Positions 1 to 45,625 of a stretch of DNA of 45,625 bases are shown in pieces. The DNA is taken from contig CAYOMI010000001.1 in the NCBI GenBank assembly GCA_964405005.1, positions 1 to 45,625 on the forward strand. Direction: 5' to 3'. Positions within the stretch are counted from its first letter, which is position 1. Every line of letters begins with the position of its first letter. This DNA comes from an uncultured Planctomycetales bacterium. Lineage in GTDB: Bacteria > Omnitrophota > Gorgyraeia > Gygaellales > Profunditerraquicolaceae. The position numbers were made by a program, and so were the translations under genes. The notes beneath the pieces were generated by a model. It was not told the DNA's origin and ran no database searches. It saw nothing but the letters and a program-made list of their open reading frames with translations.

Positions 1-1115
1 GGAGAATATTATGCGTTGGCGATTCGTTTACTTTTGGGCATGGCGCAATAAAGGGATATTCGTATCCTGAGCAGTTAGAAAGAATACTAAATGACAATAA
101 CTCTATTCATAAATTTATAGTATATAATCTGGGGATTTGCGGAGAAAACTCTTCTCAGTTAGCAAAGAGATTGCCTGGATATTTAGAAGAATACCGCCCG
201 GACATATTAATCGTCTTAACCGGTCTTAACAACGGCTGGAATCTCGATAGTAATTATTTTTTATTTAAAGAGTCCGGTCTAAAGACGTTTGTTTGCCGGT
301 TAGATGCTTTTCTTGCGAGGCTAAGGAGTTATAAACTTTTGAAAATAGGCATCGAAAATTTAAAAATAATTTCAACTAGAAAGCACCTGTTATCTTATGG
401 AAAGTTAAGCAAGGTCCAGGTAGGTAAGAATGTATTTGACGAATCGAAAAGACGCTTTGAGTTAGGGAAATCCTATTGGGAAAGAAGGGATGCGGATTTT
501 GCAATAAAGGAGCTCCAAAAAGCCATAGAAATAGACCCCACATTTTACGAAGCGCATCTTTACTTAGGATACTCCTATGATGCCCAGGGTAAATTTGAGT
601 TGGCGGTAGCTACGTTTAAGAAAGCCATTGAATTAAACCCGAATTGCATTGAAGCCCATAAAGGACTCTGTAATACCTATTGGAAAACTGACAACCATAA
701 GTTGGCATTAAAAGAAGCTCAAGAGGCTCTCAACTTAGATCCTGGCGATGAGTTGCTCAAGAAAATATTACAATATGGATTACCCAATAGAAAAGACGAA
801 GTTTTATTCAACAGATTGTTGAGTTATGATTTACAAAATATAATTAAATTAGGGAAGGCGAAAGGAGCAAAAGTAATTTTGTTAAATTACCCTTTTTATG
901 ATTCCTATGATAAGACAAGAAAAGAAATAGGAAAAATGTATCAAATACCTTTTGTTGATAACGAAGGCGCATTCGTAAAACTGGCTCAATTCCATAATTA
1001 TAGTCGTAAACAGTATTTTCGCGAAGGCGACTCCCATTGTAATAATAACGGTTATATGGTTATCGCTGAAAATGTTTACAGACAGTTAAAATCTGAAGTG
1101 TTGGAGTCAAAATGA
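1..1115 (+). CDS. SGNH/GDSL-family hydrolase with inserted TPR domain (5' end cut by window edge)
   Basis: The frame of ORF 171..1115 stays open back to nt 3. The upstream translation reads RILCVGDSFTFGHG (block I GDS), VYNLGICGENSS (block II) and IVLTGLNNG (block III). TPR-like repeats follow (AIEIDPTFYEAHLYLGYSYDAQGKFELAVATFKKAIELNPNCIEAH...). The C-terminus has LLNYP and GDSHCNNNGY (block V-like). It is a paralog of 5977..7413. The TTG at 171 in the ORF track is therefore internal. Confidence 0.8.
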   Translation, partial: RILCVGDSFTFGHGAIKGYSYPEQLERILNDNNSIHKFIVYNLGICGENSSQLAKRLPGYLEEYRPDILIVLTGLNNGWNLDSNYFLFKESGLKTFVCRLDAFLARLRSYKLLKIGIENLKIISTRKHLLSYGKLSKVQVGKNVFDESKRRFELGKSYWERRDADFAIKELQKAIEIDPTFYEAHLYLGYSYDAQGKFELAVATFKKAIELNPNCIEAHKGLCNTYWKTDNHKLALKEAQEALNLDPGDELLKKILQYGLPNRKDEVLFNRLLSYDLQNIIKLGKAKGAKVILLNYPFYDSYDKTRKEIGKMYQIPFVDNEGAFVKLAQFHNYSRKQYFREGDSHCNNNGYMVIAENVYRQLKSEVLESK

Positions 1116-3886
1116 AAATTGCGCTCATTCAATGCCCGGGGTGGGGCAGGGATTGTCCTCCATATACCGTCGCCCTTCTTTCGGCGTGGCTACGCAGGCA
1201 AGGTCACAAGGTGTTTGGTTTCGACCTGAATAACGCATTATACTGCAGCGGGCCGGATAAATATAAAAAGATGTGGGACGATAAAGACCTGTATTCTTTC
1301 TGGAATAACGAATCGTTGATTTCGCAATTCATTCGCGATAACGAACGGATGATAAAATTTCAGGTCAATTCTATTTTGGAAACACAGGCTAAGATTGTCG
1401 GATTTACCGTCCATTTTAGTTCTTTGCTTGTCAGTTTAGAGGTAGCCAAAAGGATTAAAAACTTGGATAAGGACAGAATTATTATCTTAGGCGGTCCGGA
1501 TTGTTACAGGGAATTGAGGGGGCAAGAGATTATAAAAAAAGATGCGGTTGACATGGTAGTAGTTGGCGAAGGCGATATGGTTCTTTTGGAATTGGCCGAA
1601 ATGATTGAAAAAAACAAAAACGTAGATTTTTGCCCGGGGACATTAATTAAGAAAGACGGTCAAGTTATCGACTGCGGAGAGAGAGAAGTTTTAAAAGATT
1701 TGGATCTTGTCCCTTTTGCCGATTATAGCGATTTCCGCCGCGATATCTTATCGGGATATTATAGACAGCCAGAACGCCTGGAGATATTTGACAGCAGGGG
1801 CTGTATTACGCGTTGCCATTTCTGCAGCGAATGGCAATTCTGGAAGATATACCGCACTATGAGCGGAGAAAGGATGTTCGAAGAAATAGCTTATCAGGTA
1901 AGGCGATTTCCGGGAGTAGATTATTTTTACTTCATCGGTTCTCTATTGAACGGTAACGCCAAGGCGTTATCCAGACTTTGCGATTTGTTAATCCGCAACG
2001 ACTTAAAAATAAGATGGGCAGGACAGGCAATTATCAGGCCTGAGATGACCAAGGAACTTTTAGAGAAGATGGCTAAGGCAGGATGCGAATGGTTAGGTTA
2101 CGGTATTGAGAGCGCTTCTCAGAAAGTGGTAGACAGTATGAACAAGCATTTTTTAATCTCGGATGCCGAAAGGGTCCTTAAGGATTCTCATCAGGCAGGC
2201 ATAAACATCCAGGCCAACTTTATGTTCGGCATACCTACCGAGACAGAGGATGATTTTAAAGAGACCCTAGAATTTTTGAAAAGAAACAGAGAGAATATCG
2301 ATTCTGTTTTAGCAAGTCAATCCTTTTGTGTTATAGATAAAGGGACCTATCTTCATAATCATGCCCAGGAGCTCGGCATTAAAAATGCCGACCATCACCT
2401 TTACTGGGAAACAAACGGTAATAATTATGCCGTAAGGTTCGGGCGCTATGAAGAATTCTGTAAACTGGCGCTTTCTTTGGGTTTACCGGAGACCTCCGGC
2501 GTGCTAAGGACGAAGCCTGACAAATGGGTGCTTTTGGGCGACTATTACTTATTTAAAGAAGACTATTCGCAGGCAATGGAATGTTTTAAAAAATCCCTGG
2601 AACTTGAGTCCTGTAATGACGCTACCCTAGAAAAAATAAAACGATGCCAGAAGGAATTAGAAAGGTCCGGGCGATGTGCCTCTTCTGTATTGTCTTCAGG
2701 AACAAGCAATCTAAAGAGAATTGGAGAAACATCTTCTGAGGATTTTAAAGGTAAGCAAGAGAAGAATACAATTGCGCTCACTACAAAAAGTGATCCCGGA
2801 GATCTCTATAAAGGCCTAAATGAGACTCAAAATAAGATTAAGGAAGCGCTTCTGCGCCTTGGCTTAGAAGATAAATTACACAATTATCTTCTCGTGGAGC
2901 AGGAAAAGGAGGGACGACAGGAGTATGTTTCCGGCTATCCGTATTGGTTGACCATTGACCCCGCAAATTTTTGCACCTTAAAATGCCCTTTTTGTCCTAC
3001 CGGTCAGGGCCGAGGTTCGCGGGTCAAAGAGATATTATCCTGGGATAATTTTAAAAAAGTAATGGACGAACTGGGACGCTATTTAGTCCATATAGATTTT
3101 TGCAATTGGGGCGAGCCGCTTTTGAACAGAGATATTTACAAAATGGTCAAATATGCCAAACAGCACGGCATAGATACAAAAATAGATTCAAACTTTAACC
3201 AATTTAGCGAAAAAGACGCCGAAGACATGATTTTATCCGGATTAGATAAATTAATTGTCTCCCTAGATGGAGTAACCCCGCAGACGTATTCTAAGTACAG
3301 GGTTGGCGGAGATTTTAAGCGGGCAATGGGTAATCTGAAGTTATTGCTTAAAAAAAGGAAAGAATTAAATAAGTCCCATCCCTATATCTCCTGGCAATTC
3401 TTGGTATTTAGACATAATGAGCATGAAATAGAAGAGGTCAAAAAGATTGCCAGTGATTTGGGCGTTGACCACGTCGGCATAACCAAAGCGTTTATCGGTG
3501 ATAAAGACTGGATTCCCCTGAATGAAGAATACAGCCGTTACCAAAAGAAAGAGATTAAGGATGGGTATACCTCAGAACATTTTAAGCCTTCCCAAGATAA
3601 GACATGCAATTGGCCGTGGGAGGCGATAGTTATAAACCCAAACGGTTCGGTTTCCGTTTGCTGTTCGGTGGAAGACGAAAAAGACGACTTCGGTAATATC
3701 TTTAAAAATTCATTTAGAGATATCTGGAATAACGAGAAATACAGGATAGCGAGGAGATATATCAAAGAGAGAGAGGCGATTGATACTGTAAATAACAATA
3801 TTTGTATTGGCTGTAGACACTTAGGATTAATTAATCTGGATATCCTATCTTGCCACTCATTCTTTAGTTGTCCTGGCAAAAAATGA
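1112..3886 (+). CDS. Dual radical SAM fusion: cobalamin-binding-type (class B) rSAM + TPR-like linker + SPASM-like rSAM
   Basis: 924 aa. The N-terminal half has MKIALIQCPGWG, LGGPDC, VVGEGDMVLLEL and the core SRGCITRCHFC (Cys231 codon at 1802). The linker contains one TPR-like motif (WVLLGDYYLFKEDYSQAMECFKKSLELE). The C-terminal half has a second core FCTLKCPFC (Cys621 codon at 2972) and GEPLLN. It ends in a Cys-rich SPASM-like tail (CNWPWEAIVINPNGSVSVCC...NICIGCRH). An ATGA junction overlaps the upstream gene. Confidence 0.88.
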   Translation: MKIALIQCPGWGRDCPPYTVALLSAWLRRQGHKVFGFDLNNALYCSGPDKYKKMWDDKDLYSFWNNESLISQFIRDNERMIKFQVNSILETQAKIVGFTVHFSSLLVSLEVAKRIKNLDKDRIIILGGPDCYRELRGQEIIKKDAVDMVVVGEGDMVLLELAEMIEKNKNVDFCPGTLIKKDGQVIDCGEREVLKDLDLVPFADYSDFRRDILSGYYRQPERLEIFDSRGCITRCHFCSEWQFWKIYRTMSGERMFEEIAYQVRRFPGVDYFYFIGSLLNGNAKALSRLCDLLIRNDLKIRWAGQAIIRPEMTKELLEKMAKAGCEWLGYGIESASQKVVDSMNKHFLISDAERVLKDSHQAGINIQANFMFGIPTETEDDFKETLEFLKRNRENIDSVLASQSFCVIDKGTYLHNHAQELGIKNADHHLYWETNGNNYAVRFGRYEEFCKLALSLGLPETSGVLRTKPDKWVLLGDYYLFKEDYSQAMECFKKSLELESCNDATLEKIKRCQKELERSGRCASSVLSSGTSNLKRIGETSSEDFKGKQEKNTIALTTKSDPGDLYKGLNETQNKIKEALLRLGLEDKLHNYLLVEQEKEGRQEYVSGYPYWLTIDPANFCTLKCPFCPTGQGRGSRVKEILSWDNFKKVMDELGRYLVHIDFCNWGEPLLNRDIYKMVKYAKQHGIDTKIDSNFNQFSEKDAEDMILSGLDKLIVSLDGVTPQTYSKYRVGGDFKRAMGNLKLLLKKRKELNKSHPYISWQFLVFRHNEHEIEEVKKIASDLGVDHVGITKAFIGDKDWIPLNEEYSRYQKKEIKDGYTSEHFKPSQDKTCNWPWEAIVINPNGSVSVCCSVEDEKDDFGNIFKNSFRDIWNNEKYRIARRYIKEREAIDTVNNNICIGCRHLGLINLDILSCHSFFSCPGKK

Positions 3887-4935
3887 AAAAATTGTTATTT
3901 ATATTAGTCTCTTTGCTAATCGGAATAGGATTTACCCTAATATCTCTAGAGTTATTTCTACGGATAAATCCGAAATTTGGATATAATTACAGTTCTTGTA
4001 ATTTCAAAAATAAAGATATGACAAGGTTTAAAGATCATAACTTTGGATATCTTCGTCCTTCAGCGTTGTTGGGTTATGAAATGATTCCCAACTGCCACAG
4101 CGTTTATCTGCCCATACCCACAAATTCTTATGGGTTAATAGGGAAAGAGTATAAACTGAAAAAAGAAAAGAATACTTTTCGTATTTTGCTCCTTGGCGAT
4201 TCAATCGCTTGGCAAGATTTTTCTAGGCAGTCCTTAGAAGGATTCCTGAATAGCGGCCCTTTATTGCATTCGAAATATAAATTTGAAATTTGGAACGCAG
4301 GAGTGCCCAGTTATGATGTGCGGCGTTACTATCTGTATCTAAAATATAGGGGATTAAGTTTTAAACCCGACATGGTGGTTATTTTCTTTTTTATGAATGA
4401 CCTGCATCCTGATTTAAACATTTATTATAAAACTAAAGATGAGGTTATTTCGTATGACTTTCCTCTTTCGGAAATATCCCAGAGGCGTATTATAAATCCA
4501 TTTCTTATGAAACACTCTTTTCTGTATCGTTTCATAGTTTTAAGTCTGAATGCCCGTTTATTAAATAAGAAAAAAGAACAGCAAGGCGTTAATCCACAAG
4601 AAGAATGCGGAAGATACTATTTGCGGGTTATAAAAGAAGTGTGCGAAAAAAATAAAATTCCTCTCTTTATAGTATTTTTCCCTTATCTTAAGCCGCTGGA
4701 TGAATATAGAGGGTACCAGATTGAGGAGTATAAAAGTATCTGCAAGGTAATAAAAGAGTCAGAAGTTAACTGCCTGAATTTATATGAAGCCTTATCTAGT
4801 AGAGACTTACGCAGTTTAAGGGATAGGAAAGAAGATGATGTGCATCCCAGCCGCGAAGGGCATCGTCTTATTGCCACGCTAATTTACAATTATCTGTTAG
4901 ATAATTTTTTTAATTGTGAGAAAACAACACATTAA
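3883..4935 (+). CDS. Membrane-anchored SGNH/GDSL-family hydrolase
   Basis: N-terminal hydrophobic anchor (KKLLFILVSLLIGIGFTLISLELF). Block I FRILLLGDSIAWQ, block II WNAGVPSY, block III FFFMNDL, block V DDVHPSREGH. The preferred start is the ATG at 3883, which forms ATGA with the stop of 1112..3886. The ORF track begins at a TTG at 3868. Paralog of 4916..5953 and 22518..23639. Confidence 0.8.
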   Translation: MKKLLFILVSLLIGIGFTLISLELFLRINPKFGYNYSSCNFKNKDMTRFKDHNFGYLRPSALLGYEMIPNCHSVYLPIPTNSYGLIGKEYKLKKEKNTFRILLLGDSIAWQDFSRQSLEGFLNSGPLLHSKYKFEIWNAGVPSYDVRRYYLYLKYRGLSFKPDMVVIFFFMNDLHPDLNIYYKTKDEVISYDFPLSEISQRRIINPFLMKHSFLYRFIVLSLNARLLNKKKEQQGVNPQEECGRYYLRVIKEVCEKNKIPLFIVFFPYLKPLDEYRGYQIEEYKSICKVIKESEVNCLNLYEALSSRDLRSLRDRKEDDVHPSREGHRLIATLIYNYLLDNFFNCEKTTH

Positions 4936-5953
4936 TAAACTGATAAATTTAAGTCTTCTATTAGGCGGCTTGATACTTTGTTTAGCTTTAGCAGACCTTT
5001 TCTTTCGATTATTTCCTGCGTATGGCTTCAGATATAATTTTAGCCAGTTTGTTATGGAAAATAACCCGACAGACAGGGCAATGAATAGAAATAGAGATTA
5101 TCGTAAGCATAGGCCTTCGTCCATCTTGGGCTATGAGTTAGTTCCTAATTCGGTACCTGAAGTCAATTCTTTTGGCATGGTAGGCAGAGAGCACAGACTA
5201 GAGAAAGACAAAGATACCTATCGGATATTAGTCCTCGGGGATTCAATTACAGAGCATAATTGGTATGTGGAGAAGCTCGAAGATAAATTAAATAATTCTA
5301 ATCCGAAATTAGACCATAAGTTCGAGCTCTGGAATGGAGCTGTTATGGGCTATCAAGTAAATCAATACGCAGCTTATCTGAAGCATAAGGGGCTAAGATA
5401 CCGCCCTGATATGGTTATTATAGGTTTCTGCCTGAACGATTTTGACACCCAGTATTGGGTTTTTTATAAAGATAAAAAAGGATTCACTATATTTTATAAT
5501 CCCGCCCGTAAATTATCGAAGATACTCCCTTTAAATACATTCCTTTTTAAGCATTCTTATCTCTACCGCTTTTTGTTCTTGAGGATAGAAAATTTATTAT
5601 CGAATCCTAAGGAAAAATTCCCCGAACCCAAAACAGAAGGGCTTTATTATCTAAAAACAATAAAAAATATTTGCCAGGAGAAAAAAATCCCGCTTTTGGG
5701 GGTTATTTTTCCTTATCTTAAACGCCTAGACGAATATCGCGATGATGAAATGGATAGATACAAAGAGATGATTGAGGTTTTAGATATTTTAAATATTGAA
5801 TACATAGATTTACATAAATATTTACCTGAAAAAGATAGGTATGCCTTGAGGAGAGATAGAAATGACTACTCTCATCCTTCTATCGAAGGTCACGAAATTG
5901 CAGCTAATATAATTTATAATTATCTTCGCGAAAGTTATTTTAAAAACCGCTGA
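4916..5953 (+). CDS. Membrane-anchored SGNH/GDSL-family hydrolase (tandem paralog)
   Basis: Anchor LINLSLLLGGLILCLALADLFF. Motifs YRILVLGDSITEHN, WNGAVMGY, GFCLNDF and DYSHPSIEGH. It shares HSYLYRF and IFPYLKRLDEYR with 3883..4935. The start is a GTG at 4916 and no nearby ATG exists, so the start is uncertain. It overlaps the upstream gene by 20 nt. Confidence 0.75.
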   Translation: MRKQHINKLINLSLLLGGLILCLALADLFFRLFPAYGFRYNFSQFVMENNPTDRAMNRNRDYRKHRPSSILGYELVPNSVPEVNSFGMVGREHRLEKDKDTYRILVLGDSITEHNWYVEKLEDKLNNSNPKLDHKFELWNGAVMGYQVNQYAAYLKHKGLRYRPDMVIIGFCLNDFDTQYWVFYKDKKGFTIFYNPARKLSKILPLNTFLFKHSYLYRFLFLRIENLLSNPKEKFPEPKTEGLYYLKTIKNICQEKKIPLLGVIFPYLKRLDEYRDDEMDRYKEMIEVLDILNIEYIDLHKYLPEKDRYALRRDRNDYSHPSIEGHEIAANIIYNYLRESYFKNR

Positions 5954-5976
5954 AGATTGATTTAGGATATTCAAAC

Positions 5977-7413
5977 ATGTTTAAGCAAAAAATTTTATTA
6001 ATTTTATGCGCTTTAATAGTTATATTTTTATCTCTTGAAATTTCGTTGCGTGTCGCCGGATTTTTATACTATTTTTATAAAATAAATAACAAAACACTAA
6101 ATTTCAGCGGAAAGAATACAATTAGAATTTTATGCTTGGGCGATTCATTTACCTTCGGCGTAGGCGCAGAAAATGGAAATGATTACCCCCGTCAGTTAGA
6201 ACGATTGCTTAATGAAAATTGCCAAGATAAAAAGTTTATTGTTTATAATCGAGGAATTCCCGGACAGAATTCTTCCATGGTTTTGAAAAGATTGGTCCAT
6301 AATATTAATACATATAGACCCGATACAATTCTTCTTTTAATCGGTTCAAATAACAGAACTGTTTTGGAAGACAGCAATTATTATCTATGTAAAAAAGCAG
6401 AAACCGGCAAAATAATAAATTTTTTCCTAAAGTTAGACATTGCCCTGAGCAAATTACGGACTTATAAGCTGCTCAGGATTGTCACGCTAAATTTAAAAAA
6501 TAAATTTAAATCAATAACCGACTCCTTCGATATCACGGGCAAAAAAAATTTTGAAGAATCCACAGAGAATTTAAATAAAGTCTTTATTGGCGATGCAGAT
6601 AAAAAAGAAGACTACCTCGGCGCAGCGGAAACTCTTTACATAGAAAGAAAGTTTAGCGCAGCAGAAAAAATGATAAAAGAAATGCCAGAAAATTATAAGC
6701 CAGAAGATAAAAGAGTGTGTTTTCTTTTGAGCAACATATATTGCGAACAAGAGAGATATGACTTGGCACTTATTACCATGGAAGAATACATTAAAAATAA
6801 CCCCAAGGATCCAGTTGCACTTTTTAATCTCGGAAGGATTTATTATAAGCGGGGGAGAACAAGTCCTATAGCTAAGGAAGAAAATTTTGAGCAGGCTACC
6901 AGATTATTTGAAGAATCACTCCCCTATATTGACTCGCATAATTTATTGCTGAAAGGAGAAGTCTATTTTAATTTAGCCCAGCTATATCTTGATAAGGGAG
7001 AAAAAGAAGTAGCCATAAAAATGATGGATGAAGCTTTAAAATATCGACCCGACAATAGCGTATTTCGCCAGTTTAGAAGGGTGATATTAGAACCATTTCT
7101 TAGTTCAGAAGAGAATGAAATTTTTGACAAAGTGTTATATTACGATTTAGGTAGCATAATTAACTTATGCCGTTTATACAATGTCACGGTAATCCTTTTG
7201 AATTATCCTTCAGAAAATCAAAATAGCATAAGAAAAGAAATTGCGGATAAGTATAAAGTTCCCTTTATAAATATCGGTTCTGGGTTTGCCGAATTATTAT
7301 CCAATGGATATAATTATAAAGATTTATTTTCTAACGATATAACTCATCCTAACGCAAACGGTTATAGAGTTATGGCCGAGACTGTTTTTGAAGCATTAAA
7401 ACAGCAAATATAA
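5977..7413 (+). CDS. SGNH/GDSL-family hydrolase with ~250-aa TPR insertion, N-terminal membrane anchor
   Basis: Anchor ILLILCALIVIFLSLEISL. Block I IRILCLGDSFTFGVG, block II NRGIPGQNSS, block III LLLIGSNN. A long helical/TPR-like insert follows (e.g. LALITMEEYIKNNPKDPVALFNLGRIYYKRG and YFNLAQLYLDKGEKEVAIKMMDEALKYRPDN). Then ILLNYP and block V NDITHPNANGY. Confidence 0.82.
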   Translation: MFKQKILLILCALIVIFLSLEISLRVAGFLYYFYKINNKTLNFSGKNTIRILCLGDSFTFGVGAENGNDYPRQLERLLNENCQDKKFIVYNRGIPGQNSSMVLKRLVHNINTYRPDTILLLIGSNNRTVLEDSNYYLCKKAETGKIINFFLKLDIALSKLRTYKLLRIVTLNLKNKFKSITDSFDITGKKNFEESTENLNKVFIGDADKKEDYLGAAETLYIERKFSAAEKMIKEMPENYKPEDKRVCFLLSNIYCEQERYDLALITMEEYIKNNPKDPVALFNLGRIYYKRGRTSPIAKEENFEQATRLFEESLPYIDSHNLLLKGEVYFNLAQLYLDKGEKEVAIKMMDEALKYRPDNSVFRQFRRVILEPFLSSEENEIFDKVLYYDLGSIINLCRLYNVTVILLNYPSENQNSIRKEIADKYKVPFINIGSGFAELLSNGYNYKDLFSNDITHPNANGYRVMAETVFEALKQQI

Positions 7414-7421
7414 GCATTGCG

Positions 7422-10196
7422 ATGAAAATTGCACTTATTCAATGTCCGGTTTGGGGAACCTACGATCCGCCGCTTGCCTTAGCTCAGCTTTCTGCCTGCC
7501 TGAAAAAGGAGGGACACGAAGTTTATGTCTTAGACTTGAATATTCAGCTGTATCTTAATCGTAAAGAGAATTATAAGAATATGTGGGCTTGGGAACAATG
7601 CGGTTTTTGGTACGAACCAGCCCATGTCTCAAAATTTTTTGCCGATAATCAGGATGTTATAAATCAATATGTAAATCTCATCCTGAAGAATAATCAAAGA
7701 CTTATCTGTTTTTCCGTGACTACTTCATCCCGGCTTGCCAGCCTGGAGTTAGCGAAGGCAATAAAGAAAGAGAATAAAGACGTAACCATTATTTTTGGAG
7801 GCACATTATTTTTTGAAAAACATTGGATAGAGTCGGTATTGAATGAAGGCGTAGTGGATATCGTGGTACATGGGGAAGGGGAGGTTACTCTTACCGAGCT
7901 GGTAAGTTTACTCGAGGAAAAGAAGCCGCTTGATTCATGCCTCGGCGTGTCTTTTAAAAACGGCAACAGGATATTTAATGGCTCTCCCAGGCCATTTATT
8001 GCAAATTTAGATGACTTGCCATTTATGGATTTCTCCGGTCTTCCTTTGAGCAATTACGATGACGCCGGGCACATCCCTTTTTTGGCTAGCCGAGGGTGCA
8101 TTCAGCAATGTGTATTTTGCAGTTCGAGGGTATTTTGGCCCGGCTACAGGCGAATGAGCGGACAAAGAATTTTTGAAGAAATAGCATTTCATAAAAATAG
8201 AGACAATGAATTGGGGCACATTGATTTTTTGGATCTGATGTTTAACGGCGATATAAAAGCGCTGAGTTCATTTTGCGATCTAATAATTAATTCAGAATTA
8301 AAGGGTAATATATGCTGGGTAGCTAACGTTATCATCAGGCCAGAGATGACTCCAGAGCTTTTGAAGAAGATGAAAGGGGCGGGCTGTAAGCACCTAATTT
8401 ACGGTATTGAGTCGGGTTCGCAAAAGGTGCTGAATCTAATGAAGAAACGTTACCAGATAGAGGATGCCGATGCTGTAATCAGGGCCACTCACGAAGCGGG
8501 GATAGTGGTAACCGCCAATTTTATGTTCGGATTTCCCGGAGAGGAAGAAGGCGATTTTATCAAGACCTTAGATTTTATCAAAAGAAACGCCAAATATTTA
8601 GATAGGGTTTATCCAAGCAGGACCTTTTGCGCCTTAGAAGAATTCAGCTATTTACATACCCACCTGGAGGAATTTAGCATCAAACTTAACCCCCCTAATC
8701 ATCTATATTGGGAATCAGCCGACAATAAAAATATTTATCCCGAACGCCTCAGGCGTTGCGAAGAATTTTGTAAATTGGCCCTGTCTCTGGGGATTGAGGT
8801 AGCCAGCGGCGTGCAAACCTCGGTTGAACTCGACCGCTGGTTTAATTTAGCGCATTATTATGAACACAGGAAAGACGTTAAAAATGCGCTTGATTGTTAT
8901 TTGAAATATTATGAATTGGAACCCAAAAATAAAATAGTAGCAGAAAGGATTATTGACTATTCTGCTGAAATAGAGAAGACCAAAATGGGGCTAAACTTAG
9001 ACTCGGATTTTTTGGCGAAATTCGCAACAGTTGTTAATGCGATTAATTCTAACAGCAAAAGCGATTTATCACCAACAAAAAAATTAGAAAAAATTGGAAG
9101 AGAAAGAAGCATCGCTATAGTGAAAGCTGAACAGAGAGACAATTCGCTACTCAATGACCTCGAATATAACAATAAAGTACCCGTCCTACATTCTACGCCC
9201 AAGGCTTTTTTTCTGCAGGCTTCAGGTCCGTGTAATTCCAGTTGCACATTTTGCTCTCGCGGTAACGACTATGAAATGTTTGACCTAGAAATATACAGAA
9301 AGCGATTTGAGCAGAAAATAAACTTTCATCTTTCCAGGGCCGAACAGATCATCTTTACCGGCTCGGGAGAATTTCTGCTTTTGCCCGAAGCCGAAGAGAT
9401 TTTAGATTATTTCGATATCACCTTTCCGCACGTAAATAAGATGTTTTCAACCAATGGCTCAAGCTTGACTCCGAAGATATGCAAAAAGATAGCCGCAAGC
9501 AGAAGTAAATATACCATACATATATCCCTGCATGCTTCTAATAGCAAACTATACAAGGTCCTTACCCGGACGGATAACTTTTATAAGATTTTAGGACAAG
9601 CAAAATACCTGCTTGAGATTCGCAAAGATACGGGAAACCCGGCAATCTACCTGATATTTGTAGCCACAACCTTAAATATCGAAGATTTACCTAATTTTGT
9701 TAGGCTGGCCGCTCATTTAAAAGCAGATAAAGTAATCTGTTATTATAACTATATATATGTTCCCGCCCAGAAATATCTATCCTGTTTTTTCAAACAGGAA
9801 CTTACCAATCAAATGCTTGATGAGGCGGAAAATATAGCTAAGCAGTTAAATGTAAAGATTGATTTGCCCCCAAGATTCGGTCAGGAGAAATACCACATTT
9901 TAGGTATTTGCCGGGAAGCCTGGGGTCAGATTATGTTTAATCTTGAAGGCCACATTTTGCCCTGCGATGCTTCTGAAGATTGTGATGAAACCCTGGAAGG
10001 GGTTAAATGGTTCAGGGATGCCTGGAACGGCGTTTATTATCAAAACTTAAGAAAATCTTTAGTCGATGGCACAAGCGACTGTTTTAAATATTGCTTCCGG
10101 GCGAATCCGCAAGCAGTTAATGATTTTCGTTCTCATGTCATTCGCCGCGGGAAGAAAGAATCAGAGATAAATATTTTATGGGGAGATAATTTTTGA
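7422..10196 (+). CDS. Dual radical SAM fusion: cobalamin-binding-type (class B) rSAM + linker + second rSAM with Cys-rich C-terminus
   Basis: 924 aa, the same length and layout as 1112..3886. It has MKIALIQCPVWG, VVHGEGEVTLTEL and the core SRGCIQQCVFC (Cys226 codon at 8097). A TPR-like linker is present (WFNLAHYYEHRKDVKNALDCYLKYYELEP). The second core is GPCNSSCTFC (Cys604 codon at 9231), followed by SGEFLLL. The C-terminal Cys cluster reads CREAWGQIMFNLEGHILPCDASEDCDE...CFKYCF. Confidence 0.88.
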   Translation: MKIALIQCPVWGTYDPPLALAQLSACLKKEGHEVYVLDLNIQLYLNRKENYKNMWAWEQCGFWYEPAHVSKFFADNQDVINQYVNLILKNNQRLICFSVTTSSRLASLELAKAIKKENKDVTIIFGGTLFFEKHWIESVLNEGVVDIVVHGEGEVTLTELVSLLEEKKPLDSCLGVSFKNGNRIFNGSPRPFIANLDDLPFMDFSGLPLSNYDDAGHIPFLASRGCIQQCVFCSSRVFWPGYRRMSGQRIFEEIAFHKNRDNELGHIDFLDLMFNGDIKALSSFCDLIINSELKGNICWVANVIIRPEMTPELLKKMKGAGCKHLIYGIESGSQKVLNLMKKRYQIEDADAVIRATHEAGIVVTANFMFGFPGEEEGDFIKTLDFIKRNAKYLDRVYPSRTFCALEEFSYLHTHLEEFSIKLNPPNHLYWESADNKNIYPERLRRCEEFCKLALSLGIEVASGVQTSVELDRWFNLAHYYEHRKDVKNALDCYLKYYELEPKNKIVAERIIDYSAEIEKTKMGLNLDSDFLAKFATVVNAINSNSKSDLSPTKKLEKIGRERSIAIVKAEQRDNSLLNDLEYNNKVPVLHSTPKAFFLQASGPCNSSCTFCSRGNDYEMFDLEIYRKRFEQKINFHLSRAEQIIFTGSGEFLLLPEAEEILDYFDITFPHVNKMFSTNGSSLTPKICKKIAASRSKYTIHISLHASNSKLYKVLTRTDNFYKILGQAKYLLEIRKDTGNPAIYLIFVATTLNIEDLPNFVRLAAHLKADKVICYYNYIYVPAQKYLSCFFKQELTNQMLDEAENIAKQLNVKIDLPPRFGQEKYHILGICREAWGQIMFNLEGHILPCDASEDCDETLEGVKWFRDAWNGVYYQNLRKSLVDGTSDCFKYCFRANPQAVNDFRSHVIRRGKKESEINILWGDNF

Positions 10197-10205
10197 TAAA
10201 TTATT

Positions 10206-11282
10206 ATGTGTAATAGTTGCATATCAGTATTAAAACAAAATTATTTCGAAGGCGCCCTACTTGAAAAGAAGAGTTTTTATATTAATAAAGAACTCAATAA
10301 ATTGGAAACTCAAGAAAAGAGGATAGTGTTAAAATCTAACCCTGTAAACTTGATGATTATCTTGACAAGGCGATGTAATTTAAAGTGTATTATGTGCCCG
10401 CGAATTCACGAAGAAAAGATTGCTTTGCCGTTAGAGTTAGTCGGGAAGCTCTACCCCCTTTTTCCCTATTTAGAATGGATTGATTGGCAGGGCGGAGAGG
10501 TTTTTTTGGTAGATTATTTTAAAAAATTATTTTTGGAAATATCTAACCGCCAACCTCATATATTGCAACATATAACCACTAACGGCTTACTTATAGATAA
10601 AGAATGGGCCGAAATTTTTTCACAATCGAATGTCGATTTACTGTATTCAATAGACGGCGTTACCAAAGATGTTTATGAATACGTAAGAACTGGAGCAAGG
10701 TTTGATGATTTGATAAGAAGTTTAGAGCTAATAAATGAATTCAAAGAAAAACGCGGTAACTATAATAGGTTAGAGATGACCGCGGTAGTTATGAAGTGTA
10801 ATTATAAGAATTTGTCTCTATTCCCGGATTTCTGCAAAAGATATAATTTTAATTCTTTGACGTTGAATTTTTTACAACCCGAAATAATTCCTGAACAGGA
10901 TATCCTTATTAACCCAGACCCTGAAGCCATTTCTTATTTAAGGGTAATCATCCCCCAAATTAAAAATACATGTAAAGAATATAATATCGAATTTAAATGT
11001 ATGTTCGAATCCCGCCTTATAGATTCTCAACAACACCCTTTGGACAAAAATATTAAGGCGGATCCGTATGATTGCATTTATCCTTGGACAAGAATTCACG
11101 TTCAACCCGATGGTAAAGTCTATCCCGCGTGTCAATGTAGTTTAAGCATCGGCGATCTTAAAAATAACACTTGGGAAGATATCTGGAATGGGCATACGAT
11201 GCAATTGTATCGGAATTTAATTTTTAACGGGCGAAGAGAAGAAATTTGTTCTCAGCAATGCCTTATTTATCCCCCTGATTAG
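10206..11282 (+). CDS. Radical SAM protein with SPASM-like C-terminal Cys cluster (type S)
   Basis: Core LTRRCNLKCIMCPR, then WQGGEVFL and TTNGLL. C-terminus CIYPWTRIHVQPDGKVYPACQCSLSIGDL...ICSQQC. Paralog of 13919..14971 and of the C-terminal third of 16797..19715. All three share the N-terminal L-x-QE-[KR]-[KR]-I-x-L-x-S signature. Confidence 0.85.
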   Translation: MCNSCISVLKQNYFEGALLEKKSFYINKELNKLETQEKRIVLKSNPVNLMIILTRRCNLKCIMCPRIHEEKIALPLELVGKLYPLFPYLEWIDWQGGEVFLVDYFKKLFLEISNRQPHILQHITTNGLLIDKEWAEIFSQSNVDLLYSIDGVTKDVYEYVRTGARFDDLIRSLELINEFKEKRGNYNRLEMTAVVMKCNYKNLSLFPDFCKRYNFNSLTLNFLQPEIIPEQDILINPDPEAISYLRVIIPQIKNTCKEYNIEFKCMFESRLIDSQQHPLDKNIKADPYDCIYPWTRIHVQPDGKVYPACQCSLSIGDLKNNTWEDIWNGHTMQLYRNLIFNGRREEICSQQCLIYPPD

Positions 11283-11295
11283 AGTCAATTTTGCC

Positions 11296-12999
11296 ATGGA
11301 ACCCAAAGTACGCTTTACCTGGAACATGCTTTATGACTGTAATTACCGTTGTAGCTATTGTTTTTTTGAGGGTAAATGGCAGGAATATAGAAAGAGAAAT
11401 ATATATCTTTCTCCGGCAGAATGGCTGGAATACTGGAAAGCAATCCGTGATAAATATGGGCCGCCCTATCTTAATATTACTGGCGGAGAGCCTTTCATAT
11501 ATCCTAATTTCATTGAAATAATAAATAAGCTTTCGCAAATCTGTTACCACGTAGATATATCCAGTAATTCCTCCGGCGATTTAAAAACGTTCGTAGAACA
11601 AATAGATCCACAGAGGGTTTCTTTATCGCTTAGTTTCCAGCCCCAGTTCGATATATTAGAAGATTTTATTGAGCGGGTTATTTTCATAAGGAATCATAAA
11701 TTTGAAGGTTGCTTGAATTTTGTGGCATATCCGCCCTTTCTGAAAGATATAAGGGCCTATAAAGATAAGATTAATTTCATCGGAGAGAATTTGAAGATTA
11801 TTCCATTTTTTGGCATATACGGGGGGCGGACATACCCCGGCGCATATACTCAGGAAGAGAAAGAACTGGTTGGGATCAGCGAGGCTTGGTTTGCAAAAGT
11901 TCGAAAAAAGGGATCGCTGTGCCATGCGGGCCAGAAGGCCGCGCTTATTTTTCCTGATGGCAAAGTAACCAGGTGTGGGCAGGTCGGGGAAAATATGCTT
12001 TTGGGAACTTTTTTTGATCCGGATTTCAAGCTTTTAGACAACCCCTTGCCTTGCGATGCCGAATTTTGTCCCTGCGATGAGGATAAAGTATTACCCACGG
12101 ATGGCAATGACAGCGCTACGGCGAAAGTTTTAGAAAACAAATCAGAAACGGAACCCAAAATACAATCAGAGGGGGAGCCTAAAAGAAGTATATACTTCAC
12201 CTGGGATATCCATTATAAATGTAATTTCCGCTGTCCTTATTGCTGGTTTTTTAGAGGATGGGCCGAAGGGGCCAGGCGCAATATATATTTTGCTCCGGAA
12301 GAGTGGATGAAACACTGGAAGAGGGTTTACGATAAATACGGGAAAGTTCATATAGAGATTACAGGAGGAGAGCCTTTTCTCTACCCAAATTTTATTGAAC
12401 TTATAAAATTACTTTCCGATGTTCACTCTGTTAAGGTTACGACCAATATGTCGGGAGATATCGAGACTTTTGTCAGAGAGATTGATCCGAAAAAGGTAAT
12501 TTTAGACCTTAATTTCCACCCCTTGTTTAGCGATATAGATGCGTTTATGAAAAAGACCTTACTTTTAAAAGATGCGGGTTTTAAAGCCGGCGTCTGTTAT
12601 CTTGCCTATCCGCCGCAGATGACAAGGATAAATATGTTCAAAGAGCGCTTTGAAGAGAACGGTATTAATTTTGCCCTCGCCGCGTTCTGGGGCGAATATA
12701 GAGGCAAGAGATATCCGGAAAGTTATACGCCGGAAGAGATAGAATTCATCCGCCCGTTTCTGGGGGATATTGATAGGATTGTCTATCATCTAAAGGGCGA
12801 AAGCCCCAAAGGCAAGTTGTGCAATGCGGGATATAAATACGCAGTTATCCAGGCCGATGGGAAAGTAATCAGATGCGGGCAATTAGCGGATAAAATAATA
12901 AGTAACTTTTTGCACGAAGACTTCCATCTTTTAGATAAAGCTGAACCTTGCGAAGCTGAGCATTGCCCCTGCAATGAGTATGTGAATCTTAGCAACTAG
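11296..12999 (+). CDS. Di-domain protein: two tandem compact radical SAM domains (type A-A)
   Basis: Core 1 is DCNYRCSYCFF (Cys15 codon at 11338), with TGGEPFIYPNF and the tail LPCDAEFCPCDE. An acidic/Ser-Thr linker follows (DGNDSATAKVLENKSETEPKIQSEGEPK). Core 2 is KCNFRCPYCWF (Cys309 codon at 12220), with TGGEPFLYPNF and the tail EPCEAEHCPCNE. Confidence 0.85.
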   Translation: MEPKVRFTWNMLYDCNYRCSYCFFEGKWQEYRKRNIYLSPAEWLEYWKAIRDKYGPPYLNITGGEPFIYPNFIEIINKLSQICYHVDISSNSSGDLKTFVEQIDPQRVSLSLSFQPQFDILEDFIERVIFIRNHKFEGCLNFVAYPPFLKDIRAYKDKINFIGENLKIIPFFGIYGGRTYPGAYTQEEKELVGISEAWFAKVRKKGSLCHAGQKAALIFPDGKVTRCGQVGENMLLGTFFDPDFKLLDNPLPCDAEFCPCDEDKVLPTDGNDSATAKVLENKSETEPKIQSEGEPKRSIYFTWDIHYKCNFRCPYCWFFRGWAEGARRNIYFAPEEWMKHWKRVYDKYGKVHIEITGGEPFLYPNFIELIKLLSDVHSVKVTTNMSGDIETFVREIDPKKVILDLNFHPLFSDIDAFMKKTLLLKDAGFKAGVCYLAYPPQMTRINMFKERFEENGINFALAAFWGEYRGKRYPESYTPEEIEFIRPFLGDIDRIVYHLKGESPKGKLCNAGYKYAVIQADGKVIRCGQLADKIISNFLHEDFHLLDKAEPCEAEHCPCNEYVNLSN

Positions 13000-13037
13000 A
13001 GATTTATCGTTATATTTTAGGAAGATTACAAAGCGAA

Positions 13038-13877
13038 ATGATGGAATTCAATTGGGACATTCATTATAAATGTAATTATAGGTGCCCTTATTGTCCGTTT
13101 TACGGAAAATGGCAAGAAGTATCGCAGGCGAGCAGGTATTTTTCTGTAGAAGAATGGATATCTGCATGGAGGAGGGTCTATAAGAAATACGGGACCGTGC
13201 GTATTATCATGGCCGGAGGAGAACCGATTATCTATCCTTCTTCATTCGCCCTAATTAAAGAATTATCGAGAATGCACCAACTCGATGTAGTTACTAATCT
13301 TTCGTGTTCAAAAGAGGTATTATCTGATTTAATCGGTCAACTTGATGATTCGCATAAATTATCTTTGAGTGCCAGCTATCAGCCGCTATTTACAAGTTTT
13401 GAACTTTTTCTGGAGAAAATATTGATTATAAAAGAAAAGGGCATCCTTGCCGGGATAAACATTGTAGCGTACCCCCCCGCATTGAAACTGTTAGGCTATT
13501 TCAAAGATGAATTCAAAAAAAACGGCTTTAACATAGTAATCTTGCCTTTTAGGGGAGAATACGGCGGAGTTATCTATCCTTATGGATATACAGCTGAAGA
13601 GGCCAGTATGATTTATGATCTGGCTGCCGATTTTCCAATAAAACAGCAGGAACAGCTGGAACAATTCATGCATCCGAATAAATCCAAGGGGAAACTTTGT
13701 TATGCCGGACAGAAATACGTGCATATTGGCTGTGATGCCCAAGTATACAGATGTAACACAGGCGAGCAAAGGATAGGTTATTTTTTCGACGAAAAGCTCA
13801 CCTTTCTGGAACATCCTTTGGTTTGCGAACAAGAAGTTTGCCCTTGCGAATTTAGGTGGCTGGTAAAGGATAATTGA
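13038..13877 (+). CDS. Compact radical SAM protein (type A)
   Basis: FNWDIHYKCNYRCPYCPF, AGGEPIIYPS, AYPPALKL and KGKLCYAGQKY. The C-terminal tail is LVCEQEVCPCEF. 279 aa, single domain. Confidence 0.85.
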   Translation: MMEFNWDIHYKCNYRCPYCPFYGKWQEVSQASRYFSVEEWISAWRRVYKKYGTVRIIMAGGEPIIYPSSFALIKELSRMHQLDVVTNLSCSKEVLSDLIGQLDDSHKLSLSASYQPLFTSFELFLEKILIIKEKGILAGINIVAYPPALKLLGYFKDEFKKNGFNIVILPFRGEYGGVIYPYGYTAEEASMIYDLAADFPIKQQEQLEQFMHPNKSKGKLCYAGQKYVHIGCDAQVYRCNTGEQRIGYFFDEKLTFLEHPLVCEQEVCPCEFRWLVKDN

Positions 13878-13918
13878 CGGGAAATGGACTATTTTTTTGA
13901 TTGCAGCCCATATTAATT

Positions 13919-14971
13919 ATGTATTCTGAATCTAAAAAAGATTCCGGCCTTTTTTTAAATAACAAAGAGATTAATGCGGAAGAGACGAAGGAACGCAAGA
14001 TAACCCTGGAATCCAAGCCTTTGTTACTGGGGATTATAATCAATGATTGGTGTAACCTGGATTGCATTATGTGCCTGGACTCAAGGCATAAAAATCAATA
14101 CGCTTTATCCGTGCCTGCCTTATGGAAAATCAAGGAATTATTGCCTTATCTTGAAAGAATAGATTGGCAGGGAGGAGAATTTTTTCATTTAGATTATATG
14201 AAGGAAATATTCCTGTTTATGAAGGGTTATCCCCATATAAGGCACACCATCACTACAAACGGTTTACTATTAAATGAAGAATGGATAGAATTACTGCTCA
14301 ATTTAAATACGGCGGTGACTTTTTCTATTGATAGCCCCAGAAAAGAAACATACGAATATATACGCCGGGGCGGCAGTTACGATGAATTGATAGAGCGCCT
14401 CAATTTAATTATTGACTTAGAGCAAAAATATAAAAAGAGACTAGAAAGATACCTTACCGTCGTTGTTATGAAGTCTAATTACCTCCATTTAGCTGAATTT
14501 GTTGAGTTCGCAAAAAAATATGGATTTAGTTCTGTGTTTTTTTCTCCTGTGAGACACCTGGAAAATGAAGAAAACATTTTTAAGCATATTAGTGAAGATA
14601 CCCAAAAATACCTTAGTAGGATTATGAGCGAATTGAAATCTCGTTTCGCTGAAAGCGGCATAGAATTTAAGTGTAATCTACCGGAGTCCCATAAGAGGCC
14701 GGATGTTGTTCAGGGCGGATTGCCGATAAAGAAGGAAGGGGATTTATTATGCGATCTCCCCTGGAAAGGGATGTTCATCTGTGCTGAAAGAAATGGCGAT
14801 ATTGTTCCTGACTGCTGGTGTTTACAGCCAATAGGTAATATCTTCCAGAATACTTTGCTGGAAGCCTGGAATAGCCAGAAAATGCAGGAATATCGCAGAA
14901 GAATAGCCGCGTACGATATGGGGCTGTGTAGCGAATGTTATGCGCAAGACCAATATATCAGGTCTTTTTAA
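13919..14971 (+). CDS. Radical SAM protein with SPASM-like C-terminal Cys cluster (type S)
   Basis: Core NDWCNLDCIMCLD, then WQGGEFFHL and TTNGLLL. C-terminus CDLPWKGMFICAERNGDIVPDCWCLQPIGNIF...LCSECY. The preferred start is the ATG at 13919 (MYSESKK...). The ORF track starts at a TTG at 13901. The stop abuts the next gene's start (TAAATG). Confidence 0.83.
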   Translation: MYSESKKDSGLFLNNKEINAEETKERKITLESKPLLLGIIINDWCNLDCIMCLDSRHKNQYALSVPALWKIKELLPYLERIDWQGGEFFHLDYMKEIFLFMKGYPHIRHTITTNGLLLNEEWIELLLNLNTAVTFSIDSPRKETYEYIRRGGSYDELIERLNLIIDLEQKYKKRLERYLTVVVMKSNYLHLAEFVEFAKKYGFSSVFFSPVRHLENEENIFKHISEDTQKYLSRIMSELKSRFAESGIEFKCNLPESHKRPDVVQGGLPIKKEGDLLCDLPWKGMFICAERNGDIVPDCWCLQPIGNIFQNTLLEAWNSQKMQEYRRRIAAYDMGLCSECYAQDQYIRSF

Positions 14972-15904
14972 ATGATTAAACCGCCGCCCGATTTTAGAAG
15001 GGGTATCGCTCCGCATAGGGTATTTTTTAACTGGGAGGTTACTTATAAATGTAATTATAACTGTTCGTATTGCAGTTTTGGGGGTGCCTCTAAGAGAAAA
15101 GAACCGCGGCCCACCGTTTATCCCGGCATAGATAAATGGTTTCAGGCATGGCACAGTATATACCAAAGATACGGCAGTTGCGAAATACATTTTGCTGGCG
15201 GCGAACCTTTTGTCTACCCTGAATTTATGGATTTAATCGAGCAGTTATCCGAAATCCATACGATGGAATTTTCTACAAATCTTTTTTGGGATCCCGATGA
15301 TTTTATAAAGAGAATAAGACCCGGCAGAGCGCGTATAGGCGTAAGTTTCCATTCCGAATTCGTTGATTTTGATACCTTTTTTTTAAAGGCGTTAAGCCTT
15401 AAAGGGGCGGGTTTTGAAGTTTGGGCAAATTATGTTGCCTACCCCCTGTTTATGGAAGGCATGGATAAATATAAGAAAAAATTCGAAGAATCCGGAATAT
15501 CGATGTCTATTTTGCCTTTTAAGGGCAAGTATGACGGAAGGGAATACCCCGAAAGTTACACCCGGCAGGAAAGAGAGTGCCTGAGGAAACTCGGCACATC
15601 CAGTTGGACAGAGAAAACCCTGGATTTCGCTTTTGATAAAGAGAAAGGCAATGTTCGCGATAAGCTGTGTCACATGGGACAGATGTATGCAAAGATACAC
15701 CCCGACGGCGAAGTTTATAACTGCTGCGCGGAAAACGCCTTAAGGTTAGGTAATATTATTGATGGCACGTTCTCTCTATTGGAGGAACCGTTTTTCTGCA
15801 AACAAAGCAATTGTCCCTGTTGGAGGGCTATGGTCGTGGGGAATGCGGGTTATTGGCTGGAACATTGGCCGGTTCCTCCCGATGCAAGATATAATAACAC
15901 GTAG
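14972..15904 (+). CDS. Compact radical SAM protein (type B variant)
   Basis: FNWEVTYKCNYNCSYCSF, AGGEPFVYPEF, ANYVAYP and LCHMGQMYAKIHPDGEVYNCC. The tail is FCKQSNCPCWRAMVVGNAGYWLEHWPVPPD. This tail and the CEIH/ANYVAYP signatures recur only in the middle domain of 16797..19715. Confidence 0.85.
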   Translation: MIKPPPDFRRGIAPHRVFFNWEVTYKCNYNCSYCSFGGASKRKEPRPTVYPGIDKWFQAWHSIYQRYGSCEIHFAGGEPFVYPEFMDLIEQLSEIHTMEFSTNLFWDPDDFIKRIRPGRARIGVSFHSEFVDFDTFFLKALSLKGAGFEVWANYVAYPLFMEGMDKYKKKFEESGISMSILPFKGKYDGREYPESYTRQERECLRKLGTSSWTEKTLDFAFDKEKGNVRDKLCHMGQMYAKIHPDGEVYNCCAENALRLGNIIDGTFSLLEEPFFCKQSNCPCWRAMVVGNAGYWLEHWPVPPDARYNNT

Positions 15905-15936
15905 CTATTTACAGAGTTAAAGCGGAGAAGGCCGTT

Positions 15937-16752
15937 TTGGACAATCAGATTTTATTCTCTTGGGATATTCATTATGTTTGTAATTACCGCTGTCCCTACT
16001 GCTGGTTTGACGAGATATGGTGTGACTTAGCGAAACAAAATAAATATTTGCCTATAGGAAAAATAATAGAAGCATGGGAGAAGATTTATATAAATTATGG
16101 TCCTGCGCGTATTGCGGTTTTAGGCGGCGAGCCATTTATCTACCCCCGCTTTAAGGAATTAATCAGAGAGTTATCCAGAATGCATTTTTTGGAAATTACT
16201 TCTAACCTATCCGTTAAATTAGATTACTTTATGGAAGAAATAAATCCTCCGCGGGTAAGCGTTACCGGCACATTCCATCCCCTGTTTGCTGATTTCGACA
16301 ACTTCATTAAAAATGTCTTGCCCTTGAAGGAAAAGGGCACCTGTCACCAGATATGGTACGTGGCTTATCCGCCTCAAATTAAGCTAATGCAGTATTACAA
16401 AAAGAAATTCGATAAATATAAAATTCCGGTTTCAGTAATGACTTTTTGGGGAAATTGCCACGGCATAAGATATCCTCAGGGTTATACAAAAGAAGAAAAG
16501 GATATTATTGCGCCGTATCTTGGCGAAAGGGGAGGAGAAGAGTTTCAATTGAAGCCTAAAAAGACAAAAGGGAAATTATGTCGTGCCGGCCAGGCATATG
16601 CTGTTATCAAAGCAGGCGGTCTGGCATACAGATGCAGCGAGAGTTGCCTTGAGCCGATAGGCAATTTTTTTAGCAATAATTTTAAATTGCTGAAGGAGCC
16701 CCGGCCCTGCGAATCTGAATTTTGCCCCTGTAATGAATGGCGCTTTTGTTAG
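15937..16752 (+). CDS. Compact radical SAM protein (type A)
   Basis: FSWDIHYVCNYRCPYCWF, LGGEPFIYPRF, AYPPQIKL and KGKLCRAGQAY. The tail is RPCESEFCPCNEW. TTG start at 15937 preceded by GGAGAAGG. About 55-60% identical by eye to the first domain of the next gene, with exact nucleotide patches shared. Confidence 0.82.
   Translation: MDNQILFSWDIHYVCNYRCPYCWFDEIWCDLAKQNKYLPIGKIIEAWEKIYINYGPARIAVLGGEPFIYPRFKELIRELSRMHFLEITSNLSVKLDYFMEEINPPRVSVTGTFHPLFADFDNFIKNVLPLKEKGTCHQIWYVAYPPQIKLMQYYKKKFDKYKIPVSVMTFWGNCHGIRYPQGYTKEEKDIIAPYLGERGGEEFQLKPKKTKGKLCRAGQAYAVIKAGGLAYRCSESCLEPIGNFFSNNFKLLKEPRPCESEFCPCNEWRFC
15968..15995. repeat. 28-nt exact direct repeat, copy 1 (rSAM core of 15937..16752)
   Basis: ttcattatgtttgtaattaccgctgtcc is identical at 16843..16870. 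It encodes HYVCNYRCP. Confidence 0.9.
16699..16740. repeat. 42-nt exact direct repeat, copy 1 (3' end of 15937..16752)
   Basis: ccccggccctgcgaatctgaattttgcccctgtaatgaatgg is identical at 17574..17615. It encodes PRPCESEFCPCNEW in both genes. Confidence 0.9.
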
Positions 16753-16796
16753 TTAAACCAGAAAAGTCTGCCGTTTAAAATAGAATAAAAAGAAAG

Positions 16797-19715
16797 ATGG
16801 AAAGGGAGAAGATAACAAGTAAAATCTCATTTAGCTGGGACCTTCATTATGTTTGTAATTACCGCTGTCCATATTGTTGGTTCCACGGCAAATGGCAGGG
16901 GCTGATTAATCAGAATAAATATTATCCCCTCCCGGAATTATTAAAAACGTGGAAGGTTATCTACAGGAAATACGGTTCCGCGTGCATTAAGATTATAGGC
17001 GGCGAGCCATTTATCTATCCGAATTTTACTGAATTAATAAAAGAATTGTCGCAGGTCCATACTATTTGGATTGCGAGTAATTTATCTACGGACATAGACG
17101 ACTTTGTAAGGCAGATTAATCCCGCTAATGTCAAAGTAAACCCGACCTTCCATCCTTTGTTTGCCGACTTCGGCAGATTTATCAAGAAATTATTACTTTT
17201 AAAAGAAAACGGCATAGCAGACCTTGTGACTTTTCTAGCTTATCCGCCTCAGATTAAACTGATAAAGTATTATGCGGATAAATTTAATGAGTATGGGATT
17301 CCGCTTTCAGCAATGACTTTTTGGGGGCAATATAATAAGACCAGCTATCCCCAGGGCTATAGCGAAGAGGAAAAATCTCTTATCGCGCCATATCTGTCAG
17401 GCGAGGAAGAAGAAAAATTTCAATTAGAACCTAAAAAGGTACAGGGAAAATTATGCCGCGCCGGGCAAGTGTATGCTGCTGTCCAGGCAGATGGTTCCGT
17501 ACGCAGATGCGGCGGCATTGGCTCTCAGGCGATGGGTAATTTCTTTTGCAGCGAATTTAATTTACTGGAACAACCCCGGCCCTGCGAATCTGAATTTTGC
17601 CCCTGTAATGAATGGGTAGGATTATTAATTGATGGCGAAGGACCTGTTGAGTCCACAAAAGAAAAAAATGACGGCATCCGACTATCTTTTGCGGTAGAAA
17701 GAGAAACCGCAGGGATTAAAAGAGAGATTGACCGCAGTTCTATCCCGCCTAAGAGGGTTTTTCTGACCTGGGATATACACTATGGTTGTAATTATAACTG
17801 TACTTATTGCAATACCCCAAAACCCTGGAATCCGCCGGGTTCGTGGGACCGCGATCGGGATAAGGTAGTTTATCTGGAAGCTGATAGGTGGCTTAAAATA
17901 TGGGATGATATCTATAGAAGATATGGCAGTTGCGAAATCCATATAACGGGCGGCGAACCCTTTACTTACCCTTCCTTTCTTGAATTGATACGGGATTTAT
18001 CCAAGATGCATACCTTGGAAATTATTACCAATCTCTCTTTGAATGTTAATGACATTATTGCTGCCGTAACAGCCGATCGAGTGCGTATCGGCACTACCTT
18101 TCACCCCGAATTCGCTGATTTAAAAGAATTCTTAGCAAAACACCTTATTCTAAGAGGACACGGTTTTGAGACGTGGGCGAATTACGTCGCTTATCCTCCC
18201 CAATTAGAGAGAATGGCAGAGTATAAAAAAGAATTTGATAATCTGGGAATACCGTTTAATATCCAGCCTTTTATGGGGCATTTTCAAGAACGGGAATACC
18301 CGAAAGACTACACGAAGGAAGAATTAGCCTATTTAAAGGGATGCTACGATAGCGAAGACGTTGTCAATAAAAAGACCGTAGAATGGAAGACCGGCTCGGA
18401 ACAAAAGAATACTAAAGGCAAACCGTGTCGTATGGGCCAGATGTATGCCAAGATTTATCCCATAGGAGATGCTTATCGGTGCTGTGCAAATAAGGCTAAA
18501 AAAATAGGTAATTTAATCGACGGCACCTTCGAGCTGTTAGGGGAGCCCTTACCCTGCGAAAACGAACATTGTTTTTGTTGGAGGTGTATGCTGGAGGGCG
18601 AAGAAGATAACTGGTCGCAACACTGGGTTATTCCGGGAGACTACCGCAAGCCCGTAAATAAATTACAAAACCGGTACTTAGAAAACAAAAAACTCAATCA
18701 ACTCGAGATACAAGAAAGAAAGATTAAACTCGATTCGAAGTTAAGAAGGCTCATGGTTGTTCTGACAGGCAGGTGCAATATAGATTGCATAATGTGCGAA
18801 AGAAAATCAAACGGTTCTACTTTTCCCCGGCAAGCCATTGAACAAATCGTCGGCCTTTTCCCGTACCTCGATTCGATTATGTGGCAGGGGGGAGAAGTAT
18901 TTATGGTTGATTATTTCAAAGAATTTTTTCAAGAAGCTTCCAGGTATCCTCAGTTGACCCAGGAGATAAATACCAACGGTCTGCTTATTACAGAAGAATG
19001 GGCTGAGAATATAGCCAGAGCAAATACGAGGTTGATTTTTTCTATTGATAGCACGGATAAAACTATATACGAATATATAAGAAAAGGGGCAAAATTTGAA
19101 ACTTTAATCAGGAATGTTAGTCTAATTAAAGAAGCAAAACAACGGTATAACAAACTCGAAGCTATGGATATCATCAATATTGTGGTAATGCGTTCCAATT
19201 ATGAGCATTTGGATAGCTTTATAGATTTCGCATTAGAATACGGTTTTAGAGGACTTAACTTTATGTATATGAACGGCAATATCTGTCCGGAAGAAAATAT
19301 ATTCAGCCCCGCTGACAGACAGGCTCAAGATTATCTTAGGCGTTGCGTACCCCGGATTATAGAAAGGGGCAATAGCTTAAATATAAATGTAACTTGCGAC
19401 TTTACGCCTCTGTTATTTGACGACCGGTCTATAGCTCTAAAGGAATCCAAATCCGGCCGGGGAGAAGACGGGCTATTCTGTTTGCTGCCCTGGAAATCTT
19501 TATTTATTGATGGTACGCAAGAAGGGAATGTCTATCCGGAGTGCGTATGCCGTATTCCTGTAGGCAACATATTCAAGGAGCCCCTCACCGAGATCTGGAA
19601 CAGCGAGAATATGCAGGCGTATCGCAATAAGATTATAAACCGCGAGTTAGAAAACTGGTGTAATTCTAATTGTATTAACGGGATAGTAAACAAAGACTTT
19701 ATACAGGGTTTATAA
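16797..19715 (+). CDS. Triple radical SAM fusion (compact type A + compact type B + SPASM-like type S)
   Basis: 972 aa with three CxxxCxxC cores. They are VCNYRCPYC (Cys20 codon at 16854), GCNYNCTYC (Cys331 codon at 17787) and GRCNIDCIMC (Cys660 codon at 18774). Each domain keeps its GGE(P/V)F motif and its own Cys-rich tail: PCESEFCPCNEW, PCENEHCFCWRCMLEGEEDNWSQHWVIPGD and CLLPWKSLFIDG...ECVCRIPVGNIF...WCNSNC. Confidence 0.88.
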   Translation: MEREKITSKISFSWDLHYVCNYRCPYCWFHGKWQGLINQNKYYPLPELLKTWKVIYRKYGSACIKIIGGEPFIYPNFTELIKELSQVHTIWIASNLSTDIDDFVRQINPANVKVNPTFHPLFADFGRFIKKLLLLKENGIADLVTFLAYPPQIKLIKYYADKFNEYGIPLSAMTFWGQYNKTSYPQGYSEEEKSLIAPYLSGEEEEKFQLEPKKVQGKLCRAGQVYAAVQADGSVRRCGGIGSQAMGNFFCSEFNLLEQPRPCESEFCPCNEWVGLLIDGEGPVESTKEKNDGIRLSFAVERETAGIKREIDRSSIPPKRVFLTWDIHYGCNYNCTYCNTPKPWNPPGSWDRDRDKVVYLEADRWLKIWDDIYRRYGSCEIHITGGEPFTYPSFLELIRDLSKMHTLEIITNLSLNVNDIIAAVTADRVRIGTTFHPEFADLKEFLAKHLILRGHGFETWANYVAYPPQLERMAEYKKEFDNLGIPFNIQPFMGHFQEREYPKDYTKEELAYLKGCYDSEDVVNKKTVEWKTGSEQKNTKGKPCRMGQMYAKIYPIGDAYRCCANKAKKIGNLIDGTFELLGEPLPCENEHCFCWRCMLEGEEDNWSQHWVIPGDYRKPVNKLQNRYLENKKLNQLEIQERKIKLDSKLRRLMVVLTGRCNIDCIMCERKSNGSTFPRQAIEQIVGLFPYLDSIMWQGGEVFMVDYFKEFFQEASRYPQLTQEINTNGLLITEEWAENIARANTRLIFSIDSTDKTIYEYIRKGAKFETLIRNVSLIKEAKQRYNKLEAMDIINIVVMRSNYEHLDSFIDFALEYGFRGLNFMYMNGNICPEENIFSPADRQAQDYLRRCVPRIIERGNSLNINVTCDFTPLLFDDRSIALKESKSGRGEDGLFCLLPWKSLFIDGTQEGNVYPECVCRIPVGNIFKEPLTEIWNSENMQAYRNKIINRELENWCNSNCINGIVNKDFIQGL
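16843..16870. repeat. 28-nt exact direct repeat, copy 2 (first rSAM core of 16797..19715)
   Basis: Identical to 15968..15995. Confidence 0.9.
17574..17615. repeat. 42-nt exact direct repeat, copy 2 (end of first domain of 16797..19715)
   Basis: Identical to 16699..16740. The flanking bases differ on both sides. Confidence 0.9.
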
Positions 19716-19721
19716 TTTAAA

Positions 19722-21098
19722 ATGAAGGTTGCTTTAGTCTTGCCGCCCTTCCTTTACAAAAGGTGCCCTTTGATTGGATTAGCTTATCTTTCGGCATATT
19801 TAAAAAATAAGGACTTTGAGGTGGCCACCTTTGATTTAAATACTGAAATGCAAATTCCTAACGAAGGAGAAGAGAGGTTGTGGGCGGACTCTTTGTTTGT
19901 AAATAAATTCTTCAATAAACACCATGGCCTGTTTGAGTCTCTAGCAGAAAAGATATTACAGAGCCAGGCAGATATTATCGGATTTTCAGTATGGACTACC
20001 ACTAAACATGTTAGTTTGGCTTTGGCAAAGATAATCAAACACAAAGATAAAAGGAGGTTAATAGTCTTCGGTGGTCCAGAATGTAGTTTTTACGGCGAAA
20101 GTTTTATTAAAGACGAAGCAGTAGATATAGTAATCCGAGGAGAAGGCGAGGAGACTATTTTAGAAATAGCCCAGGCGTATAAAAAATATGGAAAAATAAA
20201 TTTTTGTCCGGGCGTTTTATTAAAGACAGATGGCGAAATAATCGATTGTGGATATAGGAATGAAATAGAAAACTTAGACTCTCTATCTTTTCCCGATTTT
20301 TCTGATTTTCCGCTTGAAAGATATTATTTAGTCAATACGCTTCCTCTGATGTTTAATAGGGGATGTTTAAGACGTTGCGTTTTCTGTAATACTTCGGTGG
20401 TCTGGAAAAAATGCCGATTTAGAAGCGCAGAAAACATTTATAAAGAAATATTATATCAAATTAAAGGTTATCCTCGGCTTCGAAAATTTGAAATTGATGA
20501 TACGGCGCTAAATCTCAATCTTAAAGAATTGTCAGAATTGTGCGATTTAATAATTACCAGCGGTCTAAAAATTGATTGGGGAGGTTCTGCAATAATTCAT
20601 CCTCAGATGGATTATAATTTATTAGCGAAGATGGCACAAGCGGGTTGTAGTTCTCTGGCTTATGGCTTAGAAAGCGGTTCGCAAAAAGTAGTCGATAGCA
20701 TAAGAAAAGGTTTCAAGATAGAAGAAGCCGAAAGGATAATTCGCGATACCTATAATACGGGAATCAAGGTGGTGTTAAATATAATAATTGGGTTCCCTAA
20801 TGAGGCTGAAAATGACTTTCGGCAAACAATGGAATTTATTAGAAGAAATAGAAACTATATTTTCTCCATCGCTCCTCCCAGCGAATGCTGGATCGGGAAT
20901 ACGGCATATTTGCATACCCATCCCGAAGATTTCAATGTAATTTTAAAAGAAGGCGGAGAATATTGGGAATCGGCGGATAAACTAAATACTCATGAAGAAA
21001 GACAAAGGAGAATAAAGATTTTTAACGATTTTATTTATTCTCTGCGGATACCGCTCGGTAGTGCTAATAAGCAGGAAATAATTCACTCAGGGACTTAA
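19722..21098 (+). CDS. Cobalamin-binding-domain (class B) radical SAM protein, clade I
   Basis: MKVALVLPP..., FGGPECSFY, IRGEGEETILEI, core NRGCLRRCVFCNT, GLESGSQKV and IIGFPNEAENDF. Confidence 0.85.
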   Translation: MKVALVLPPFLYKRCPLIGLAYLSAYLKNKDFEVATFDLNTEMQIPNEGEERLWADSLFVNKFFNKHHGLFESLAEKILQSQADIIGFSVWTTTKHVSLALAKIIKHKDKRRLIVFGGPECSFYGESFIKDEAVDIVIRGEGEETILEIAQAYKKYGKINFCPGVLLKTDGEIIDCGYRNEIENLDSLSFPDFSDFPLERYYLVNTLPLMFNRGCLRRCVFCNTSVVWKKCRFRSAENIYKEILYQIKGYPRLRKFEIDDTALNLNLKELSELCDLIITSGLKIDWGGSAIIHPQMDYNLLAKMAQAGCSSLAYGLESGSQKVVDSIRKGFKIEEAERIIRDTYNTGIKVVLNIIIGFPNEAENDFRQTMEFIRRNRNYIFSIAPPSECWIGNTAYLHTHPEDFNVILKEGGEYWESADKLNTHEERQRRIKIFNDFIYSLRIPLGSANKQEIIHSGT

Positions 21099-21124
21099 AA
21101 AGCCATAAGGGGGTTAACTAAGAA

Positions 21125-22510
21125 GTGAAAATTGTTTTGGTCCGCTGCCCGTGTATTAGTTTACCCTATCCACCCTCGATAGGCATGGCATACCTTAACT
21201 CTTTCCTGAAAAAAGCCGGACACGAAGTATTTATCTTTGACTTGAATATTGAGCTGTTTCATTCTGTTAACGATGAGAAGAAAAAAATATGGAACACGCC
21301 GGACGGTTCCAGTTTAATCAAATTATCCGAAGAAGTCATTTCCGACCATAATGATTTGTTTAATAATTATATAAGAAAAATACTGGCAACAGAAGCAACT
21401 GTAATCGGTTTTTCTGTCTGGGATAGCAACATTTTATGTAGTTTAAAATTTGCCCGAGAGATCAAAAAACTCAATAGAAGTATAAACATTGTGTTCGGCG
21501 GTCCCGAATGTTTTCCGAGGTGGTCGGGGAAAACTTTAATTAAAGAAGATTGCGTAGATGTGGTTGTTTATGGCGAAGGAGAAAAAACTTTAAAAGAATT
21601 AATCGACTATATAGAAGTGACGGGAAGAATCGGGCTTCATCCGGGCACGATTGTAAAAAATAATTTTAATATTATAGATTGCAGCAGCAGAGAACCAATA
21701 AAGGATTTAGATAGTATGCCGTTTCCTGATTTTAACGGTTTTCCTTTGGATAAATATATGACTAACGAATTTCCTATTATTTTTAACCGAGGATGCACAA
21801 GAAAATGTACATATTGTTCTCTGCCAGGCACCACGCCTCGATATCGTTGGCGCAGCGCTGATTCTATATATGAAGAGATGAAGTATCAAATTCGGAAACA
21901 CCCTCAAATAGATTCGTTTCATTCAGACTCCCCCGCCTTAAATTCTAATCTTAAAGAACTATCGAAATTATGCGATTTAATTATTCGCGATGGTTTAAAA
22001 ATAATATGGTCTGGATTCGCGGTTATTGATAAAGATATGGATTTAAGTTTATTAAGAAAAATGAAACAAGCAGGATGCCTTGGTTTAAACTTCGGCATAG
22101 AAAGCGGTTCCCAAAGAGTAACCGATAAAATGCGAAAAGGGTTCCGAATTCAAGATTCCGAGCAGAATATTCGAGATGCTTATAGTGCCGGAATAGAAGT
22201 AGTTGCAAATTTTATCGTGGGTTTTCCCGGTGAAAACGAAGAAGATTTCCAGCTAACATTAGATTTTATTTCGCGTAATCGGCAATACATTTCTTTCGTG
22301 GGCAGCGCAGCTTCTTGTTGGATATTGCCGTATATGTATCTTTATGACCACACTGATGAATTTGGTATTACGATGCATTCCGGCGACTGGTCTTGCGAAG
22401 GAAACAATTATCAGATAAGGAAGGCAAGAGAGGATAGGTTTAGGGAATTTATCAATTCACTCAATATCGGAAAATCATTTCCTAAATTACCACAGGAGGT
22501 TGGCCGGTAA
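21125..22510 (+). CDS. Cobalamin-binding-domain (class B) radical SAM protein, clade I
   Basis: The GTG start gives MKIVLVRCPC, matching the family N-terminus, and AAGGGGG lies upstream. Motifs FGGPECFPR, VYGEGEKTLKEL, core NRGCTRKCTYCSL, GIESGSQRV and IVGFPGENEEDF. Confidence 0.85.
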   Translation: MKIVLVRCPCISLPYPPSIGMAYLNSFLKKAGHEVFIFDLNIELFHSVNDEKKKIWNTPDGSSLIKLSEEVISDHNDLFNNYIRKILATEATVIGFSVWDSNILCSLKFAREIKKLNRSINIVFGGPECFPRWSGKTLIKEDCVDVVVYGEGEKTLKELIDYIEVTGRIGLHPGTIVKNNFNIIDCSSREPIKDLDSMPFPDFNGFPLDKYMTNEFPIIFNRGCTRKCTYCSLPGTTPRYRWRSADSIYEEMKYQIRKHPQIDSFHSDSPALNSNLKELSKLCDLIIRDGLKIIWSGFAVIDKDMDLSLLRKMKQAGCLGLNFGIESGSQRVTDKMRKGFRIQDSEQNIRDAYSAGIEVVANFIVGFPGENEEDFQLTLDFISRNRQYISFVGSAASCWILPYMYLYDHTDEFGITMHSGDWSCEGNNYQIRKAREDRFREFINSLNIGKSFPKLPQEVGR

Positions 22511-22517
22511 AGTTGTT

Positions 22518-23639
22518 ATGTTAATAATTAAAAAAATAATTCTTATTTTTTGTAGTTTGTTAGTTTCGTTAATTTTGGCGGAATTGATTATTCGCATTAC
22601 GCCAAGTTTGCGTTCTAAATATCAGCTATCTAGATATGAGGTAAAGAAGCACTCGGCGGTGCCTTGCGGGATTCCCAAAAAAGAAGAAGCTAGAAATAAG
22701 AGAGAGGGGATAAATAAGGATTATCGCAAGTCTGGGCTTTATCTCTACAGACCATCCAAAGTCCCAGGCTTGGGTTATGAACTTATTCCATATATGCCAG
22801 CTGAACGAGAAGTTAATTCTTACGGTATGGTTTGTAAGGAATATCCTATTAAGAAAGGGCCGAATGTTTATCGAATTTTAGTACTCGGAGATTCTGTCAC
22901 GCAGGAATATTCCTTTGTTGAAAATCTGGAAACTATGTTAAATGCTGCACATTTAGGTTTGGACTTTGAACTTTGGAATGCAGGCACCGGTGGTTACCAG
23001 GTTAATCAATATGCCGCCTATCTAAAATATAAAGGAATCCGATATGAGCCCGATATGGTAATTGTCGACTTTTGTCTGAATGATTTTGACCTTGACACGA
23101 TTGTTTACTATGAAACAAAAAACGGTGTTGCCGGATACCGCAATACGGGGTATTACTTATCCAAGGCCATTCCTTTGAATAAATGGTGCTACAGGCATTC
23201 TTATCTTTACCGCCTTTTAATTATAAACCTCGAAAAATTATTATTTACTCATGAGGGGAAAAACAAAGATTCCGCTTTTGATGAAAATCAGGAAGGCAGG
23301 TATTATCTTAAGTCAATAATGGATATCTGCAAAAAACATAAAATTCCCCTGCTGGCCGTGATTTTCCCCTATCTTAAGCCATTAGGCGAATATACCGATG
23401 GAGAGAAAGAACAATACAAGATGATATCGGATTCATTACGCGAGTTAGATATCGACGTTATTGATTTGCATGCGTATATACCCGAAGAAATTCGGCATAC
23501 GTTCAGGTCCAATAAGAAAGTTGCCCAGGACATAGTTCATATGAAACCTGAAGGTTATAACTTTGCAGCGAGAGCAGTTTTTAGTTATCTCGTTAAAAAT
23601 TATTTTGAGAAGACAAAGATTATAAAAAAAGTTAAATGA
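22518..23639 (+). CDS. Membrane-anchored SGNH/GDSL-family hydrolase
   Basis: Anchor MLIIKKIILIFCSLLVSLILAELII. Motifs YRILVLGDSVTQE, WNAGTGGY, DFCLNDF, HSYLYRL, IFPYLKPL and block V QDIVHMKPEGY. The ATG at 22518 is preferred over the track's TTG at 22500, which overlaps the upstream stop, but the start is uncertain. The stop forms ATGA with the next gene. Confidence 0.78.
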   Translation: MLIIKKIILIFCSLLVSLILAELIIRITPSLRSKYQLSRYEVKKHSAVPCGIPKKEEARNKREGINKDYRKSGLYLYRPSKVPGLGYELIPYMPAEREVNSYGMVCKEYPIKKGPNVYRILVLGDSVTQEYSFVENLETMLNAAHLGLDFELWNAGTGGYQVNQYAAYLKYKGIRYEPDMVIVDFCLNDFDLDTIVYYETKNGVAGYRNTGYYLSKAIPLNKWCYRHSYLYRLLIINLEKLLFTHEGKNKDSAFDENQEGRYYLKSIMDICKKHKIPLLAVIFPYLKPLGEYTDGEKEQYKMISDSLRELDIDVIDLHAYIPEEIRHTFRSNKKVAQDIVHMKPEGYNFAARAVFSYLVKNYFEKTKIIKKVK

Positions 23640-25120
23640 AAATTACTTTGATTTTATGCCCGAGTTGGGGAATTGAAACGCCGCATTTAGGGATAGCTTT
23701 GCTGGTAGCGAATTTAAGAAGACAACGCTTTCAGGTTGAGGTGTGTGATTTAAATATCCGGATCCATAATAAATATAAAGAAAAAGGGTTGTGGAAATCC
23801 GAGGAAGATGTGCATTGGGAAGACGATAATTCTACTTCACAGTTTATCAAAGAAAATGATGTCTATTTAGAATCTTTTGTGGACGAGGTTCTCTCGAAGG
23901 ACGCCGGAGTTATAGGTTTTTCTATTTATAATACCACAAAAAGATTATCTTTAGAGTTAGCCAAGAGGATTAAGAAAAAAGATAAGAATAAGATTATTAT
24001 TTTTGGAGGACAGCAATGTTTCCCTAAAGAATCAGCAGAGGGGCTAATTAAAGACGAAGCAGTAGACGCAATAGTTATGGGAGAGGGCGATGAGGTTTTA
24101 CCGGAATTAATCGGAAAGATAGAAAAACTAAAAAGAATAGATTTTTGTCCCGGCTTGATTTACAAAGAGAATGGAAAAATAGTTGATTGCGGAATACGCC
24201 CGCCCGTATCAAATTTGGATGGCCTTTCCCTCCCCGATTTCAGCGACTTTTCGCTTCAATCATATGATAATCCGCACCAACTCCCTATACTTTCTAGTCG
24301 AGGATGTCCCTATCAGTGTGTTTTTTGCAGCACGAAATTATTCTGGATAAAATATAGGGCCATGAGCGGAGAAAACATCTTTAGAGAAATGGAATATCAG
24401 TTAAATAGATATAAGGATATCTATTTCTTCACTTTTAATGATCATGTTATAAATGCCGATATGCAGGCTCTTTCGAAATTTTGCGATTTAATCCTAGAGA
24501 CGAAATCCAACAGAATCCATAGCGATTCTAATTGGGATAGATTGTGCTGGAGGGGAGCAGCAGTTATCAGAGATGAAATGGATAAAGAGTTTATAAAGAA
24601 AATGAGAGATGCGGGATGCATGGAACTCGAATATGGAGTGGAGAGCGCTTCGCCGAAGATTAGAAGATTGATGAGAAAGCCCCCCTATGACATAAGTATT
24701 ATTGAACGCGTAATCCGGGATACTCATAAGTCAGGAATCAGGGCGAGGGTAAATTTTATGTTTGGTTTCCCCGGAGAAACAGAAGAGGATTTTGAAGAAA
24801 CGCTTAATTTTCTCAGGAGGAATAGAGAATTCTTCGCACAAGTTCATCCGAGCGAAACCTTTTGTTGCATCGACCCCGGAACATATTTATTCAGTCATCC
24901 GGAAGAATTCGGCGTTACTAGTCGTTATCATTCGCTTTTTTGGGAATCCGTCGATGGCAAAAATATATATCCGGAACGATTAAAAAGGCATCAAATCTTT
25001 TGTGAACTGGCCGATTCTTTAAATATCCCTTTAAGTCCAGGTGGCCCCAAGATATCGCTTCATAAAGATTTGTTTTTGGAAGAATATAATAAATACAAGG
25101 TGTCCGCTGCATCAAAATAA
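23636..25120 (+). CDS. Cobalamin-binding-domain (class B) radical SAM protein, clade I
   Basis: MKITLILCPSWG, FGGQQCFPK, VMGEGDEVLPEL, core SRGCPYQCVFCST, GVESASPKI and MFGFPGETEEDF. The C-terminus resembles the first halves of the 924-aa fusions (FWESVDGKNIYPERLKR...CELADSLNIP). Confidence 0.85.
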   Translation: MKITLILCPSWGIETPHLGIALLVANLRRQRFQVEVCDLNIRIHNKYKEKGLWKSEEDVHWEDDNSTSQFIKENDVYLESFVDEVLSKDAGVIGFSIYNTTKRLSLELAKRIKKKDKNKIIIFGGQQCFPKESAEGLIKDEAVDAIVMGEGDEVLPELIGKIEKLKRIDFCPGLIYKENGKIVDCGIRPPVSNLDGLSLPDFSDFSLQSYDNPHQLPILSSRGCPYQCVFCSTKLFWIKYRAMSGENIFREMEYQLNRYKDIYFFTFNDHVINADMQALSKFCDLILETKSNRIHSDSNWDRLCWRGAAVIRDEMDKEFIKKMRDAGCMELEYGVESASPKIRRLMRKPPYDISIIERVIRDTHKSGIRARVNFMFGFPGETEEDFEETLNFLRRNREFFAQVHPSETFCCIDPGTYLFSHPEEFGVTSRYHSLFWESVDGKNIYPERLKRHQIFCELADSLNIPLSPGGPKISLHKDLFLEEYNKYKVSAASK

Positions 25121-25138
25121 CAGTTTTTAAAATTTAAA

Positions 25139-26833
25139 ATGGGGATCGTTAAATACCTTAAGTCAAAATTGAGCTTAATCTTTTTGTTGGCGGTCGTATG
25201 TTTTTATGCCGTTAATAACTACATTTGGTTGCGTTTAGATGCGCCGTTTCCCACCTTCCATTATTATGCTTTTGATTTCGGTAGGGTGATGGAGTTTTAT
25301 AATTTATTTCAAAAGTTTGATTTAAGTTTTCTTATAGACCAAATCATTAAGGTTCATAACCTGTTTTTTCACGCTCTAGCCGTTGCCTTTACGGCGTTGA
25401 TTTTTCAAAAATCGTATATTGCTATTATTCTATTTAATAATATCCTTTATTTTACAATCGCAATAATTTCTATATATTCGATAGCAAAAAAAATATTCGA
25501 TAAACCCACGGGTTTACTGGCAGTTGCTATATTTTCATTATATCCAGCCGTATATGGCTTATCACGGTTTTATGTCATAGAATTTGCCGTTATGGGCATG
25601 ATTCCTTTATGCGTGTTATATTTGCTGAATACAGAAGAGTTCACAAATCGGAAATATTCATTATTATTTGGTTTGGCTTTAGGATGGGCAATGATGATTA
25701 AATATTCCGCCGTGACGTTCATTATAGGACCGTTGCTTTATGTTTTGGTTAAAGCGCTAATTTTTAGACAGAGAGATAAAGTTACAAAGTTGCTGCCCGT
25801 TATTTTAAATATTGGATTATCGGCTTTTGCTGCCGCAGCAGTAACGGGGATAAAATATTTTAATTTTAATAATATTAAATTCTATCTCTCCCATCCTCTT
25901 CTTGAGGTAATCCCCGGTCAGGAGTGGTATAAACTTAACAGCCTTAGAGTTTATACCGCAGGCTTATTTGATCAACAGCTCTCCTTGGTTTTTTTCTTTG
26001 TCTTATTGTTTGCGTCGCCCGTATTTTTTTTCAAAGTAAAAAGAAAAATAATAATTATTTTGTTCACCTGGATTATAGTGCCCTGGTTAATTTTAGTCAC
26101 TATGCCTAATTCCTACAGGTCGGCTCATTTCATCATACCGTATTTGCCTGCGATAGCGTTAATATCGGCAGCCGGTTTAACCCAAGCTTTAAAAAGAAGC
26201 AAGAAGCTCAAGGCGATTATAATCGTGTTAATTCTGGCTATTGGCATAATTCAATATTATGACTTTTCATTTGGATTAGGTTTTAACTTGAGCAACTGGA
26301 AGGTCAAAATAACAAAAGGCTGGACAATCCATAATTATATCCTTTCAGAAAATGTTTGCCGCCGTCCAGAAAGCAGTAAAATTTATGATGAAGTAATATT
26401 GCTATTCGCTAAATATTCTGATAAACACGACAGTAAAGTATTAGTGCTGCCTCCCAGCGTTAGCTATTCTTATGTGCAGGCCCAAGTATGGGACTGCATC
26501 GCATGGCTTAGGGATCTCCCGATAGTTGCGTTAGACGCAAACCGCCAGTTTATAGATAAGGTATTAGAGAGACTTGAAGAAGTGGATTTTATTTTATGTG
26601 CGGGAAATAAGGATATCAAGGATAGCTCTTATTTAGATCATACATTAATGCGAGTCAGGAATCTTTACAGAAAAGAGCTTGATAACGAAACACTGGTAAA
26701 AATAGACCAGTTTTTAGCAGGGGATGTTAAGATGTTTAGAGAGAATTTTTATAGGCGCGTAAGTAAATTTGTGTTAATTGAAACAATTCCCTATAAGGAA
26801 ACCTGCTTCCGTATATATAAAAAACAGCGATGA
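25139..26833 (+). CDS. Polytopic membrane protein, putative GT-C fold glycosyltransferase (ArnT/PMT-like)
   Basis: About 12 predicted TM helices in the first ~380 aa, then a ~180-aa soluble C-terminal domain. The pattern SLYPAVYGLSRFYVIEF ... GLALGWAMMIKYSA resembles the ArnT/PMT_2-type (GT39/GT83) signature region. Paralog of 44065..45625. Confidence 0.55.
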   Translation: MGIVKYLKSKLSLIFLLAVVCFYAVNNYIWLRLDAPFPTFHYYAFDFGRVMEFYNLFQKFDLSFLIDQIIKVHNLFFHALAVAFTALIFQKSYIAIILFNNILYFTIAIISIYSIAKKIFDKPTGLLAVAIFSLYPAVYGLSRFYVIEFAVMGMIPLCVLYLLNTEEFTNRKYSLLFGLALGWAMMIKYSAVTFIIGPLLYVLVKALIFRQRDKVTKLLPVILNIGLSAFAAAAVTGIKYFNFNNIKFYLSHPLLEVIPGQEWYKLNSLRVYTAGLFDQQLSLVFFFVLLFASPVFFFKVKRKIIIILFTWIIVPWLILVTMPNSYRSAHFIIPYLPAIALISAAGLTQALKRSKKLKAIIIVLILAIGIIQYYDFSFGLGFNLSNWKVKITKGWTIHNYILSENVCRRPESSKIYDEVILLFAKYSDKHDSKVLVLPPSVSYSYVQAQVWDCIAWLRDLPIVALDANRQFIDKVLERLEEVDFILCAGNKDIKDSSYLDHTLMRVRNLYRKELDNETLVKIDQFLAGDVKMFRENFYRRVSKFVLIETIPYKETCFRIYKKQR

Positions 26834-26849
26834 ATATGTCGGCAAGCAA

Positions 26850-28322
26850 ATGTATAGATTGGATGGAGAGGACGCCGAGGTGTCTTTAAAGGAGAAAAAA
26901 CCAGATAAGGTTCTTATCGTAGGGGCTGGCCCGGCAGGCCTGACATTGGGGTTAAGGCTTTCTGAAGCAGGTGTGCCTGTGGAAATTATAGAAGCAGATG
27001 ATAGGGTGGGCGGACTTTGTAAGACCATTCATTTTAAAGGTTGCTACTTTGACCTTGGCGGGCATAGATTTATTACTAAAGATAAGAATATTCAGAGTTT
27101 TCTTGAGAAATTAATGGGCGATGATTTATTGGTCAGGCCTAGAAAAAGCATAATTTGTCTAAAGGATAAAAAAATAGCCTATCCTGTTAATGCCAAAGAT
27201 ATTGTAAGCAAGCTCGGTCTAAAATTTTCCACCCAAGCGTTCCTTGATTATTTTTTGACTTCAACACTTCAGCGCTTTTATCCACGTTTGGATTCTAGTT
27301 TTGAACAATGGGTTATAAATCGCTATGGCGTAACTTTATATAACTTTTATTTCGGTCCCTATTCTAAAAAACTTTGGGGGATTAAACCGTGTCAAATATC
27401 TCATAGATGGGCCGAGCAGAGAATTTTACTTTTGAATCTGGGGGATGTTATTGCGAAAATGTTATGGAAGAAAGGTAATAGTCCCCCAACATATGCGCAT
27501 CAATTCTGCTATCCTAAAAATGGAATTGGCCAAATTTTTGAAAAAATAGCGGAAAAGATTACCGTTTTAGGAGGAGCGATCCGGGTCTCTTCAGGTTTAA
27601 GTAAAGTTAAAGTTTCCGGAGATAAAATTATTTCAATAAGTTATAGAACTTCTGGCGGTGCCATAAAAGAAACATCCGGCGATTATATAATTAATACCGC
27701 ACCCCTGCCTTCCTTCATCAATATGTTATCTTGTAATGACAATGGTAATAATGAAGAAATAACAGAAAATAGTCATTATCGCAGCATTCGTTTTATGAAT
27801 GTATGTTTGGATCTCCCTTCAATTACTGATAACACCTGGATTTATGTGCCCGAATCAGAGATTGTTTTCTTCAGGATCCAAGAATTACGGAACTGGAGTC
27901 CGACTGTTGTCCCGGAGGGAAAAACAGCCTTGACTCTTGAGATAGCCTGTGATTATAACGACAAGATATGGAAAATGCCAGAAGATGAATTGTGGCAACT
28001 TTGCTATAGGGGGCTGGTAAGGTTAGGACTACTTAAATCAAATAATGTTTTATGGTACTTTTCTTCTTATGCGCGGCACGCATACCCCATTTATTACCTG
28101 GATTATGAGAAAAATGTGAATAAGATGTATTTTTACATTTCTAAAATTAAAAATTTACGATGCATCGGCAGGCAAGGTCTCTTTAGGTACAACAATATGG
28201 ACCATTCGATTAAAATGGGCCTGTTAACAGCGGAACACATCCTTAATGGTTATCCTTTTTCTGAGGTAATGAAGATTGCTACCGAACATGCGATATTCGA
28301 TTGGCAGGATCCTGGAAAATAG
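26850..28322 (+). CDS. FAD/NAD(P)-binding oxidoreductase (amine-oxidase / protoporphyrinogen-oxidase / UDP-galactopyranose-mutase-like superfamily)
   Basis: N-terminal dinucleotide fold KVLIVGAGPAGLTLGLRLSEAGVPVEIIEADDRVGG, followed by DLGGHRF. The ATG at 26850 is preferred. The track's TTG at 26778 would overlap the upstream gene by 56 nt. Confidence 0.7.
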   Translation: MYRLDGEDAEVSLKEKKPDKVLIVGAGPAGLTLGLRLSEAGVPVEIIEADDRVGGLCKTIHFKGCYFDLGGHRFITKDKNIQSFLEKLMGDDLLVRPRKSIICLKDKKIAYPVNAKDIVSKLGLKFSTQAFLDYFLTSTLQRFYPRLDSSFEQWVINRYGVTLYNFYFGPYSKKLWGIKPCQISHRWAEQRILLLNLGDVIAKMLWKKGNSPPTYAHQFCYPKNGIGQIFEKIAEKITVLGGAIRVSSGLSKVKVSGDKIISISYRTSGGAIKETSGDYIINTAPLPSFINMLSCNDNGNNEEITENSHYRSIRFMNVCLDLPSITDNTWIYVPESEIVFFRIQELRNWSPTVVPEGKTALTLEIACDYNDKIWKMPEDELWQLCYRGLVRLGLLKSNNVLWYFSSYARHAYPIYYLDYEKNVNKMYFYISKIKNLRCIGRQGLFRYNNMDHSIKMGLLTAEHILNGYPFSEVMKIATEHAIFDWQDPGK

Positions 28323-28337
28323 CGCAAAAAGAGAAAT

Positions 28338-29864
28338 ATGAAAATTAGTATTATCAGTCCTAATTTAAGCGGTTGTGTTTCAATTTTAGATTGCGGCGTT
28401 ACGTATCTGGCGACGTATATAAATGAACGCACGCCACACAGGGCTACCATTTGGGATTATACATTTAGACGTAAATATTGGAAGAGATATCTTGCCAGCA
28501 AGTTTGCGAGTGATAAACCGGACGCAATCGGAATCACGTTTACGACCCTTTATGAAGGGTACGTGAGAGATTCGGTTAATTTTATCAGAGCTAATCTTTC
28601 AAAGGATATTCCGATAATTGTTGGCGGGATACATCCAACCCTTAAACCCAAAGATGCACTTGAAATTGAGGGGGTAAATGTTGTAATTCTCGGGGAAGGA
28701 GAAGAGGCCCTTGCCGAGGTATTAGATGCCATAGAAGGAAAACAAGGCTTTGAGGGCATAACGGGGGCAGCTTATATCGGAGATAATGGCGAACCGGTTG
28801 AAAATCCAAGAAGGCCGTGGATTAAGGATATCAATGCATTGCCGTTTCCAAATTATGACTTATGGGAAGATATCGAGAAATATTTTTATTTTCTTGGCCA
28901 GTTATGGCTTATAGGGACCCGCGGTTGTCCTTATAGTTGCACCAACTGCGAAGAGCTTCCTTTGCGAGAGGCAGTGCCGGGATGCAGGTACAGAATCCGG
29001 GACCCCGGGAATTATGTGCAGGAGATCCAGTATCATTACGAGAAATATAAAGATATCGGATTCCGCATGGCCCATCCATTTGATCCGGTCTTTCCGCTTA
29101 ATCGCGAATGGACAAGGGAATTCTGCAGCGAATATATAAAGTCCGGCCTGCATAAGAAACTTCCTTTTTCAATTTTCAGCAGAGGCGACACTTTCTTTAT
29201 TAATTCTTCTCCGGATAAATTTGATGAGGAGAGGTTAAAATGGCTAGCGGAGGCAGGCTGTAAGGAAATACGCGTAGGTATCGAAGCCGGCTCAGAGAGG
29301 ATGAGAAATAAGATTCATCAGAAAAATGTTTCCGACGAACAATTGCGTTTGTCTTTCCAGAATTTCAAAAAATACAATATGCTTACGATGGCATATAACA
29401 TGCTCGGCGGGCCGACCGAAACAAAAGCCGAATTAAAACAGACATTCAGGATGAACGTAAGATTCAATCCCAACAAGCCGATTTTCTTTATCTATCAGGA
29501 GCTTACCCATGATTTATACGGGATGGGGCTGCTTGTTCAGGACCATGAGACAGCTACGACATCTGTGATAAAAATTAAAAGCAAAAAAAATAGTTTGGTA
29601 CGTAAAACGCAGGATCAGACGACCATTCAATTCGGCGAACCAATAGAATCAGAACATTATTCCAAGCAATGGCTCATGGCATTTCAGGGTTTTTGTTATT
29701 TCTATTTTGTAGGAAGGCGCATTTTAAAATTAATTTACCGCCAAAGGCACAGATTTTTTATTAATTTCGTCAAGTATATGTACCGCGGGTATAAAGAGGG
29801 GGCAAATACGAAAATCGTATTTGCTTATTTCCTTAGCGCTTGCGGCGACAACCTTTTTTCTTAA
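28338..29864 (+). CDS. Cobalamin-binding-domain (class B) radical SAM protein, clade II, with hydrophobic C-terminal extension
   Basis: IIVGGIHPTLKP, ILGEGEEALAEVL, core TRGCPYSCTNCEE and GIEAGSERM. The C-terminal segment WLMAFQGFCYFYFVGRRILKLIY looks like a membrane or amphipathic segment. Confidence 0.8.
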   Translation: MKISIISPNLSGCVSILDCGVTYLATYINERTPHRATIWDYTFRRKYWKRYLASKFASDKPDAIGITFTTLYEGYVRDSVNFIRANLSKDIPIIVGGIHPTLKPKDALEIEGVNVVILGEGEEALAEVLDAIEGKQGFEGITGAAYIGDNGEPVENPRRPWIKDINALPFPNYDLWEDIEKYFYFLGQLWLIGTRGCPYSCTNCEELPLREAVPGCRYRIRDPGNYVQEIQYHYEKYKDIGFRMAHPFDPVFPLNREWTREFCSEYIKSGLHKKLPFSIFSRGDTFFINSSPDKFDEERLKWLAEAGCKEIRVGIEAGSERMRNKIHQKNVSDEQLRLSFQNFKKYNMLTMAYNMLGGPTETKAELKQTFRMNVRFNPNKPIFFIYQELTHDLYGMGLLVQDHETATTSVIKIKSKKNSLVRKTQDQTTIQFGEPIESEHYSKQWLMAFQGFCYFYFVGRRILKLIYRQRHRFFINFVKYMYRGYKEGANTKIVFAYFLSACGDNLFS

Positions 29865-29866
29865 AA

Positions 29867-31297
29867 ATGAAAAAATTATCCAGGATTTTGTTAATCAATC
29901 CGCCTCAAATTTATGCCGGTAGGTTTCTGGATGGTTATCAGGGGACAAGGCCGGTCTTGCCGCCGCTTGGCTTAGCATATATCGCGGCATATTTGGAAAG
30001 GCAAAACTACAAAGTAGATATATTTGACGGTATGGTTGAAGATGCATCTGCGAAAGAAATTGCGTTTCGCACGCATAGTTATGATTTAGTGGGCATTACT
30101 TCCATAACTTTTCAAGTCATAATTACTTATCAGGTGCTTCGGGAGATCAGGCGGAAAAACCCGACAATACCTGTTGTTATCGGCGGTCCTCACGTTTCCT
30201 GCCTGCCGTTTGAACCGTTGAAAAAAGGTTTGGCAGATTTTTCTGTTGTCGGCGAAGGCGAAGAAGTTCTTTTAAATATAATAAACGCTATTGAAAAAAA
30301 CGAAGATTTGACTTCTATCCCAGGTGCAGCTTGTAGATTAAACGGGCAGATTTATCCGGCAAAAGATTCGGGCATGGTTAAAGACATAGACTCGCTTCCT
30401 CTCCCTGCCAGACATTTATTGCCGATGAAAAAATATCGTACAAGCGCAGTACGAACGCGCAGATATCCGGCAATGTCCATGGTTACTTCGCGCGGCTGTC
30501 CGATGCAATGTAATTTTTGTTTTAACCAGCTGCCTTATCGAAAGAATGTAAGGTTTTTTTCTGCGGAAGGAATAGCTGAAGAAATAGCCCAGCTTGTTTC
30601 TGAATATGGAACAAAAGAAATACAATTTTGGGATGACAACTTTCTTGTTAATAAGCCGCGCATCAATCGCCTTTTTGAAATTATGAAATCAAAGAATATG
30701 GATGTTTCTTTTGATTGCGAAGGGACAATAAATTCCTTTGACCCCGAAGTCTTAAAAAAACTAAAGATGATCGGCTGCCACAGCGTTTCTTACGGAATTG
30801 AATCGGGCAGCCAGAGAATCCTTGATTTAATGGGTAAAAGAACCTCGATTGAGCAGATAAAAATGGTTGTGAAAGAAACTAAAAAATTAGGTTTAGATGT
30901 GCGCGGTTATTTTTTATTAGGTTTTCCTACCGAGACAAAAGAAGAAATTTTAGATACCATTAATTTTTCTAAAGAACTGAAACTTACCGATGCGACCTTC
31001 TCGTTGTTTGTTCCTTTGCCGGGTACGGCGGCTTATGATATGGTAAAGGAAGAGCCGGGATTTATGAAAAACTATTGGGACAAGATGATTCTTTCAGAAA
31101 TAAGTTTTCCCAGGTCGCCGTTAGTCTATCATCCCCCGGTGATCGGCGAAAAGGAGCTGTTGCATTTACACCGGGCCGCCCTAAGTAAATTTTATTTACA
31201 GCCGCAGCAGATATTAAACAAACTGTCCAGGAGCTTCAAGAGTTACCATGTTTTTAAGGAATCGCTTAAAGGACTAAAATCATTAATCAAGGGATAA
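29867..31297 (+). CDS. Cobalamin-binding-domain (class B) radical SAM protein, clade II
   Basis: PPLGLAYIAAYLERQNYKV, VIGGPHVSCLP, VVGEGEEVLLNI, core SRGCPMQCNFCFN, GIESGSQRIL and LLGFPTETKEE. The ATG at 29867 (MKKLSRILLINPP) is preferred and lies just after the upstream stop. The track start at 29840 is an upstream non-ATG codon. Confidence 0.85.
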   Translation: MKKLSRILLINPPQIYAGRFLDGYQGTRPVLPPLGLAYIAAYLERQNYKVDIFDGMVEDASAKEIAFRTHSYDLVGITSITFQVIITYQVLREIRRKNPTIPVVIGGPHVSCLPFEPLKKGLADFSVVGEGEEVLLNIINAIEKNEDLTSIPGAACRLNGQIYPAKDSGMVKDIDSLPLPARHLLPMKKYRTSAVRTRRYPAMSMVTSRGCPMQCNFCFNQLPYRKNVRFFSAEGIAEEIAQLVSEYGTKEIQFWDDNFLVNKPRINRLFEIMKSKNMDVSFDCEGTINSFDPEVLKKLKMIGCHSVSYGIESGSQRILDLMGKRTSIEQIKMVVKETKKLGLDVRGYFLLGFPTETKEEILDTINFSKELKLTDATFSLFVPLPGTAAYDMVKEEPGFMKNYWDKMILSEISFPRSPLVYHPPVIGEKELLHLHRAALSKFYLQPQQILNKLSRSFKSYHVFKESLKGLKSLIKG

Positions 31298-31316
31298 GCG
31301 CCAAGAAAGTGAAATA

Positions 31317-32684
31317 ATGAATATCGTTATTACCCGCCCGAAGTATTATACGCATCTGATCACGCCGCCGTTAGGCATGGCGTATGTGGCTTCCTATTTA
31401 AGGCAAAATAATTTCAAAGTTCATCTTATGGATGCGCTTAAAGAAAATGTCGATAATTCTAAATTAGTTTTACGGTGTGGCGCTGCCGATGTTGTCGGTA
31501 TATTTTGCATGAGCGATTATTTTTGGGATGTAATCGATTTGGTCAAAAGACTCAAGGCGGCGGGCAAAACCGTAGTAATCGGCGGTCCGCATGCCACGGT
31601 AATGCCGAAGGAAACCCTGCAGTACACCGAGGCGGATTATTGTATTGTTGGAGAAGGCGAAAAAACAATGTTGGAATTAGCTTCAGCCTTGGAAAATAGA
31701 GAAGATCCAACGAACATACCGGGGTTATATTCCAGGTCTACGGTTAAGTTCATTGCCAGGGATTTTTTTAATAATCTTGACGAAATAACTTTCCCCGCAT
31801 GGGACGAAATTGATCCAAGAACCTATCCCTTAGCGCCGCACGGAGCTGTAATTAAGGCATTTCCTGTCGCGCCGGTTACTACTTCGCGCGGCTGTCCGTT
31901 TTCTTGCCATTTTTGCGCTAGTCCGAAAATCTGGAATCACCAGATAAGATACCGTTCCGCACAAAATGTGGTAGACGAAATTGAGCTATTGGTAAAAAAA
32001 TACGGAGTTAGGGAAATCCACTTTGAAGATGACAATCTCACCTTAAAGAAATCCCATATCCAAGCCATATGTGAAGAAATTTTAGGAAGAAATATCAGGG
32101 TACACTGGGCTGTCCCTAATGGAATACGCGTAGATTCCGTCTCTGAAGAAATTTTGAAATTAATGAAAAAGAGCGGTTGCTACAGCGTAGCTTTTGGGAT
32201 TGAATCCGGTTCACAAGAAATTCTTAATAATATAGGCAAGAAGATGGATCTTGGGATTATGCGCTCGGCAATTAAAATGGCCAGTAAAGCCGGCTTAACT
32301 ACCCAGGCTTTTATTATTTTTGGTCTACCGGGAGAGACGCCCGCAACAATTAAAGAGACCATAGAAATGGTTCTTTCTTTGCCGTTGCATAAAGCTCAAT
32401 TTTTGCTCCTTGATCTTCTGCCGGGGTCGCGGCTTTGGGATGCTTTTAGCCAACACGGCATAGAATGCTTCAAGAAACGCAGCTATCAGGAACCCGGATA
32501 TATTCCCGACGGTTTAACAGCGGATTATTTAATTAGGGTACGCGCTGAGGCATTCAGGAGATTCCATCTGCGTCCGAGGCAGATTTATGCACTTTTAAGG
32601 ATGTTCAAAATAAAACAGACAAAATTTATAATCCAAAGGATAAGAGACTTTTCTATGTTTGGTTCATTTCACAATACCCTGTGA
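31317..32684 (+). CDS. Cobalamin-binding-domain (class B) radical SAM protein, clade II
   Basis: PPLGMAYVASYLRQNNFKV, VIGGPHATVMP, IVGEGEKTMLEL, core SRGCPFSCHFCAS, GIESGSQEIL and IFGLPGETPATI. Confidence 0.87.
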   Translation: MNIVITRPKYYTHLITPPLGMAYVASYLRQNNFKVHLMDALKENVDNSKLVLRCGAADVVGIFCMSDYFWDVIDLVKRLKAAGKTVVIGGPHATVMPKETLQYTEADYCIVGEGEKTMLELASALENREDPTNIPGLYSRSTVKFIARDFFNNLDEITFPAWDEIDPRTYPLAPHGAVIKAFPVAPVTTSRGCPFSCHFCASPKIWNHQIRYRSAQNVVDEIELLVKKYGVREIHFEDDNLTLKKSHIQAICEEILGRNIRVHWAVPNGIRVDSVSEEILKLMKKSGCYSVAFGIESGSQEILNNIGKKMDLGIMRSAIKMASKAGLTTQAFIIFGLPGETPATIKETIEMVLSLPLHKAQFLLLDLLPGSRLWDAFSQHGIECFKKRSYQEPGYIPDGLTADYLIRVRAEAFRRFHLRPRQIYALLRMFKIKQTKFIIQRIRDFSMFGSFHNTL

Positions 32685-32688
32685 ACCT

Positions 32689-33210
32689 ATGGTAAATGGC
32701 GTTTTAATTGGAATTATTTGTTTTATTTTGTTTCTATCCAATGTCTGCTTTTTCCATGTTTTTAAGATCCGGCGTCATTTCCGTTTTATGGCCGTAATGT
32801 TTGTGTCAACTTTGGTATTTTATATAATTTTGTATCTGCTCTTTTTTGATGCGCACTTGCAAAGATTCGCATCTATTTTTATACCTATAGAGATATTTGC
32901 TTTTTGGCATGGTCTTTTCTTGCATTTTTCATCGTGCTATCTATACCTGTACCTTATTCAGGTGATAGATCGTTCACCCTCGACAAGAATAATGGTAGAA
33001 ATACTTTATTCCCAAGAAAGAAAACTTACCTTAACCCAGATTAAACAACGCTATAATATCGACAAGAGAGTTTCTGATAAAATAGAAGAAATGATTCTCT
33101 CGGGATATGTAAAGAAGGAGGCAGATGGGTATATGCTTACCGATAGAGGCAGGAAATGCATGGGAGTTTTTAAAGCCATTAGAAATTATCTAAAATTAGA
33201 AAGAAATTAA
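32689..33210 (+). CDS. Small membrane protein (3-4 TM) with C-terminal winged-helix-like domain
   Basis: Hydrophobic N-terminal ~100 aa (VLIGIICFILFLSNVCFF, FMAVMFVSTLVFYIILYLLFF, IFAFWHGLFLHFSSCYLYLYLIQVI). The next stretch, DRSPSTRIMVEILYSQERKLTLTQIKQRYNIDKRVSDKIEEMILSGYVKKEADGYMLTDRGRK, has a MarR/wHTH-like helix-turn-helix-wing pattern. The ATG at 32689 lies 5 nt after the upstream stop. Confidence 0.6.
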   Translation: MVNGVLIGIICFILFLSNVCFFHVFKIRRHFRFMAVMFVSTLVFYIILYLLFFDAHLQRFASIFIPIEIFAFWHGLFLHFSSCYLYLYLIQVIDRSPSTRIMVEILYSQERKLTLTQIKQRYNIDKRVSDKIEEMILSGYVKKEADGYMLTDRGRKCMGVFKAIRNYLKLERN

Positions 33211-33240
33211 CCGCAAGATTATGTTTTTTGATTAAAGCAG

Positions 33241-33810
33241 ATGGATATTATTTTAAAAAGTATCATTATGGCAGGAACCTGCTCTCTTATTGCTTTTTTA
33301 ACACACCTTATGCTGAGTTTGATGCGTCAGGGCAGGCATAAAGATGAGCCGATGATTTTAGAATTACGGCATCAAAAAAGATTATTAATAACCATATGGC
33401 TATTGACAACTCCGCTTTATGTGTGGTTATTTTTTCAGCCTGCGCTTAGCGGCGGTACATTATTAAGCAAATCCGGTATCCCTATTCAGGCGCTGGCTTT
33501 TTGTTATGGCATTATTTTTTATTTTTTCTTATCGTTTATATATCTAACGCTGTATTATTTTGTAGATCGCTCGATTTCTGCAACCATTTTGGAAATAATA
33601 TATTCTTCCCCGGATAAAAAACTTACGCTAGACGGAATAAAGAAAATATATAATATTGAAAAAAAATATGAAAGGGAAATTAAGGGGATGATGCAAGGGA
33701 AATTTATTATCCAGGAAGAAGATTATTTTAAAGGTACATTTAAAGGTATCCTTTACGGCAGATTGGCTAATTCCATAAAATATCTGCTTAAGCTGGGTCG
33801 GGGAGGGTAG
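33241..33810 (+). CDS. Small membrane protein (3 TM) with C-terminal winged-helix-like domain (tandem paralog)
   Basis: Same layout as 32689..33210. Three hydrophobic helices are followed by DRSISATILEIIYSSPDKKLTLDGIKKIYNIEKKYEREIKGMMQGKFIIQEEDYF. Confidence 0.6.
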   Translation: MDIILKSIIMAGTCSLIAFLTHLMLSLMRQGRHKDEPMILELRHQKRLLITIWLLTTPLYVWLFFQPALSGGTLLSKSGIPIQALAFCYGIIFYFFLSFIYLTLYYFVDRSISATILEIIYSSPDKKLTLDGIKKIYNIEKKYEREIKGMMQGKFIIQEEDYFKGTFKGILYGRLANSIKYLLKLGRGG

Positions 33811-33829
33811 AGTAATACAGGGAATAAAT

Positions 33830-34978
33830 ATGTTTACAAAAAGAGCTAAAATAGCGCTGTTTAAAGGAATAGTTACTAAGCGGGCCCCTATTTACGTTCA
33901 ATTTTCAGTTACAAAAAATTGTAATCTTAAATGTAGAATGTGCAATTCTTCCGTATCGAGAAAAAGAGAGAGGGAATTAGCGCTTACGGAAATTAAAAAG
34001 ATAGCCGATACCTTAGAGAAGATAAAGGTAGGAATAATTTTAATCACGGGAGGAGAACCTTTTTTACGCGATGATATCGTTGAGATAATTCGCATTTTTT
34101 CTAAAAAAGGATTTACGGTCCGCCTCCAGACAAATGGTATCTTAGCTACGGAAGATAAAATTAAGTCAGCATGCGAGGCCGGCATGAAGGAAGTTACAAT
34201 ATCCTTGGATTCGCTGATCCCGGAAGTGCATGATGCCATAACCGGACAAAAAGAATCGTGGAATAAGGTTATCGAATCAATATCCCGTTTTTCCAGGATA
34301 TTGCCTTGTAAAAATACAATCCTCGGTATAAATACCCTCGCCTGCCGACAAAATCTTCATGAATTAACCGATATAATTAAGTTCGCAACTAAAATCGGAT
34401 TCTACTCTTCATTGATACCAGTCCATACGGTAACCTCGTTATCAAGCGGCGAGTTTGTAATTCGGAAAGAAGCCCCTGGTTTTTCTTTTCAAAAGGAAGA
34501 TTTTTCCGGTATTGATAGCGTCTATAGAGAAATTATCAGAATGAAAAAAAACAATTATAATATATATAATTCTTATCGATTTTTACGAAATACTCCGCAA
34601 TTTTTGAAAGGCAATAGAATAAACTGGCGTTGTGATAGCCCGTATCTTTATTTTGCCATAAGCCCTTCCGGAAACTTTTTACCCTGCGTAGACATCAAGA
34701 CCTCCATTTCAATGCTGGATGACAATTTTGTTAATTTATATAATTCTTCAGCTTTTCGATCCCGGATTCGGGAAAGGGTAGAAAATTGCAAAGGTTGTTT
34801 TTATGCCTGTTGGCCGGAGATTACTTTTTTTTGCAGGGATCTGCTGGTGCTTGCCGAAAGGGTGATTTTTGGCATGAAGGCAGCATTAAAAAACCGCACG
34901 GCTGTAACTTATGAAGGTTGCTTAGAAATTATAAAAGCAATAAAAGCAGGAAAAGAAGATAAGGCAAAGATAGCTTAA
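33830..34978 (+). CDS. Radical SAM protein with C-terminal auxiliary Cys cluster (SPASM/twitch-like)
   Basis: Core VTKNCNLKCRMCNS, then ITGGEPFLRDD and QTNGILA. The C-terminus reads WRCDSPYLYFAISPSGNFLPCVD...CKGCFYACW. It is not closely similar to the type S paralogs upstream. Confidence 0.82.
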   Translation: MFTKRAKIALFKGIVTKRAPIYVQFSVTKNCNLKCRMCNSSVSRKRERELALTEIKKIADTLEKIKVGIILITGGEPFLRDDIVEIIRIFSKKGFTVRLQTNGILATEDKIKSACEAGMKEVTISLDSLIPEVHDAITGQKESWNKVIESISRFSRILPCKNTILGINTLACRQNLHELTDIIKFATKIGFYSSLIPVHTVTSLSSGEFVIRKEAPGFSFQKEDFSGIDSVYREIIRMKKNNYNIYNSYRFLRNTPQFLKGNRINWRCDSPYLYFAISPSGNFLPCVDIKTSISMLDDNFVNLYNSSAFRSRIRERVENCKGCFYACWPEITFFCRDLLVLAERVIFGMKAALKNRTAVTYEGCLEIIKAIKAGKEDKAKIA

Positions 34979-34983
34979 CTTAA

Positions 34984-35094
34984 AAGGGGGTTGCCGAAAA
35001 ACTGCGTAAAGCAAAAGTGCTTGTGGAGCGCCGGGAGGCAGAATATAATACAATCAGGATGCATAGTTCGTTGGACTATCAGCCTCCTATTTGA
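34984..35094 (+). pseudogene. Remnant of the C-terminus of an IS3-family (rve/DDE integrase-type) transposase
   Basis: Translation reads KGVAEKLRKAKVLVERREAEYNTIRMHSSLDYQPPI*. It matches the conserved extreme C-terminus of IS3-type transposases (..A..L.E.W...YN..RPHSSLGY.PP..). The match is degenerate: RPH has become RMH and GY has become DY. No upstream catalytic domain, start codon or inverted repeats are present. Confidence 0.65.
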
Positions 35095-35213
35095 TTAAAA
35101 AATAAGGGCATATTCATTACGAGAGGAGGTGTTTAAAATGTAAAAAATGCCGTGTCCTTAAGAAGTTTTGGCAGTGGCGGTACAATCATTTTATTTGTAA
35201 AAGGGGGTATGAA

Positions 35214-35876
35214 ATGCTTAAAAATAAATATTATGTGATATCAGCAGTTTTAATATTCAGCGCGCTAGTAATTTTAGCCTTTAATGTTATTCAAAAGAGT
35301 TCTACGAAAGTCCCCCCCACTCAAATTAAAAAAGAATATTTAGGAAAACAAGCGGAAATTCCGTTAACGCCAGAGCATAAGGCTAAGTTAATATTACAAT
35401 ATTTAAACGATGGTAAAAATGACCTCGCAATAAAGTTAGCAAAAGAATATCTGCAATCCAACCCGAATGACACCTCTATTATTAATGCGTTAACCGAAGC
35501 GTATATAAACAAAGATGATTTATCTCCCGCCGAAGACACTGTTAAAAAAGCAATAGCAATGAAACCGAATGAACCATGGTCGTGTAGATTATTGGCGCAA
35601 ATATACCGGCTAAAAGCTCTAAAAAACCCTACCACCAGAAGTGCCAATCTTGCTTTAGCATTAGAACAAATAGAAAGAGGATTAACTTCAAACCCCGACG
35701 ATGTACGGCTTTTAGTTGAGGCAGCTCAAGTATATTCAACGCAAGGTGATAAGGTTAAAGCAAATGAAAAGATAGATAGAGCGCTTAGCATCGACCCGAA
35801 AAATGCTGACATCAGATTCATGAAGGAGAAAATGAACCCGAAGGAGAAAAGCCCGAAGGAGAAAATAAAGCCATAA
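35214..35876 (+). CDS. TPR-repeat protein with N-terminal signal anchor
   Basis: AAGGGGG lies 6 nt upstream of the ATG. Hydrophobic N-terminus YYVISAVLIFSALVILAFNVI. It has 3-4 TPR-like units (LAIKLAKEYLQSNPND, AEDTVKKAIAMKPNEPWSCRLLAQIY, ALEQIERGLTSNPDDVRLLVEAAQVY, KANEKIDRALSIDPKNA). Lys/Glu/Pro-rich tail NPKEKSPKEKIKP. Confidence 0.75.
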   Translation: MLKNKYYVISAVLIFSALVILAFNVIQKSSTKVPPTQIKKEYLGKQAEIPLTPEHKAKLILQYLNDGKNDLAIKLAKEYLQSNPNDTSIINALTEAYINKDDLSPAEDTVKKAIAMKPNEPWSCRLLAQIYRLKALKNPTTRSANLALALEQIERGLTSNPDDVRLLVEAAQVYSTQGDKVKANEKIDRALSIDPKNADIRFMKEKMNPKEKSPKEKIKP

Positions 35877-36056
35877 TACTCCTTATTCTTGTATCGAGGC
35901 TATAAATAACCGTTGCATTTGAGTCCCAATTACTAAAGATGGTCTCTTGGCCAATATAGATCTTTAGTTAAAGCGTTTCAATTTTAAACTTTTTTTGATT
36001 ACCCGCATACATCTAATATTAAAGTTTAGATATTCTTAACTAAAGTCCGCGATTAA

Positions 36057-36626
36057 ATGAAAAAAATATTTAAAAAAATAGGAAGAATTTTTATCACTTT
36101 CAATCAAGAAGAAGGCAAGGTTTTAAAACGGCCGGTTTTAATAGTAGATAATGGATATGCCCCCTGCGAGCATCTGCACTCTACGGTGACAGAAACAAAA
36201 CGGCGCATTCCGGATTCGGATGTTTCTATTCTGGCGTTAAAGCATAGAAGAGGATTTCTCCGGGAAAAGTTTTCTGACCTTGAGATTATCCATCCAGATG
36301 AACAGATTAGGATTAAGAGATATGCGCTAGCGATCCAGATGTTTAAAATGCGCAAGAGAAGTTACGATTTTGTAATCTTGATGTCTCTGGATATAACGCC
36401 AACCATGGTTGCCGTTCTGTTTATGAATAGTAAAGTATTGTTATATAACCAGTGGCATCAGTGGTGGGAGCTTAAATTTAAATCAATAAGATTTTATTCA
36501 ATAGGATTTTTCCAGTTTATTTATAATATTATAATTTTCCCTTATCTTTTAGTTAGTGTTCTTTTGGTATTTTTGCGGTGGTTAATCAATATCTTTAGAT
36601 TCGGCCTTTCCAAAAGGAGGTCTTAG
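36057..36626 (+). CDS. Hypothetical protein with C-terminal hydrophobic helix
   Basis: 189-aa ORF in the co-directional array. C-terminal hydrophobic stretch FFQFIYNIIIFPYLLVSVLLVFLRWLI. The N-terminal part (PVLIVDNG...DVSILALKH...YDFVILMSLD) is faintly reminiscent of a GT9-like Rossmann half, which is not enough for a call. Confidence 0.45.
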   Translation: MKKIFKKIGRIFITFNQEEGKVLKRPVLIVDNGYAPCEHLHSTVTETKRRIPDSDVSILALKHRRGFLREKFSDLEIIHPDEQIRIKRYALAIQMFKMRKRSYDFVILMSLDITPTMVAVLFMNSKVLLYNQWHQWWELKFKSIRFYSIGFFQFIYNIIIFPYLLVSVLLVFLRWLINIFRFGLSKRRS

Positions 36627-36632
36627 GGAATT

Positions 36633-37691
36633 ATGGAAATTGATGTCAGGCAGTTCAGTTCGGATAAAATCCTTAAACACTTAGACCGCGTTAATGAATG
36701 GTTAAGAGGCGGGAATCCGCCGCCTATTACTGTCGAGTTAGATATGACCAACCTTTGTAACCACAAGTGCCCTGAATGTTCGGGTTGGTATTTCCAGAAT
36801 AGAAGTCACGATTCCTTATCTTATGATTTGGCCGAAGATATAATAAAGCAATTGGCTAAGATAAAGGTTCGCGGTCTCATCTTTACCGGCGGAGGAGAGC
36901 CGCTTTGCCATCCCGATATCGCCAAGATAGTAAAATTAGCACACAGCTTAGGCTTGGATATCGGCTTTATTACTAACGGGTCGCTTATTACTGAAAAAAT
37001 TAGCAAAGACCTTCTAAGCTGTTGCAGGTGGCTAAGGATTTCTCTTGACGCCGCCTCTGCCGAAACTTTTAAGAAAGTTCATGGCATGAACACAGGCGCT
37101 TTTTATAAGATAATCGATAACATCCAATTATTAATAGCTATGAAAAAATGCCTTAATAGTTCTACAACAATAGGAATAGGTTACCTTACCAGTAATTATA
37201 CTGATGATGAAATGTTGGAAGCAACCAAATTATGCAAAAGATTGAATGTCGATTATTTACAATTCAGGCCGATGCAGATACACAATAATGGTAAATTTGA
37301 ATATCACTTGTCAGACATTAGCGGCAATATCCATAGATGCATTAATGAAAGCGCAGATGGCTTCAAGGTTCTATACTCAAAGCATAAATACGATATGATG
37401 AAAGATAAAAAATACGGCCGTAATTATACGAAATGCTACGGACATCAATTTGCCACCGTAATTGCCGCCGATGGCAAGGTATATTTATGTTGCCATATGC
37501 GAGGACACGATAAATATTGCCTTGGAGATTTGAATAAAAATACGTTTGAAGAAATCTGGAGTTCCGAACAGAGAAAAATAATAGCTGAGAATATCGACTT
37601 TAACGATTGCGTTCCTCTCTGCCGGGACAACACCTTTAACCAGATACTCTGGAATATCAAACAACCCCGCGAACACGTAAATTTTTTATAA
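36633..37691 (+). CDS. Radical SAM protein with C-terminal Cys-rich region
   Basis: AAAGGAGG RBS upstream. Core DMTNLCNHKCPECSGW, then FTGGGEPLCHPD and ITNGSL. The C-terminus reads CYGHQFATVIAADGKVYLCCHMRGHDKYCLGDL...FNDCVPLC. Confidence 0.8.
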   Translation: MEIDVRQFSSDKILKHLDRVNEWLRGGNPPPITVELDMTNLCNHKCPECSGWYFQNRSHDSLSYDLAEDIIKQLAKIKVRGLIFTGGGEPLCHPDIAKIVKLAHSLGLDIGFITNGSLITEKISKDLLSCCRWLRISLDAASAETFKKVHGMNTGAFYKIIDNIQLLIAMKKCLNSSTTIGIGYLTSNYTDDEMLEATKLCKRLNVDYLQFRPMQIHNNGKFEYHLSDISGNIHRCINESADGFKVLYSKHKYDMMKDKKYGRNYTKCYGHQFATVIAADGKVYLCCHMRGHDKYCLGDLNKNTFEEIWSSEQRKIIAENIDFNDCVPLCRDNTFNQILWNIKQPREHVNFL

Positions 37692-37749
37692 TCAGTATAA
37701 TTATCTTTTTGATACTCTCGAAGCATGTTGAGTTGAAGCGGATAACGCC

Positions 37750-39423
37750 ATGAAATTGGCATTAATTCAGGCACCGTGTTGGGGAATATCATGCCCCCCA
37801 TACGGACTGGCAGTTTTGGCGGCTTATTTAAGAGATAAAGGGCATCAGGTCTATATAAAAGATTTAAATATAGAATTCTATCATGAAAGAACCGATGAAT
37901 ATATAGATGCATGGAAGCCAGAGAATACCCATTTATGGGTAAACCCCAGATTAGTTTCCAATTTCATTTTCGACTATAATCAGATAATAGATAAAAAAGT
38001 TGAAGATATTCTTAATACCGAAGCAAGCTTAATTGGTTTTTCTATTCACTGCTCCTCAGAACACATGGCTAAAGAAATAGCGAGGAGGGTTAAAGAAAAA
38101 GACAGAAAAAAAATTATCGTTTTTGGAGGGCCTCAGGCTAGCCGCGTAAATAGCGGTTTTAAATTAGCAGCATCAGATTACATTGACTTTGTGGTGCAGG
38201 GCGAAGGGGAAATAACATTCGGGGAAATAGTTAAAGAAATAGAAGGTAAAGAAAAAATGGGCTTTTGTAGCGGAACAATTTTAAAGCACAATGGAAAGGT
38301 GATTGATTGCGGAGACAGGGAATTAATTTCTGATTTGGACTCTCTGCCTTTTGCTGATTTTAAGGATTTTGATTTTTCAGAATACTCTGAACCATTTAGA
38401 TTACCCGCATCTTTAAGCAGGGGCTGCCCCAATAGATGCATCTTTTGTAATGAGAAGCCATATTGGGGAATTTTTAGAACCAGAAAAGCAGAAAAAATAT
38501 TTTTAGAAATAAAATACCAAATAGCAAAGATAGGGCAAATTTCTTATATAGATTTTCATGATTCATTGATCAATGGTAATACCAAAGAATTAGAAAGATT
38601 ATGCGATTTAATCATTGCGGAAGGACGGAAAGTCAGGTGGGGCGGCCAGGCGGCGGTATCCAAATACATGTCATATGATTTATTGCTAAAAATGAAGAAA
38701 GCGGGGTGTATTTGTTTGAACTACGGTCTTGAAACAGGTTCACATAAGGTGATGCGGGATATCGGGAAGCTCTTAGCTGAAGATGCAGATATAGATAAGA
38801 TTGTAAAAGATACCCATAATGCAGGGATAGAGTGCATATTGAATTTTATGTTTGGTTTTCCTGGCGAAAGAGAAGAAGATTTCCAGGAGACCTTAGAATT
38901 TCTTAATCGAAATAAAGATTATATTGATATGGTTATCCCCAGTCCTGGTTTTTGTGCTTTTGATAAAGGCAGCTATGCCTACGAACATCCGGATGAATTC
39001 GATATAATACTTGGCGAATGCGGAGCACTATGGGAATCAAAAGACGGAACAAATAACTATGCAGCAAGGCTGGAAAAATTTGAAAGATTCTTAAGAAGGA
39101 CAAATGAATTAGGCATCAAGAATCTATATCCAGATACCCAGGTGAATATCCGCGATACGGTTTTAGGGCACTATTATTTCACAAAGAAAGAATGGGGTAT
39201 GGCAATTTTACATTTAAAGGAAGCAGTAAAACAGCAGCCTAGAAACGAATCAAATTGGATTTATCTGGCAAAAAGCCTAGCTTTTTCAGGAGCTAAAGAA
39301 AGAGCTGGGGAATGTTTTAAAGAGGTGACTAAAATCCAATTAGCCAAGGATGATTTAAGGGGCGCGCAGGAGATTAAAGAGGAAGCGAAAAACCTGGGCG
39401 TAGAAATAGGCGATGAATATTAA
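37750..39423 (+). CDS. Cobalamin-binding-domain (class B) radical SAM protein, clade I, with C-terminal TPR extension
   Basis: MKLALIQAPCWG, FGGPQASRV, VQGEGEITFGEI, core SRGCPNRCIFCNE, GLETGSHKV and MFGFPGEREEDF. The TPR-like C-terminus is VLGHYYFTKKEWGMAILHLKEAVKQQPRNESNWIYLAKSLAFSGAKERAGECF. Confidence 0.86.
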   Translation: MKLALIQAPCWGISCPPYGLAVLAAYLRDKGHQVYIKDLNIEFYHERTDEYIDAWKPENTHLWVNPRLVSNFIFDYNQIIDKKVEDILNTEASLIGFSIHCSSEHMAKEIARRVKEKDRKKIIVFGGPQASRVNSGFKLAASDYIDFVVQGEGEITFGEIVKEIEGKEKMGFCSGTILKHNGKVIDCGDRELISDLDSLPFADFKDFDFSEYSEPFRLPASLSRGCPNRCIFCNEKPYWGIFRTRKAEKIFLEIKYQIAKIGQISYIDFHDSLINGNTKELERLCDLIIAEGRKVRWGGQAAVSKYMSYDLLLKMKKAGCICLNYGLETGSHKVMRDIGKLLAEDADIDKIVKDTHNAGIECILNFMFGFPGEREEDFQETLEFLNRNKDYIDMVIPSPGFCAFDKGSYAYEHPDEFDIILGECGALWESKDGTNNYAARLEKFERFLRRTNELGIKNLYPDTQVNIRDTVLGHYYFTKKEWGMAILHLKEAVKQQPRNESNWIYLAKSLAFSGAKERAGECFKEVTKIQLAKDDLRGAQEIKEEAKNLGVEIGDEY

Positions 39424-40471
39424 AAAATTCTCCTTCGCTTTGTTAACTACAGTTGCCACGGTAGCAATACTTACTGCATTATTATATTTTTTGGGATTAA
39501 CGTTAGTCAACCCTAAAAAGCCGTCTCTCAGCGTCGCTTATCCTACAAATACCTTGTATTTACCAGCACAAAATTTAGGTTTTCTGCGTTATCAGTTTAG
39601 TCCTCATTTTACAGGGAAGGAATGGAACACAAATTTTTCTATTAATTCCTTCGGTTTCAGGGGTCCAGAATTTGAATTTGCCAAACCAGCGAACACAATA
39701 AGAGTGTTATGCTTAGGAGATTCCTGCACTTTTGGCACGGGAGGATTAGCGGATTCAGATACTTATCCCGTCCTTTTGGAAGGATTATTAAATAAAGATC
39801 AGAACGCAAGGAATTTCGAAGTTATAAATGCCGGAATGCCGGGATTCTCAGTCTATGACGGTTTTATCTTATTGAAACAAAGACAATTAATGAATCTAAA
39901 GCCCGATTTTATTATTATTTGTTATGGCTGGAATGACCATATGGGGGCCGCGATAAATGATAATATAAAATCCTATAAAAGGCTTATTAATACATTCATC
40001 TGGCAACATGTACGTTTTCATTCATTACTTTGGTATATTTTGACTAAAAAGTATAAAAATTCCGAGGTCCAAAATTACTTAGAGCCTAAAAATACATATA
40101 GAGTTACTAGGAGCCAATATGAATATTATTTATCTAAAATTATTGATTTAGCCGGCAGCAATAATTCAAAAGTGTTAGTAATGACGGCTCCATGGGAACC
40201 CAGGCTCATGAGCAGTAATGTTGGTTGGTTAATAGAAAGCACCCTAGTATCATTTTATTTACATCCTGCCTATGTTAATTTGACAAAGAAAGTTTCTTAT
40301 GAAAAAGGCGCAGTATTAATAGACCTGTATTTAATATATGAGTCGGAGAAAACAGATAATCCTCGTGATTTTTTTGTTGACCCTTTTCATTATAACAGGA
40401 ACTTGGCATTTATGATTGCTGCGGAGATATCCAGGGTGATTTACAAAATCACAGATAAAGCGCAGTTATAG
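39413..40471 (+). CDS. Membrane-anchored SGNH/GDSL-family hydrolase
   Basis: Anchor FALLTTVATVAILTALLYFLGL. Block I IRVLCLGDSCTFGTG, block II NAGMPGFS, block III CYGWNDH, block V-like FVDPFHYN. The ATG at 39413 overlaps the upstream gene by 11 nt. Confidence 0.8.
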   Translation: MNIKKFSFALLTTVATVAILTALLYFLGLTLVNPKKPSLSVAYPTNTLYLPAQNLGFLRYQFSPHFTGKEWNTNFSINSFGFRGPEFEFAKPANTIRVLCLGDSCTFGTGGLADSDTYPVLLEGLLNKDQNARNFEVINAGMPGFSVYDGFILLKQRQLMNLKPDFIIICYGWNDHMGAAINDNIKSYKRLINTFIWQHVRFHSLLWYILTKKYKNSEVQNYLEPKNTYRVTRSQYEYYLSKIIDLAGSNNSKVLVMTAPWEPRLMSSNVGWLIESTLVSFYLHPAYVNLTKKVSYEKGAVLIDLYLIYESEKTDNPRDFFVDPFHYNRNLAFMIAAEISRVIYKITDKAQL

Positions 40472-40512
40472 CAATGGAATATATCCAATAAATTTATATC
40501 AGGTTGTTATCT

Positions 40513-40718
40513 ATGGGGGTTAAAGAATCGCTGTAGGGTCGTATTGGTTACCTGCCCACAATATGTAGTATTGCATCCCCTCATCTTTGGCTTATCTGGC
40601 TGCGACTTTGAGGAACCAAAAAGGCCATGAAGTCGTATCATTGAATTTGAGTATCTGGGTGTTTAATGAATTCCCGGAAGGAGAAAGAGAATTTATTGAT
40701 GTAACTGCCAGTTTATGA
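40513..40718 (+). pseudogene. Frameshifted N-terminal fragment of a clade II cobalamin-binding-type radical SAM gene
   Basis: Three frames together read MGVKESL* / RVVLVTCPQYVVLHPLIFG / LAYLAATLRNQKGHEVVSLNLSIWVFNEFPEGEREFIDVTASL*. The joined sequence aligns with the N-terminus of 31317..32684 (NIVITRPKYYTHLITPPLGMAYVASYLRQNNFKVHLMDA). Only about 60 codons remain, with at least 2 frame disruptions and a premature stop. Confidence 0.6.
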
Positions 40719-40809
40719 ATCCGTAAGGCAAGGTTCACCTACTTCAATAAGCATATAGCCTCTTACGACGGTAAAAGCAGCCGAGAGTGAAAGCCTTTTT
40801 ATAATCAAT

Positions 40810-41691
40810 ATGCAAAGCGCAAAGAAAAAGGTCTGCATTATTAAACTGGATGGGATAGGGGATGTTTTGCGGACTACGCCTATTTTATGGAATTTCTCCC
40901 AAGATGAGGTGAGCTGGATTACTGAGAAAGCGTCTCTTCCCTTGTTGCAAAACAACCCTTTCATAAAAACAGTTATCCCTGTTGCTTCGATTTCGGACGG
41001 GCACAGTCTTGTATTTGATGAATTATATAATTTTGATGAAGATAATAAAGCCTGTTTACTAACTACTGCCATAAGGGCAGCAAGAAAAAAAGGGTATGGC
41101 TTTAAGGATGGCAGCTATTTTCCATTTGATTCAGATTCCGAATACGCCTATGAATTATCCAAAAATGATGAGTTAAAGTTTAAATCGAACAAGAAAACAT
41201 ACCAACAGATAATATTCGAGATGGCAGGTTTCAAATGGAAAGGCGAAGATTATATTCTGGGCTGTAAGCTCAACAATAAAATTCAATATGAAGTAGGTAT
41301 AAATTACCTTGTAGGCGGCAAATTCCCTAACAAGTCTTGGCCTCGCTGGAAAGAACTGATGGATAGGTTAGATTCTGCTTCTCTTCAACAGCAGCTTGAG
41401 ACCTTAGAAGAATATATTGATTGGATAAATAGCTGTCGGATTATTGTAACAGGCGACTCACTAGGAATGCATATTGCGCTAGCATTGAAAAAGAAAGTCA
41501 TTATTCTTATGGGCTCAACTAGTTGGAATGAAATCGAAACTTATAATCGAGGAGTCATAGTGAGATCGCAATTGCCGTGTTCACCGTGCTATAAAAAAAG
41601 TAAATGCAAAATAACCCCTTCTTGCATGGATTTAATAACTCCTGAGATAGTATATTCTGAGATAATAAAAACGGAAGAGGCTGAATACTAG
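40810..41691 (+). CDS. Glycosyltransferase family 9 (heptosyltransferase-like)
   Basis: N-terminal KVCIIKLDGIGDVLRTTPIL and C-terminal IIVTGDSLGMHIALALKKKVIILMGSTS match the two GT9 signature regions. At 293 aa it is somewhat short for the family. Confidence 0.78.
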   Translation: MQSAKKKVCIIKLDGIGDVLRTTPILWNFSQDEVSWITEKASLPLLQNNPFIKTVIPVASISDGHSLVFDELYNFDEDNKACLLTTAIRAARKKGYGFKDGSYFPFDSDSEYAYELSKNDELKFKSNKKTYQQIIFEMAGFKWKGEDYILGCKLNNKIQYEVGINYLVGGKFPNKSWPRWKELMDRLDSASLQQQLETLEEYIDWINSCRIIVTGDSLGMHIALALKKKVIILMGSTSWNEIETYNRGVIVRSQLPCSPCYKKSKCKITPSCMDLITPEIVYSEIIKTEEAEY

Positions 41692-41697
41692 AGGACA

Positions 41698-42666
41698 ATG
41701 GCGGAGATATCGGTAGTAATTCTGGCTAAGAACGAAGAGAAATATATCGGTTCTACTCTAGATATGGTATTTAGGCAGGGCATAGATAAAGAATATGAAG
41801 TGATTGTAATTGATTCGGGTTCTAAAGACGATACGTTAAAAATTGTAAAGAGATATCCGGTTAAGTTGGTAGAAATACCTACGCAAGAGTTTGGTCATGG
41901 AAGAACGCGTAATCTTGGAGTGCGGATGGCAGGTGGTAAAATTACGGTATTTTTAAATGCAGATGCGACGCCGGTGAATGAGGATTGGTTAGAAAGTCTT
42001 ATTGCTGCTTTTCAAAATGATGAAAAAATAGCTGGAGTTTATAGTTGCGCTTATCCTCGGCATAATTGTAATCCCGTGGATGCCCGGAATATTTTAGGCG
42101 ATAATTATCTTTTTGATAAAAATAAAAAGATAAAATATATTCCCTCTCCTTCTGCCTATGAGCAAATGAATAAGGAAGAGAAGAGGAAATTGGTGTCATT
42201 CCATACCGTCAGTTGCGCAATAGACAGGAGCATCTTGCTCGAAAATCCATTTGCCGACATACGTTTTGGCGAAGACCTTGAGTGGTCGAAAAGGATGCTT
42301 GAGAAGGGGTTTAAGATTTTATATGAACCCAATTCAGAGGTAATCCATTCGCATAATATACACTCATCTGTTATAAAAACTATAAAGAGATATTTTGACG
42401 ATGCCAGGTTAAACCAGCGTCTTTTTAAGAAATGGGCCGTTATAGATTTATTGAAGTTTCTATTGGTTGTTATCGTTGAATCAAGAAAAGATGCCGCATA
42501 TATTTTAAAAATGAAAAGAAACTTTATAATTCGGGCAAGGTGGATACTTCATTCTTTTTTAACGCGTATGGCGGAGTTTGTGGGTATTTTATTAGGCGCG
42601 ATTCCTTTTCTTCCCGAAAAATTTGTGGACAGATTATCTTTAGCGGAAGAACTAAGGCGGGATTAG
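41698..42666 (+). CDS. Glycosyltransferase family 2
   Basis: ISVVILAKNEEKYIGSTLDMVFRQ...YEVIVIDSGSKDDT...FLNADATP follows the typical GT2 N-terminal GT-A pattern. A C-terminal hydrophobic helix is present (LLKFLLVVIV). Confidence 0.8.
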   Translation: MAEISVVILAKNEEKYIGSTLDMVFRQGIDKEYEVIVIDSGSKDDTLKIVKRYPVKLVEIPTQEFGHGRTRNLGVRMAGGKITVFLNADATPVNEDWLESLIAAFQNDEKIAGVYSCAYPRHNCNPVDARNILGDNYLFDKNKKIKYIPSPSAYEQMNKEEKRKLVSFHTVSCAIDRSILLENPFADIRFGEDLEWSKRMLEKGFKILYEPNSEVIHSHNIHSSVIKTIKRYFDDARLNQRLFKKWAVIDLLKFLLVVIVESRKDAAYILKMKRNFIIRARWILHSFLTRMAEFVGILLGAIPFLPEKFVDRLSLAEELRRD

Positions 42667-42683
42667 ATAAAAAATTTTAAACA

Positions 42684-44039
42684 ATGAGAATAATACAGGT
42701 AGTACATAGTTTTCTGCCTTATACCTTTGCAGGAACAGAAATATGTTCTTATAAATTATCAAAAGAATTATTAAAGAAAAATGAAGTTTTTATCTTCTTC
42801 AGAATCAATGAGTTGCGTAAAAAAGAATATTCCTTGGTGGTTAATAACCTTGAAGGTTTAGAAACATATGGTATCAACCATACCTTTAGATTCTGCCAAT
42901 CTTTCAGAGACACATATACCGATAACGTTATCGATAGAGAATTCGGGAAGTTGTTGGATAGAATAAAGCCGGATATTGTGCATATCCACCACTTGTTGTT
43001 TTTATCTTGCGGTATCGTCAATGAAATTAAAAAAAGAAAGATCCCCCTTCTGTATACCTTACATGACTATTGGCTTATTTGTTACCGAGGGCAACTATTA
43101 AAAAAAGATTTTTCTATTTGTAATAATAATACTATTACGGAATGCGCAGACTGTTTGGAGTATTTATTAAGTATAAAAAAATATTCGATGCAGATATACA
43201 CGAGACTAAGGAAAAGAACACCTTTATTCCTGCTCGAATTATCAAAGAAATTTTATTTGAATCTGACAAAGACAAATTCATCGAGCGCTTTAGAAGAATA
43301 CAAAAAAAATATAGAAGAGATTTATTCACAAGTAGATTTATTTATCGCTCCGTCTAATTTCATCAGAAATAAATTTATCAGCTACGGCCTCTCCGCCCAT
43401 AAGATCTTGCATTCTACCAATGGATACGATTACAGGAATTTTTTATCTAATGGCAAAAGCAGTTCTAAGGTGTTGAGATTCGGTTATATCGGTACTTTAC
43501 TACCGATGAAAGGGCTCAATATTTTGATACCGGCTTTCAAAAAAATAAAATATAAAAATGTCGGATTATCTATATACGGTAAACTTTCTGCCTATAGCGG
43601 CTTCGAATATTACCCCCGCCTCTTTAAAAAAATGATCAAAGATGATAGCCGGATAAGATATAAGGGCGAATACGATAATAAAGATATCTCTGGGGTTTTG
43701 TCTGGCATCGATATACTGATAGTCCCTTCGATATGGCCGGAAAACGCCCCCGTAGTTATCCAGGAGGCTTTTTTGTCAAAGACACCCGTGATTGCATCAA
43801 GGATCGGTGGGATACCAGAATTAGTCATTGATGGCTTAAACGGTCTTTTATTTAATCCGGCAGATACAAACGATTTACAAGAAAAAATGGAATTTATAAT
43901 TGATAATCCGGATGTTATAGAAAAATTTAAAGAGAATATGCCGGAAGTCAAAAGCATAGAAGACAATGCCAGAGAGATGGAAGGGATATATAATAACTTG
44001 ATTATGACGGGAAAAGCACCATACGCTTATTCAAGATAG
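42684..44039 (+). CDS. Glycosyltransferase family 4 (GT-B, retaining type)
   Basis: N-terminal MRIIQVVHSF...AGTE. The C-terminus has an E-x7-E motif (PENAPVVIQEAF), then TPVIASRIGGIPELVIDGLNGLLFNP. Confidence 0.8.
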   Translation: MRIIQVVHSFLPYTFAGTEICSYKLSKELLKKNEVFIFFRINELRKKEYSLVVNNLEGLETYGINHTFRFCQSFRDTYTDNVIDREFGKLLDRIKPDIVHIHHLLFLSCGIVNEIKKRKIPLLYTLHDYWLICYRGQLLKKDFSICNNNTITECADCLEYLLSIKKYSMQIYTRLRKRTPLFLLELSKKFYLNLTKTNSSSALEEYKKNIEEIYSQVDLFIAPSNFIRNKFISYGLSAHKILHSTNGYDYRNFLSNGKSSSKVLRFGYIGTLLPMKGLNILIPAFKKIKYKNVGLSIYGKLSAYSGFEYYPRLFKKMIKDDSRIRYKGEYDNKDISGVLSGIDILIVPSIWPENAPVVIQEAFLSKTPVIASRIGGIPELVIDGLNGLLFNPADTNDLQEKMEFIIDNPDVIEKFKENMPEVKSIEDNAREMEGIYNNLIMTGKAPYAYSR

Positions 44040-44064
44040 CATAAAACGGGCAATTAATTTATCT

Positions 44065-45625
44065 ATGAATGTTAAAAAAGCAATTATTCTGGTATTGTGT
44101 TTATGCTGTTTCCATATCATTTGCAACTACATATGGATAAAAAAAGACTACTTTTCTTTTTCCCCTGAGAAATTTTGGGCGCTTTGTCAAGAACACGAAA
44201 TTTTTCTCCAATTTAAAATAAAAACTCACGGGGTAAAAGGATACCTCGATAAACTTAAAATGATAGTTAAGGCTACCTTTATAACTGACCGCTATAAACC
44301 CAGGCTCATTCCCGCCTATACAGCAGCTATTGGTTATTATTTTGGGGAGAATATAAATAATGCGCTTCTTTCTAATATCCCGTTTTTAGTTTTGGCCATT
44401 ATGTTTATTTTTTTATTAGGAAAAGAATTATTTTCTGCAGAAGCAGGACTATTATCTGCTTTTATCATTTCTTTTTATCCGGGTTTTTTTGGGATGTCGC
44501 GCAGTTACGGCATTGACTTCCCCCTGATTAGCGCAGTTTTAGCGGTATTTTACTCTTTGATTAAAACAAGTAAGACCCCGGACTGGAAACATCTGGCGGT
44601 TTTTATCTTGTTTTTTTCCGTCTCAGTTCTTTTGAATCCCCGCGCGATATTTTTCTTATTCGGCCCTTTAGTTTTTATAGTTTATAGAACTATAGAAAAA
44701 AAGGAATTTAGTTCTTTATTCAGGATTTTGACAGCATTAATTTTAATTATATTGCTCACTTCTATCTGGTGGTTACCAAGAGTTCAAACGATAACAACAT
44801 TTTTGAAATTTTTTTTCATTCGCAGATGTGGCGCCCCTCCCCTTATCAGGTTACCGTTTATACACGTAAGACATTTTATAAGCGTAGTCAGGCATATTTC
44901 AATATTTTTTAGTATATTCTTTTTAATCTCGCTGCCTTGCTTTTTTATAAAAAAGAATCCTTACAGGTTTCTGCTGTCGGTTTTTTTAGTAGCCCCTTAT
45001 TTTATTTCACCCCCCCTTACAACAGTCTTTGACAGAAATTTTTTCCCGCTCTTCATTGGTTTTGCTCTGATAACTGCAGCAGGGATAAGTAATATTAAAA
45101 ATTCTATTTTGAAAAAATTTTTAGTTTCCTTAATGGTCATCTTATCATTATTACAATTCTTTGATCTCTCTTTCGGTACCACATTCCTCCCCAATATATT
45201 TTATAGGATAAAAAAAGTTAAGCTGCAGGATGATTTATGGGCTAGGCCGCCGAGCATCAACGACGAAGCGGAAGCCGCTTATAAATTTTTAAATTTCATT
45301 TCTGATTACAAAAAAAAGAATCCTCCCGATACCTATGTCCTTGTGGCAGGCGAACCTCTAGTTGCAGACTTCGGAATATTTGAGTATATATTTTTTTCAA
45401 ATTCGGATAGATTTATATTGAAGAATTTCTTTATATCTCGAAATTCCGACTATCAAGATTGTGATTTCGCCATCATTATAGTAGAAAAACCCAAGGAGAA
45501 GATTTACAGAAATTACTCCGATTTTGAATTTCTTAAATCAGACCGTTATGCCATATTTTCTTACGAAGAAAGAAAAAAGATGTCCAGTTTTTTCATTAAG
45601 TCTGTGGTTTTAGGCTCGTTCAAGT
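44065..45625 (+). CDS. Polytopic membrane protein, putative GT-C fold glycosyltransferase (ArnT/PMT-like), 3' end cut by window edge
   Basis: It is absent from the ORF track, presumably because no stop is reached. My hand translation from the ATG at 44065 stays open to the window end (~520 codons). It has multiple TM helices. The segment NIPFLVLAIMFIFLLGKELFSAEAGLLSAFIISFYPGFFGMSRSYGIDF parallels NNILYFTIAIISIYSIAKKIFDKPTGLLAVAIFSLYPAVYGLSRFYVIEF in 25139..26833. Confidence 0.6.
   Translation, partial: MNVKKAIILVLCLCCFHIICNYIWIKKDYFSFSPEKFWALCQEHEIFLQFKIKTHGVKGYLDKLKMIVKATFITDRYKPRLIPAYTAAIGYYFGENINNALLSNIPFLVLAIMFIFLLGKELFSAEAGLLSAFIISFYPGFFGMSRSYGIDFPLISAVLAVFYSLIKTSKTPDWKHLAVFILFFSVSVLLNPRAIFFLFGPLVFIVYRTIEKKEFSSLFRILTALILIILLTSIWWLPRVQTITTFLKFFFIRRCGAPPLIRLPFIHVRHFISVVRHISIFFSIFFLISLPCFFIKKNPYRFLLSVFLVAPYFISPPLTTVFDRNFFPLFIGFALITAAGISNIKNSILKKFLVSLMVILSLLQFFDLSFGTTFLPNIFYRIKKVKLQDDLWARPPSINDEAEAAYKFLNFISDYKKKNPPDTYVLVAGEPLVADFGIFEYIFFSNSDRFILKNFFISRNSDYQDCDFAIIIVEKPKEKIYRNYSDFEFLKSDRYAIFSYEERKKMSSFFIKSVVLGSFK

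Follow-up and report, generated by a model that had tools for sequence, protein, structure and literature searches.

The window, i.e., the whole stretch of 45,625 nucleotides analysed here, comes from an uncultured Candidatus Omnitrophota bacterium, and about 40 kb of it is occupied by back-to-back radical-SAM (rSAM) genes with 23 catalytic cores (Table 1). A regular-expression count placed 23 CxxxCxxC motifs in 18 of the 34 forward-strand ORFs, exactly the number of cores and co-directional genes given in a preliminary description made from the sequence alone; shuffled proteins averaged 0.26 and never exceeded 3. Every ORF in the window lies on the forward strand, and the tight junctions reported earlier were all verified (ATGA at 1112, 3883 and 23636, TAAATG at 14969, and overlaps at 4916 and 39413). 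The rSAM assignment was borne out by a Pfam profile search, as proposed in that description: all 18 core-bearing CDS matched PF04055 (Radical_SAM) at 38–137 bits (cutoff 29.5), with one, two or three matching stretches per CDS. The island probably continues upstream of the window start, because its first gene, an SGNH-TPR fusion, is truncated there; a longer contig from the same species was searched for and not found. The window also holds a transposase remnant.

Nine of the cores go with a B12-binding domain, and the others divide equally into cores with SPASM/twitch-type tails (seven) and compact ones (seven), which agrees with the class split first proposed. The cobalamin-binding class is predicted from a PF02310 (B12-binding) domain N-terminal of the rSAM core in nine CDS, eight of them above the cutoff (44.6–77.6 bits versus 32.1); the ninth, ORF 1112–3886, reached only 23.8 bits yet shares 39–42% identity with other B12-type ORFs. 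By paralogue comparison these enzymes comprise families A (six) and A2 (three). The seven Cys-containing SPASM/twitch tails belong to the C-terminal halves of ORFs 1112–3886 and 7422–10196, the C-terminus of ORF 16797–19715, and the ORFs starting at 10206, 13901, 33830 (DUF3463) and 36633. Five of these domains (1112–3886 C-terminus, 10206, 13901, 16797 C-terminus and 36633) matched SPASM (PF13186) clearly above its cutoff of 21.5 (30.5–51.9 bits), and in Pfam the profile had no match in the 7422–10196 C-terminus or ORF 33830, though both tails are Cys-rich. Borderline, partial PF13186 matches were detected in ORFs 11296 (23.1 bits) and 14972 (22.4 bits), which belong to the compact class (two domains each in 11296 and 16797, one each in 13038, 14972 and 15937). 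The compact class has five conserved C-terminal Cys and is thus probably twitch-like too. A GGEP-type motif had been described after each core; this held for part of them, with literal GGEP downstream of only 10 of the 23 cores and GGE variants in the twitch class, and no such motif was found in the B12 class. Topology analysis gave no transmembrane (TM) segments for the rSAM proteins, one N-terminal segment for each SGNH ORF, and eight or nine for the GT-C proteins.

Table 1 Genes and features of the window, with the evidence for each assignment.
Position	Strand	Feature	Evidence
3–1115	+	SGNH hydrolase-TPR fusion, 5' end truncated by window edge	Lipase_GDSL_2 in 3–170, TPR in 171–1115; 30% identity with ORF 5977–7413
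1112–3886	+	A-S fusion: B12-type rSAM (core C231), TPR linker, second rSAM (core C621) with SPASM	PF04055 in two stretches, SPASM 48 bits, B12-binding 23.8 bits
3868–4935	+	SGNH/GDSL hydrolase, N-terminal membrane anchor	Pfam, topology
4916–5953	+	SGNH/GDSL hydrolase, N-terminal membrane anchor	Pfam, topology
5977–7413	+	SGNH-TPR fusion, N-terminal membrane anchor	Orthologues in equal position in L083, L085
7422–10196	+	A-x fusion: B12-rSAM (core C226) and second rSAM (core C604), Cys-rich tail	Pfam; orthologues 59–76% identity
10206–11282	+	Twitch/SPASM rSAM, family C	Profile matches, paralogue comparison
11296–12999	+	Two tandem compact rSAM domains, family B (cores C15, C309)	Motif and profile matches
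13038–13877	+	Compact rSAM, family B	Profile matches
13901–14971	+	Twitch/SPASM rSAM, family C	Profile matches
14972–15904	+	Compact rSAM, family B	Profile matches
15937–16752	+	Compact rSAM, family B	Profile matches
16797–19715	+	Triple fusion B-B-C (cores C20, C331, C660), C-terminal SPASM	AF2 model of residues 1–628: pLDDT 83
19722–21098	+	B12-rSAM, family A	Identical protein on JGI contig Ga0212121_10001510
21125–22510	+	B12-rSAM, family A	Pfam
22500–23639	+	SGNH/GDSL hydrolase inside array, N-terminal membrane anchor	Equal position in L001
23636–25120	+	B12-rSAM, family A	Pfam
25139–26833	+	GT-C glycosyltransferase (PMT_2/PMT) inside array, ~9 TM	Equal position in L001, L083/84, L005, L088
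26778–28322	+	FAD amine-oxidase-type oxidoreductase, PRK07208 family, distant UDP-galactopyranose mutase match	374.7 bits vs cutoff 389
28338–29864	+	B12-rSAM, family A2	Top NCBIfam match BchE, below cutoff
29840–31297	+	B12-rSAM, family A2	Top NCBIfam match HpnJ, 183 bits vs 577
31317–32684	+	B12-rSAM, family A2	Top NCBIfam match TIGR04072, 180.6 bits vs 360
32659–33810	+	Two paralogous small membrane proteins, C-terminal winged HTH (32659–33210, 33241–33810)	Pfam, paralogue comparison, topology
33830–34978	+	rSAM, DUF3463-like Cys-rich tail	Weak DUF3463 match; no NCBIfam cutoff reached
35214–35876	+	Membrane-anchored TPR protein	Pfam, topology
36057–36626	+	Protein with C-terminal TM segments, kept beside rSAM and GT genes at array ends; no Pfam or NCBIfam match	Homologues in L008, L011, L012
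36633–37691	+	rSAM/SPASM	L008 orthologue, 64% identity
37750–39423	+	B12-rSAM, family A, C-terminal helical-repeat tail	50% identity with B12-rSAM-TPR protein of L140
39413–40471	+	SGNH hydrolase, N-terminal membrane anchor	Pfam, topology
40810–44039	+	GT9 (40810–41691); GT2 with two C-terminal hydrophobic segments (41698–42666); GT4 (42684–44039)	Pfam; same block after arrays in L008, L011, L012
44056–45624	+	Second GT-C (PMT_2) glycosyltransferase, continues past window end	Pfam, topology

No window CDS reached an NCBIfam cutoff in the profile search, and the PDB relatives of the array proteins are remote only. For family A the top sub-threshold matches were TIGR03975, 'RiPP maturation radical SAM C-methyltransferase' (135–151 bits versus 281.85), and also ApyD. 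All seven compact B domains had NF038073, 'STM4011 family radical SAM protein', as their top NCBIfam match, aligned over nearly the full profile; scores were 63.9–147.1 bits per protein (subfamily cutoff 200), the top values belonging to the two-domain proteins, and we know of no function for this family. A fold search related the compact domains about equally to sugar/nucleotide enzymes (BlsE, viperin, MoaA, AbmM, DesII, SpeY) and to peptide maturases (SkfB, CteB, SuiB, anSME). Searches of NCBIfam, PDB and the literature found no characterised pathway that claims the array genes and no literature description of the locus, in line with the undescribed system first proposed.

To determine whether the gene set recurs, as the preliminary description had suggested checking, related genomes were compared (their loci carry L numbers here). 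The array is a conserved syntenic locus of Omnitrophota and Elusimicrobiota, not unique to the window, with A+B arrays in many MAGs of both phyla, 10–23 cores per locus at 0.4–0.9 cores per kb, and about one third of the cores cobalamin-type. The gene order A-fusion, C, B..., BB, B, C, A, A, SGNH, (A), PMT_2, A2 is common to the window, L001, L003 and L083/84, and the SGNH and PMT_2 positions inside arrays are kept between species only 60–70% identical. Orthologues share about 60–78% identity (for ORF 1112–3886, 58–72% in Omnitrophota and 52–54% in Elusimicrobiota) versus 25–57% for paralogues within the window, which indicates that the duplications are old, with every copy retained, as distinct steps would predict. 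The paralogues are individually conserved across phyla, and copy number differs widely from genome to genome. The L138 array contains a Y1 transposase.

The preliminary description saw no recognisable scaffold gene, and on this point the comparison does not bear it out: the SGNH, PMT_2, GT2/GT4/GT9 and Glf-like FAD genes of the window are probably envelope glycan machinery, to which relatives add Wzm/Wzt and GT-rSAM fusions. Membrane-anchored SGNH hydrolases and GT-C (PMT_2) proteins stand at conserved positions within arrays, PMT_2 genes lying within or ending them in the window, L001, L005, L012, L018, L019, L022, L032, L083 and L088, and GT9, GT2 and GT4 genes close the window after the array. 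At the 5' array edge of relatives, Wzm-Wzt (with Wzt_C) is followed by a multi-glycosyltransferase, and the latter is fused to rSAM/SPASM in three loci, i.e., as GT2-GT2-GT4-rSAM-SPASM in L085 (1909 aa) and L019 (2163 aa), and as GT4-rSAM-SPASM-rSAM-SPASM in L006. Wzm and Wzt (Wzt_C) are directly upstream in L085, L019 and L140 and downstream in L013; neither they nor the multi-GT protein were found in the window, whose 5' end is cut. The window's nearest match to the rSAM/SPASM domain of these fusions is ORF 33830–34978, at only 24–29% identity, and a homologue of the FAD oxidoreductase lies upstream of Wzm in L085. The minimal locus, L140, consists of Wzm, Wzt, a methyltransferase (MT), B12-rSAM-TPR, GT2-GT4 and rSAM-SPASM. 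Other repeated neighbours were YdjC-GT2 (fusions that adjoin PMT_2 in relatives), SAM methyltransferases, carbamoyltransferase, AsnB, UbiA, and MBOAT with AlgX. No named NCBIfam equivalog was found for the GT-C/GT2 decoration genes, and no ArnE/F-type flippase was recognised. Independently, a 2026 preprint on giant proteins of Omnitrophota placed PF04055 in a co-occurrence module for sugar metabolism. Glycan genes, PMT_2 above all, are probably abundant in these genomes, so some of the rSAM-glycan adjacency could be coincidental.

The orthologous loci resemble Wzm/Wzt O-polysaccharide assembly (E. coli O9a WbdA/WbdD/Wzm/Wzt) in having Wzm, Wzt with Wzt_C, multi-domain polymerising-type GT2/GT4 proteins and SAM methyltransferases. 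In that pathway the glycan is finished in the cytoplasm while attached to its polyprenol carrier, a state in which it is accessible to cytoplasmic tailoring enzymes. We know of no Wzm/Wzt locus with radical SAM enzymes, whereas the array loci carry them in double figures; the present window does not contain Wzm/Wzt. A likeness to GT-C decoration (ArnC-ArnD-ArnT, GtrA/B/V, Ppm1-PMT) is seen in the window's GT2 with its hydrophobic C-terminal segments together with the two PMT_2 proteins, and in the YdjC-GT2 genes of relatives, but no GtrA-type flippase was recognised, and those systems contain nothing equivalent to the rSAM enzymes. Homologues of ORF 29840–31297 adjoin YdjC and GT2 in L013 and L088, an arrangement like that of HpnH/HpnI-HpnK-HpnJ, where HpnI is a GT2 and HpnK a YdjC-type deacetylase. 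HpnJ is a B12-type rSAM enzyme that contracts the ring of lipid-linked glucosamine, and is thus a precedent for B12-rSAM chemistry on a lipid-linked sugar; DUF3463, weakly matched in ORF 33830, is a domain that also occurs in HpnH. Unlike the hopanoid side-chain enzymes, however, the best match to TIGR03471 (HpnJ) fell far below the equivalog cutoff (Table 1), the sole match to TIGR03470 (HpnH; ORF 11296) scored 36 bits versus 225, and no shc/squalene-hopene cyclase or any hpn gene was found within the window. The radical chemistry possible on sugars is illustrated by BlsE, DesII, AbmM, BtrN/SpeY, GenK and AprD4, and BlsE was the best fold match of the compact B domains. Sequence identity is 10–18%. 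The nucleoside and aminoglycoside antibiotic pathways to which these enzymes belong get by with one to three rSAM enzymes, which act on intermediates that are small molecules, whereas the present genes form an array in an envelope-glycan locus.

Because the array recurs in two phyla inside cell-surface polysaccharide assembly loci, we suspect a hitherto undescribed radical tailoring that acts on an envelope glycan, not a pathway without a scaffold, and the multi-step radical tailoring system of the preliminary description is kept as the best reading. On balance, the island is probably the tailoring part of an ABC-transporter-type envelope glycan locus, in which cytoplasmic rSAM enzymes would act on polyprenol-linked glycan or sugar precursors. 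Domain content, paralogue families, synteny, the topology split and the GT-rSAM fusions are directly established; the substrate, the order of steps and each chemical reaction we infer as follows. The glycan would be built on a polyprenol carrier at the cytoplasmic membrane face by GT9/GT2/GT4 here, the GT2-GT2-GT4 multi-domain protein directly upstream of the array taking the builder role in relatives. The rSAM enzymes, which are soluble and free of TM segments (six cobalamin-type enzymes of family A and three of family A2, seven compact twitch-like and seven SPASM/twitch domains), would modify the lipid-linked glycan or activated sugar precursors at this face, C-methylation being plausible for the B12 class, and dehydrogenation, epimerisation, deoxygenation, ring contraction or C-C bond formation for the twitch/SPASM classes. 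TPR modules probably keep the enzymes assembled. Export in relatives would use the Wzm/Wzt ABC transporter, with Wzt carrying the carbohydrate-binding Wzt_C; at the outer face, GT-C (PMT_2) proteins would attach sugars from polyprenyl-phosphate donors supplied by GtrB/ArnC-like GT2, and membrane-anchored SGNH enzymes may put on or take off acyl groups. We know of no characterised rSAM enzyme acting on envelope polysaccharide, and more than 20 rSAM domains far exceed the need of any sugar pathway known to us. A bolder version, offered tentatively and with some doubt, is a >20-domain rSAM assembly line, TPR-scaffolded and partly GT-fused, that would rewrite the polyprenol-linked polysaccharide during or after polymerisation (C-methylation, epimerisation, deoxygenation, ring contraction, C-C cross-links) as a glycan counterpart of proteusin-type RiPP tailoring, giving Omnitrophota and Elusimicrobiota a heavily alkylated, chemically unprecedented surface glycan whose terminus would be read by Wzt_C for export.

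Below threshold, family A2 resembles HpnJ and TIGR04072 ('lipid biosynthesis B12-binding/radical SAM protein'), which could instead reflect membrane-lipid tailoring, with rSAM enzymes methylating, cyclising or cross-linking alkyl/isoprenoid chains of lipids or the polyprenol carrier, like Tes, Mss, GrsA/B, Hbs and HpnP/R, and with SGNH 'lipases' and ArnT-like GT-C remodelling lipids or lipid A. The GDSL lipase fold of SGNH, a UbiA prenyltransferase in L012, Mss, Hbs and ElbD homologues reported elsewhere in Omnitrophota MAG genomes, and Tes-like matches (weak, confined to the core motif) agree with this. We consider it unlikely, as scores fall short of every lipid-family NCBIfam cutoff by a factor of at least two (including the ladderane-type TIGR04072), fatty-acid, isoprenoid, squalene/hopene and ether-lipid genes are all missing from the window and from the relatives' loci compared (FAS and ACP genes likewise from the window), glycosyltransferases are the direct fusion partners, and the transporter that flanks arrays is Wzm/Wzt with carbohydrate-binding Wzt_C. 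The odds are similarly long for chance co-location, in which an expanded, possibly partly redundant paralogue array with another function sits in a variable cell-envelope region of the genome. Wide copy-number variation, the transposase sequences in the window and in L138, and glycan genes that are probably common anyway fit such a region, but SGNH and PMT_2 hold their array positions across considerable divergence, GT-rSAM fusions occur in three independent loci, and individual paralogues are conserved across phyla.

In a peptide or protein modification system, a ribosomal peptide or large surface protein would receive C-methylations, epimerisations and cross-links and later be O-glycosylated by PMT-type GT-C. 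As in proteusin/RiPP tailoring (PoyB/C/D-type), B12-rSAM and SPASM-type enzymes are combined, family A has TIGR03975 and ApyD as top matches, and folds match SkfB, CteB, SuiB, anSME, PqqE and EpeE; TPR modules bind proteins, PMT-family enzymes glycosylate proteins in some bacteria, and large beta-helix repeat proteins stand ahead of arrays in several Elusimicrobiota loci. That this is the array's function nonetheless seems very unlikely to us: the TIGR03975 cutoff was missed, the gaps between genes hold no conserved candidate precursor ORF (the small 'hypothetical' ORFs of L003 are SGNH and SPASM fragments), Pfam found no PqqD/RRE domain in any rSAM, the core of the B, C and S classes being preceded by only 11–56 residues, and the array has no leader peptidase or other protease and no peptide exporter. 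RiPP pathways moreover need few rSAM genes because their enzymes act iteratively. The least probable reading, which we give very little weight, is biosynthesis of a tetrapyrrole-like cofactor, as proposed for rSAM suites beside group VI nitrogenase paralogues in groundwater Elusimicrobia, where up to 13 rSAM genes, some B12-fused, adjoin NifHDK paralogues in lineages IV and V (Meheust et al. 2020; 10.1101/765248). Those suites share with many homologous arrays their phylum, variable rSAM numbers and B12 fusions; GWA2_69_24, named in that study regarding these paralogues, has A+B arrays (L023), as does its sister assembly GWA2_66_18 (L022), and BchE is among the sub-threshold matches. Against it, no NifH-like sequence was detected in the window or the 84 loci examined (P-loop regex; tblastn with an approximate NifH query) or within 10 kb of any A/B array examined, tetrapyrrole genes are absent, and glycan genes are the context throughout.

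We know of no envelope-polysaccharide pathway that uses radical SAM chemistry, and literature searches found none; here rSAM cores are tied into envelope glycan loci of two phyla about which little is known and whose members are ultra-small and mostly uncultured. Heterologous expression could start from the minimal L140-type module (Wzm, Wzt, MT, B12-rSAM, GT2-GT4, rSAM-SPASM), which is of manageable size. If radical tailoring of an envelope glycan is the correct reading, it would predict surface glycans of a new kind, C-alkylated or rearranged, and provide a testable substrate class for dozens of orphan rSAM families (A, A2, B, C), and it would mean that these supposed predators or epibionts invest heavily in cobalamin and iron-sulfur clusters for their cell surface.

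A regular-expression count recovered 23 CxxxCxxC motifs in 18 of the 34 ORFs of the window, all of which lie on the plus strand. These are exactly the numbers of radical SAM (rSAM) cores and genes given in the preliminary description, and residue-shuffled window proteins contained 0.26 such motifs on average and at most 3. All 18 ORFs scored above the Radical_SAM gathering score of Pfam, with one, two or three stretches per ORF as described, and the gene junctions cited there are real. The proposed division into three classes was likewise recovered, with nine ORFs having an N-terminal B12-binding domain by Pfam and homology (eight above the Pfam cutoff; the A-S fusion below it, with clear homology), seven cores followed by SPASM/twitch-type cysteine-rich tails, and seven compact domains of ~270 aa each. 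A GGEP-type motif had been claimed after every core, but a literal GGEP occurs downstream of only 10; twitch-class cores carry GGE variants instead, and the motif is missing from the B12 class. Five C-terminal cysteines are conserved in the compact class, so an auxiliary cluster is probably bound there too.

All-against-all BLASTP of the window proteins was used to define the paralogue families. Orthologues from other genomes were 60–78% identical to the window proteins. In three cases (A-S fusion, A-x fusion, B-B protein), even the Elusimicrobiota orthologues (45–54% identity) exceeded the closest in-window paralogues (42–47%), indicating that the duplications are older than the species; they probably precede the divergence of the phyla or else an ancient transfer. 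Every copy has been retained, which is what distinct steps, not redundancy, would predict.

Features of the window and of related loci, with positions where available
Feature	Position	Description
SGNH-TPR fusion	window, first gene	cut by window edge
A-S fusion	window 1112-3886	B12-rSAM; C-terminal half is a further SPASM type
A-x fusion	window 7422-10196	B12-rSAM
B-B protein	window 11296-12999	two compact rSAM domains
B-B-C triple fusion	window 16797-19715	B-B di-domain, residues 1-628
Adjacent small membrane proteins	window 32659-33210; 33241-33810	paralogous, 30% identical; 2-3 TM segments
DUF3463-type rSAM	window 33830	
IS3-type transposase C-terminus remnant	window 34990-35094	+ strand; ~34 aa; rve_3 25.5 bits (cutoff 26.5)
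Array-end protein	window 36057-36626; L008 13758-14801; L011 1177-1740; L012 6931-8061	no Pfam or NCBIfam match
Further SPASM type	window 36633	
Family A	window	B12-rSAM; six members, 37-44% identical
Family A2	window	B12-rSAM, more divergent; three members, 25-32% identical
Family B	window	compact domains; n = 7, 33-57% identical
Family C	window	twitch/SPASM domains; n = 3, 38-41% identical
SGNH hydrolases	window	n = 6, including the 5'-truncated first gene
GT-C (PMT_2) proteins	window	two
PRK07208-family FAD enzyme	window	distant match to UDP-galactopyranose mutase
GT9, GT2, GT4	window	GT2 C-terminus has two hydrophobic segments, like GtrB/ArnC-type enzymes
Very large pre-array proteins	L021 913-5475; L023 1-2292; L009 1-3021; L016 566-3349; L048 1-2757	Elusimicrobiota
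Y1 transposase gene	L138 7428-8438	IS200/IS605 type
DUF5989 protein	L084 21534-21722	62 aa

To profile recurrence of the array, one genome per GTDB species was scanned with degenerate patterns. Many MAGs of Omnitrophota and Elusimicrobiota (Endomicrobiaceae among the latter) contained arrays of families A and B, with or without C, as did one MAG labelled Planctomycetia. Several ORF families that seemed conserved in loci of high-GC Elusimicrobia proved to be antisense artefacts and were removed. ORF clustering assigned 303 of the 499 ORFs in 39 array loci to the rSAM cluster. With 0.5 cores per kb the window is typical of the array class (0.4–0.9 per kb), and it shares a gene order with the related loci L001, L003 and L083/84: A-fusion, C, B-type genes, B-B, B, C, A, A, SGNH or methyltransferase, (A), PMT_2, A2. 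The island represents a type of locus that Omnitrophota and Elusimicrobiota have in common. Lone B-family genes (25–31% identity) are far more widely spread than the arrays. Five tandem compact hits (28–33% identity) in a DPANN archaeon (Candidatus Pacearchaeota archaeon, JBAZYP010000004.1) indicate that family B has also expanded outside bacteria. Two-domain or paired B-like genes (25–29% identity) were found in Myxococcota, Polyangia and other MAGs (L049–L077), singly in many Myxococcota genomes, and the Myxococcota genes are probably the STM4011/STM4012-type pair. Group VI NifH has also been reported in Myxococcales (Meheust et al., 10.1101/765248); NifH was absent from all of the L049–L077 loci.

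The best database relatives of the window proteins (60–76% identical) are labelled Candidatus Omnitrophota/Omnitrophica, and identical proteins occur on shorter contigs from JGI metagenome 3300022556 (Ga0212121_10001510) and two other samples. These contigs did not extend the window at either edge, no longer one from this organism was recovered, an exact 46-mer of the window start had no match among metagenome contigs, and an exact-protein look-up of the triple fusion returned no record. Rfam and tRNA scans of the window revealed no RNA element, and promoter and terminator scans gave nothing above shuffles. The transposase remnant, the only mobile-element trace in the window, sits alone in a 235-bp gap flanked by the DUF3463-type rSAM gene and a TPR gene. 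Together with the Y1 transposase gene within an rSAM array of an Elusimicrobia genome (L138, GCA_020523885.1), it points to occasional insertion of mobile elements into array loci. Of the two small membrane proteins, the first has a C-terminal winged helix-turn-helix (HTH_45) and the second has no Pfam match; their homologues were found on same-species contigs only.

None of the 20 proteins searched reached a curated NCBIfam cutoff, so no named pathway applies. The best matches, all scoring between one-third and one-half of the threshold, were TIGR03975, ApyD, HpnJ, BchE, TIGR04072, NF038073 'STM4011', twitch NF033640 and the tungsten-cofactor maturase. A PDB sequence search gave remote relatives only: family A matched 9ccb, family B MoaA and family C viperin. 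The B-B di-domain, modelled with AF2 (pLDDT 83), matched BlsE best in Foldseek, followed by SkfB, CteB, anSME, SuiB, viperin, MoaA, AbmM, DesII and SpeY, which confirms a twitch-type rSAM fold; these matches do not tell sugar, nucleotide and peptide substrate classes apart. No account of this type of locus turned up in literature searches that paired rSAM with Omnitrophota, Elusimicrobia, O-antigen/Wzt, polysaccharide or STM4011. Antismash 'ladderane' calls are on record for Omnitrophota MAGs. The nearest published case comes from groundwater Elusimicrobia, in which variable rSAM suites adjoin group VI nitrogenase paralogues (Meheust et al., 10.1101/765248); a nitrogenase-paralogue link was rejected, as NifH-like sequences were absent from the window and the 84 loci searched. 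A RiPP reading was also rejected, as inspection of small ORFs in the three larger window gaps yielded no precursor candidate.

The key result is that the non-rSAM genes of the window and related loci are, throughout, genes for glycan assembly, and the claim that the island has no recognisable scaffold gene is therefore not upheld. Upstream of the array in L085, the closest relative with upstream sequence (A-S fusion 68% identical), are an FAD oxidase, Wzm, Wzt with a Wzt_C domain, and a 1909-aa polypeptide in which GT2, GT2, GT4 and an rSAM/SPASM domain are fused. The same fusion (2163 aa), again preceded by Wzt_C, is encoded by Ca. Gygaella obscura, and a truncated form by L006. Most proteins matched in a search with the GT-fused rSAM/SPASM domain were stand-alone, and two were GT-fused fragments; the fusion is thus recurrent but in the minority. 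Unfused members lie directly 3' of a GT2-GT4 protein (e.g., in L139 and L140). The minimal locus L140 comprises, in this order, Wzm, Wzt(Wzt_C), a methyltransferase, a B12-rSAM-TPR protein (50% identical to window ORF 37750-39423), GT2-GT4 and rSAM/SPASM.

YdjC-GT2 fusions adjoin an HpnJ-like A2 enzyme in L013 and L088, and one was also found in L138. Other recurring neighbours are GT2-methyltransferase fusions, carbamoyltransferase, AsnB, UbiA, and MBOAT with AlgX. Carbamoyltransferases flank the arrays in L012 and L013. The DUF5989 protein follows the array on an 81.7-kb JGI contig; DUF5989 usually accompanies carbamoyltransferase genes. The 3'-end block of the window (an uncharacterised protein, rSAM/SPASM and GTs) also ends the arrays in L008, L011 and L012. 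In these four Omnitrophota loci the array-end protein lies between the last rSAM genes and the GT2/GT9/GT4 block; it has 189 aa in the window and 347–376 aa in two longer homologues. The very large proteins preceding Elusimicrobiota arrays could be carbohydrate-active proteins or substrates: that of L021 is built of right-handed beta-helix repeats (eight Beta_helix/NosD stretches), and those of Endomicrobiaceae are Asn-rich and almost without Pfam match. Independently, in a 2026 preprint (10.64898/2026.06.07.730766), PF04055 was grouped with domains of sugar metabolism in the giant proteins of Omnitrophota.

In a hydropathy scan, all SGNH ORFs and one TPR protein had a single N-terminal TM segment, the GT-C proteins 8–9 segments and the rSAM proteins none. 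The system would therefore be active on both membrane faces, which would require export or flipping of a carrier-linked intermediate. From the observed components, gene order, fusions and topology, we infer steps of assembly, rSAM modification, export and decoration. GTs would assemble a polyprenol-linked glycan in the cytoplasm, and the rSAM enzymes would modify it or activated sugar precursors, with C-methylation expected for the B12 class and oxidation, epimerisation, deoxygenation, ring contraction or C-C bond formation for the twitch/SPASM classes. Precedents for such chemistry are GenK, BtrN/SpeY, DesII, BlsE, AbmM and HpnJ. The product would be exported by Wzm/Wzt, decorated by GT-C enzymes using polyprenyl-phosphate sugars as donors, and acylated or deacylated by SGNH enzymes.

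We hold this scheme, with moderate confidence, to be the best explanation. Tailoring of membrane-lipid chains by the array is unlikely, given that there are no lipid genes and that the fusions and transporter are of glycan type. An expanded paralogue array in a coincidental location ranks below it, since the positions of SGNH and PMT_2 inside the arrays are conserved and GTs are fused to rSAM domains. Modification of a peptide or protein is more doubtful again, with no precursor, RRE, protease or exporter, and synthesis of a Nif-paralogue-type cofactor is very improbable, as neither NifH nor tetrapyrrole genes are present.

The scaffold is thus most likely an envelope glycan, and the earlier proposal of an undescribed multi-step radical tailoring system stands. 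We rate the island as a putative Wzm/Wzt-type glycan locus with an unprecedented rSAM tailoring array. It is of high interest because no envelope polysaccharide pathway relying on radical SAM chemistry is known to us and because there is a minimal module that can be tested.

Follow-up and report, generated by a model that had tools for sequence, protein, structure and literature searches.

Architecture of proteins A and B

Why does one Omnitrophota locus encode two proteins of identical length, each with two radical SAM (rSAM) cores, and on what do they act? The window, which is the whole stretch of 45,625 nucleotides that we analysed, is a single co-directional array that contains 23 CX3CX2C cores, six SGNH genes, and GT-C and other glycosyltransferase (GT) genes. 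Its 5' part holds the two fusion proteins, here called A and B, and their SGNH neighbours:

1..1115, + strand: SGNH hydrolase with an internal TPR insert (g3 type; Pfam Lipase_GDSL_2 and TPR)
1112..3886, + strand: protein A, 924 aa (Pfam, AF2, Foldseek, Cys conservation)
1112..2521, + strand: A residues 1-470, class-B-type rSAM module
2522..2671, + strand: A residues 471-520, TPR-like helical hairpins
A residues 521-585: low-confidence linker
2867..3883, + strand: A residues 586-924, twitch-like rSAM module
3883..4935, + strand: N-terminally anchored SGNH hydrolase (Pfam, anchor, junction, L001 gene call)
4916..5953, + strand: second N-terminally anchored SGNH hydrolase (41% identical paralog of 3883..4935)
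5977..7413, + strand: SGNH hydrolase with an internal TPR insert (g5977 type) and an N-terminal anchor (Pfam, motifs)
7422..10196, + strand: protein B, 924 aa (Pfam, Cys conservation, AF2, Foldseek)
7422..8822, + strand: B residues 1-467, class-B-type rSAM module
8823..9047, + strand: B residues 468-542, helical hairpins
9132..10193, + strand: B residues 571-924, second rSAM module (four invariant auxiliary Cys)

Both reading frames encode 924 aa, as originally predicted, and Pfam confirmed the common domain plan: B12-binding and Radical_SAM domains, TPR, and a second Radical_SAM core in each protein. The TPR matches were weak (residues ≈ 470-503 in both). All four expected CX3CX2C motifs were present (C231 and C621 in A, C226 and C604 in B). 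The AF2 models (pLDDT 82.5 for A and 85.1 for B) showed two rSAM barrels linked via helical hairpins. In Foldseek searches, the N halves (A_N, B_N) matched OxsB, TsrM, MgmA and TokK, and the C halves (A_C, B_C) matched BlsE, DesII, BtrN and SuiB. The top neighbours of A_C were BlsE, DesII, SuiB and BtrN; the nearest one of B_C was the peptide maturase SuiB. Like GenK, GenD1, OxsB, TsrM, TokK, CysS and MgmA, the N halves combine a B12-binding Rossmann domain, a CX3CX2C barrel and a C-terminal helical domain, with Foldseek E-values of 1e-14 to 1e-18 against class-B structures but a sequence identity of just 11-20%. Substrate binding in class-B enzymes involves such C-terminal helical cap domains (PMC9204698).

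The tail of A had been described as canonical SPASM-like, but the 7-Cys SPASM motif was not matched. Instead, five Cys were invariant in 28/28 sequences and one more was present in 24/28, with the spacing of the BtrN twitch domain (CX17-18C...CX2C). This tail gave a direct phmmer match to BtrN (E 7e-5) and a weak one to DesII. In B_C the invariant auxiliary Cys are C788, C830, C848 and C891, a 4-Cys pattern that differs from that of BtrN; the SAM-cluster motif was lost in 5/32 B orthologs. Overall, the C halves resemble BtrN, DesII and BlsE weakly (15-18% identity). Judged by sequence, A_C is a BtrN-like twitch module and B_C is of a 4-Cys auxiliary-cluster type. A and B are Rosetta-stone fusions, each joining a class-B rSAM with a TPR-like cap to its own auxiliary-cluster rSAM partner.

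The rest of the array

Downstream of B the array continues as follows:

10206..11282, + strand: stand-alone SPASM/twitch rSAM, same broad subgroup as B_C
11296..19715, + strand: STM4011-like rSAM run, seven cores in five genes (Pfam, NCBIfam)
19722..25120, + strand: three more fam1 B12-rSAM paralogs (19722, 21125, 23636)
22500..23639, + strand: anchored SGNH between fam1 genes 21125 and 23636 (ATGA overlap at 23636)
25139..26833, + strand: PMT_2-type GT-C membrane glycosyltransferase
26778/26850..28322, + strand: PRK07208-like FAD oxidoreductase
28338..34978, + strand: three fam2 B12-rSAMs, two 3-TM proteins and an rSAM with a DUF3463-like tail
36633..40471, + strand: third module copy, unfused and permuted
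36633..37691, + strand: SPASM rSAM, best match of A_C in the window
37750..39423, + strand: B12-rSAM with a TPR tail (g37750), co-best match of A_N
39413..40471, + strand: anchored SGNH, 11-nt overlap with the preceding gene
40810..45625, + strand: GT9-like, GT2 and GT4 glycosyltransferases, then a second PMT_2-like GT-C

The STM4011-like run also contains two SPASM/twitch cores and includes a double fusion of 567 aa and a triple fusion of 972 aa. The best curated match of its seven small cores (11296..18600) was the STM4011 family (NF038073), at 64-147 bits under a cut-off of 200. Of the two 3-TM proteins, a winged-helix domain was detected only in 32659..33210. The second GT-C, from ≈ 44065 onward, is incomplete at the window end.

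Gaps between genes are at most 44 nt throughout 1..34978, which leaves no space for a precursor peptide gene. The tight packing also bears on the idea that ATGA coupling of SGNH and rSAM genes suggests stoichiometric co-production. The overlap at 1112 is real, whereas the second pair has an 8-nt gap, and in an array packed like this one coupling is weak evidence that the products form a stoichiometric complex. Another ATGA overlap joins the stop codon of A to the ATG at 3883 (alternative start, TTG at 3868). The SGNH proteins are predicted to be membrane-anchored, whereas no hydrophobic segment was found in the rSAM proteins.

An SGNH-TPR gene does precede each of A and B, and the two products are 34% identical (E 2e-57). 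They too carry a predicted N-terminal hydrophobic anchor. The window starts inside the first one, so that its 5' end is missing; its block V motif is DSH instead of DxxH. The second one has GDS at residue 57, GSNN at residue 123 and DITH at residue 454. Upstream of A, L012 and L028 carry orthologs of the first; orthologs of the second separate A from B in L007, L009, L012, L014 and L015. The anchored SGNH, taken at first for a single third part of the module, is in fact present as two tandem genes after A, with more at 22500 and 39413. Among 18 informative Omnitrophota loci, just ≈ 9 have an SGNH gene next to or between A and B, which also weakens the case for a stoichiometric complex.

Relationship of A and B

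The original prediction held that A and B, with their SGNH-TPR partners, arose by duplication of a module and then sub-functionalised. The repeat of the gene pair is evident at the protein level, but DNA likeness is negligible: blastn found only short patches of 64-69%. Over their full length A and B share 34% identity; the N halves reach 45% and the C halves ≈ 21%, and the TPR linker region can be aligned. A tandem duplication of a three-part module with a pre-fused dual-rSAM gene, followed by sub-functionalisation of the C half, is consistent with the similarity of the N halves and linker, with the likeness in domain order and length, with the related SGNH-TPR partners, and with the order SGNH-TPR, A, SGNH-TPR in L012. 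Phylogeny argues against it. A_N is one of six paralogs in the window and is equally near to g37750 (395 bits) and B_N (388 bits). In trees built by NJ only, A and B were exclusive sisters in 0/100 bootstraps, so that they are not mutual closest paralogs, and g37750 fell inside their MRCA in 51/100; the branching order of the fam1 subfamilies is unsettled. The A clade (100/100) and the B clade (99/100) were monophyletic, and each covers Omnitrophota and Elusimicrobiota. The C halves belong to different subfamilies, A_C with the g36633 type and B_C with the SPASM387 and twitch types.

Many genomes hold A or B orthologs, and these are 45-84% identical to A or B, compared with 34% between A and B. 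Moreover, Elusimicrobiota and several Omnitrophota encode the domains as separate genes or with other fusion partners. B orthologs are mostly 922-927 aa long and A orthologs ≈ 875-976 aa; by this comparison of sequences, the equal length of A and B is a coincidence. A recent duplication is largely refuted, and duplication of the pre-fused module seems improbable to us. An older tandem duplication may have involved a gene pair that was still unfused.

Fusion, fission and gene neighbourhoods in relatives

The architecture is common: clustering at 90% identity gave > 80 fused A and > 90 fused B orthologs in Omnitrophota metagenomes, alongside megaproteins with 3-5 rSAM cores. No curated family gives the A/B architecture a function (its sole label in the sources is "radical SAM protein"), none of the rSAM family matches reached its NCBIfam cut-off, and our literature search found no paper that assigns a function to the array or the architecture.

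The domains are split or otherwise combined in most loci of Elusimicrobiota and in some of Omnitrophota. A is split in L027, L028, L053 and L041 and B in L010, L016, L020 and L027; L017 and L018 encode a triple fusion B_N+STM4011+B_C, and in Elusimicrobiota A_N is joined to the SPASM387 type instead. In other phyla, the fusion partners of fam1 B12-rSAMs are carbamoyltransferase, SAM-methyltransferase or GT2 domains, a link to glycan enzymes. In many genomes A_N/A_C and B_N/B_C recur as adjacent split genes or in other fusions, which supports a common pathway; the predicted two radical steps may occur on one substrate. A known parallel is FbiC, the fused CofG-CofH F0 synthase, whose two rSAM cores catalyse consecutive steps and are encoded by separate adjacent genes in other lineages. 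A and B likewise hold two complete cores per polypeptide that are split elsewhere. However, FbiC has neither a B12 domain nor an auxiliary-cluster tail, the sequence families are unrelated, and in A/B-type fusions the partners are interchangeable, with up to 3-5 cores.

In relatives the rSAM array lies directly 3' of genes for Wzm, Wzt (with Wzt_C) and a giant GT2-GT2-GT4 protein. The order is FAD oxidoreductase, Wzm, Wzt, giant GT, SPASM387, A, [SGNH-TPR], B, [methyltransferase] and STM4011-like doubles, and the PMT_2 GT-C and FAD oxidoreductase families recur. The C-terminus of the giant GT consists of one or two rSAM/SPASM domains (GT2+GT2+GT4+Radical_SAM+SPASM). ABC-dependent O-PS systems (E. 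coli O8/O9a, Klebsiella) rely on Wzm, on a Wzt whose C-terminal domain binds carbohydrate, on multi-domain GT polymerases and on a methyltransferase that caps the chain. The relatives similarly join Wzm, Wzt+Wzt_C, GT2-GT2-GT4 and a Methyltransf_24/CmcI-like protein co-directionally with A and B. To our knowledge, no O-PS system has an rSAM-fused polymerase or ≈ 20 downstream rSAM cores. Unlike O-PS systems, the window itself has no wzm, wzt or giant GT gene, and the contig begins inside the first SGNH gene; the link to an export system therefore rests on relatives, the closest being L012 (72% identical in A). Sugar-nucleotide synthesis genes were also absent from the window.

Possible substrates of the array

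One possibility is that the array matures a RiPP-like peptide or a large secreted protein, which the class-B modules would C-methylate and the SPASM/twitch modules would cross-link or epimerise. The best-scoring curated families of the N halves are indeed RiPP C-methyltransferases (TIGR03975, ApyD), SuiB and SkfB are among the Foldseek structural neighbours, and the gene immediately 5' of A_N in Elusimicrobiota loci encodes a beta-helix protein of 1500-2000 aa instead of a GT. Yet the scores are about half the curated cut-offs or lower (150.8 and 148.8 bits against 281.85 for TIGR03975), and the genomic context differs. The array has no precursor-sized ORF, protease or peptide exporter, and the Pfam scan reported no PqqD/RRE family for A or B. 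In relatives, rSAM cores and GTs form single polypeptides, and the Wzm/Wzt_C genes directly adjoin the array. We regard a peptide or protein substrate as unlikely.

Alternatively, the array could make or modify a small molecule or lipid (a polymethylated or cyclised lipid, a hopanoid-like side chain or a novel cofactor), with the GTs merely decorating it. Sub-threshold matches to HpnJ, a ladderane-type lipid B12-rSAM, HpnR and Tes point this way, as do the DUF3463 (HpnH-type) tail of the rSAM at 33830 and an earlier proposal of cofactor synthesis for rSAM-rich loci of Elusimicrobia (10.1101/765248). Against this, all family matches were far under their cut-offs, neither the window nor the 20-kb related loci contain lipid or isoprenoid backbone or nitrogenase-like genes, and Wzt_C and the multi-GT polymerases indicate a polymer. 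Such a product seems very unlikely.

A glycan would better suit the PMT_2 GT-C and GT9/GT2/GT4 genes inside the array and the sugar-acting neighbours of A_C (BtrN, DesII, BlsE). GenK and GenD1 are gentamicin C-methylases, OxsB contracts a deoxyribose ring, and BtrN is a 2-deoxy-scyllo-inosamine dehydrogenase. GenK and GenD1 have been described as cobalamin/rSAM sugar C-methylases (PMC5819394). Unlike these class-B enzymes of small-molecule antibiotic clusters, the A/B modules each share a polypeptide with another complete rSAM enzyme and lie, to judge from relatives, in a polymer-export locus; from this context, a sugar is a plausible substrate. The SuiB-like fold of B_C, the Elusimicrobiota beta-helix protein and the RiPP-type N-half matches count against a glycan.

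From domain identities, cofactor motifs, orthology, fusion and fission patterns and gene neighbourhoods, which are observed, the substrate and the entire chemistry of the array may be pictured as follows. The giant GT2-GT2-GT4 polymerase would make a lipid-linked glycan at the cytoplasmic face. The auxiliary-cluster rSAM would take a hydrogen from a sugar, as BtrN, DesII and BlsE do, leading to oxidation, decarboxylation or epimerisation, and the class-B module would next transfer a methyl group or rearrange the residue, as in GenK, GenD1 and OxsB. Fusion of both modules would confine the two steps to one residue. Wzm/Wzt would export the polymer, and the anchored SGNH and GT-C proteins could be variable membrane accessories for O-acyl handling and side-branch glycosylation. 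On balance we lean slightly towards the joint view that A and B are distinct, anciently separated components of a conserved multi-enzyme line, found in Omnitrophota and, as split genes, in Elusimicrobiota, and that this line uses radical chemistry in the cytoplasm to tailor a surface glycan that an ABC transporter exports.

A co-directional array with two double radical SAM proteins

The two predicted open reading frames of 924 aa, here called A and B, were confirmed, each encoding a double radical SAM (rSAM) protein. They belong to a single co-directional array: all plausible genes of at least 150 aa are on the + strand of the window, and the intergenic gaps from 1 to 34978 are 44 nt or shorter. 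The window holds 23 CX3CX2C cores, spread over 18 genes. The following features are referred to below.

1..1115 (+), SGNH-TPR gene upstream of A
1112..3886 (+), A
5977..7413 (+), SGNH-TPR gene upstream of B
7422..10196 (+), B
25139..26833 (+), PMT_2 GT-C gene
32659..33810 (+), two neighbouring small paralogs with three hydrophobic segments each, in the middle of the rSAM array
~35017..35094 (+), short ORF with the C-terminal end RMHSSLDYQPPI, similar to the C terminus of IS3-type transposases (integrase core)
36633..40471 (+), third copy of the module, unfused and reordered: SPASM rSAM, B12-type rSAM with the same TPR tail, SGNH
40572..40700 (+), remnant of the N terminus of a B12-type rSAM
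~44065..45625 (+), second PMT_2-like GT-C membrane protein, open-ended and continuing past the window end

Only the first of the two small paralogs carries a C-terminal winged-helix (HTH_45-like) domain (Pfam); the pair may be membrane-tethered regulators. The transposase-like ORF sits in a 235-nt gap past 34978; only two other gaps of notable size interrupt the array. The rSAM remnant lies inside a 338-nt gap before a GT9 gene and matches aa 15-53 of the B12-type rSAM g37750 (window genes are named by start position) with 44% identity (tblastn, E 2.8e-5). It is probably a decayed paralog of fam1, the B12-rSAM family with six modules in the window. The second GT-C gene, being open-ended, does not appear among the listed ORFs. 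The two GT-C proteins are 27% identical over aa 10-207 (E 5e-11), and PMT_2 GT-C genes recur in the arrays of related loci (L019, L027 and L053). No non-coding features turned up when the window was scanned with Rfam and for tRNAs.

A and B are predicted class B enzymes with different C-terminal tails

As predicted, A and B share one plan: a B12-binding N terminus, weak TPR matches at ~aa 470-503 and two Radical_SAM stretches each (Pfam). The CX3CX2C motif of rSAM enzymes, set in a partial TIM barrel, holds the [4Fe-4S] cluster that cleaves SAM. Four such motifs in total and Pfam Radical_SAM scores of 127.7 and 113.5 bits (cut-off 29.5) place both in the radical SAM superfamily. The Cys motif is conserved in 28/28 A orthologs in each core; among B orthologs it is conserved in 32/32 in the N core and in 26-27 of 32 in the C core. 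In five of the 32 B orthologs the CX3CX2C of the second core (C604/C608/C611) is gone and the auxiliary C788, C830, C848 and C891 are retained. The second half of B may be a non-radical, cluster-binding module in some lineages.

In both proteins a Rossmann-type B12-binding domain precedes the rSAM core, the domain arrangement of class B rSAMs. The PF02310 (B12-binding) score is above the cut-off of 32.1 bits for B (44.6) and below it for A (23.8). AlphaFold2 models were built from ortholog alignments (A, pLDDT 82.5 and pTM 0.59; B, pLDDT 85.1 and pTM 0.83). In both models, two rSAM barrels are connected by helical hairpins plus a short disordered segment. Foldseek matched the models to OxsB, TsrM, MgmA, TokK and CysS across 440-670 columns; AprD4, at ranks 11-15, has the same fold. 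These six class B enzymes are the matches of the N halves (A_N and B_N), and the C halves (A_C and B_C) matched BlsE, DesII, SuiB, BtrN, viperin and MoaA. AprD4 functions without cobalamin, and the shared fold alone is therefore no proof of cobalamin use by A and B. By domain and fold, A and B are predicted class B (cobalamin-type) rSAMs. The TPR-like hairpins remain on the N module in unfused orthologs. In class B enzymes a C-terminal helical cap serves substrate binding (PMC9204698), and by analogy the hairpins of A and B may be its counterpart.

A canonical SPASM-like tail had been assigned to A. SPASM domains are defined by a seven-Cys motif, CX9-15GX4C...CX2CX5CX3C...C, and two auxiliary clusters; the ortholog alignment of A lacks the CX2CX5CX3C block, even though the Pfam SPASM model matches at 48 bits (cut-off 21.5). 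In the A tail, C832, C850, C851, C898 and C901 are invariant and C914 is present in 24/28 orthologs. This spacing fits the twitch (BtrN-like) domain, a truncated SPASM-type domain that binds a single auxiliary [4Fe-4S] cluster through about four Cys in the pattern CX~18C...CX2C, and A 829-904 matches the twitch region of BtrN (phmmer, E 7e-5). The closest structural neighbours of A_C are the sugar-acting enzymes BlsE, DesII and BtrN (Foldseek). The window B protein has neither a Pfam SPASM match nor the seven-Cys motif, and the spacing of its four auxiliary Cys, which are invariant, differs from the twitch pattern.

None of the rSAM proteins tested reached the cut-off of an NCBIfam rSAM model, and assignment to a curated rSAM family through NCBIfam or Pfam was rejected. 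The best scores against STM4011 (NF038073) were 147.1, 141.4, 89.5 and 63.9 bits, short of the cut-off of 200. Public sources label these proteins no more precisely than 'radical SAM protein'.

A and B are not each other's closest paralogs

The original prediction held that A and B arose by duplication of a module followed by sub-functionalisation. This is largely wrong. A_N matches g37750 with 395 bits and B_N with 388; for B_N the scores are 388 bits with A_N and 365 with g23636. Identity between A and B is 34% over the whole length, 45% in the N halves and ~21% in the C halves. At the DNA level a repeat of the two modules was rejected, since only short patches align (64-69% identity). We computed neighbor-joining trees of N halves from the window paralogs and orthologs from 50 related loci (100 bootstraps). 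The A_N clade was monophyletic in 100/100 and the B_N clade in 99/100 replicates, each containing both Omnitrophota and Elusimicrobiota, and an exclusive A-B sister pair appeared in 0/100. The gene g23636 fell within the common ancestor of A and B in 86/100 replicates; the deeper branching order is unsettled. The C halves belong to separate groups: A_C clusters with the g36633 type, and B_C with SPASM387 (the 387-aa SPASM rSAM of relatives), the small twitch rSAMs g10206 and g13901 and the third core of a 972-aa protein.

The equal length of A and B is a coincidence, because the length ranges of their orthologs differ. More than 80 fused, near-full-length A orthologs (50-77% identity) span ~875-976 aa; more than 90 B orthologs (45-84% identity) are mostly 922-927 aa, with further classes of ~972 aa and ~1190-1207 aa. 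Equal length and a common domain order do not, in this case, indicate recent duplication. An ancient tandem duplication, of a B12-type and an auxiliary-cluster gene that were still unfused, could nevertheless lie behind the two proteins; this is not what had been proposed.

Gene boundaries shift among related loci

Across related loci from other genomes (L numbers) the domain order is constant and the gene boundaries shift.

Table. Arrangements of A and B modules in related loci.
A split (~520-530 aa + ~350-370 aa): L027, L028, L053, L041
B split: L010, L016, L020, L027
B_N + STM4011-like + B_C as a single protein of 1188-1197 aa: L017, L018
STM4011-like + B_C fusion: L005, L028
A_N + SPASM387-type fusion, A_C in its own gene (Elusimicrobiota): L030, L035, L044, L046

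Proteins of 1000-2700 aa with two to five matched stretches also came out of an exhaustive profile-free search; one of them, of 2689 aa, combines GT2, TPR and a methyltransferase with SPASM matches, two B12-binding domains and three rSAM cores. Given the movable boundaries and varied fusions, the dual fusion is one state in a continuum. Such a continuum of fusion and fission is a classic signature of joint work in one pathway or complex.

Further multidomain proteins were seen. Two public metagenome proteins, P0241 and P0242, are poly-rSAM megaproteins of 2331 aa (five Radical_SAM cores, three B12 domains, SPASM) and 2096 aa (four B12-rSAM modules). On the Nitrospirota chromosome OY760142.1 (L055, 5183..13390; also L048), a 2735-aa polyprotein has the order carbamoyltransferase, SAM methyltransferase, TPR, fam1 B12-rSAM, TPR, SPASM rSAM. 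It adjoins a 1705-aa GT2x3+GT4+TPR protein (L055, 13372..18489).

SGNH genes are accessories

SGNH/GDSL hydrolases are characterised by the block I GDS(L) Ser, the block III GxN(D) and the block V DxxH. GDS and the block III Asn are present in all six SGNH genes of the window and DxxH in five; block V of the 1..1115 protein is DSH. Lipase_GDSL_2 is above cut-off in five of the six, and 22500..23639 passes with Lipase_GDSL instead. In the SGNH-TPR proteins blocks III and V are separated by the TPR array. An SGNH-TPR gene does precede both A and B, the two proteins being 34% identical. The predicted ATGA coupling to the rSAM gene holds at 1112 and fails for B, which begins 8 nt past its SGNH partner; A also overlaps the downstream SGNH gene (ATGA at 3883). 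The anchored SGNH predicted after the first copy is present after A, as two genes rather than one, and further anchored SGNH genes start at 22500 and 39413. The N-terminal hydrophobic segment is not specific to these, since every SGNH protein has one, the TPR type included; the rSAM proteins have none. SGNH topology by the positive-inside rule was ambiguous because basic residues flank the anchor on both sides.

The window has equal numbers of fam1 B12-rSAM modules and SGNH genes (six each), with four or five overlapping junctions between them (ATGA at 1112, 3883 and 23636; 11 nt at 22500 and 39413). This pairing is not retained in many relatives. Of 18 informative Omnitrophota loci, ~9 have an SGNH gene beside A and B or between them; most Elusimicrobiota loci have no SGNH gene. 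SGNH genes are therefore accessories.

Locus context and putative radical tailoring of an exported glycan

The window contig begins within the first SGNH gene, and its exact protein was not found on any longer contig. Upstream context was therefore taken from related loci. The window has no Wzm, Wzt or giant glycosyltransferase (GT); every Omnitrophota locus with sufficient upstream sequence has Wzm/Wzt or the giant GT (for example L005, L007, L009, L015, L025, L027 and L053).

Table. Gene order in relatives.
1-3: FAD oxidoreductase, Wzm, Wzt with a Wzt_C domain
4: giant GT of 1500-2200 aa, GT2+GT2+GT4 with one or two rSAM/SPASM domains
5: 387-aa SPASM rSAM, unless fused to the giant GT
6-8: A, often SGNH-TPR, B
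9-10: often a Methyltransf_24/CmcI-like protein, then STM4011-like double rSAMs

One locus (L012, A 72% identical) has the window arrangement: giant GT, SPASM387, SGNH-TPR of the 1..1115 type, A, SGNH-TPR of the 5977..7413 type. The Methyltransf_24/CmcI-like gene is missing in the window; in L007 (17003..18967; also L014, L015 and L027) it follows B and encodes 654 aa, the C-terminal half of which weakly matches rSAM/twitch-like models (NCBIfam, E 2e-9 to 5e-7). In Elusimicrobiota, Beta_helix/NosD-repeat proteins of 1500-2000 aa (L036 913..5475, L040 4473..9926, L043 3942..9992) lie directly upstream of A_N, in the place of the giant GT of Omnitrophota; they may serve as substrate, as lyase/epimerase or as surface protein.

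The best-supported reading is that the radical enzymes tailor a lipid-linked glycan before export, in line with the BtrN-like twitch tail of A_C and its sugar-acting structural neighbours. The glycan would be modified at the cytoplasmic face and then exported by Wzm/Wzt; each fusion would pair H-abstraction or oxidation with methylation or rearrangement on the same residue, substrate and chemistry both being inferred. Cobalamin-dependent rSAMs are known to C-methylate sugars (GenK, GenD1; PMC5819394). More tentatively, the array could be an assembly line: more than 20 rSAM cores, docked on or fused to the polymerase, would extensively rebuild the sugars of a surface polysaccharide of Omnitrophota and Elusimicrobiota through numerous C-methylations, oxidations, epimerisations or C-C cross-links, with A and B as conserved two-step core units.

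That the array instead matures a peptide (RiPP) or protein seems unlikely. Sub-threshold matches to TIGR03975 and ApyD, peptide maturases among the structural neighbours and the very large beta-helix proteins that precede A_N in Elusimicrobiota would fit such a role. However, the TIGR03975 scores (150.8 and 148.8 bits) are far from the cut-off of 281.85, a precursor-sized gene is absent, the gaps of at most 44 nt from 1 to 34978 leave no space for one, and neither a protease nor a peptide exporter was found. A role in lipid or cofactor synthesis, to which only weak family matches point, also seems unlikely: backbone genes and nif-like genes were found neither in the window nor in the related loci. 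The rSAM-plus-NifH loci that Méheust et al. described in Elusimicrobia differ in their context (10.1101/765248).

We did not find the locus described in the literature on Omnitrophota/Elusimicrobia rSAMs, rSAM with Wzt/GT, cobalamin-rSAM/O-antigen, STM4011 or polysaccharide C-methyltransferases. Its parts are already known in kind: class B rSAM, twitch/SPASM rSAM, SGNH and O-PS-type export. What has not been described is the combination, ~20 rSAM cores, some of them polymerase-fused, within a putative glycan-export locus. As well-defined, soluble-looking proteins of ~924 aa with confident models, A and B are suited to reconstitution. Most known examples of rSAM chemistry on carbohydrates come from pathways to small-molecule antibiotics (GenK, BtrN, DesII, BlsE), and an rSAM assembly line for a glycan would, if true, be without characterised precedent. 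If the array works on an exported polymer, its natural fused and split enzyme pairs would help to work out which rSAM steps are coupled; it would also add a whole class of polysaccharide modifications and account in part for the unusual rSAM load of two phyla that are poorly understood.

Follow-up and report, generated by a model that had tools for sequence, protein, structure and literature searches.

A compact radical-SAM (rSAM) domain of about 270 amino acids occurs in conserved arrays across Omnitrophota and Elusimicrobiota, and this conservation is the main new result of our analysis. The window, i.e. the whole stretch of 45,625 nucleotides that was analysed, carries seven copies of the domain in a 45-kb cluster whose genes are in the majority radical-SAM enzymes. 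Since the contig boundaries fall within the cluster on both sides, its gene set is incomplete. On balance, we favour the reading that the seven copies are specialised twitch rSAM paralogs of a multi-enzyme pathway acting on one shared sugar or glycan substrate. The compact domains would belong to a subfamily of twitch-type rSAM enzymes that had not been characterised before.

Organisation of the array

Positions 10206-19715 are occupied by seven plus-strand genes, at the coordinates given in the initial annotation and with intergenic gaps of 0-44 bp. Scanning the window with a family profile made from homologs revealed exactly seven compact domains (340-405 bits each), two in gene 11296, one each in 13038, 14972 and 15937, and two in gene 16797, which confirms the seven copies of one small domain described in the initial annotation. 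The same scan found three S-type (rSAM/SPASM-like) domains of about 350 amino acids (610-618 bits) in 10206, in 13901 and at the C-terminus of 16797. Within the window, pairwise identity is 33-56% among compact domains and 36-40% among S domains. The array and its neighbours are composed as follows:

7422..10196, + strand: upstream neighbour, 924-aa fusion of a B12-binding rSAM, TPR and a second rSAM/SPASM-like domain (Pfam B12-binding, Radical_SAM twice)
10206..11282, + strand: S1, 358-aa rSAM with SPASM/twitch-like C-terminus (Pfam Radical_SAM 44 bits, SPASM 40 bits; S-type HMM 611 bits)
11296..12093, + strand: D1, compact twitch rSAM, clade A, N-terminal half of the 567-aa gene 11296..12999 (compact HMM 345 bits)
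12181..12999, + strand: D2, compact twitch rSAM, clade D, C-terminal half of gene 11296..12999 (compact HMM 392 bits)
13038..13877, + strand: D3, compact twitch rSAM, clade N, 279 aa, tail end CPCEF (compact HMM 340 bits)
13901..14971, + strand: S2, 356-aa rSAM with SPASM/twitch-like C-terminus (Pfam Radical_SAM 66 bits, SPASM 30.5 bits)
14972..15904, + strand: D4, compact twitch rSAM, clade F (type B of the initial annotation), 310 aa, with CEIH, ANYVAYPL and CPCWR tail (compact HMM 340 bits)
15937..16752, + strand: D5, compact twitch rSAM, clade B, 271 aa, the domain used for modelling (compact HMM 398 bits)
16809..17627, + strand: D6, compact twitch rSAM, clade B, domain 1 of the 972-aa fusion gene 16797..19715 (compact HMM 405 bits)
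17751..18596, + strand: D7, compact twitch rSAM, clade F, domain 2 of gene 16797..19715 (compact HMM 340 bits)
18657..19715, + strand: S3, rSAM/SPASM-like domain 3 of gene 16797..19715 (S-type HMM 618 bits; Pfam SPASM 51.9 bits)
19722..22510, + strand: downstream neighbours, two B12-binding rSAM genes, 19722..21098 and 21125..22510 (Pfam B12-binding and Radical_SAM)

The start of S2 is ambiguous (TTG at 13901, or 13919), and its stop codon directly abuts the start codon of D4 (0-bp gap). The upstream fusion gene is a paralog of 1112..3886, in which Pfam SPASM is seen, and matches the S-type HMM weakly (28 bits).

The CX3CX2C motif, GGEP[FI] and the tail cysteines are present in all seven compact domains. 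Some motifs are distributed differently from what had been described. AYPP occurs in six domains, not in five, with gene 14972 (AYPL) as the only exception. The F-x-W opening ascribed to every domain is replaced by L-T-W in domain 2 of gene 16797, and the supposedly invariant L-C-x-[AM]-G-Q reads LCNAGY in domain 2 of gene 11296 and PCRMGQ in domain 2 of gene 16797. Concerning the four to five conserved tail cysteines, four are invariant across 63 aligned homologs, as are C15, C19 and C22 of CX3CX2C, and these four are kept in essentially every ungapped member of a set of 289 domains; the fifth (CPC) is found in 50 of the 63 homologs and in 74% of the 289 domains.

The C-terminal tail and its putative iron-sulfur cluster

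The tail of the compact domain, C-x12-G-x4-C ... C-x4-C, can be aligned column by column with the SkfB twitch domain (FCTPG..GYVTPC..CEAKNCKC). It is of the twitch type, i.e. the form of SPASM that has a single cluster. The four invariant tail cysteines together with this alignment make one fully Cys-ligated auxiliary Fe-S cluster per compact domain likely. An auxiliary cluster, as suggested initially, is thus the natural reading of the conserved cysteines. The compact domain had also been regarded as much shorter than canonical SPASM/twitch enzymes; instead it has an ordinary twitch tail, and the solved structure of BtrN comprises only 246 residues.

The AF2 model of D5 (pLDDT 94.2, pTM 0.91) has a 6-stranded beta/alpha core, a beta-hairpin and a C-terminal helix. 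Its best Foldseek matches are SkfB, BlsE, SuiB and MoaA at 10-17% identity, and further CteB, anSME, EpeE, BtrN and SpeY, all of them twitch/SPASM enzymes. For S2 (AF2 pLDDT 89.5), SuiB, SkfB and anSME are the top matches. The compact and S-type profiles are homologous to each other (hhalign probability 97%, E 7e-11).

Ancient clades in conserved arrays

The two subtypes proposed initially under-resolve the family, as the seven domains divide among five ortholog clades of ancient origin, A, D, N, B (twice) and F (twice), in the order A D N F B B F. Every compact domain of the window has orthologs elsewhere at 56-83% identity, as compared to 40-57% for its best paralog in the window, and each of the five clades has closer orthologs in other phylum-level lineages than inside the window. 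Identities to orthologs in related loci are 72-73% for D1 (L009, L026, L015), 74-76% for D2, 67% for D3 (L039), 70-83% for D4 and 77-78% for D7. Among the S domains, S2 has orthologs at 87% (L039) and 66% (L009), and S1 reaches 46% with its nearest ortholog versus 41% with its best paralog in the window. The orthologs of S3 (58-59% identity; L016, L018) are stand-alone genes downstream of a clade B~F fusion. D5 and D6 are 57% identical and have the same single best-match ortholog in L009 and in L010, which suggests, on sequence grounds, one comparatively recent duplication.

We surveyed 49 related loci, each 10 kb or longer, in MAGs of Omnitrophota and Elusimicrobiota. At least two compact copies are present in 43 of the 49 (median 5, maximum 9). 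The arrays take one member from each clade, and the order of the clades is conserved (A D B F; A D F B F; A H G I B C M; A A D H G N B C M). Most arrays consist of distinct clades only (e.g. 7/7, 8/9 and 9/9). Clade A is found in 44 loci and usually takes the first position. Fusions are frequent: two compact domains are joined in 21 cases and three (C~C~C) in three, a B12-rSAM is fused to a compact domain (B~C/C~B) in seven cases and to two of them (C~B~C) in two, and a compact domain is fused to an S-type domain once. The A~D fusion of gene 11296..12999 recurs in Omnitrophota loci, and the B~F fusion of gene 16797..19715 is kept in L009, L011, L016 and L018.

B12-rSAMs, present in 45 of the 49 related loci, are the most constant partners of the arrays. 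S-type genes occur in only 21. The initial annotation asked whether homologs elsewhere also form multi-copy arrays next to S partners. The arrays do recur; the partnership is not obligatory, since the majority of the loci have no S-type genes. The three repeated sets of S plus compact domains proposed for the window likewise do not form a conserved unit, as in relatives the S genes are either grouped at the end of the array (C C C C C C C S S S S) or missing.

Proposed pathway and alternative explanations

Glycan-type genes of the window encode GT9, GT2 and GT4 glycosyltransferases, two PMT_2 GT-C proteins, five SGNH/GDSL proteins and a PRK07208/UGM-like flavoprotein. The latter, 26778, was considered as a phytoene desaturase and rejected (375 bits versus 42 for CrtI). 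Among 128 co-directional non-rSAM genes in the related loci, the commonest neighbour families (25 commonest of 101 matched) include GT2 (16), GDSL (11), PMT_2 (10), GT9 (5), NodU/TobZ carbamoyltransferase (4) and ABC transporter (3). YdjC, DegT, AsnB and ABC-2 permease genes are also found there. From this gene context, our best guess is that the array is a radical glycan-tailoring pathway remodelling a cell-surface sugar polymer.

In such a pathway, the N-terminal CX3CX2C site in a partial TIM barrel would hold the [4Fe-4S] cluster and SAM and generate the 5'-deoxyadenosyl radical, and the four invariant cysteines of the twitch domain would fully ligate the auxiliary cluster. Full ligation would suit a cluster that accepts electrons, as in BtrN, anSME and SkfB, better than one that binds the substrate in the manner of MoaA. 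Because of this favoured role, net oxidative chemistry may be expected, such as dehydrogenation, epimerisation or cross-linking. That five ancient clades recur one per array, in conserved order and often fused, argues for several enzymes, each probably acting at a different step or position on a shared substrate, possibly in a physical complex. Their partners in the pathway would be SPASM-like rSAMs and cobalamin-dependent rSAM C-methylases. Reaction and substrate are proposed from context: the flanking genes point to a sugar linked to a nucleotide or to polyprenyl phosphate, or to a glycan of the cell envelope, as the most likely substrate in these anaerobic Omnitrophota/Elusimicrobiota.

Some observations count against a glycan. 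No glycan-initiating phosphotransferase of the WecA/WbaP type was seen in the flanks retrieved. SkfB, the closest match in sequence and structure, modifies a peptide. TPR domains, which often bind peptides or proteins, are commonly fused to the S-type and B12-rSAM partners, and the top NCBIfam matches of the B12-rSAMs, though sub-threshold, are RiPP C-methyltransferase and ApyD. The compact enzymes might thus be SkfB-like sactisynthases, epimerases or cross-linkers lacking an RRE, with a TPR-recruited peptide or protein as substrate and B12-rSAMs that C-methylate it as in proteusins. SuiB, CteB and anSME, which follow SkfB among the full-length PDB matches by sequence and fold, and an ABC transporter pair in some loci fit this explanation. 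We nevertheless consider it doubtful. The few intergenic gaps of the window (44 bp at most in the array) contain no precursor ORF candidate, and the sole conserved small ORF found across loci encodes no peptide precursor but a hydrophobic membrane protein (54-62 aa). RRE/PqqD, C39 peptidase, LanB/C and YcaO are absent from the 25 commonest neighbour families, glycosyltransferases dominate the census, and all RiPP-family HMM matches are far under cutoffs.

Still less probable is the tailoring of a membrane lipid (hopanoid-, tetraether- or ladderane-like) or of another non-glycan small molecule or cofactor, with compact rSAMs performing C-C or C-H chemistry on alkyl chains. The B12-rSAMs have sub-threshold matches to HpnJ, HpnR, the 'ladder' lipid B12-rSAM family and BchE, the compact domains match tetraether synthase Tes weakly at their N-termini, gene 33830 has a DUF3463 (HpnH-type) segment, and GDSL 'lipase-like' paralogs are abundant. 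However, the rSAM with the DUF3463 segment matches PTO1314, MoaA and NirJ best, not HpnH, SGNH/GDSL proteins are just as characteristic of the O-acyl metabolism of glycans, and the apparent phytoene desaturase is the flavoprotein described above. The window, the Pfam tables of the individual loci and the 25 commonest families of neighbours contain no genes of fatty-acid, isoprenoid or glycerolipid synthesis. Finally, the D5/D6 pair would fit an array without pathway logic, made up of tandem copies of one enzyme that are for the most part redundant or in decay. This explanation is already disfavoured and very improbable given the catalytic and cluster motifs kept in all seven domains, the closer orthologs in other lineages and the prevalence of arrays of distinct clades; the paralogs are not redundant.

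Comparison with known radical-SAM enzymes

None of the HMMs, solved structures and literature searched assigns the compact family to a characterised subfamily, in line with the initial annotation, which did not recognise it as characterised. The top NCBIfam match of every compact domain is STM4011 (NF038073), a family named but itself uncharacterised, at 64-90 bits versus a cutoff of 200 bits. This match spans model positions 11-254 of 278, plasmid-borne members cover 93-98% of D5 at 21-25% identity, and the CNYxCPYC motif and all five tail cysteines are common to both. In contrast to the compact family, STM4011 has YGEA/WGEA in place of GGEP and lacks AYPP. It does not occur in arrays: plasmids from Paenibacillus, Deinococcus and Streptomyces carry one copy of it within an invariant set of five genes, STM4015-4014-4013(hydrolase)-4012(rSAM)-4011, in a neighbourhood without B12-rSAMs or glycosyltransferases.

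SkfB, the twitch rSAM sactisynthase of the Bacillus subtilis sporulation killing factor, is the best structural match (6efn; TMq 0.66, E 9e-9) and also a full-length profile match (E 7e-9), and the compact tail can be superimposed almost fully on its twitch motif, FC-x-xG...G-x-V-x-x-C...CEAxxCxC. Yet identity is only 15%, and SkfB is one enzyme adjoining its peptide gene and has, at its N-terminus, an RRE for the precursor peptide (about 100 aa), whereas compact domains lack an RRE and begin about 10 residues ahead of CX3CX2C.

As compared to canonical SPASM domains, which have seven to eight cysteines and two auxiliary clusters, the compact domain has the four invariant cysteines and the less constant fifth, and the S-type about five conserved C-terminal cysteines. 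S-type domains lie above the Pfam SPASM gathering score (30-52 versus 21.5 bits) and are closest in fold to SuiB, SkfB and anSME. Unlike the SPASM maturases (anSME, SuiB, CteB, PqqE), the proteins studied here have no RRE, and the specific NCBIfam maturase models all score far under their cutoffs.

BtrN, SpeY and BlsE resemble the compact domains in size and in combining an N-terminal CX3CX2C with a twitch domain for one auxiliary cluster (Foldseek E 9e-9 for BlsE, 1.4e-5 for BtrN, 3.7e-5 for SpeY). Identity is 12-13%, TM-scores are lower (0.36-0.59), at sequence level the compact domains show no HMM membership, and these enzymes are single-copy as opposed to four to nine paralogs per locus here. 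They act on carbohydrates, i.e. aminocyclitols or sugar nucleosides, and their genes lie among glycosyltransferase and aminotransferase genes for butirosin, spectinomycin and blasticidin biosynthesis.

Compact radical SAM domains of the window

The window is an entire contig with 34 ORFs, all on the + strand, and about 23 radical SAM (rSAM) domains within 45.6 kb. Seven genes spaced by 0-44 bp occupy positions 10206-19715, and motif scans together with alignment locate in this stretch seven copies of a ~270-aa domain (D1 to D7), in which CX3CX2C lies ~12-30 residues in and is followed by GGEP[FI], AYP[PL] and a Cys-rich tail. These compact domains are accompanied by three longer, rSAM/SPASM-like S domains (S1 to S3).

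Table. Compact and S domains at 10206-19715
Gene 11296, + strand: compact domains D1 and D2
Gene 13038, + strand: compact domain D3
Gene 14972, + strand: compact domain D4
Gene 15937, + strand: compact domain D5
Gene 16797, + strand: compact domains D6 and D7
Gene 10206, gene 13901 and C-terminus of gene 16797, + strand: longer S domains S1, S2 and S3

Pairwise identity is 33-56% among the compact domains and 36-40% among the S domains. Against the family profile, the seven compact domains reach 340-405 bits each, while everything else in the window stays at 35 bits or less, a separation far beyond chance. Motif scans, alignment and profile thus agree on exactly the seven copies claimed in the initial annotation. 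Some of its motif descriptions had to be amended: AYPP is present, though in six of the seven domains and not in five, the F-x-W start does not hold for D7, which reads L-T-W, and the LCxAGQ tail motif fails in D2 and D7.

Assignment to the SPASM/twitch branch

PF04055 scores of 38-137 bits per protein (gathering threshold 29.5 bits) assign the proteins to the Radical SAM superfamily. All seven compact and all three S domains carry CX3CX2C; GGEP[FI] occurs in all seven compact domains and the AlphaFold2 (AF2) model has six beta/alpha units, in agreement with the SAM motif and barrel of the superfamily. When D5 is aligned with 56 database homologs and the remaining six window domains (63 sequences), the rSAM cysteines C15, C19 and C22 are invariant, as are exactly four tail cysteines, C215, C233, C258 and C263. 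A fifth, C265 of the 'CPC' motif, is found in 50 of the 63 sequences. In a larger set of 289 domains drawn from 69 loci, practically all ungapped sequences retain the four tail cysteines and the fifth is seen in 74%, so that their proposed conservation in homologs was borne out.

The tail spacing C215-x12-G-x4-C233 ... C258-x4-C263 corresponds to the SPASM/twitch signature, CX9-15GX4C plus further cysteines, and HMMER pairs the tail LCRAG..DGKVARC..LPCEAEVCPC with the SkfB twitch segment FCTPG..DGYVTPC..LKCEAKNCKC. In the AF2 model of D5 (pLDDT 94.2, pTM 0.91), six beta/alpha units form the core, residues 221-231 a beta-hairpin and the C-terminus a helix. Foldseek matches it with probability 1.0 to SkfB (TMq 0.66), BlsE (0.59), MoaA (0.58), BtrN (0.46) and SpeY (0.44) in the PDB; further matches are SuiB, CteB, viperin, anSME and EpeE, all PDB matches being at 10-17% identity. 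Judged by signature spacing, SkfB alignment and modelled fold, the compact family is a member of the SPASM/twitch branch of rSAM enzymes without a close solved or characterised relative. The four invariant tail cysteines imply a predicted auxiliary cluster that would be fully protein-ligated. The view that the domain is much shorter than canonical enzymes has to be abandoned, since it has an ordinary length for the twitch class (BtrN comprises 246 residues in the structure).

HMM and structure searches placed the compact domains in no characterised subfamily. Pfam recognises only the generic Radical_SAM domain, plus partial SPASM (PF13186) in genes 11296 and 14972 alone, covering the first 19-39 of 67 positions. 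A full SPASM domain, with two auxiliary clusters and the 7-8 Cys motif CX9-15GX4C...CX2CX5CX3C...C, does not fit a compact tail of only 4-5 cysteines. Within NCBIfam, every compact domain scores best with STM4011 (NF038073), aligned over almost the full model at 64-90 bits per domain; single-domain proteins reach 63.9-89.5 bits and multi-domain window proteins 141-147 bits with two domains summed, all below the cutoff of 200 bits, and they are hence not members. The MoaA equivalog (cutoff 284 bits) yields 29-35 bits per compact domain and the PDB alignment ends before the tail; MoaA has three C-terminal cysteines and an open Fe site, in contrast to the four invariant tail cysteines of the compact family. 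Antiviral defence by viperin or pVip was rejected, as the compact domains match only the generic N-terminal ~100 model positions and score 35-54 bits there, far from the cutoff of 180 (NCBIfam, PADLOC).

S1, S2 and S3 exceed the Pfam SPASM threshold (30-52 bits versus 21.5) with PF13186 matched in full length, although only ~5 C-terminal cysteines are conserved. They stay under the cutoff for all specific NCBIfam families, the best being N_Twi_rSAM and tungsten-enzyme maturase; for N_Twi_rSAM (NF033640, cutoff 170 bits) S1 scores 92.6 and S2 77.4 bits, and gene 16797 118 bits with several domains summed. Viperin models are covered by S-type domains over ~190 of 257 positions, still well under cutoff. 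The AF2 model of S2 (pLDDT 89.5) finds its best matches in SuiB, SkfB and anSME. Compact and S profiles are homologous (hhalign 97%, E 7e-11).

Conservation of the arrays

The compact family comprises ~925 clusters at 50% identity (E<=1e-30). Scanning species-representative genomes yielded 330 relatives, and the 80 best all belong to MAGs, either of Omnitrophota and Elusimicrobiota/Endomicrobiales or, in a few cases, labelled Planctomycetales. Among loci of at least 10 kb (n=49), 43 hold at least two compact domains (median 5, maximum 9), 45 hold B12-rSAMs and 21 an S-type domain called at 150 bits or more. Whether multi-copy arrays beside S partners also exist elsewhere had been posed as a check; the arrays recur, but S-type domains occur in only 21 of the 49 loci. 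Fusions recur in related loci: compact~compact (C~C) 21 times, C~C~C three times, B12-rSAM~compact in either order (B12~C/C~B12) seven times, C~B12~C twice and C~S once.

The compact domains of the window share 56-83% identity with orthologs elsewhere, as compared to 40-57% with their best paralogs in the window, and S1-S3 are likewise closer to orthologs in other genomes than to each other. Average-linkage clustering resolves 38 clades, 16 of them with at least seven members. Within an array, each clade is as a rule represented once, and the clades follow one another in a conserved order.

Table. Order of compact clades in the arrays
Omnitrophota: A D B F or A D F B F
Endomicrobia and Elusimicrobia: A H G I B C M
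'Planctomycetales' MAGs: A A D H G N B C M
Window: A D N F B B F

By this assignment, one of the two subtypes distinguished in the initial annotation, type B, persists as clade F, and type A breaks up into four clades (A, D, N and B). The three repeated sets described there are not a conserved module in related loci. Gene 16797 is a fusion of neighbours which are kept separate (B~F, then S) in loci L016 and L018. By sequence, D5 and D6 are the sole pair that looks like a comparatively recent duplication. In an Elusimicrobia MAG (L006:8420-9864) the array is interrupted after its fifth compact rSAM gene, where a transposase of the Y1 (IS200/IS605) type and a gene with an ORF6N domain are inserted before the sixth.

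Gene context

The rSAM complement of the window outside the array consists of seven B12-rSAM genes standing alone, a pair of 924-aa fusions and two more genes of SPASM type. The second rSAM domain of both fusions is distant from S1-S3 (~20% identity; S-type HMM 28-31 bits). The cluster exceeds the contig both ways: at the 5' end a TPR gene is truncated, and at the 3' end a PMT_2-like ORF (44065..45624) continues past the edge. Glycosyltransferases of families GT9, GT2 and GT4 and two PMT_2 (GT-C) proteins are also encoded.

Table. Further genes of the window
1112..3886, + strand: B12-rSAM + TPR + rSAM/SPASM-like fusion, 924 aa
7422..10196, + strand: paralogous B12-rSAM + TPR + rSAM/SPASM-like fusion, 924 aa
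3868..4935, + strand: SGNH/GDSL-esterase paralog
4916..5953, + strand: SGNH/GDSL-esterase paralog
5977..7413, + strand: SGNH/GDSL-esterase paralog, fused to TPR repeats
22500..23639, + strand: SGNH/GDSL-esterase paralog
39413..40471, + strand: SGNH/GDSL-esterase paralog, N-terminus hydrophobic and probably membrane-spanning
26778..28322, + strand: PRK07208-type FAD oxidoreductase, 375 bits (cutoff 389), weaker UDP-galactopyranose-mutase match, amine oxidase in Pfam

The five SGNH/GDSL paralogs have a weak best NCBIfam match in the Leptospira LA_2486 esterase family; one possibility is that they handle O-acyl groups on a glycan. The first possible start of the FAD oxidoreductase gene, a TTG, overlaps the upstream PMT_2 gene by ~55 bp, and the true start may lie downstream. 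One of the few intergenic gaps holds a short ORF, MLVERREAEYNTIRMHSSLDYQPPI (35017..35094), which we take to resemble the C-terminal end of an rve/IS3-type integrase and which may be an IS remnant. The 189-aa product of 36057..36626 has a hydrophobic C-terminus and no Pfam or NCBIfam match; it is found in six related loci, and in L028 (11941-12981) it is apparently duplicated in tandem inside one polypeptide.

Counting genes of 150 aa or more, 473 of the 790 in the related loci are rSAMs. Of 128 co-directional non-rSAM neighbours, the commonest encode GT2 (16), GDSL (11), PMT_2 (10) and TPR (9) proteins. Smaller counts fall to GT9 and class I methyltransferases (5 each), NodU/TobZ carbamoyltransferases (4), and sulfatase and ABC transporter (3 each); YdjC, DegT, AsnB-like and ABC-2 permease genes occur in addition. 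No RiPP-specific or lipid-specific genes appeared in the window or among the 25 commonest neighbour families of the related loci. Several apparent gene families from high-GC loci in the all-vs-all clustering were discarded as artefacts: they were antisense ORFs with a high content of R, A, G and P.

Peptide modification was considered, and no candidate precursor was found in the intergenic gaps of the window or among small ORFs (at least 50 aa) conserved across loci. The sole conserved small ORF encodes a membrane mini-protein of 54-62 aa (...KLWWLIPM...VVPFIYxLF), which does not look like a RiPP precursor and presumably resembles the small proteins beside carbamoyltransferase genes.

Table. 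Loci of the 54-62-aa membrane mini-protein
L014:20477-20662
L018:20012-20197
L024:13886-14047
L029:9744-9920

GC content, the B12-rSAMs and the 'amine oxidase' prompted the reading as an anammox ladderane, hopanoid or carotenoid lipid cluster, which is rejected because the flavoprotein is PRK07208/UGM-like and not CrtI, all lipid-family matches are far under cutoff and no lipid-synthesis genes turned up in the window or among the commonest neighbour families. Elusimicrobia are known to possess rSAM-rich loci adjoining nitrogenase paralogs (bioRxiv 10.1101/765248); a NifH P-loop protein occurs in none of the 69 loci, which makes those a different system.

Proposed mechanism and substrate

The compact enzymes would cleave SAM reductively at the CX3CX2C cluster and then abstract a hydrogen from the substrate. 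In BtrN, anSME and SkfB the auxiliary cluster serves as an electron sink or relay; the closed four-Cys cluster of the compact enzymes may act likewise, an analogy which favours oxidative outcomes over MoaA-style substrate ligation. The fixed order of the arrays with one member per clade and the recurrent fusions suggest that non-redundant compact enzymes would act in sequence, possibly as a complex, on one substrate, to which the B12-rSAMs would add C-methylations. We regard the enzymological part as highly probable.

Judged by the flanking genes, the substrate would be an envelope glycan or a sugar linked to a nucleotide or to polyprenyl phosphate. GT2 proteins paired with GT-C proteins, in company with YdjC and SGNH genes, recall Arn/Gtr-type periplasmic glycan modification. 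We regard a glycan substrate as about as likely as not.

Much new enzymology has come from rSAM enzymes, and the conserved multi-paralog arrays suggest a long radical pathway. We tentatively put forward, as a proposal that may well prove wrong, a hitherto unrecognised, phylum-spanning 'radical assembly line', in which at least 16 compact clades, in fixed gene order and often fused, would cooperate with B12-rSAM methylases and TPR-SPASM enzymes in the serial C-H functionalisation of a sugar or glycan by oxidation, epimerisation, C-methylation and possibly C-C or C-O cross-links, giving rise to a new class of heavily carbon-modified envelope glycoconjugates in Omnitrophota and Elusimicrobiota. 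A glycan substrate, if true, would also inform on the cell surfaces of the uncultured members of these phyla, which are often ultra-small or host-dependent. The natural fusions (C~C, C~B12~C and C~C~S) suggest constructs for co-expression of several enzymes.

Comparison with known systems

Literature searches on STM4011, on radical SAM in Omnitrophota, Omnitrophica, Elusimicrobia or Elusimicrobiota, and on polysaccharide and O-antigen clusters with twitch or B12-rSAM enzymes returned no description of the compact family or its arrays. What emerges is a subfamily of twitch-type rSAM enzymes that occurs in conserved arrays of several paralogs; none of its members is characterised, and neither Pfam nor NCBIfam has a model dedicated to it. 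To our knowledge, radical carbohydrate tailoring is so far confined to single enzymes such as BtrN, DesII, GenK and BlsE, and would be greatly expanded if the substrate is indeed a glycan.

The nearest named family, STM4011, is itself uncharacterised and has a single incidental mention in the searchable literature. It belongs to a five-gene cassette, STM4015-4014-4013-4012-4011, which is plasmid-borne in Paenibacillus, Deinococcus and Streptomyces (L076, NZ_CP013205.1; L077, NZ_CP097151.1), looks like an uncharacterised mobile system with two rSAMs and has nothing similar in the window or the related loci. The Deinococcus cassette adjoins an IS200/IS605 transposase, and a RES-Xre toxin-antitoxin pair lies ~5 kb away. 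STM4011 has the overall architecture and all tail cysteines in common with the compact family at 21-25% identity, but it lacks GGEP and AYPP, both present in the compact family, and it is a single-copy gene in a different, plasmid-borne setting, whereas the compact domains form multi-paralog arrays.

Follow-up and report, generated by a model that had tools for sequence, protein, structure and literature searches.

To our knowledge, which here means the searchable literature, characterized radical SAM (rSAM) enzymes carry one radical-generating domain, or two in the case of FbiC. The two domains of FbiC, the F0 synthase of coenzyme F420 (CofG and CofH), generate separate 5'-deoxyadenosyl radicals and serve one pathway (PMC11917521). 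At the level of the locus, up to 13 rSAM genes lie close together in groundwater Elusimicrobia, some of them B12-binding; these loci were defined by nitrogenase-like paralogs, and a tetrapyrrole was proposed as their substrate (10.1101/765248).

Here we describe a gene for three rSAM modules, of types A, B, and S (D1, D2, and D3 from the N terminus), in DNA of an uncultured bacterium of the Omnitrophota; the whole stretch analyzed, 45,625 nt, is called the window. The account that we hold to be probable, if far from certain, is that of a three-module enzyme, tethered and not rigid, which arose by the merger of an A-B gene with an S gene and a later swap of D1, and which shares a pathway with its neighbors and acts on a glycoconjugate.

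Three radical SAM modules in one reading frame

As described in the initial annotation, the gene (Table 1) is one unbroken reading frame of 972 aa with no internal stop, and the first cysteine codons of its three CxxxCxxC motifs are found exactly at 16854, 17787, and 18774. The Pfam Radical_SAM profile (PF04055) matched the protein in three stretches with E=1.2e-39 (136.6 bits, gathering score 29.5), and D3 has in addition a full-length match to the SPASM domain (PF13186); a chance match is therefore excluded. The three cluster motifs (aa 20, 331, and 660) are invariant or nearly so across the alignments, and a GGE motif is present in each module, at aa 68-70 in D1, at aa 385-387 in D2, and also within D3. 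CxxxCxxC, GGE(P), and the tail cysteines are invariant among the window's A/B modules (seven) and S modules (three), and likewise in alignments of 21 to 58 sequences. The annotation had allowed that one of the cores might lack essential motifs once properly aligned, but all three are complete, with their catalytic motifs intact.

Structure prediction agrees with the assignment to the superfamily. D1 and D2 were modeled by AlphaFold with a pLDDT of about 90 or above, each with the six beta-alpha units of a partial (beta/alpha)6 TIM-barrel core, and Foldseek matched the modules to rSAM crystal structures. D3, in which the Radical_SAM match spans positions 1-166 of 166 (aa 654-812), reached a pLDDT of 92.4 and a pTM of 0.90 when modeled alone.

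Each module also has its own Cys-rich tail, as had been noted. In the A/B modules the tail contains five invariant cysteines in the pattern C-x2-G-x14-C ... C-x4-C-x-C, which in D1 and D2 would fit a single cluster of the twitch type; among these modules, the Pfam SPASM profile gave a match to the B paralog o14972 alone, and that match was partial. The tail of D3 shows the SPASM-type pattern, with conserved cysteines at 895, 916, 918, 955, and 959. Counted by conserved cysteines and motifs, some six or seven Fe-S clusters on one chain are plausible, close to the earlier estimate of up to about six.

The gene product is predicted to be a genuine three-module rSAM enzyme, in which each of the A-type, B-type, and S-type modules would be a complete SPASM/twitch-class unit. 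Each would possess its own SAM-cleaving [4Fe-4S] site, formed at CxxxCxxC and GGE, together with its own tail for auxiliary clusters, and the three separate active sites of the chain would generate 5'-deoxyadenosyl radicals.

Table 1. Window coordinates of the fusion gene, its parts, and the neighboring radical SAM genes
Feature	Position	Strand	Remarks
Free-standing S-type rSAM/SPASM (o10206)	10206..11282	+	Third S clade
Two-module A-A fusion (o11296)	11296..12999	+	567 aa; CxxxCxxC at aa 15 and 309
Free-standing A-type rSAM (o13038)	13038..13877	+	
Free-standing S-type rSAM/SPASM (o13901)	13901..14971	+	Own clade, distinct from D3 clade
Free-standing B-type rSAM (o14972)	14972..15904	+	
Free-standing A gene (o15937)	15937..16752	+	Displaced ancestral N-terminal module (tree; identity and dS against L001)
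Tri-modular rSAM gene A-B-S	16797..19715	+	972 aa plus stop codon; ATG start
Module D1, type A, rSAM core and twitch/partial-SPASM-like Cys tail	16797..17636	+	aa 1-280
rSAM cluster motif 1, CNYRCPYC	16854..16877	+	aa 20-27; invariant in alignments
D1 putative auxiliary-cluster Cys tail	17454..17606	+	C220, C238, C263, C268, C270 invariant; C251 variable
Linker 1, probable flexible tether	17637..17732	+	aa 281-312
Module D2, type B, rSAM core and Cys tail	17733..18632	+	aa 313-612
rSAM cluster motif 2, CNYNCTYC	17787..17810	+	aa 331-338
D2 putative auxiliary-cluster Cys tail	18426..18587	+	C544, C562/C563, C587, C592, C594, C597
Linker 2	18633..18704	+	aa 613-636; from former A-B stop / S start overlap
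Module D3, type S, rSAM core and SPASM domain	18705..19712	+	aa 637-972
rSAM cluster motif 3, CNIDCIMC	18774..18797	+	aa 660-667
SPASM domain of D3 (PF13186)	19479..19673	+	aa 895-959; Pfam E=9.5e-14; positions 1-66 of 67
First downstream B12-binding rSAM gene	19722..21098	+	Starts 7 nt past fusion stop codon

Orthologs and integrity of the gene

A database search for the same architecture, proposed as a check in the annotation, returned two proteins with both junctions in frame, each from a different JGI metagenome: P0001 (966 aa, 76% identical to the fusion, with 87% identity between the D2 modules) and P0002 (972 aa, 69% identical). A further fragment, P0003, is 100% identical and covers the B-S junction. 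The A-B-S order was seen in total in three intact genes and one decayed copy, the latter in the relative L003, where the S module is interrupted by two TAA stops and has lost 124 aa through a deletion, while A-B is kept. The dN/dS of the individual modules ranged from 0.05 to 0.10 (0.049 for D2 and 0.08 for D3), figures that are approximate because dS above about 1 is near saturation.

An assembly or sequencing artifact, or a pseudogene, might be suspected behind so long a reading frame, given the uncultured source of the window and the decayed copy in L003. With both in-frame junctions common to three independent assemblies, a low dN/dS in every module, and all catalytic motifs intact, we regard this as extremely improbable; in particular, the fusion is not an assembly artifact, because two other metagenomes contain the same in-frame A-B-S gene and its modules evolve under low dN/dS.

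Linkers and arrangement of the modules

The segments between the modules behave differently from the modules. Linker 1 is almost neutral (dN/dS 0.82) and was modeled with a pLDDT below 50 over aa 281-309, and among 79 relatives the spacing from a Cys tail to the next CxxxCxxC ranges between 36 and 94 residues. Across aa 271-330, the fusion contains no in-frame ATG, GTG, or TTG. For the whole fusion the pTM was 0.41, and no confident packing between modules appeared, as judged without pairwise error estimates.

The initial annotation had read the fusion as a sign that A, B, and S act as a physical complex, or processively on one substrate. Given the near-neutral linker 1, the loose spacing, the variable order of modules, the low pTM, and the retention of A-B without S in L003, there is no indication of a fixed complex. 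Since the linkers are variable and weakly constrained, tethered, independent active sites are favored over a fixed or rigid complex. The modules would lie end to end as beads on a string, with short, poorly conserved linkers between them that are probably flexible.

Origin of the fusion

Of the separate genes just upstream, which do stand in the order S-B-A, the reverse of the fused A-B-S, the annotation had named all three as the closest paralogs of the fused domains. This holds for A (o15937, 57% identical to D1) and for B (o14972, 46.6% identical to D2). For S, the gene at 13919 (o13901; 40.6%, 234 bits) comes second by a small margin to o10206 (40.8%, 252 bits).

The annotation also took the fusion to argue against simple read-through of adjacent genes. 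Comparison with the relative L084 points the other way. At the same position in L084, A-B and a D3-type S (68% identical) are two genes, which overlap by 20 nt in different frames; the window and L001 differ from L084 at this overlap by small indels, and in the nucleotide alignment the two frames are merged by junction indels of 3 nt and 1 nt, which amount to a net one-frame shift. The resulting B-S junction, linker 2, is conserved in P0001 and P0002, and free-standing proteins are the rule among D3-type S modules, with the fused forms in a terminal sub-clade. The source of the fusion is an ancestral A-B|S gene pair and not the upstream S-B-A genes, joined by frame merging of the read-through type.

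The N-terminal module has a different history. Nucleotide identity to L001 is 0.53-0.78 in D1 versus 0.8-0.9 downstream, with a recombination breakpoint at the D1/linker boundary. The D1 of the fusion and that of L001 share an amino acid identity of 0.58 with saturated dS, whereas o15937 and the D1 of L001 share 0.69 with a dS of 1.29, values equal to those of D2 and D3 when the two fusion genes are compared; o15937 also ends directly after the CPCNEW module boundary. It is the ortholog of the D1 of L001, that is, the displaced ancestral N-terminal module and not merely a paralog of D1, with the present D1 swapped in.

Comparative sequence data show four steps in this history. The two-module A-B gene is old, and it is found widely in this Omnitrophota lineage. 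It gained the S module when small indels within the 20-nt overlap brought both genes into one reading frame. Later, an exchange at the module boundary replaced the N-terminal A module, and the original remained just upstream as gene 15937. In L003 the S module is now in decay again.

Related fusions in the lineage

Dozens of Omnitrophota proteins combine the same module types, along with B12-binding rSAM modules, in other ways: A-B (about 600 aa), B-B12-A (about 1,140 aa), A-A-B (885 aa), and four-module chains of about 1,300 to 1,475 aa (A-A-B-B and A-B-B-A of about 1,300 aa, B-B12-A-A of 1,475 aa). Among the 120 matches listed, out of 136 at E<=1e-10, 18 are B-B12-A chains and several others have three modules; four in this list contain four CxxxCxxC motifs, with four GGE motifs as well in P0011, P0013, and P0016 and three in P0035. 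The window has fusions of its own, the 924-aa B12-rSAM-TPR-rSAM/SPASM proteins and the 567-aa A-A protein. The A/B family comprises 687 representative clusters at E<=1e-30, and MAGs of Elusimicrobiota contain the same module types as unfused arrays. The description of triple-rSAM polypeptides as very unusual is therefore apt among characterized enzymes but not in this lineage, with its many three- and four-module chains. The Rosetta-stone argument itself is strongly reinforced by repeated fusion of the same types in many combinations and by the unfused Elusimicrobiota arrays.

That S was lost in L003 and D1 exchanged shows the modules to be separable, so the fusion may be selectively neutral and without mechanistic meaning, a by-product of packed, overlapping genes in a streamlined genome, with independent modules that possibly act on different substrates. 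A net one-frame shift in a 20-nt overlap is enough to join A-B and S, close relatives show split and fused states side by side, and unconstrained linkers and highly variable module orders would be expected on this account as well. We nevertheless consider it unlikely: fusions among one small set of module families recur independently, in many combinations, and far more often than fusions with unrelated neighbors; the modules, fused or not, are always found in the same arrays; and the fused state has been kept under strong purifying selection in at least three lineages at 69-76% identity. A functional benefit, as in our preferred account, could lie in fixed stoichiometry, co-localization, and possibly shared reduction.

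Gene neighborhood and possible function

The fusion lies in a dense array, with 23 CxxxCxxC motifs across 18 same-strand reading frames of the 45-kb window and no terminator-like sites on the + strand between 13000 and 21500. Parts of this array recur in relatives: o11296 has orthologs in L002, L003, and L084, and orthologs of the downstream B12-binding rSAM gene follow A-B-S in L001 and L002 (78% and 73% identical, respectively) and the decayed A-B-S in L003 (74%). From the recurrent fusion, the motif count, and the lack of terminator-like sites in that interval, we infer that the modules and the co-directional array share a pathway. The three modules would contribute radical tailoring reactions to it, in succession or in parallel, together with the approximately 20 other rSAM and B12-rSAM domains of the array.

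Genes for glycosyltransferases (GT9, GT2, and GT4) are located at the 3' end of the window. In Omnitrophota and Elusimicrobiota alike, these arrays are repeatedly accompanied by SGNH/GDSL and GT-C (PMT_2) genes, and relatives possess a methyltransferase-GT2 fusion and a 2017-aa multi-glycosyltransferase neighbor. In giant proteins of Omnitrophota, rSAM and sugar-metabolism domains fall in one Pfam co-occurrence module (preprint, 10.64898/2026.06.07.730766). The substrate would be a non-ribosomal, envelope-associated glycoconjugate (a glycan or glycolipid) and not a peptide; this class is the most likely one, and it is the weakest step of our explanation. Glycosyltransferase genes are common in Omnitrophota, which makes their adjacency a weak indication.

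Alternatively, the array including A-B-S could mature a ribosomal peptide or tailor a protein. The Foldseek neighbors of D3 are mostly peptide-modifying enzymes, the best being the maturases SuiB, SkfB, TigE, CteB, and anSME, with BlsE also found. In o1112, o7422, and o37750, rSAM domains are joined to TPR repeats, and there are also genes that encode TPRs alone. Structural neighbors and TPR fusions of this kind favor a protein or peptide over a glycoconjugate. The top NCBIfam matches of the B12-rSAMs, all sub-threshold, are RiPP C-methyltransferase families (TIGR03975, ApyD). Within such a scheme, itself improbable in our judgment, SPASM/twitch modules would cross-link or epimerize, B12-rSAMs C-methylate, and TPRs hold the peptide. 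Yet D3 lacks the N-terminal extension of SuiB and CteB, no RRE/PqqD-like domain was found by Pfam in any module, NCBIfam scores against RiPP maturases are all far under the cut-offs, and neither a leader peptidase nor an export ABC transporter is encoded in the window. No conserved precursor-like small reading frame was found in the locus or in 19 loci, although very small or unconventional precursors might escape such a search. The fusion and its locus thus show neither the precursor gene, nor the RRE/PqqD-like domain, nor the curated match of a RiPP maturase, and we find this reading unlikely.

Still less likely, in our view, is the tailoring of membrane lipids by methylation, cyclization, or cross-linking of acyl or isoprenoid chains, with A-B-S performing several C-H functionalizations on one lipid. 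The B12-rSAMs are similar, below threshold, to HpnJ, HpnR, and a "lipid biosynthesis B12-binding/radical SAM protein" family, o33830 has a near-threshold match to DUF3463 (HpnH-type), and weak matches to Tes (tetraether synthase) fall in the N-terminal rSAM core of D1, o14972, o13038, and both halves of o11296; but all of these are far under the family cut-offs and concern generic rSAM or Rossmann parts. Five GDSL "lipase/acylhydrolase" genes would also suit a lipid, whereas fatty-acid, isoprenoid, and squalene-hopene cyclase genes are absent from the window. The N terminus of o26778 resembles CrtI/HpnE-like FAD oxidoreductases, but its best matches are hypothetical FAD oxidoreductases of the PRK07208 type (374.7 bits, cut-off 389), not carotenoid or hopanoid enzymes.

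Three complete modules per chain, and four in relatives, would make an unusually dense Fe-S and radical-generating machine, and the split, fused, swapped, and decayed versions represent a natural experiment on the need for tethering. The fusion network provides strong guilt-by-association among several uncharacterized rSAM families that abound in two poorly understood phyla, and points to a very large unexplored radical tailoring pathway whose product could be an envelope glycoconjugate of a new type. More speculatively, and with considerable doubt, Omnitrophota may have evolved a modular "radical assembly line" (unfused in Elusimicrobiota), in which interchangeable A, B, S, and B12 rSAM modules are duplicated, swapped at their boundaries, and fused into two- to four-site chains, as in PKS/NRPS, so that some 20 or more enzymes assemble or decorate one novel, heavily C-H-functionalized envelope polymer or natural product. 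If so, the A-B-S protein would be a processive three-step tailoring unit.

Comparison with known systems

No module of the fusion reached a curated NCBIfam cut-off, and the chemistry is therefore not assignable. The best-scoring curated family for the A/B modules is STM4011 (NF038073), with an alignment over approximately the whole 278-position model, Cys tail included. The scores of 147.1 bits summed over two modules and 64-90 bits per single A/B module, against a cut-off of 200, mark these modules as distant relatives of STM4011, not members. Prokaryotic viperin (pVip; NF038283) scored 101.8 bits against a cut-off of 180; in the PADLOC pVip profile, the A/B modules match only about the first 100 of 257 positions, without the C-terminal nucleotide-binding part. 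MoaA (TIGR02666) scored 99.2 bits, in the core region only, against 284.

At the level of fold and cofactor layout, each module resembles the SPASM/twitch enzymes anSME, SuiB, SkfB, CteB, TigE, BlsE, SpeY, DesII, MoaA, and viperin (Foldseek probability 1.0; TM-score normalized to the query of 0.57-0.66 for D3). Identity to these is 12-21%, none of their family models scored above its cut-off, no RRE domain is present, and all of them are single-module enzymes, while the fusion has three.

The loci of Meheust et al. (10.1101/765248) are likewise rSAM-dense and belong to a sister phylum, but neither the window nor any of the 19 array loci examined has a nif-like gene. The other fusions of the lineage, uncharacterized database entries from Omnitrophota MAGs, share module families, gene arrays, and taxa with A-B-S and differ in the combination of modules. 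Among the best 25 of the 55 NCBIfam families matched by the fusion (E<=0.001), none was CofG, CofH, or FbiC, and the resemblance to FbiC is architectural only. As in FbiC, whose domains are separate proteins elsewhere and form a classic Rosetta-stone pair, more than one complete rSAM domain is found in a single polypeptide; FbiC has two, whereas the present fusion has three, of the SPASM/twitch class with predicted auxiliary clusters.

Structure and conservation of the A-B-S protein

The gene referred to here as A-B-S, after its three modules (D1, type A; D2, type B; D3, type S), is a single uninterrupted ORF, as the initial annotation had described, with CxxxCxxC motifs at residues 20, 331, and 660 (nt 16854, 17787, and 18774). 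Pfam recognized Radical_SAM three times in the fusion (E = 1.2e-39 overall), together with a full-length SPASM domain at residues 895–959. When the modules of the window were aligned (seven of A/B type and three of S type), the cluster motif and the SAM-binding motif GGE(P) were kept in every one of them. The A/B modules also shared invariant FHP, AYP, and YPxxY motifs and five tail cysteines, and the S modules kept the SPASM-type Cys pattern. These residues were invariant or nearly so among database relatives too (alignments of 21, 46, and 58 sequences). AlphaFold predicted confident six-stranded beta/alpha cores for D1 and D2, and D3, modelled alone with a deeper alignment, reached a pLDDT of 92.4 and a pTM of 0.90. 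Each of the three cores has its essential motifs. In the full-length model (pTM 0.41), D3 was poorly modelled from a shallow alignment, and there was no confident packing between modules.

In a codon-level comparison, each module had a dN/dS of 0.05–0.10, against 0.82 in linker 1 and 0.13–0.21 in linker 2; because dS (about 1.1 or more) approaches saturation, the figures are approximate. The linkers are variable, modelled with low confidence, and under low constraint, with 36–94 residues between the Cys tail and the next motif across 79 relatives. Between the window and the related locus L001, linker 1 showed similar dN and dS (0.23 and 0.28); its synonymous divergence is four times below that of the flanking D2, and it sits at a recombination breakpoint. 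The low dS may stem from a recently exchanged tract, from constraint on the nucleotide sequence itself, or from noise in a small sample. No in-frame ATG, GTG, or TTG occurs near the boundary of D1 and D2 or at a suitable position ahead of D3, so the modules can only be translated together, as one chain.

A search of about 5.8 billion protein sequences for relatives of the A-B-S protein returned the same architecture twice beyond the window, as full-length proteins of 966 aa (P0001, 76% identical) and 972 aa (P0002, 69%). They come from different JGI metagenomes, and both junctions are in frame on the alignment. The search also returned a fragment 100% identical to the fusion that includes the B-S junction. 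An assembly artefact or a pseudogene was rejected, given three independent in-frame orthologues and purifying selection on all modules. The A-B-S gene thus encodes three complete, selected radical SAM (rSAM) modules on one chain. Such a chain would carry three independent radical-generating active sites and about six to seven Fe-S clusters, if D1 and D2 each hold one auxiliary cluster and D3 holds one or two. The tethered modules may share a pathway with the rSAM and B12-binding rSAM (B12-rSAM) enzymes encoded nearby.

The surrounding array

Positions 1–40500 hold 23 CxxxCxxC motifs, spread over 18 ORFs that share the + strand and are separated by very short intergenic gaps. To our knowledge, this is among the densest rSAM arrays; those at the related loci L005, L033, and L016 have 14–20 motifs within about 21–24 kb. 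Nine B12-binding rSAM domains are among those counted, TPR proteins are present too, and GT9, GT2, and GT4 glycosyltransferases lie at the 3' end of the window. The Rfam scan of the window gave no match, terminator-like sites were not found on the + strand between 13000 and 21500, and promoter-like matches were not above chance; the arrangement is consistent with an operon-like organization.

Features of the array
Feature	Position	Strand	Remarks
A-B-S rSAM gene	16797-19715	+	ATG start; 972 codons; 0 internal stops
Linker 1	17637-17732		between D1 and D2
Linker 2	18633-18704		between D2 and D3
A-A two-module rSAM fusion	11296-12999	+	567 aa; conserved in L002, L003, and L084
B12-rSAM, TPR repeat, second rSAM/SPASM	1112-3886; 7422-10196		two 924-aa paralogues, two motifs each; orthologues in L002 and L003 (76-80% identity)
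SGNH/GDSL genes	3868-4935; 4916-5953; 5977-7413; 22500-23639; 39413-40471		five genes, each with a ~100-aa N-terminal extension; one fused to TPR repeats
GT-C PMT_2 membrane glycosyltransferase	25139-26833		followed by the FAD oxidoreductase
FAD oxidoreductase	26778-28322		PRK07208-type (374.7 bits; cut-off 389); 56-nt overlap between its longest ORF and the PMT_2 gene
Winged-helix paralogues (HTH_45-like)	32659-33210; 33241-33810		adjacent, ~185 aa; hydrophobic N-half, C-terminal winged helix
Protein without Pfam/NCBIfam match	36057-36626		189 aa; single homologue L005:22659-23234 (191 aa)

The true start of the oxidoreductase is probably further downstream, and the two winged-helix proteins may be membrane-anchored regulators inside the array. 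The family of the 189-aa protein is the only unannotated one found in more than one array.

The separate genes o13901 (S), o14972 (B), and o15937 (A), named after their start positions, precede the A-B-S gene in the order S-B-A, as had been described. By BLASTP inside the window, their proposed status as closest paralogues held for D1 (o15937, 57% identity) and D2 (o14972, 46.6%); D3 is about equally near to o10206 (40.8%, 252 bits) and o13901 (40.6%, 234 bits). D1 and D2 are themselves 38% identical, so A and B represent two branches within a single family, to which o13038, another free A gene, also belongs. In other metagenomes, the A-A pair is extended to A-A-B (P0036, 885 aa) and to A-A-B-B (P0011 and P0016, about 1,300 aa).

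Origin and remodelling of the fusion

Free-standing S proteins of the D3 type are common (about 350 aa, 53–70% identical to D3), and these orthologues sit directly downstream of A-B genes. At locus L084, an A-B gene (594 aa, 69% identical) is followed directly by a D3-type S gene (68% to D3). The two genes share an overlap of 20 nt, read in different frames, and next comes a B12-rSAM gene. Relative to L084, the nucleotide alignment of the window and L001 has small indels (3 and 1 nt) within this overlap; they bring S into the frame of A-B, and what was once the overlap now encodes linker 2, 'GDYRKPVNKLQN'. The fused genes fall within a terminal sub-clade in the tree of D3-type S modules, in which the window and L001 group with 100% bootstrap, with low support (28%) for a single origin of all three fused genes. 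The A-B-S gene arose from a neighbouring A-B and S pair whose frames were merged by small indels. The initial annotation had argued against read-through of neighbouring genes, which the overlap at L084 contradicts, as an ancestral A-B|S pair was merged. The S-B-A genes upstream are not the source: their fusion or recent duplication was rejected, because D3 falls in its own S clade, and o13901 and o10206, members of different S clades, share only about 40% identity with it. The A-B|S pair of locus L083 (14-nt overlap) was rejected as the ancestral state, its S gene being of the o13901 type.

In L003, a locus from an NCBI Omnitrophota MAG, a decaying S module (L003:11855-12496) lies in frame after an annotated 618-aa "A-B" protein. 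Positions equivalent to Q637 and Q714 are TAA stops, and an in-frame deletion has removed residues about 778–901 (about 124 aa); a free o13901-type S gene is still present. An A-B-S gene has here undergone a natural "fission by decay", so at least one lineage can dispense with the S module.

Nucleotide identity between the window and L001 is 0.53–0.78 over residues 1–265 and 0.78–0.91 from about residue 271 on. The free gene o15937 and the D1 of L001 show orthologue-like divergence (aa identity 0.69, dS 1.29, against 1.12–1.15 for D2 and D3), whereas the fusion's own D1 is 0.58 identical to that of L001 with saturated dS, and o15937 ends immediately past the CPCNEW module boundary. On the simplest reading of these sequences, o15937 is the ancestral N-terminal module, which was detached from the fusion, and another A module took its place.

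Family placement and candidate substrates

NCBIfam, a PDB sequence search, and Foldseek gave superfamily-level placement only, and assignment to a curated family was rejected. The structural neighbours found by Foldseek are generic SPASM/twitch enzymes at 12–21% identity (BlsE, SkfB, CteB, anSME, SuiB, TigE, viperin, PqqE, MoaA, SpeY, and DesII). All NCBIfam matches among those listed (for the fusion, the best 25 of 55 families) are below cut-off; the best for the A/B modules is the STM4011 family (64–90 bits per module; cut-off 200), for whose function the literature search found no description. An anti-phage, viperin-like function was rejected, since pVip matches the generic core only. For these reasons, the reaction chemistry is not assignable.

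Partner genes were surveyed in 19 array loci of Omnitrophota and Elusimicrobiota. SGNH/GDSL proteins recur in five of them, from both phyla, GT-C PMT_2 glycosyltransferases in seven (in two clusters), TPR or GDSL-TPR proteins in four, and methyltransferase-GT2 fusions in three. In the window, L083, L084, and L085, the array has glycosyltransferases on its flank. The L085 array (ENA ERZ24794676, NODE_14) contains an A-B gene, a free D3-type S gene, B12-rSAMs, a GDSL gene, and two PMT_2 genes; immediately upstream of it is a 2,017-aa multi-glycosyltransferase protein (L085:1-244; GT2, GT2, GT1, and others). A peptide or protein target, as the TPR domains and the peptide-maturase-like folds would suggest, is a rival to a glycoconjugate; however, domain scans of the window found no RRE domain, peptidase, or exporter, and no precursor-like conserved small ORF was found in the window or across the 19 loci. 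A lipid is another rival, consistent with the GDSL genes and with sub-threshold HpnJ/HpnR/Tes-like matches. Because glycosyltransferase and SGNH partners recur and RiPP features were not found, an envelope glycoconjugate is tentatively favoured as the target. Nitrogenase-like genes have been reported beside rSAM suites in Elusimicrobia (10.1101/765248); a link to such loci was rejected, as no nif-like gene occurs in the window or the 19 loci.

Multi-rSAM fusions in the lineage

The named matches are MAGs of Candidatus Omnitrophota/Omnitrophica, and when GTDB species genomes were scanned, these module families turned up in Omnitrophota and also in Elusimicrobiota/Endomicrobiaceae MAGs, where they are mostly unfused. 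The best 120 of 136 matches were split into modules by BLASTP and motif counts. Among them, A-B proteins of about 600 aa were the most numerous (60), followed by B-B12-A (18; 1,115–1,167 aa, three motifs), A-A (8), B-B and B12-A (6 each), B-A (5, some with TPR linkers), A-S (4), and A-B-S (2 besides the window), with A-A-B, A-B-B, B12-A-B, and B12-A-S found once each. Four further chains have four modules (A-A-B-B, A-B-B-A, and B-B12-A-A; 1,270–1,475 aa), of which P0011, P0013, and P0016 each carry four CxxxCxxC and four GGE motifs. Profiles of the A/B modules, searched exhaustively, matched 13,058 representative proteins (E ≤ 1e-3), 687 of them at E ≤ 1e-30, and the majority are single-domain, about 280–310 aa long. 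This is therefore a large family, in which chains of several modules are concentrated in the Omnitrophota-like branch.

The L005 locus (CAZDNS010000004.1) encodes B12-A-S2 (1,188 aa), A-B-B (972 aa), and B-S (1,018 aa) proteins among its 20 rSAM motifs. Its record is labelled "uncultured Planctomycetia", which, given the content of the locus, may be a binning or labelling issue.

Triple-rSAM chains are thus a lineage trait and not a singularity. Their description as very unusual does not stand within this lineage, given the other triple and four-module chains, but it does for characterized enzymes; our literature search found no earlier account of these fusions or of three-domain rSAM proteins. 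The initial observation is confirmed and its interpretation supported in part: the single A-B-S gene is less exceptional than had been thought, and it is part of a much larger, apparently undescribed, combinatorial fusion of rSAM modules in Omnitrophota. This module-shuffling system, with its natural series of split, fused, swapped, and decayed forms, merits experimental follow-up. The recognized precedent for several rSAM domains per chain is FbiC, a fusion of CofG and CofH (PMC11917521). The A-B-S protein resembles FbiC as a multi-rSAM fusion but differs in having three modules, which come from uncharacterized SPASM/twitch families.

What the first reader, a model, noticed from the sequence alone, without database searches (positions are those of the whole stretch)
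25139..28322. SPASM-type enzymes without any peptide precursor; context points to a glycan or glycolipid substrate
SPASM-domain rSAMs are best known as peptide maturases. However, no intergenic space here could hold a precursor ORF inside the rSAM blocks, and I found no plausible small ORF in the three larger gaps.

Instead the island embeds a GT-C-type polytopic glycosyltransferase (25139..26833) and an FAD oxidoreductase of the amine-oxidase/UDP-galactopyranose-mutase-like superfamily (26850..28322). It ends in GT9, GT2 and GT4 genes plus a second GT-C paralog (40810..45625).

My inference is that the rSAM/SGNH machinery tailors a lipid-linked or envelope-associated glycan, for example by C-methylation, epimerisation, dehydration or cross-linking of sugars, together with O-acyl handling. 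That would be an unusual chemistry space for so many rSAMs.
Basis: inference. Interest (0 to 1): 0.68.

Follow-up and report, generated by a model that had tools for sequence, protein, structure and literature searches.

The report
Radical-SAM-rich sugar-tailoring envelope locus
This whole 45.6-kb contig from an Omnitrophota-like bacterium is one gene cluster with 23 radical-SAM domains wrapped around membrane glycosyltransferases and a sugar-ring mutase-like flavoenzyme. Related clusters in other phyla point to an undescribed radical pathway that tailors cell-envelope sugars rather than a peptide.

Summary
All 34 genes lie on the + strand and coding is about 97.6%. Eighteen proteins carry 23 radical-SAM (rSAM) domains, each with an intact CX3CX2C motif. 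25139-26833 is a GT-C glycosyltransferase. 26850-28322 is a full-length relative of UDP-galactopyranose mutases. GT9, GT2, GT4 and a second GT-C close the contig.

Only three gaps exceed 60 bp. One holds a transposase relic and one a decayed rSAM gene. No small ORF is shared with related loci.

First, GT-C, the mutase-like FAD enzyme, three B12-domain rSAMs and the rSAM at 33830-34978 are syntenic orthologues in other Omnitrophota contigs. Second, relatives of that last rSAM sit in sugar loci in Deltaproteobacteria, Aenigmarchaeota and 25 of 26 long metagenome loci. Those loci carry epimerases, DegT, GT2, GtrA, carbamoyltransferase and GT-C.

The closest solved relatives are sugar-acting rSAMs (AprD4, BlsE).

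Best reading (confidence about 0.6): cytoplasmic radical tailoring of an activated sugar, GT-C transfer at the periplasmic face, then periplasmic SGNH acyl handling. The chemistry and the acceptor are inferred. No curated family threshold is met. No description was found in the literature searched.

The parts
3..1115 (+). g01: SGNH hydrolase with an inserted TPR array. Its 5' end is cut by the contig edge.
   Evidence: Pfam Lipase_GDSL_2 plus TPR. GDS motif present. Paralogue of g05 at 34% identity.
1112..3886 (+). g02: 924-aa fusion of a family-A B12-domain rSAM, a TPR, and an rSAM with a 7-Cys SPASM.
   Evidence: Pfam Radical_SAM x2 and SPASM at 48 bits. Two CX3CX2C motifs. Cys pattern.
3868..5953 (+). 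g03 and g04: two membrane-anchored SGNH hydrolases (3868-4935 and 4916-5953).
   Evidence: Pfam Lipase_GDSL_2. N-terminal TM segment. GDS and DxxH motifs.
5977..7413 (+). g05: membrane-anchored SGNH hydrolase with an inserted TPR array.
7422..10196 (+). g06: 924-aa fusion of a family-A B12-domain rSAM and a second rSAM.
   Evidence: Pfam. Two CX3CX2C motifs. 34% identical to g02 over the full length.
10206..11282 (+). g07: family-D rSAM with a short (5-Cys) SPASM/twitch domain.
   Evidence: Pfam SPASM at 40 bits. Best NCBIfam hit is N_Twi_rSAM at 92.6 bits, below its cut-off of 170. Cys pattern.
11296..16752 (+). g08-g12: an array of family-C rSAM units of about 270 aa, with one family-D enzyme among them. 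g08 (11296-12999) holds two units. g09 is 13038-13877. g10 (13901-14971) is the family-D rSAM-SPASM. g11 is 14972-15904. g12 is 15937-16752.
   Evidence: Pfam. Paralogy. Best NCBIfam hit is the STM4011 family, below cut-off.
16797..19715 (+). g13: 972-aa triple rSAM (family C, family C, family D with SPASM).
   Evidence: Three CX3CX2C motifs. Pfam. All named homologues are from Omnitrophota.
19722..22510 (+). g14 and g15: family-A B12-domain rSAMs (19722-21098 and 21125-22510).
   Evidence: Pfam B12-binding plus Radical_SAM. g15 is 65% identical to its L003 orthologue.
22500..23639 (+). g16: membrane-anchored SGNH hydrolase.
   Evidence: 56% identical to its L003 orthologue.
23636..25120 (+). 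g17: family-A B12-domain rSAM.
   Evidence: 65% identical to its L003 orthologue.
25139..26833 (+). g18: GT-C glycosyltransferase (PMT_2 type). An alternative start at 25184 was used by the public gene call.
   Evidence: Pfam. Homologues. Model and Foldseek hits to GT-C enzymes. 64% identical to its L003 orthologue.
26850..28322 (+). g19: flavoenzyme related to UDP-galactopyranose mutase (UGM). The ORF could also start at 26778.
   Evidence: PDB 4dsg at E=1.6e-31 over the full length. Equivalents of catalytic His, Arg327, Tyr395 and Tyr429 are kept. The Arg176 equivalent is Gly. NCBIfam PRK07208 at 375 bits against a cut-off of 389. 80% identical to L003 and 47% to L012.
28338..32684 (+). g20, g21 and g22: family-B B12-domain rSAM trio (28338-29864, 29840-31297, 31317-32684).
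   Evidence: Pfam. 73-77% identical to L003 orthologues. Best solved relative of g21 is AprD4 (6fd2, E=3e-22). L012 and L014 carry orthologues.
32659..33810 (+). g23 and g24: paralogous proteins of about 185 aa with three TM segments and a C-terminal winged-helix-like domain.
   Evidence: Pfam HTH_45 at 26.1 bits. TM prediction. The pair is conserved upstream of g25 homologues in L003, L016-L018, L020, L029 and L036.
33830..34978 (+). g25: rSAM with a 7-Cys C-terminal domain. It is the most widely conserved member of the core.
   Evidence: Pfam Radical_SAM plus DUF3463. 276 homologues. Model pLDDT 91. Best global superposition is BlsE (7vob, TM 0.66/0.76). phmmer best hit is BlsE at E=7e-12.
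35017..35094 (+). Relic of the C-terminus of an IS-type integrase, inside the 235-bp gap.
   Evidence: Pfam rve_3 at E=1.1e-5, profile positions 37-67 of 67.
35214..35876 (+). g26: membrane-anchored TPR protein.
   Evidence: Pfam. TM segment. Orthologues in L003 and L005.
36057..36626 (+). g27: 189-aa protein with no Pfam match. It is a single copy of a domain that is tandemly duplicated in the ~350-aa neighbours of g28-like rSAMs.
36633..37691 (+). g28: rSAM with a short SPASM/twitch domain.
   Evidence: Pfam SPASM at 44 bits. 70% and 63% identical to L004 and L005 orthologues that lie beside GT2/GT4 and PMT_2 genes.
37750..39423 (+). g29: family-A B12-domain rSAM.
39413..40471 (+). g30: membrane-anchored SGNH hydrolase.
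40572..40718 (+). Decayed N-terminal fragment of a family-A B12-domain rSAM, inside the 338-bp gap.
   Evidence: tblastn with g29 residues 15-53: 44% identity, E=4.9e-5 against the gap sequences.
40810..41691 (+). g31: GT9 (heptosyltransferase-family) glycosyltransferase, on the short side at 293 aa.
   Evidence: Pfam Glyco_transf_9 at 44.4 bits. NCBIfam heptosyltransferase models all below cut-off.
41698..42666 (+). g32: GT2 glycosyltransferase with two predicted C-terminal TM segments.
   Evidence: Pfam. TM prediction. PDB hits only to generic GT-A domains. 35% identical to an L004 GT2.
42684..44039 (+). g33: GT4 glycosyltransferase.
   Evidence: Pfam Glycos_transf_1 plus Glyco_transf_4. 45% identical to the L004 GT4.
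44065..45625 (+). g34: second GT-C (PMT_2). Its 3' end is cut by the contig edge.
   Evidence: Frame read. Pfam PMT_2 at 48.8 bits. 24% identical to g18. 32% identical to an L005 PMT_2.

Best explanation
The contig is one locus for making and attaching a heavily tailored envelope sugar.

**Cytoplasmic stage (inferred).**
- An activated sugar, either nucleotide-linked or polyprenyl-phosphate-linked, is remodelled by a conserved five-gene core.
- The core is the UDP-galactopyranose-mutase-like flavoenzyme g19, three B12-domain rSAMs g20-g22 (AprD4-like), and the BlsE-like rSAM g25.
- g19 would carry out a pyranose-to-furanose type ring change.
- In this Omnitrophota lineage, paralogue arrays add further radical steps. 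The arrays are six family-A B12-domain rSAMs, seven family-C units, three family-D twitch/SPASM rSAMs and g28.
- Those steps could be C-methylation, deoxygenation, oxidation, epimerisation or decarboxylation.

**Membrane stage (inferred from family behaviour).**
- A GT2 loads the sugar on a polyprenyl phosphate.
- The GT-C enzymes g18 and g34 transfer it to an acceptor on the periplasmic face.

**Periplasmic stage (inferred).**
- Six membrane-anchored SGNH enzymes with intact catalytic motifs add or remove O-acyl groups.
- TPR proteins act as scaffolds.

**What is shown and what is not.** Domain identities, predicted topology, paralogy, absence of a precursor gene, and conserved cross-phylum synteny with sugar genes are shown. 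Substrate, chemistry, order of steps and acceptor are inferred.
For: **Cross-phylum core.** Orthologues of g19, g20, g21/g22 and g25 sit together in three places.
- Other Omnitrophota contigs, at 70-80% identity.
- A deltaproteobacterial locus, at 47%, 40%, about 31% and 48% identity. There the neighbours are an AftD-type GT-C, two GT2s, a sugar-1-phosphate nucleotidyltransferase and an SDR epimerase/dehydratase.
- An Aenigmarchaeota locus with DegT aminotransferase, two epimerases, GT2, three PMT_2 GT-Cs and a carbamoyltransferase.

**Metagenome survey.**
- Of 26 metagenome loci of at least 12 kb anchored on g25 relatives, 25 carry a sugar-pathway marker: B12-rSAM 16, UGM-like 15, GT2 15, SDR epimerase 14, DegT 8, carbamoyltransferase 7.
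- The UGM-like gene lies 0-5.6 kb from g25 in 20 loci.
- 5 of 10 sampled polytopic neighbours are PMT, PMT_2 or YfhO (one PMT_2 hit below Pfam's cut-off).
- GtrA lies directly upstream of a g25 relative in L089.

**Omnitrophota synteny.** The family-A/C/D rSAM arrays are always interleaved with PMT_2, SGNH and GT2 genes in L003, L004, L005, L097 and L098.

**g19 is sugar-type, not desaturase-type.** It aligns over its full length with UGMs. It matches phytoene desaturase only in the FAD-binding start.

**Closest solved relatives act on sugars.** These are AprD4 for g21 and BlsE for g25.

**Topology fits a two-compartment pathway.** rSAMs have no TM segment. SGNH and TPR proteins have N-terminal anchors. 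GT-Cs are polytopic.

**No RiPP signature.** There is no precursor gene, RRE, peptidase or exporter.
Against: - Everything about the substrate is guilt by association. No enzyme reaches a curated family cut-off.
- The window itself has no nucleotide-sugar synthase, initiating phosphoglycosyltransferase, Wzx/Wzy, ABC exporter or GtrA.
- The best NCBIfam match of family A is a RiPP C-methyltransferase model (150 bits, cut-off 282).
- The lowest Foldseek E-values for g25 are RiPP maturases: SuiB, SkfB and PqqE.
- Family C resembles the uncharacterised STM4011 family.
- g32 is not detectably close to solved polyprenyl-phosphate GT2s.
- PMT-type GT-Cs can glycosylate proteins, so the acceptor could be a protein.
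- The marker survey has no computed background rate.
- The contig is only a fragment of a MAG.
Confidence: 0.6

Rival explanations
1. It is a RiPP or protein-modifying system of the proteusin type. The many B12-dependent C-methyltransferases and SPASM enzymes decorate a peptide or protein encoded elsewhere. The GT-Cs then glycosylate that product, as protein O-mannosyltransferases do.
For: - Family A's best curated match is TIGR03975, a RiPP C-methyltransferase, with ApyD next.
- The lowest-E structural hits of g25 are SuiB, SkfB and PqqE.
- PMT_2 relatives include protein mannosyltransferases.
- Precursors can be encoded in trans, and the contig is only a fragment of the genome.
Against: - All those matches are far below their cut-offs.
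- No precursor-like ORF is present or conserved in the window or in about 90 related loci.
- No RRE/PqqD, peptidase or exporter was found.
- Segments N-terminal to the rSAM motif are only 12-60 residues in families C and D, g25 and g28. That is too short for an RRE.
- The neighbours conserved across phyla are nucleotide-sugar enzymes.
Confidence: 0.13
2. It is a lipid-tailoring locus. The rSAMs methylate, cross-link or otherwise alter acyl, isoprenoid or polyprenol chains, as HpnP/HpnR, Tes or ladderane-associated rSAMs do. The SGNH 'lipases' handle lipid esters. The FAD enzyme acts as a desaturase.
For: - g22 matches the 'lipid biosynthesis B12-binding/radical SAM' model (181 bits) and g21 matches HpnJ (183 bits).
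- Tes appears among the weaker hits.
- A UbiA prenyltransferase lies in the L009-L011 cluster.
- SGNH enzymes are often lipases.
Against: - All those scores are far below their cut-offs (360-578 bits).
- The FAD enzyme aligns over its full length with sugar mutases and only at the FAD-binding start with phytoene desaturase.
- No fatty-acid, isoprenoid or glycerolipid genes occur in any of the loci.
- Conserved partners are epimerases, DegT, nucleotidyltransferase, GT2, GtrA and GT-C.
- From general knowledge, HpnJ itself acts on the sugar of a glycolipid, and UbiA also makes the polyprenyl-phospho-sugar donor in mycobacteria.
Confidence: 0.12
3. It is a biosynthetic cluster for a diffusible glycoside-type natural product, aminoglycoside-like or nucleoside-like, rather than an envelope glycan.
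For: The closest solved relatives come from antibiotic pathways: AprD4 from apramycin and BlsE from blasticidin S. From general knowledge, rSAM sugar tailoring has so far been characterised mainly in such pathways.
Against: - Two to four polytopic GT-Cs per locus, membrane-anchored periplasmic SGNH and TPR proteins, a GT9 gene and GtrA all point to the envelope.
- There are no scaffold-forming enzymes, such as an inositol or 2-deoxy-scyllo-inosose synthase, and no resistance or export genes in the window.
Confidence: 0.1

Closest known systems
Sugar-tailoring radical SAM enzymes of natural-product pathways: AprD4 (apramycin 3'-deoxygenation), BlsE (cytosylglucuronate decarboxylase), and BtrN, DesII and GenK
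   Same: - They are the closest solved relatives. AprD4 matches g21 at E=3e-22.
- BlsE matches g25 at E=7e-12 by sequence and gives the best global structural superposition, TM 0.66/0.76.
- They share the architectures seen here: a B12-like N-terminal domain plus rSAM, or an rSAM plus a short twitch/SPASM domain.
- They need no peptide substrate.
   Different: - Identity is low, and NCBIfam scores are 110 bits against a cut-off of 500 for AprD4 and 38 against 400 for BlsE.
- Here the enzymes sit in envelope-type loci with GT-C, SGNH and TPR genes, in arrays of up to 23 domains, not in antibiotic clusters.
Polyprenyl-phosphate-sugar periplasmic glycosylation systems: GtrABC, ArnC/ArnD/ArnT, and the mycobacterial UbiA/DprE/Emb-Aft arabinofuranose pathway
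   Same: - GT-C enzymes of the PMT_2/ArnT/AftD kind and a GT2 with C-terminal TM segments are present.
- GtrA and UbiA occur in related loci.
- A furanose-forming type enzyme lies next to a GT-C.
- From general knowledge, these systems likewise modify the sugar before it is flipped, as ArnD and DprE1/2 do.
   Different: - The window has no GtrA, ArnD, DprE or UbiA.
- g32 is not detectably close to solved GtrB or DPMS.
- Tailoring here would be done by radical SAM enzymes, which none of those systems use.
UDP-galactopyranose mutase (Glf, eukaryote-type UGM, PDB 4dsg and 3ute)
   Same: - Full-length alignment and an FAD Rossmann motif.
- Equivalents of the flavin-site His, Arg327, Tyr395 and Tyr429, and the NxDHS segment, are retained.
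   Different: - The Arg176/Arg182 equivalent is Gly.
- TIGR00031 scores 50 bits against a cut-off of 304, and PRK07208 scores 375 against 389.
- The substrate is unknown.
HpnI/HpnK/HpnJ branch of hopanoid biosynthesis (from general knowledge: a GT2 adds GlcNAc to a lipid, then the B12-domain rSAM HpnJ contracts the sugar ring)
   Same: It is a precedent for a B12-domain rSAM remodelling a sugar on a lipid-linked glycoconjugate beside a GT2. HpnJ is the top NCBIfam hit of g21 at 183 bits.
   Different: The score is far below the HpnJ cut-off of 578. No hopanoid genes are present. The scale and the partner genes are different.
Proteusin-type RiPP clusters (polytheonamide PoyB/C/D)
   Same: They contain multiple B12-dependent rSAM C-methyltransferases and other rSAMs in one operon. 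TIGR03975 is family A's best curated match.
   Different: There is no precursor, no nitrile-hydratase-like or Nif11 leader, no RRE and no protease. GT-C, UGM-like and SGNH genes are integral and syntenic.

Membership tests
RiPP biosynthetic gene cluster with rSAM/SPASM maturases | A precursor peptide gene next to the maturase genes | tested here: not met
   Coding is 97.6%. The three gaps are explained or lack any conserved ORF. No small ORF is shared with related loci. A precursor encoded in trans cannot be excluded.
RiPP biosynthetic gene cluster with rSAM/SPASM maturases | An RRE/PqqD-like peptide-recognition domain, a leader peptidase or a dedicated exporter | tested here: not met
   No such Pfam hit at E<=1e-3 in any of the 34 proteins. 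N-terminal extensions before CX3CX2C are 12-60 residues in the non-B12 rSAMs.
SPASM-domain radical SAM enzymes | A C-terminal 7-Cys motif that binds two auxiliary 4Fe-4S clusters | tested here: inconclusive
   Pfam SPASM is above its cut-off in g02, g07, g10, g13 and g28, and marginal in g08 and g11. Only the C-terminal part of g02 and g25 have 7 Cys. Families D and C and g28 have 5-6, which is twitch-like.
Radical SAM superfamily | A CX3CX2C cluster motif with a PF04055 match | tested here: met
   23 motifs in 18 proteins, all inside PF04055 hits.
Class B (cobalamin-dependent) radical SAM methyltransferases | An N-terminal B12-binding domain plus an rSAM core, and membership of a characterised equivalog | tested here: inconclusive
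   B12-binding is above its cut-off in 8 of 9 proteins. No equivalog cut-off is reached. The closest solved relative of g21 is AprD4, a dehydratase rather than a methylase.
GT-C fold glycosyltransferases (PMT_2 / ArnT / PMT type) | A polytopic membrane protein with a family HMM match and the GT-C fold | tested here: met
   PMT_2 at 50.7 and 48.8 bits. About 9-11 hydrophobic segments. Foldseek hits at E<=1e-3 are exclusively GT-C enzymes, though TM-scores are only 0.3-0.5 on a pLDDT-68 model.
GT-C fold glycosyltransferases (PMT_2 / ArnT / PMT type) | A catalytic acidic residue in the first extracytoplasmic loop, and use of a polyprenyl-phosphate-sugar donor | tested here: inconclusive
   The Asp in 'YYAFDF' is present in 7 of the 9 aligned sequences; it is absent from the N-terminally truncated P0008 and is not aligned in P0009. 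The donor cannot be tested with these tools.
UDP-galactopyranose mutase (EC 5.4.99.9) | Full-length homology with retained catalytic residues, and the curated family score | tested here: inconclusive
   4dsg at E=1.6e-31 over residues 13-466. The His, Arg327, Tyr395 and Tyr429 equivalents are kept, and Arg176 is replaced by Gly. TIGR00031 scores 50 against 304, and PRK07208 scores 375 against 389.
GtrABC / ArnC-ArnT three-component periplasmic glycosylation | A polyprenyl-phosphate GT2, a GtrA-type flippase and a GT-C encoded together | tested here: not met
   GT2 and GT-C are present. There is no GtrA in the window. g32 is not close to solved GtrB or DPMS. GtrA is present in the related locus L089.
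Wzx/Wzy- or ABC-dependent O-antigen/EPS locus | An initiating phosphoglycosyltransferase, a flippase or ABC transporter, and a polymerase | tested here: not met
   None was found among the 34 proteins of the window. They may lie beyond the contig.
SGNH/GDSL hydrolases | A block I GDS nucleophile and a block V DxxH | tested here: met
   GDS is present in all six proteins. DxxH is present in five, and g01 has the variant GDSH. Pfam hits are above cut-off.

The most novel reading that the evidence does not exclude
The five-gene core (UGM-like flavoenzyme, three B12-domain rSAMs and a BlsE-like rSAM), together with GT-C enzymes, is an undescribed pathway shared by Bacteria and DPANN Archaea. It would make an unknown, radically remodelled sugar on an activated carrier and install it on the cell envelope. 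The sugar might be deoxygenated, C-alkylated or furanosidic. In Omnitrophota the pathway would have expanded into a radical 'assembly line' of more than 20 domains, including lineage-specific rSAM families (C and D) that perform new sugar chemistries.
Probability: 0.35. Interest if true: 0.85.

Novelty: new variant of a known kind. Interest (0 to 1): 0.66.

Why it matters
- **New territory for the enzymes.** Radical SAM tailoring of sugars is known from a handful of antibiotic pathways and one hopanoid step. It is not known as a large-scale feature of envelope glycan biosynthesis. A conserved, cross-phylum cassette that ties such enzymes to GT-C transferases would open a new area of glycan chemistry.
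- **Functions for orphan families.** It would give functions to several large orphan rSAM families.
- **Annotation.** It warns against the default annotation of SPASM or B12 rSAM arrays as RiPP clusters by genome-mining tools.
- **Biology of the lineage.** It would say something concrete about the cell surface of Omnitrophota, an uncultivated and possibly host-dependent phylum.
- **Testability.** The compact deltaproteobacterial version (L012) makes the hypothesis directly testable in a heterologous host.

Tried and rejected
- **Exact-sequence look-up of the 564-aa GT-C.** It found nothing because the public gene call starts 15 codons later. It was recovered through the homologue search.
- **NCBIfam equivalogs for 20 proteins.** No cut-off was reached, so no family name can be assigned.
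- **Rfam at gathering threshold.** No RNA family was found in the window.
- **Promoter and terminator scan of 34800-40900.** Counts were no higher than in shuffles, so the scan says nothing about operon structure.
- **RBS test for small ORFs.** I rejected it as a criterion because only 7 of 33 real genes have a Shine-Dalgarno-like motif.
- **g32 as a GtrB/ArnC-like polyprenyl-phosphate GT2.** PDB sequence search gave no support. I keep this only as an inference from architecture.
- **FAD enzyme as a carotenoid/squalene-type desaturase.** Rejected, because only the FAD-binding start matches those enzymes.
- **DUF5989 peptide as a candidate precursor.** Rejected. It is a hydrophobic single-TM protein that travels with carbamoyltransferase and SxtJ genes, and it is absent from the window.
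- **Relics of carbamoyltransferase or UbiA in the window.** None were found.
- **Five full-text literature searches.** None found a description of this cluster type. The two Omnitrophota papers I read mention rSAM only in passing.
- **Left unused.** The representative-library search and the viral collections, because they carry no context or annotation that would bear on the question.

Full report
**1. What is in the window**

The window is a complete 45,625-bp contig. The public copy of its GT-C protein, P0001, is recorded on a contig of exactly that length. G+C is 34-42%. ORF listing and frame inspection give 34 genes, all on the + strand and covering about 97.6% of the sequence. Pfam assigns the following:

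- 18 radical SAM (rSAM) proteins
- six SGNH/GDSL hydrolases, two of which carry a TPR array
- one stand-alone TPR protein
- two PMT_2 GT-C glycosyltransferases (25139-26833 and 44065-45625)
- one amine-oxidase-type FAD protein (26850-28322)
- GT9, GT2 and GT4 genes (40810-44039)
- two paralogous proteins of about 185 aa with TM segments and a winged-helix-like domain
- one 189-aa protein with no match

The 18 rSAM proteins hold 23 rSAM domains, each with an intact CX3CX2C motif. Four proteins are fusions of two or three rSAM units.

An all-against-all BLAST sorts the rSAMs into paralogue families:

- **Family A:** six B12-domain rSAMs (g02 N-terminal part, g06 N-terminal part, g14, g15, g17, g29), 37-44% identical.
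- **Family B:** three more divergent B12-domain rSAMs (g20-g22).
- **Family C:** seven units of about 270 aa (in g08, g09, g11, g12 and g13).
- **Family D:** three rSAMs with a short SPASM/twitch domain (g07, g10 and the C-terminal part of g13).
- **Singletons:** g25 and g28.

No rSAM reaches the curated cut-off of any NCBIfam model.

**2. Checking the observation**

*g18, the GT-C:*
- It matches PMT_2 (50.7 bits) and PMT, and is polytopic.
- It has no sequence relative in the PDB.
- A moderate AlphaFold model (pLDDT 68) hits only GT-C enzymes at E<=1e-3: STT3, AglB, DPY19, AftA, ALG12 and ArnT.

*g19, the FAD enzyme:*
- It aligns over residues 13-466 with eukaryote-type UDP-galactopyranose mutases (4dsg, E=1.6e-31).
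- Equivalents of the flavin-site His, Arg327, Tyr395 and Tyr429 are kept. The Arg176 equivalent is Gly.
- Phytoene desaturase and amine oxidases match only the first 60-90 residues.
- It almost reaches NCBIfam PRK07208, at 375 bits against a cut-off of 389.

*The claim of no room for a precursor:*
- Gaps inside the rSAM blocks are at most 58 bp. Only three gaps are larger.
- The 235-bp gap contains the C-terminal relic of an IS-type integrase (rve_3, E=1.1e-5).
- The 338-bp gap contains a decayed N-terminus of a family-A rSAM.
- The 180-bp gap has no ORF of note.

*Corrections:*
- 'SPASM-type' describes a minority of the rSAMs. Most of those have only 5-6 C-terminal Cys, which is twitch-like. 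Only the C-terminal part of g02 and g25 have seven.
- Shine-Dalgarno motifs are rare in this organism (7 of 33 genes), so an RBS filter cannot be used.

**3. Origin**

The closest named relative of g18 is on a contig of 'Candidatus Omnitrophica bacterium bin-608', at 70% identity. More distant GT-C hits and all named family-C homologues are also from Omnitrophota. The contig is therefore from an Omnitrophota-like bacterium.

**4.

*(a) A conserved short precursor next to homologous clusters.*
- I compared all mostly-intergenic ORFs of 18-150 aa in the window and in L003-L008, and then ORFs of 25-140 aa across about 90 loci.
- Four recurrent families turned up:
  - a DUF5989/SxtK-like single-TM peptide (8 loci) and SxtJ-like proteins, which accompany carbamoyltransferase genes
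  - GtrA
  - a 105-115-aa family downstream of distant g25 relatives (10 loci)
- None occurs in the window, and none looks like a RiPP precursor.
- There is no PqqD/RRE, peptidase or exporter.

*(b) The GT genes being an independent locus.*
- In L003 and its relatives L009-L011 and L018, orthologues of g13 through g26 lie in the same order.
  - Identities are g18 64%, g19 80%, g20-22 73-77% and g25 70%.
- L004, L005, L097 and L098 interleave the same rSAM families with one to four PMT_2 genes, GT2s, SGNHs, asparagine-synthase-like genes, a methyltransferase-GT2 fusion and a 2017-aa multi-GT protein.
- The g28-type rSAM (63-70% identical) is next to g32/g33-like GT2 and GT4 genes in L004.

The GT genes are therefore integral to the island. 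The window does look like three modules, g01-g26, g27-g30 and g31-g34, joined at the three scarred gaps.

**5. Evidence from outside the phylum**

g25 belongs to a large family, with 276 hits at E<=1e-10. Three contexts stand out.

- **Deltaproteobacterial locus L012.** The gene order is AftD-type GT-C, GT2, sugar-phosphate nucleotidyltransferase, SDR epimerase/dehydratase, B12-rSAM, GT2, B12-rSAM, UGM-like FAD enzyme, B12-rSAM, g25-like rSAM, then large membrane proteins.
  - The FAD enzyme is 47% identical to g19, one B12 protein is 40% identical to g20, and the g25 relative is 48% identical.
- **Aenigmarchaeota locus L014.** It has two epimerases, an rSAM-SPASM, GT2, DegT aminotransferase, two B12-rSAMs, three PMT_2 genes, an FAD enzyme, a g25-like rSAM and a carbamoyltransferase.
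- **Metagenome survey.** A scan anchored on a g25 alignment returned 80 loci. I classified their ORFs by BLAST against a panel of Pfam-labelled reference proteins.
  - 25 of the 26 loci of at least 12 kb carry a sugar-pathway marker: B12-rSAM 16, UGM-like 15, GT2 15, SDR epimerase 14, DegT 8, carbamoyltransferase 7.
  - Where present, the UGM-like gene is 0-5.6 kb from g25.
  - Of ten unlabelled polytopic neighbours, five are PMT, PMT_2 or YfhO (one, L085, below Pfam's cut-off) and one is weakly EpsG-like.
  - In L089 the order is GT2, GtrA, g25-like rSAM, then a polytopic protein.

I did not compute a background rate for these markers. From general knowledge they are far rarer than this in random 20-kb stretches.

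**6. Closest characterised enzymes**

- g21's best solved relative is AprD4, the apramycin 3'-deoxygenation rSAM (E=3e-22).
- g25's best sequence hit is BlsE, a cytosylglucuronate decarboxylase (E=7e-12).
- A confident g25 model (pLDDT 91) superposes best on BlsE, with TM 0.66/0.76 and rmsd 3.8 Å.
- The lowest E-values, however, go to the RiPP maturases SuiB, SkfB and PqqE. DesII, viperin and MoaA follow.
- The fold evidence alone therefore does not separate peptide from sugar or nucleotide substrates. The genomic context does.

**7. Mechanism proposed**

Predicted topology separates two compartments. The rSAMs and g19 have no TM segment. All SGNH proteins and the TPR protein g26 have an N-terminal anchor. 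The GT-Cs are polytopic, and GT2 g32 has two C-terminal hydrophobic segments. The SGNH catalytic motifs are intact. On that basis I propose three stages:

1. In the cytoplasm, the g19-g22+g25 core remodels a nucleotide-linked or polyprenyl-phosphate-linked sugar by radical chemistry. The family A, C and D arrays and g28 add further steps in Omnitrophota.
2. The GT-Cs g18 and g34 transfer the sugar at the periplasmic face.
3. In the periplasm, the SGNH enzymes handle O-acyl groups on TPR scaffolds.

All chemical steps, the carrier and the acceptor are inferred. The acceptor could be an LPS core (as the GT9 gene hints), another glycan, or a protein. Confidence is about 0.6.

**8. Rivals**

- **A RiPP or protein system with the substrate in trans (about 0.13).** It is favoured only by sub-threshold family resemblances. 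It is disfavoured by the absence of any precursor, RRE or protease and by the conserved sugar-gene neighbours.
- **A lipid-tailoring locus (about 0.12).** It is favoured by sub-threshold HpnJ and 'ladderane' B12 model hits and by a UbiA gene in L009-L011. It is disfavoured by the mutase-type FAD enzyme and by the absence of lipid genes.
- **A diffusible glycoside antibiotic (about 0.10).** It is favoured by the AprD4 and BlsE resemblance. It is disfavoured by the envelope-type membrane and periplasmic proteins.

**9. Comparison with what is known, and novelty**

The system works like a hybrid of two known kinds:

- polyprenyl-phosphate-sugar periplasmic glycosylation systems (GtrABC, ArnC/D/T, the mycobacterial arabinofuranose pathway)
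- the rSAM sugar tailoring known from aminoglycoside and nucleoside antibiotics and from the HpnI/J/K hopanoid branch

It is not a demonstrable member of any of these families. Every curated threshold tested is missed, and GtrA, ArnD and DprE are absent from the window.

Five full-text searches found no description of this cluster type. I rate it a new variant of a known kind, an envelope-glycan locus with an unprecedented radical-SAM tailoring complement. Interest is 0.66. The scale (23 rSAM domains) and the cross-domain core cassette would surprise specialists, and the hypothesis is directly testable. The chemistry remains wholly inferred.

Noticed in passing
window 34979-35213 (relic at 35017-35094): The 235-bp gap after g25 contains the last ~31 codons of an IS-type integrase (rve_3, E=1.1e-5). 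In L003 and L009-L011 the corresponding position holds a 105-aa gene and a carbamoyltransferase. This suggests that an insertion or deletion event removed them here.
   Followed up: partly
window 40572-40718: The 338-bp gap before the GT9 gene holds a decayed N-terminal fragment of a family-A B12-domain rSAM (44% identity to g29 residues 15-53). All three large gaps lie at junctions between modules with different synteny partners.
   Followed up: partly
window 3-1115 and 5977-7413: In the two SGNH-TPR proteins the TPR array lies between the N-terminal SGNH blocks and the C-terminal His block. It is therefore inserted within the hydrolase domain rather than appended to it. Each of these genes is followed by a 924-aa B12-rSAM/rSAM fusion, so the two-gene module is duplicated. 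The same pair occurs in L098.
   Followed up: partly
window 32659-33810; also L003, L016-L018, L020, L029, L036: A conserved pair of ~185-aa proteins, each with three TM segments and a winged-helix-like C-terminal domain, sits immediately upstream of g25 relatives in Omnitrophota loci. Their role is unknown. They could be regulators, or a flippase-like or carrier-handling component.
   Followed up: no
window 36057-36626; L004 7678-8727, L005 14419-15492, L010 14371-15390: g27 (189 aa, no Pfam match) is a single copy of a domain that is tandemly duplicated in ~350-aa proteins. Those proteins always precede g28-type rSAM-SPASM genes.
   Followed up: partly
L004 17347-19173: The g28 orthologue in L004 (70% identical) carries an intein (Pfam Intein_splicing) inside the radical SAM enzyme.
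   Followed up: no
L097 1-3008; proteins P0148, P0150, P0153, P0172: Related Omnitrophota loci encode a 2017-aa protein made of several GT2/GT4 domains. They also encode rSAM fusions of 1270-1475 aa that combine B12, TPR and three or more rSAM units. Gene fusion of this pathway seems common in the phylum.
   Followed up: no
L064, L065, L071, L074, L077, L079, L080, L092, L095, L096: A conserved 105-115-aa ORF family with no Pfam match lies directly downstream of distant g25 relatives (35-40% identity) in ten loci. It is absent from the window and from the Omnitrophota loci.
   Followed up: partly
L014 and L015 (Aenigmarchaeota contigs): A DPANN archaeon carries the g25-like rSAM (46% identical) with B12-rSAMs, PMT_2 GT-Cs and sugar enzymes. 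This implies transfer of the cassette between domains. L015 looks like a frameshift-ridden copy of the same locus.
   Followed up: no
whole window: Shine-Dalgarno-like motifs precede only 7 of 33 genes, and many genes overlap by 4-26 bp. Translation initiation here is largely SD-independent or coupled.
   Followed up: partly
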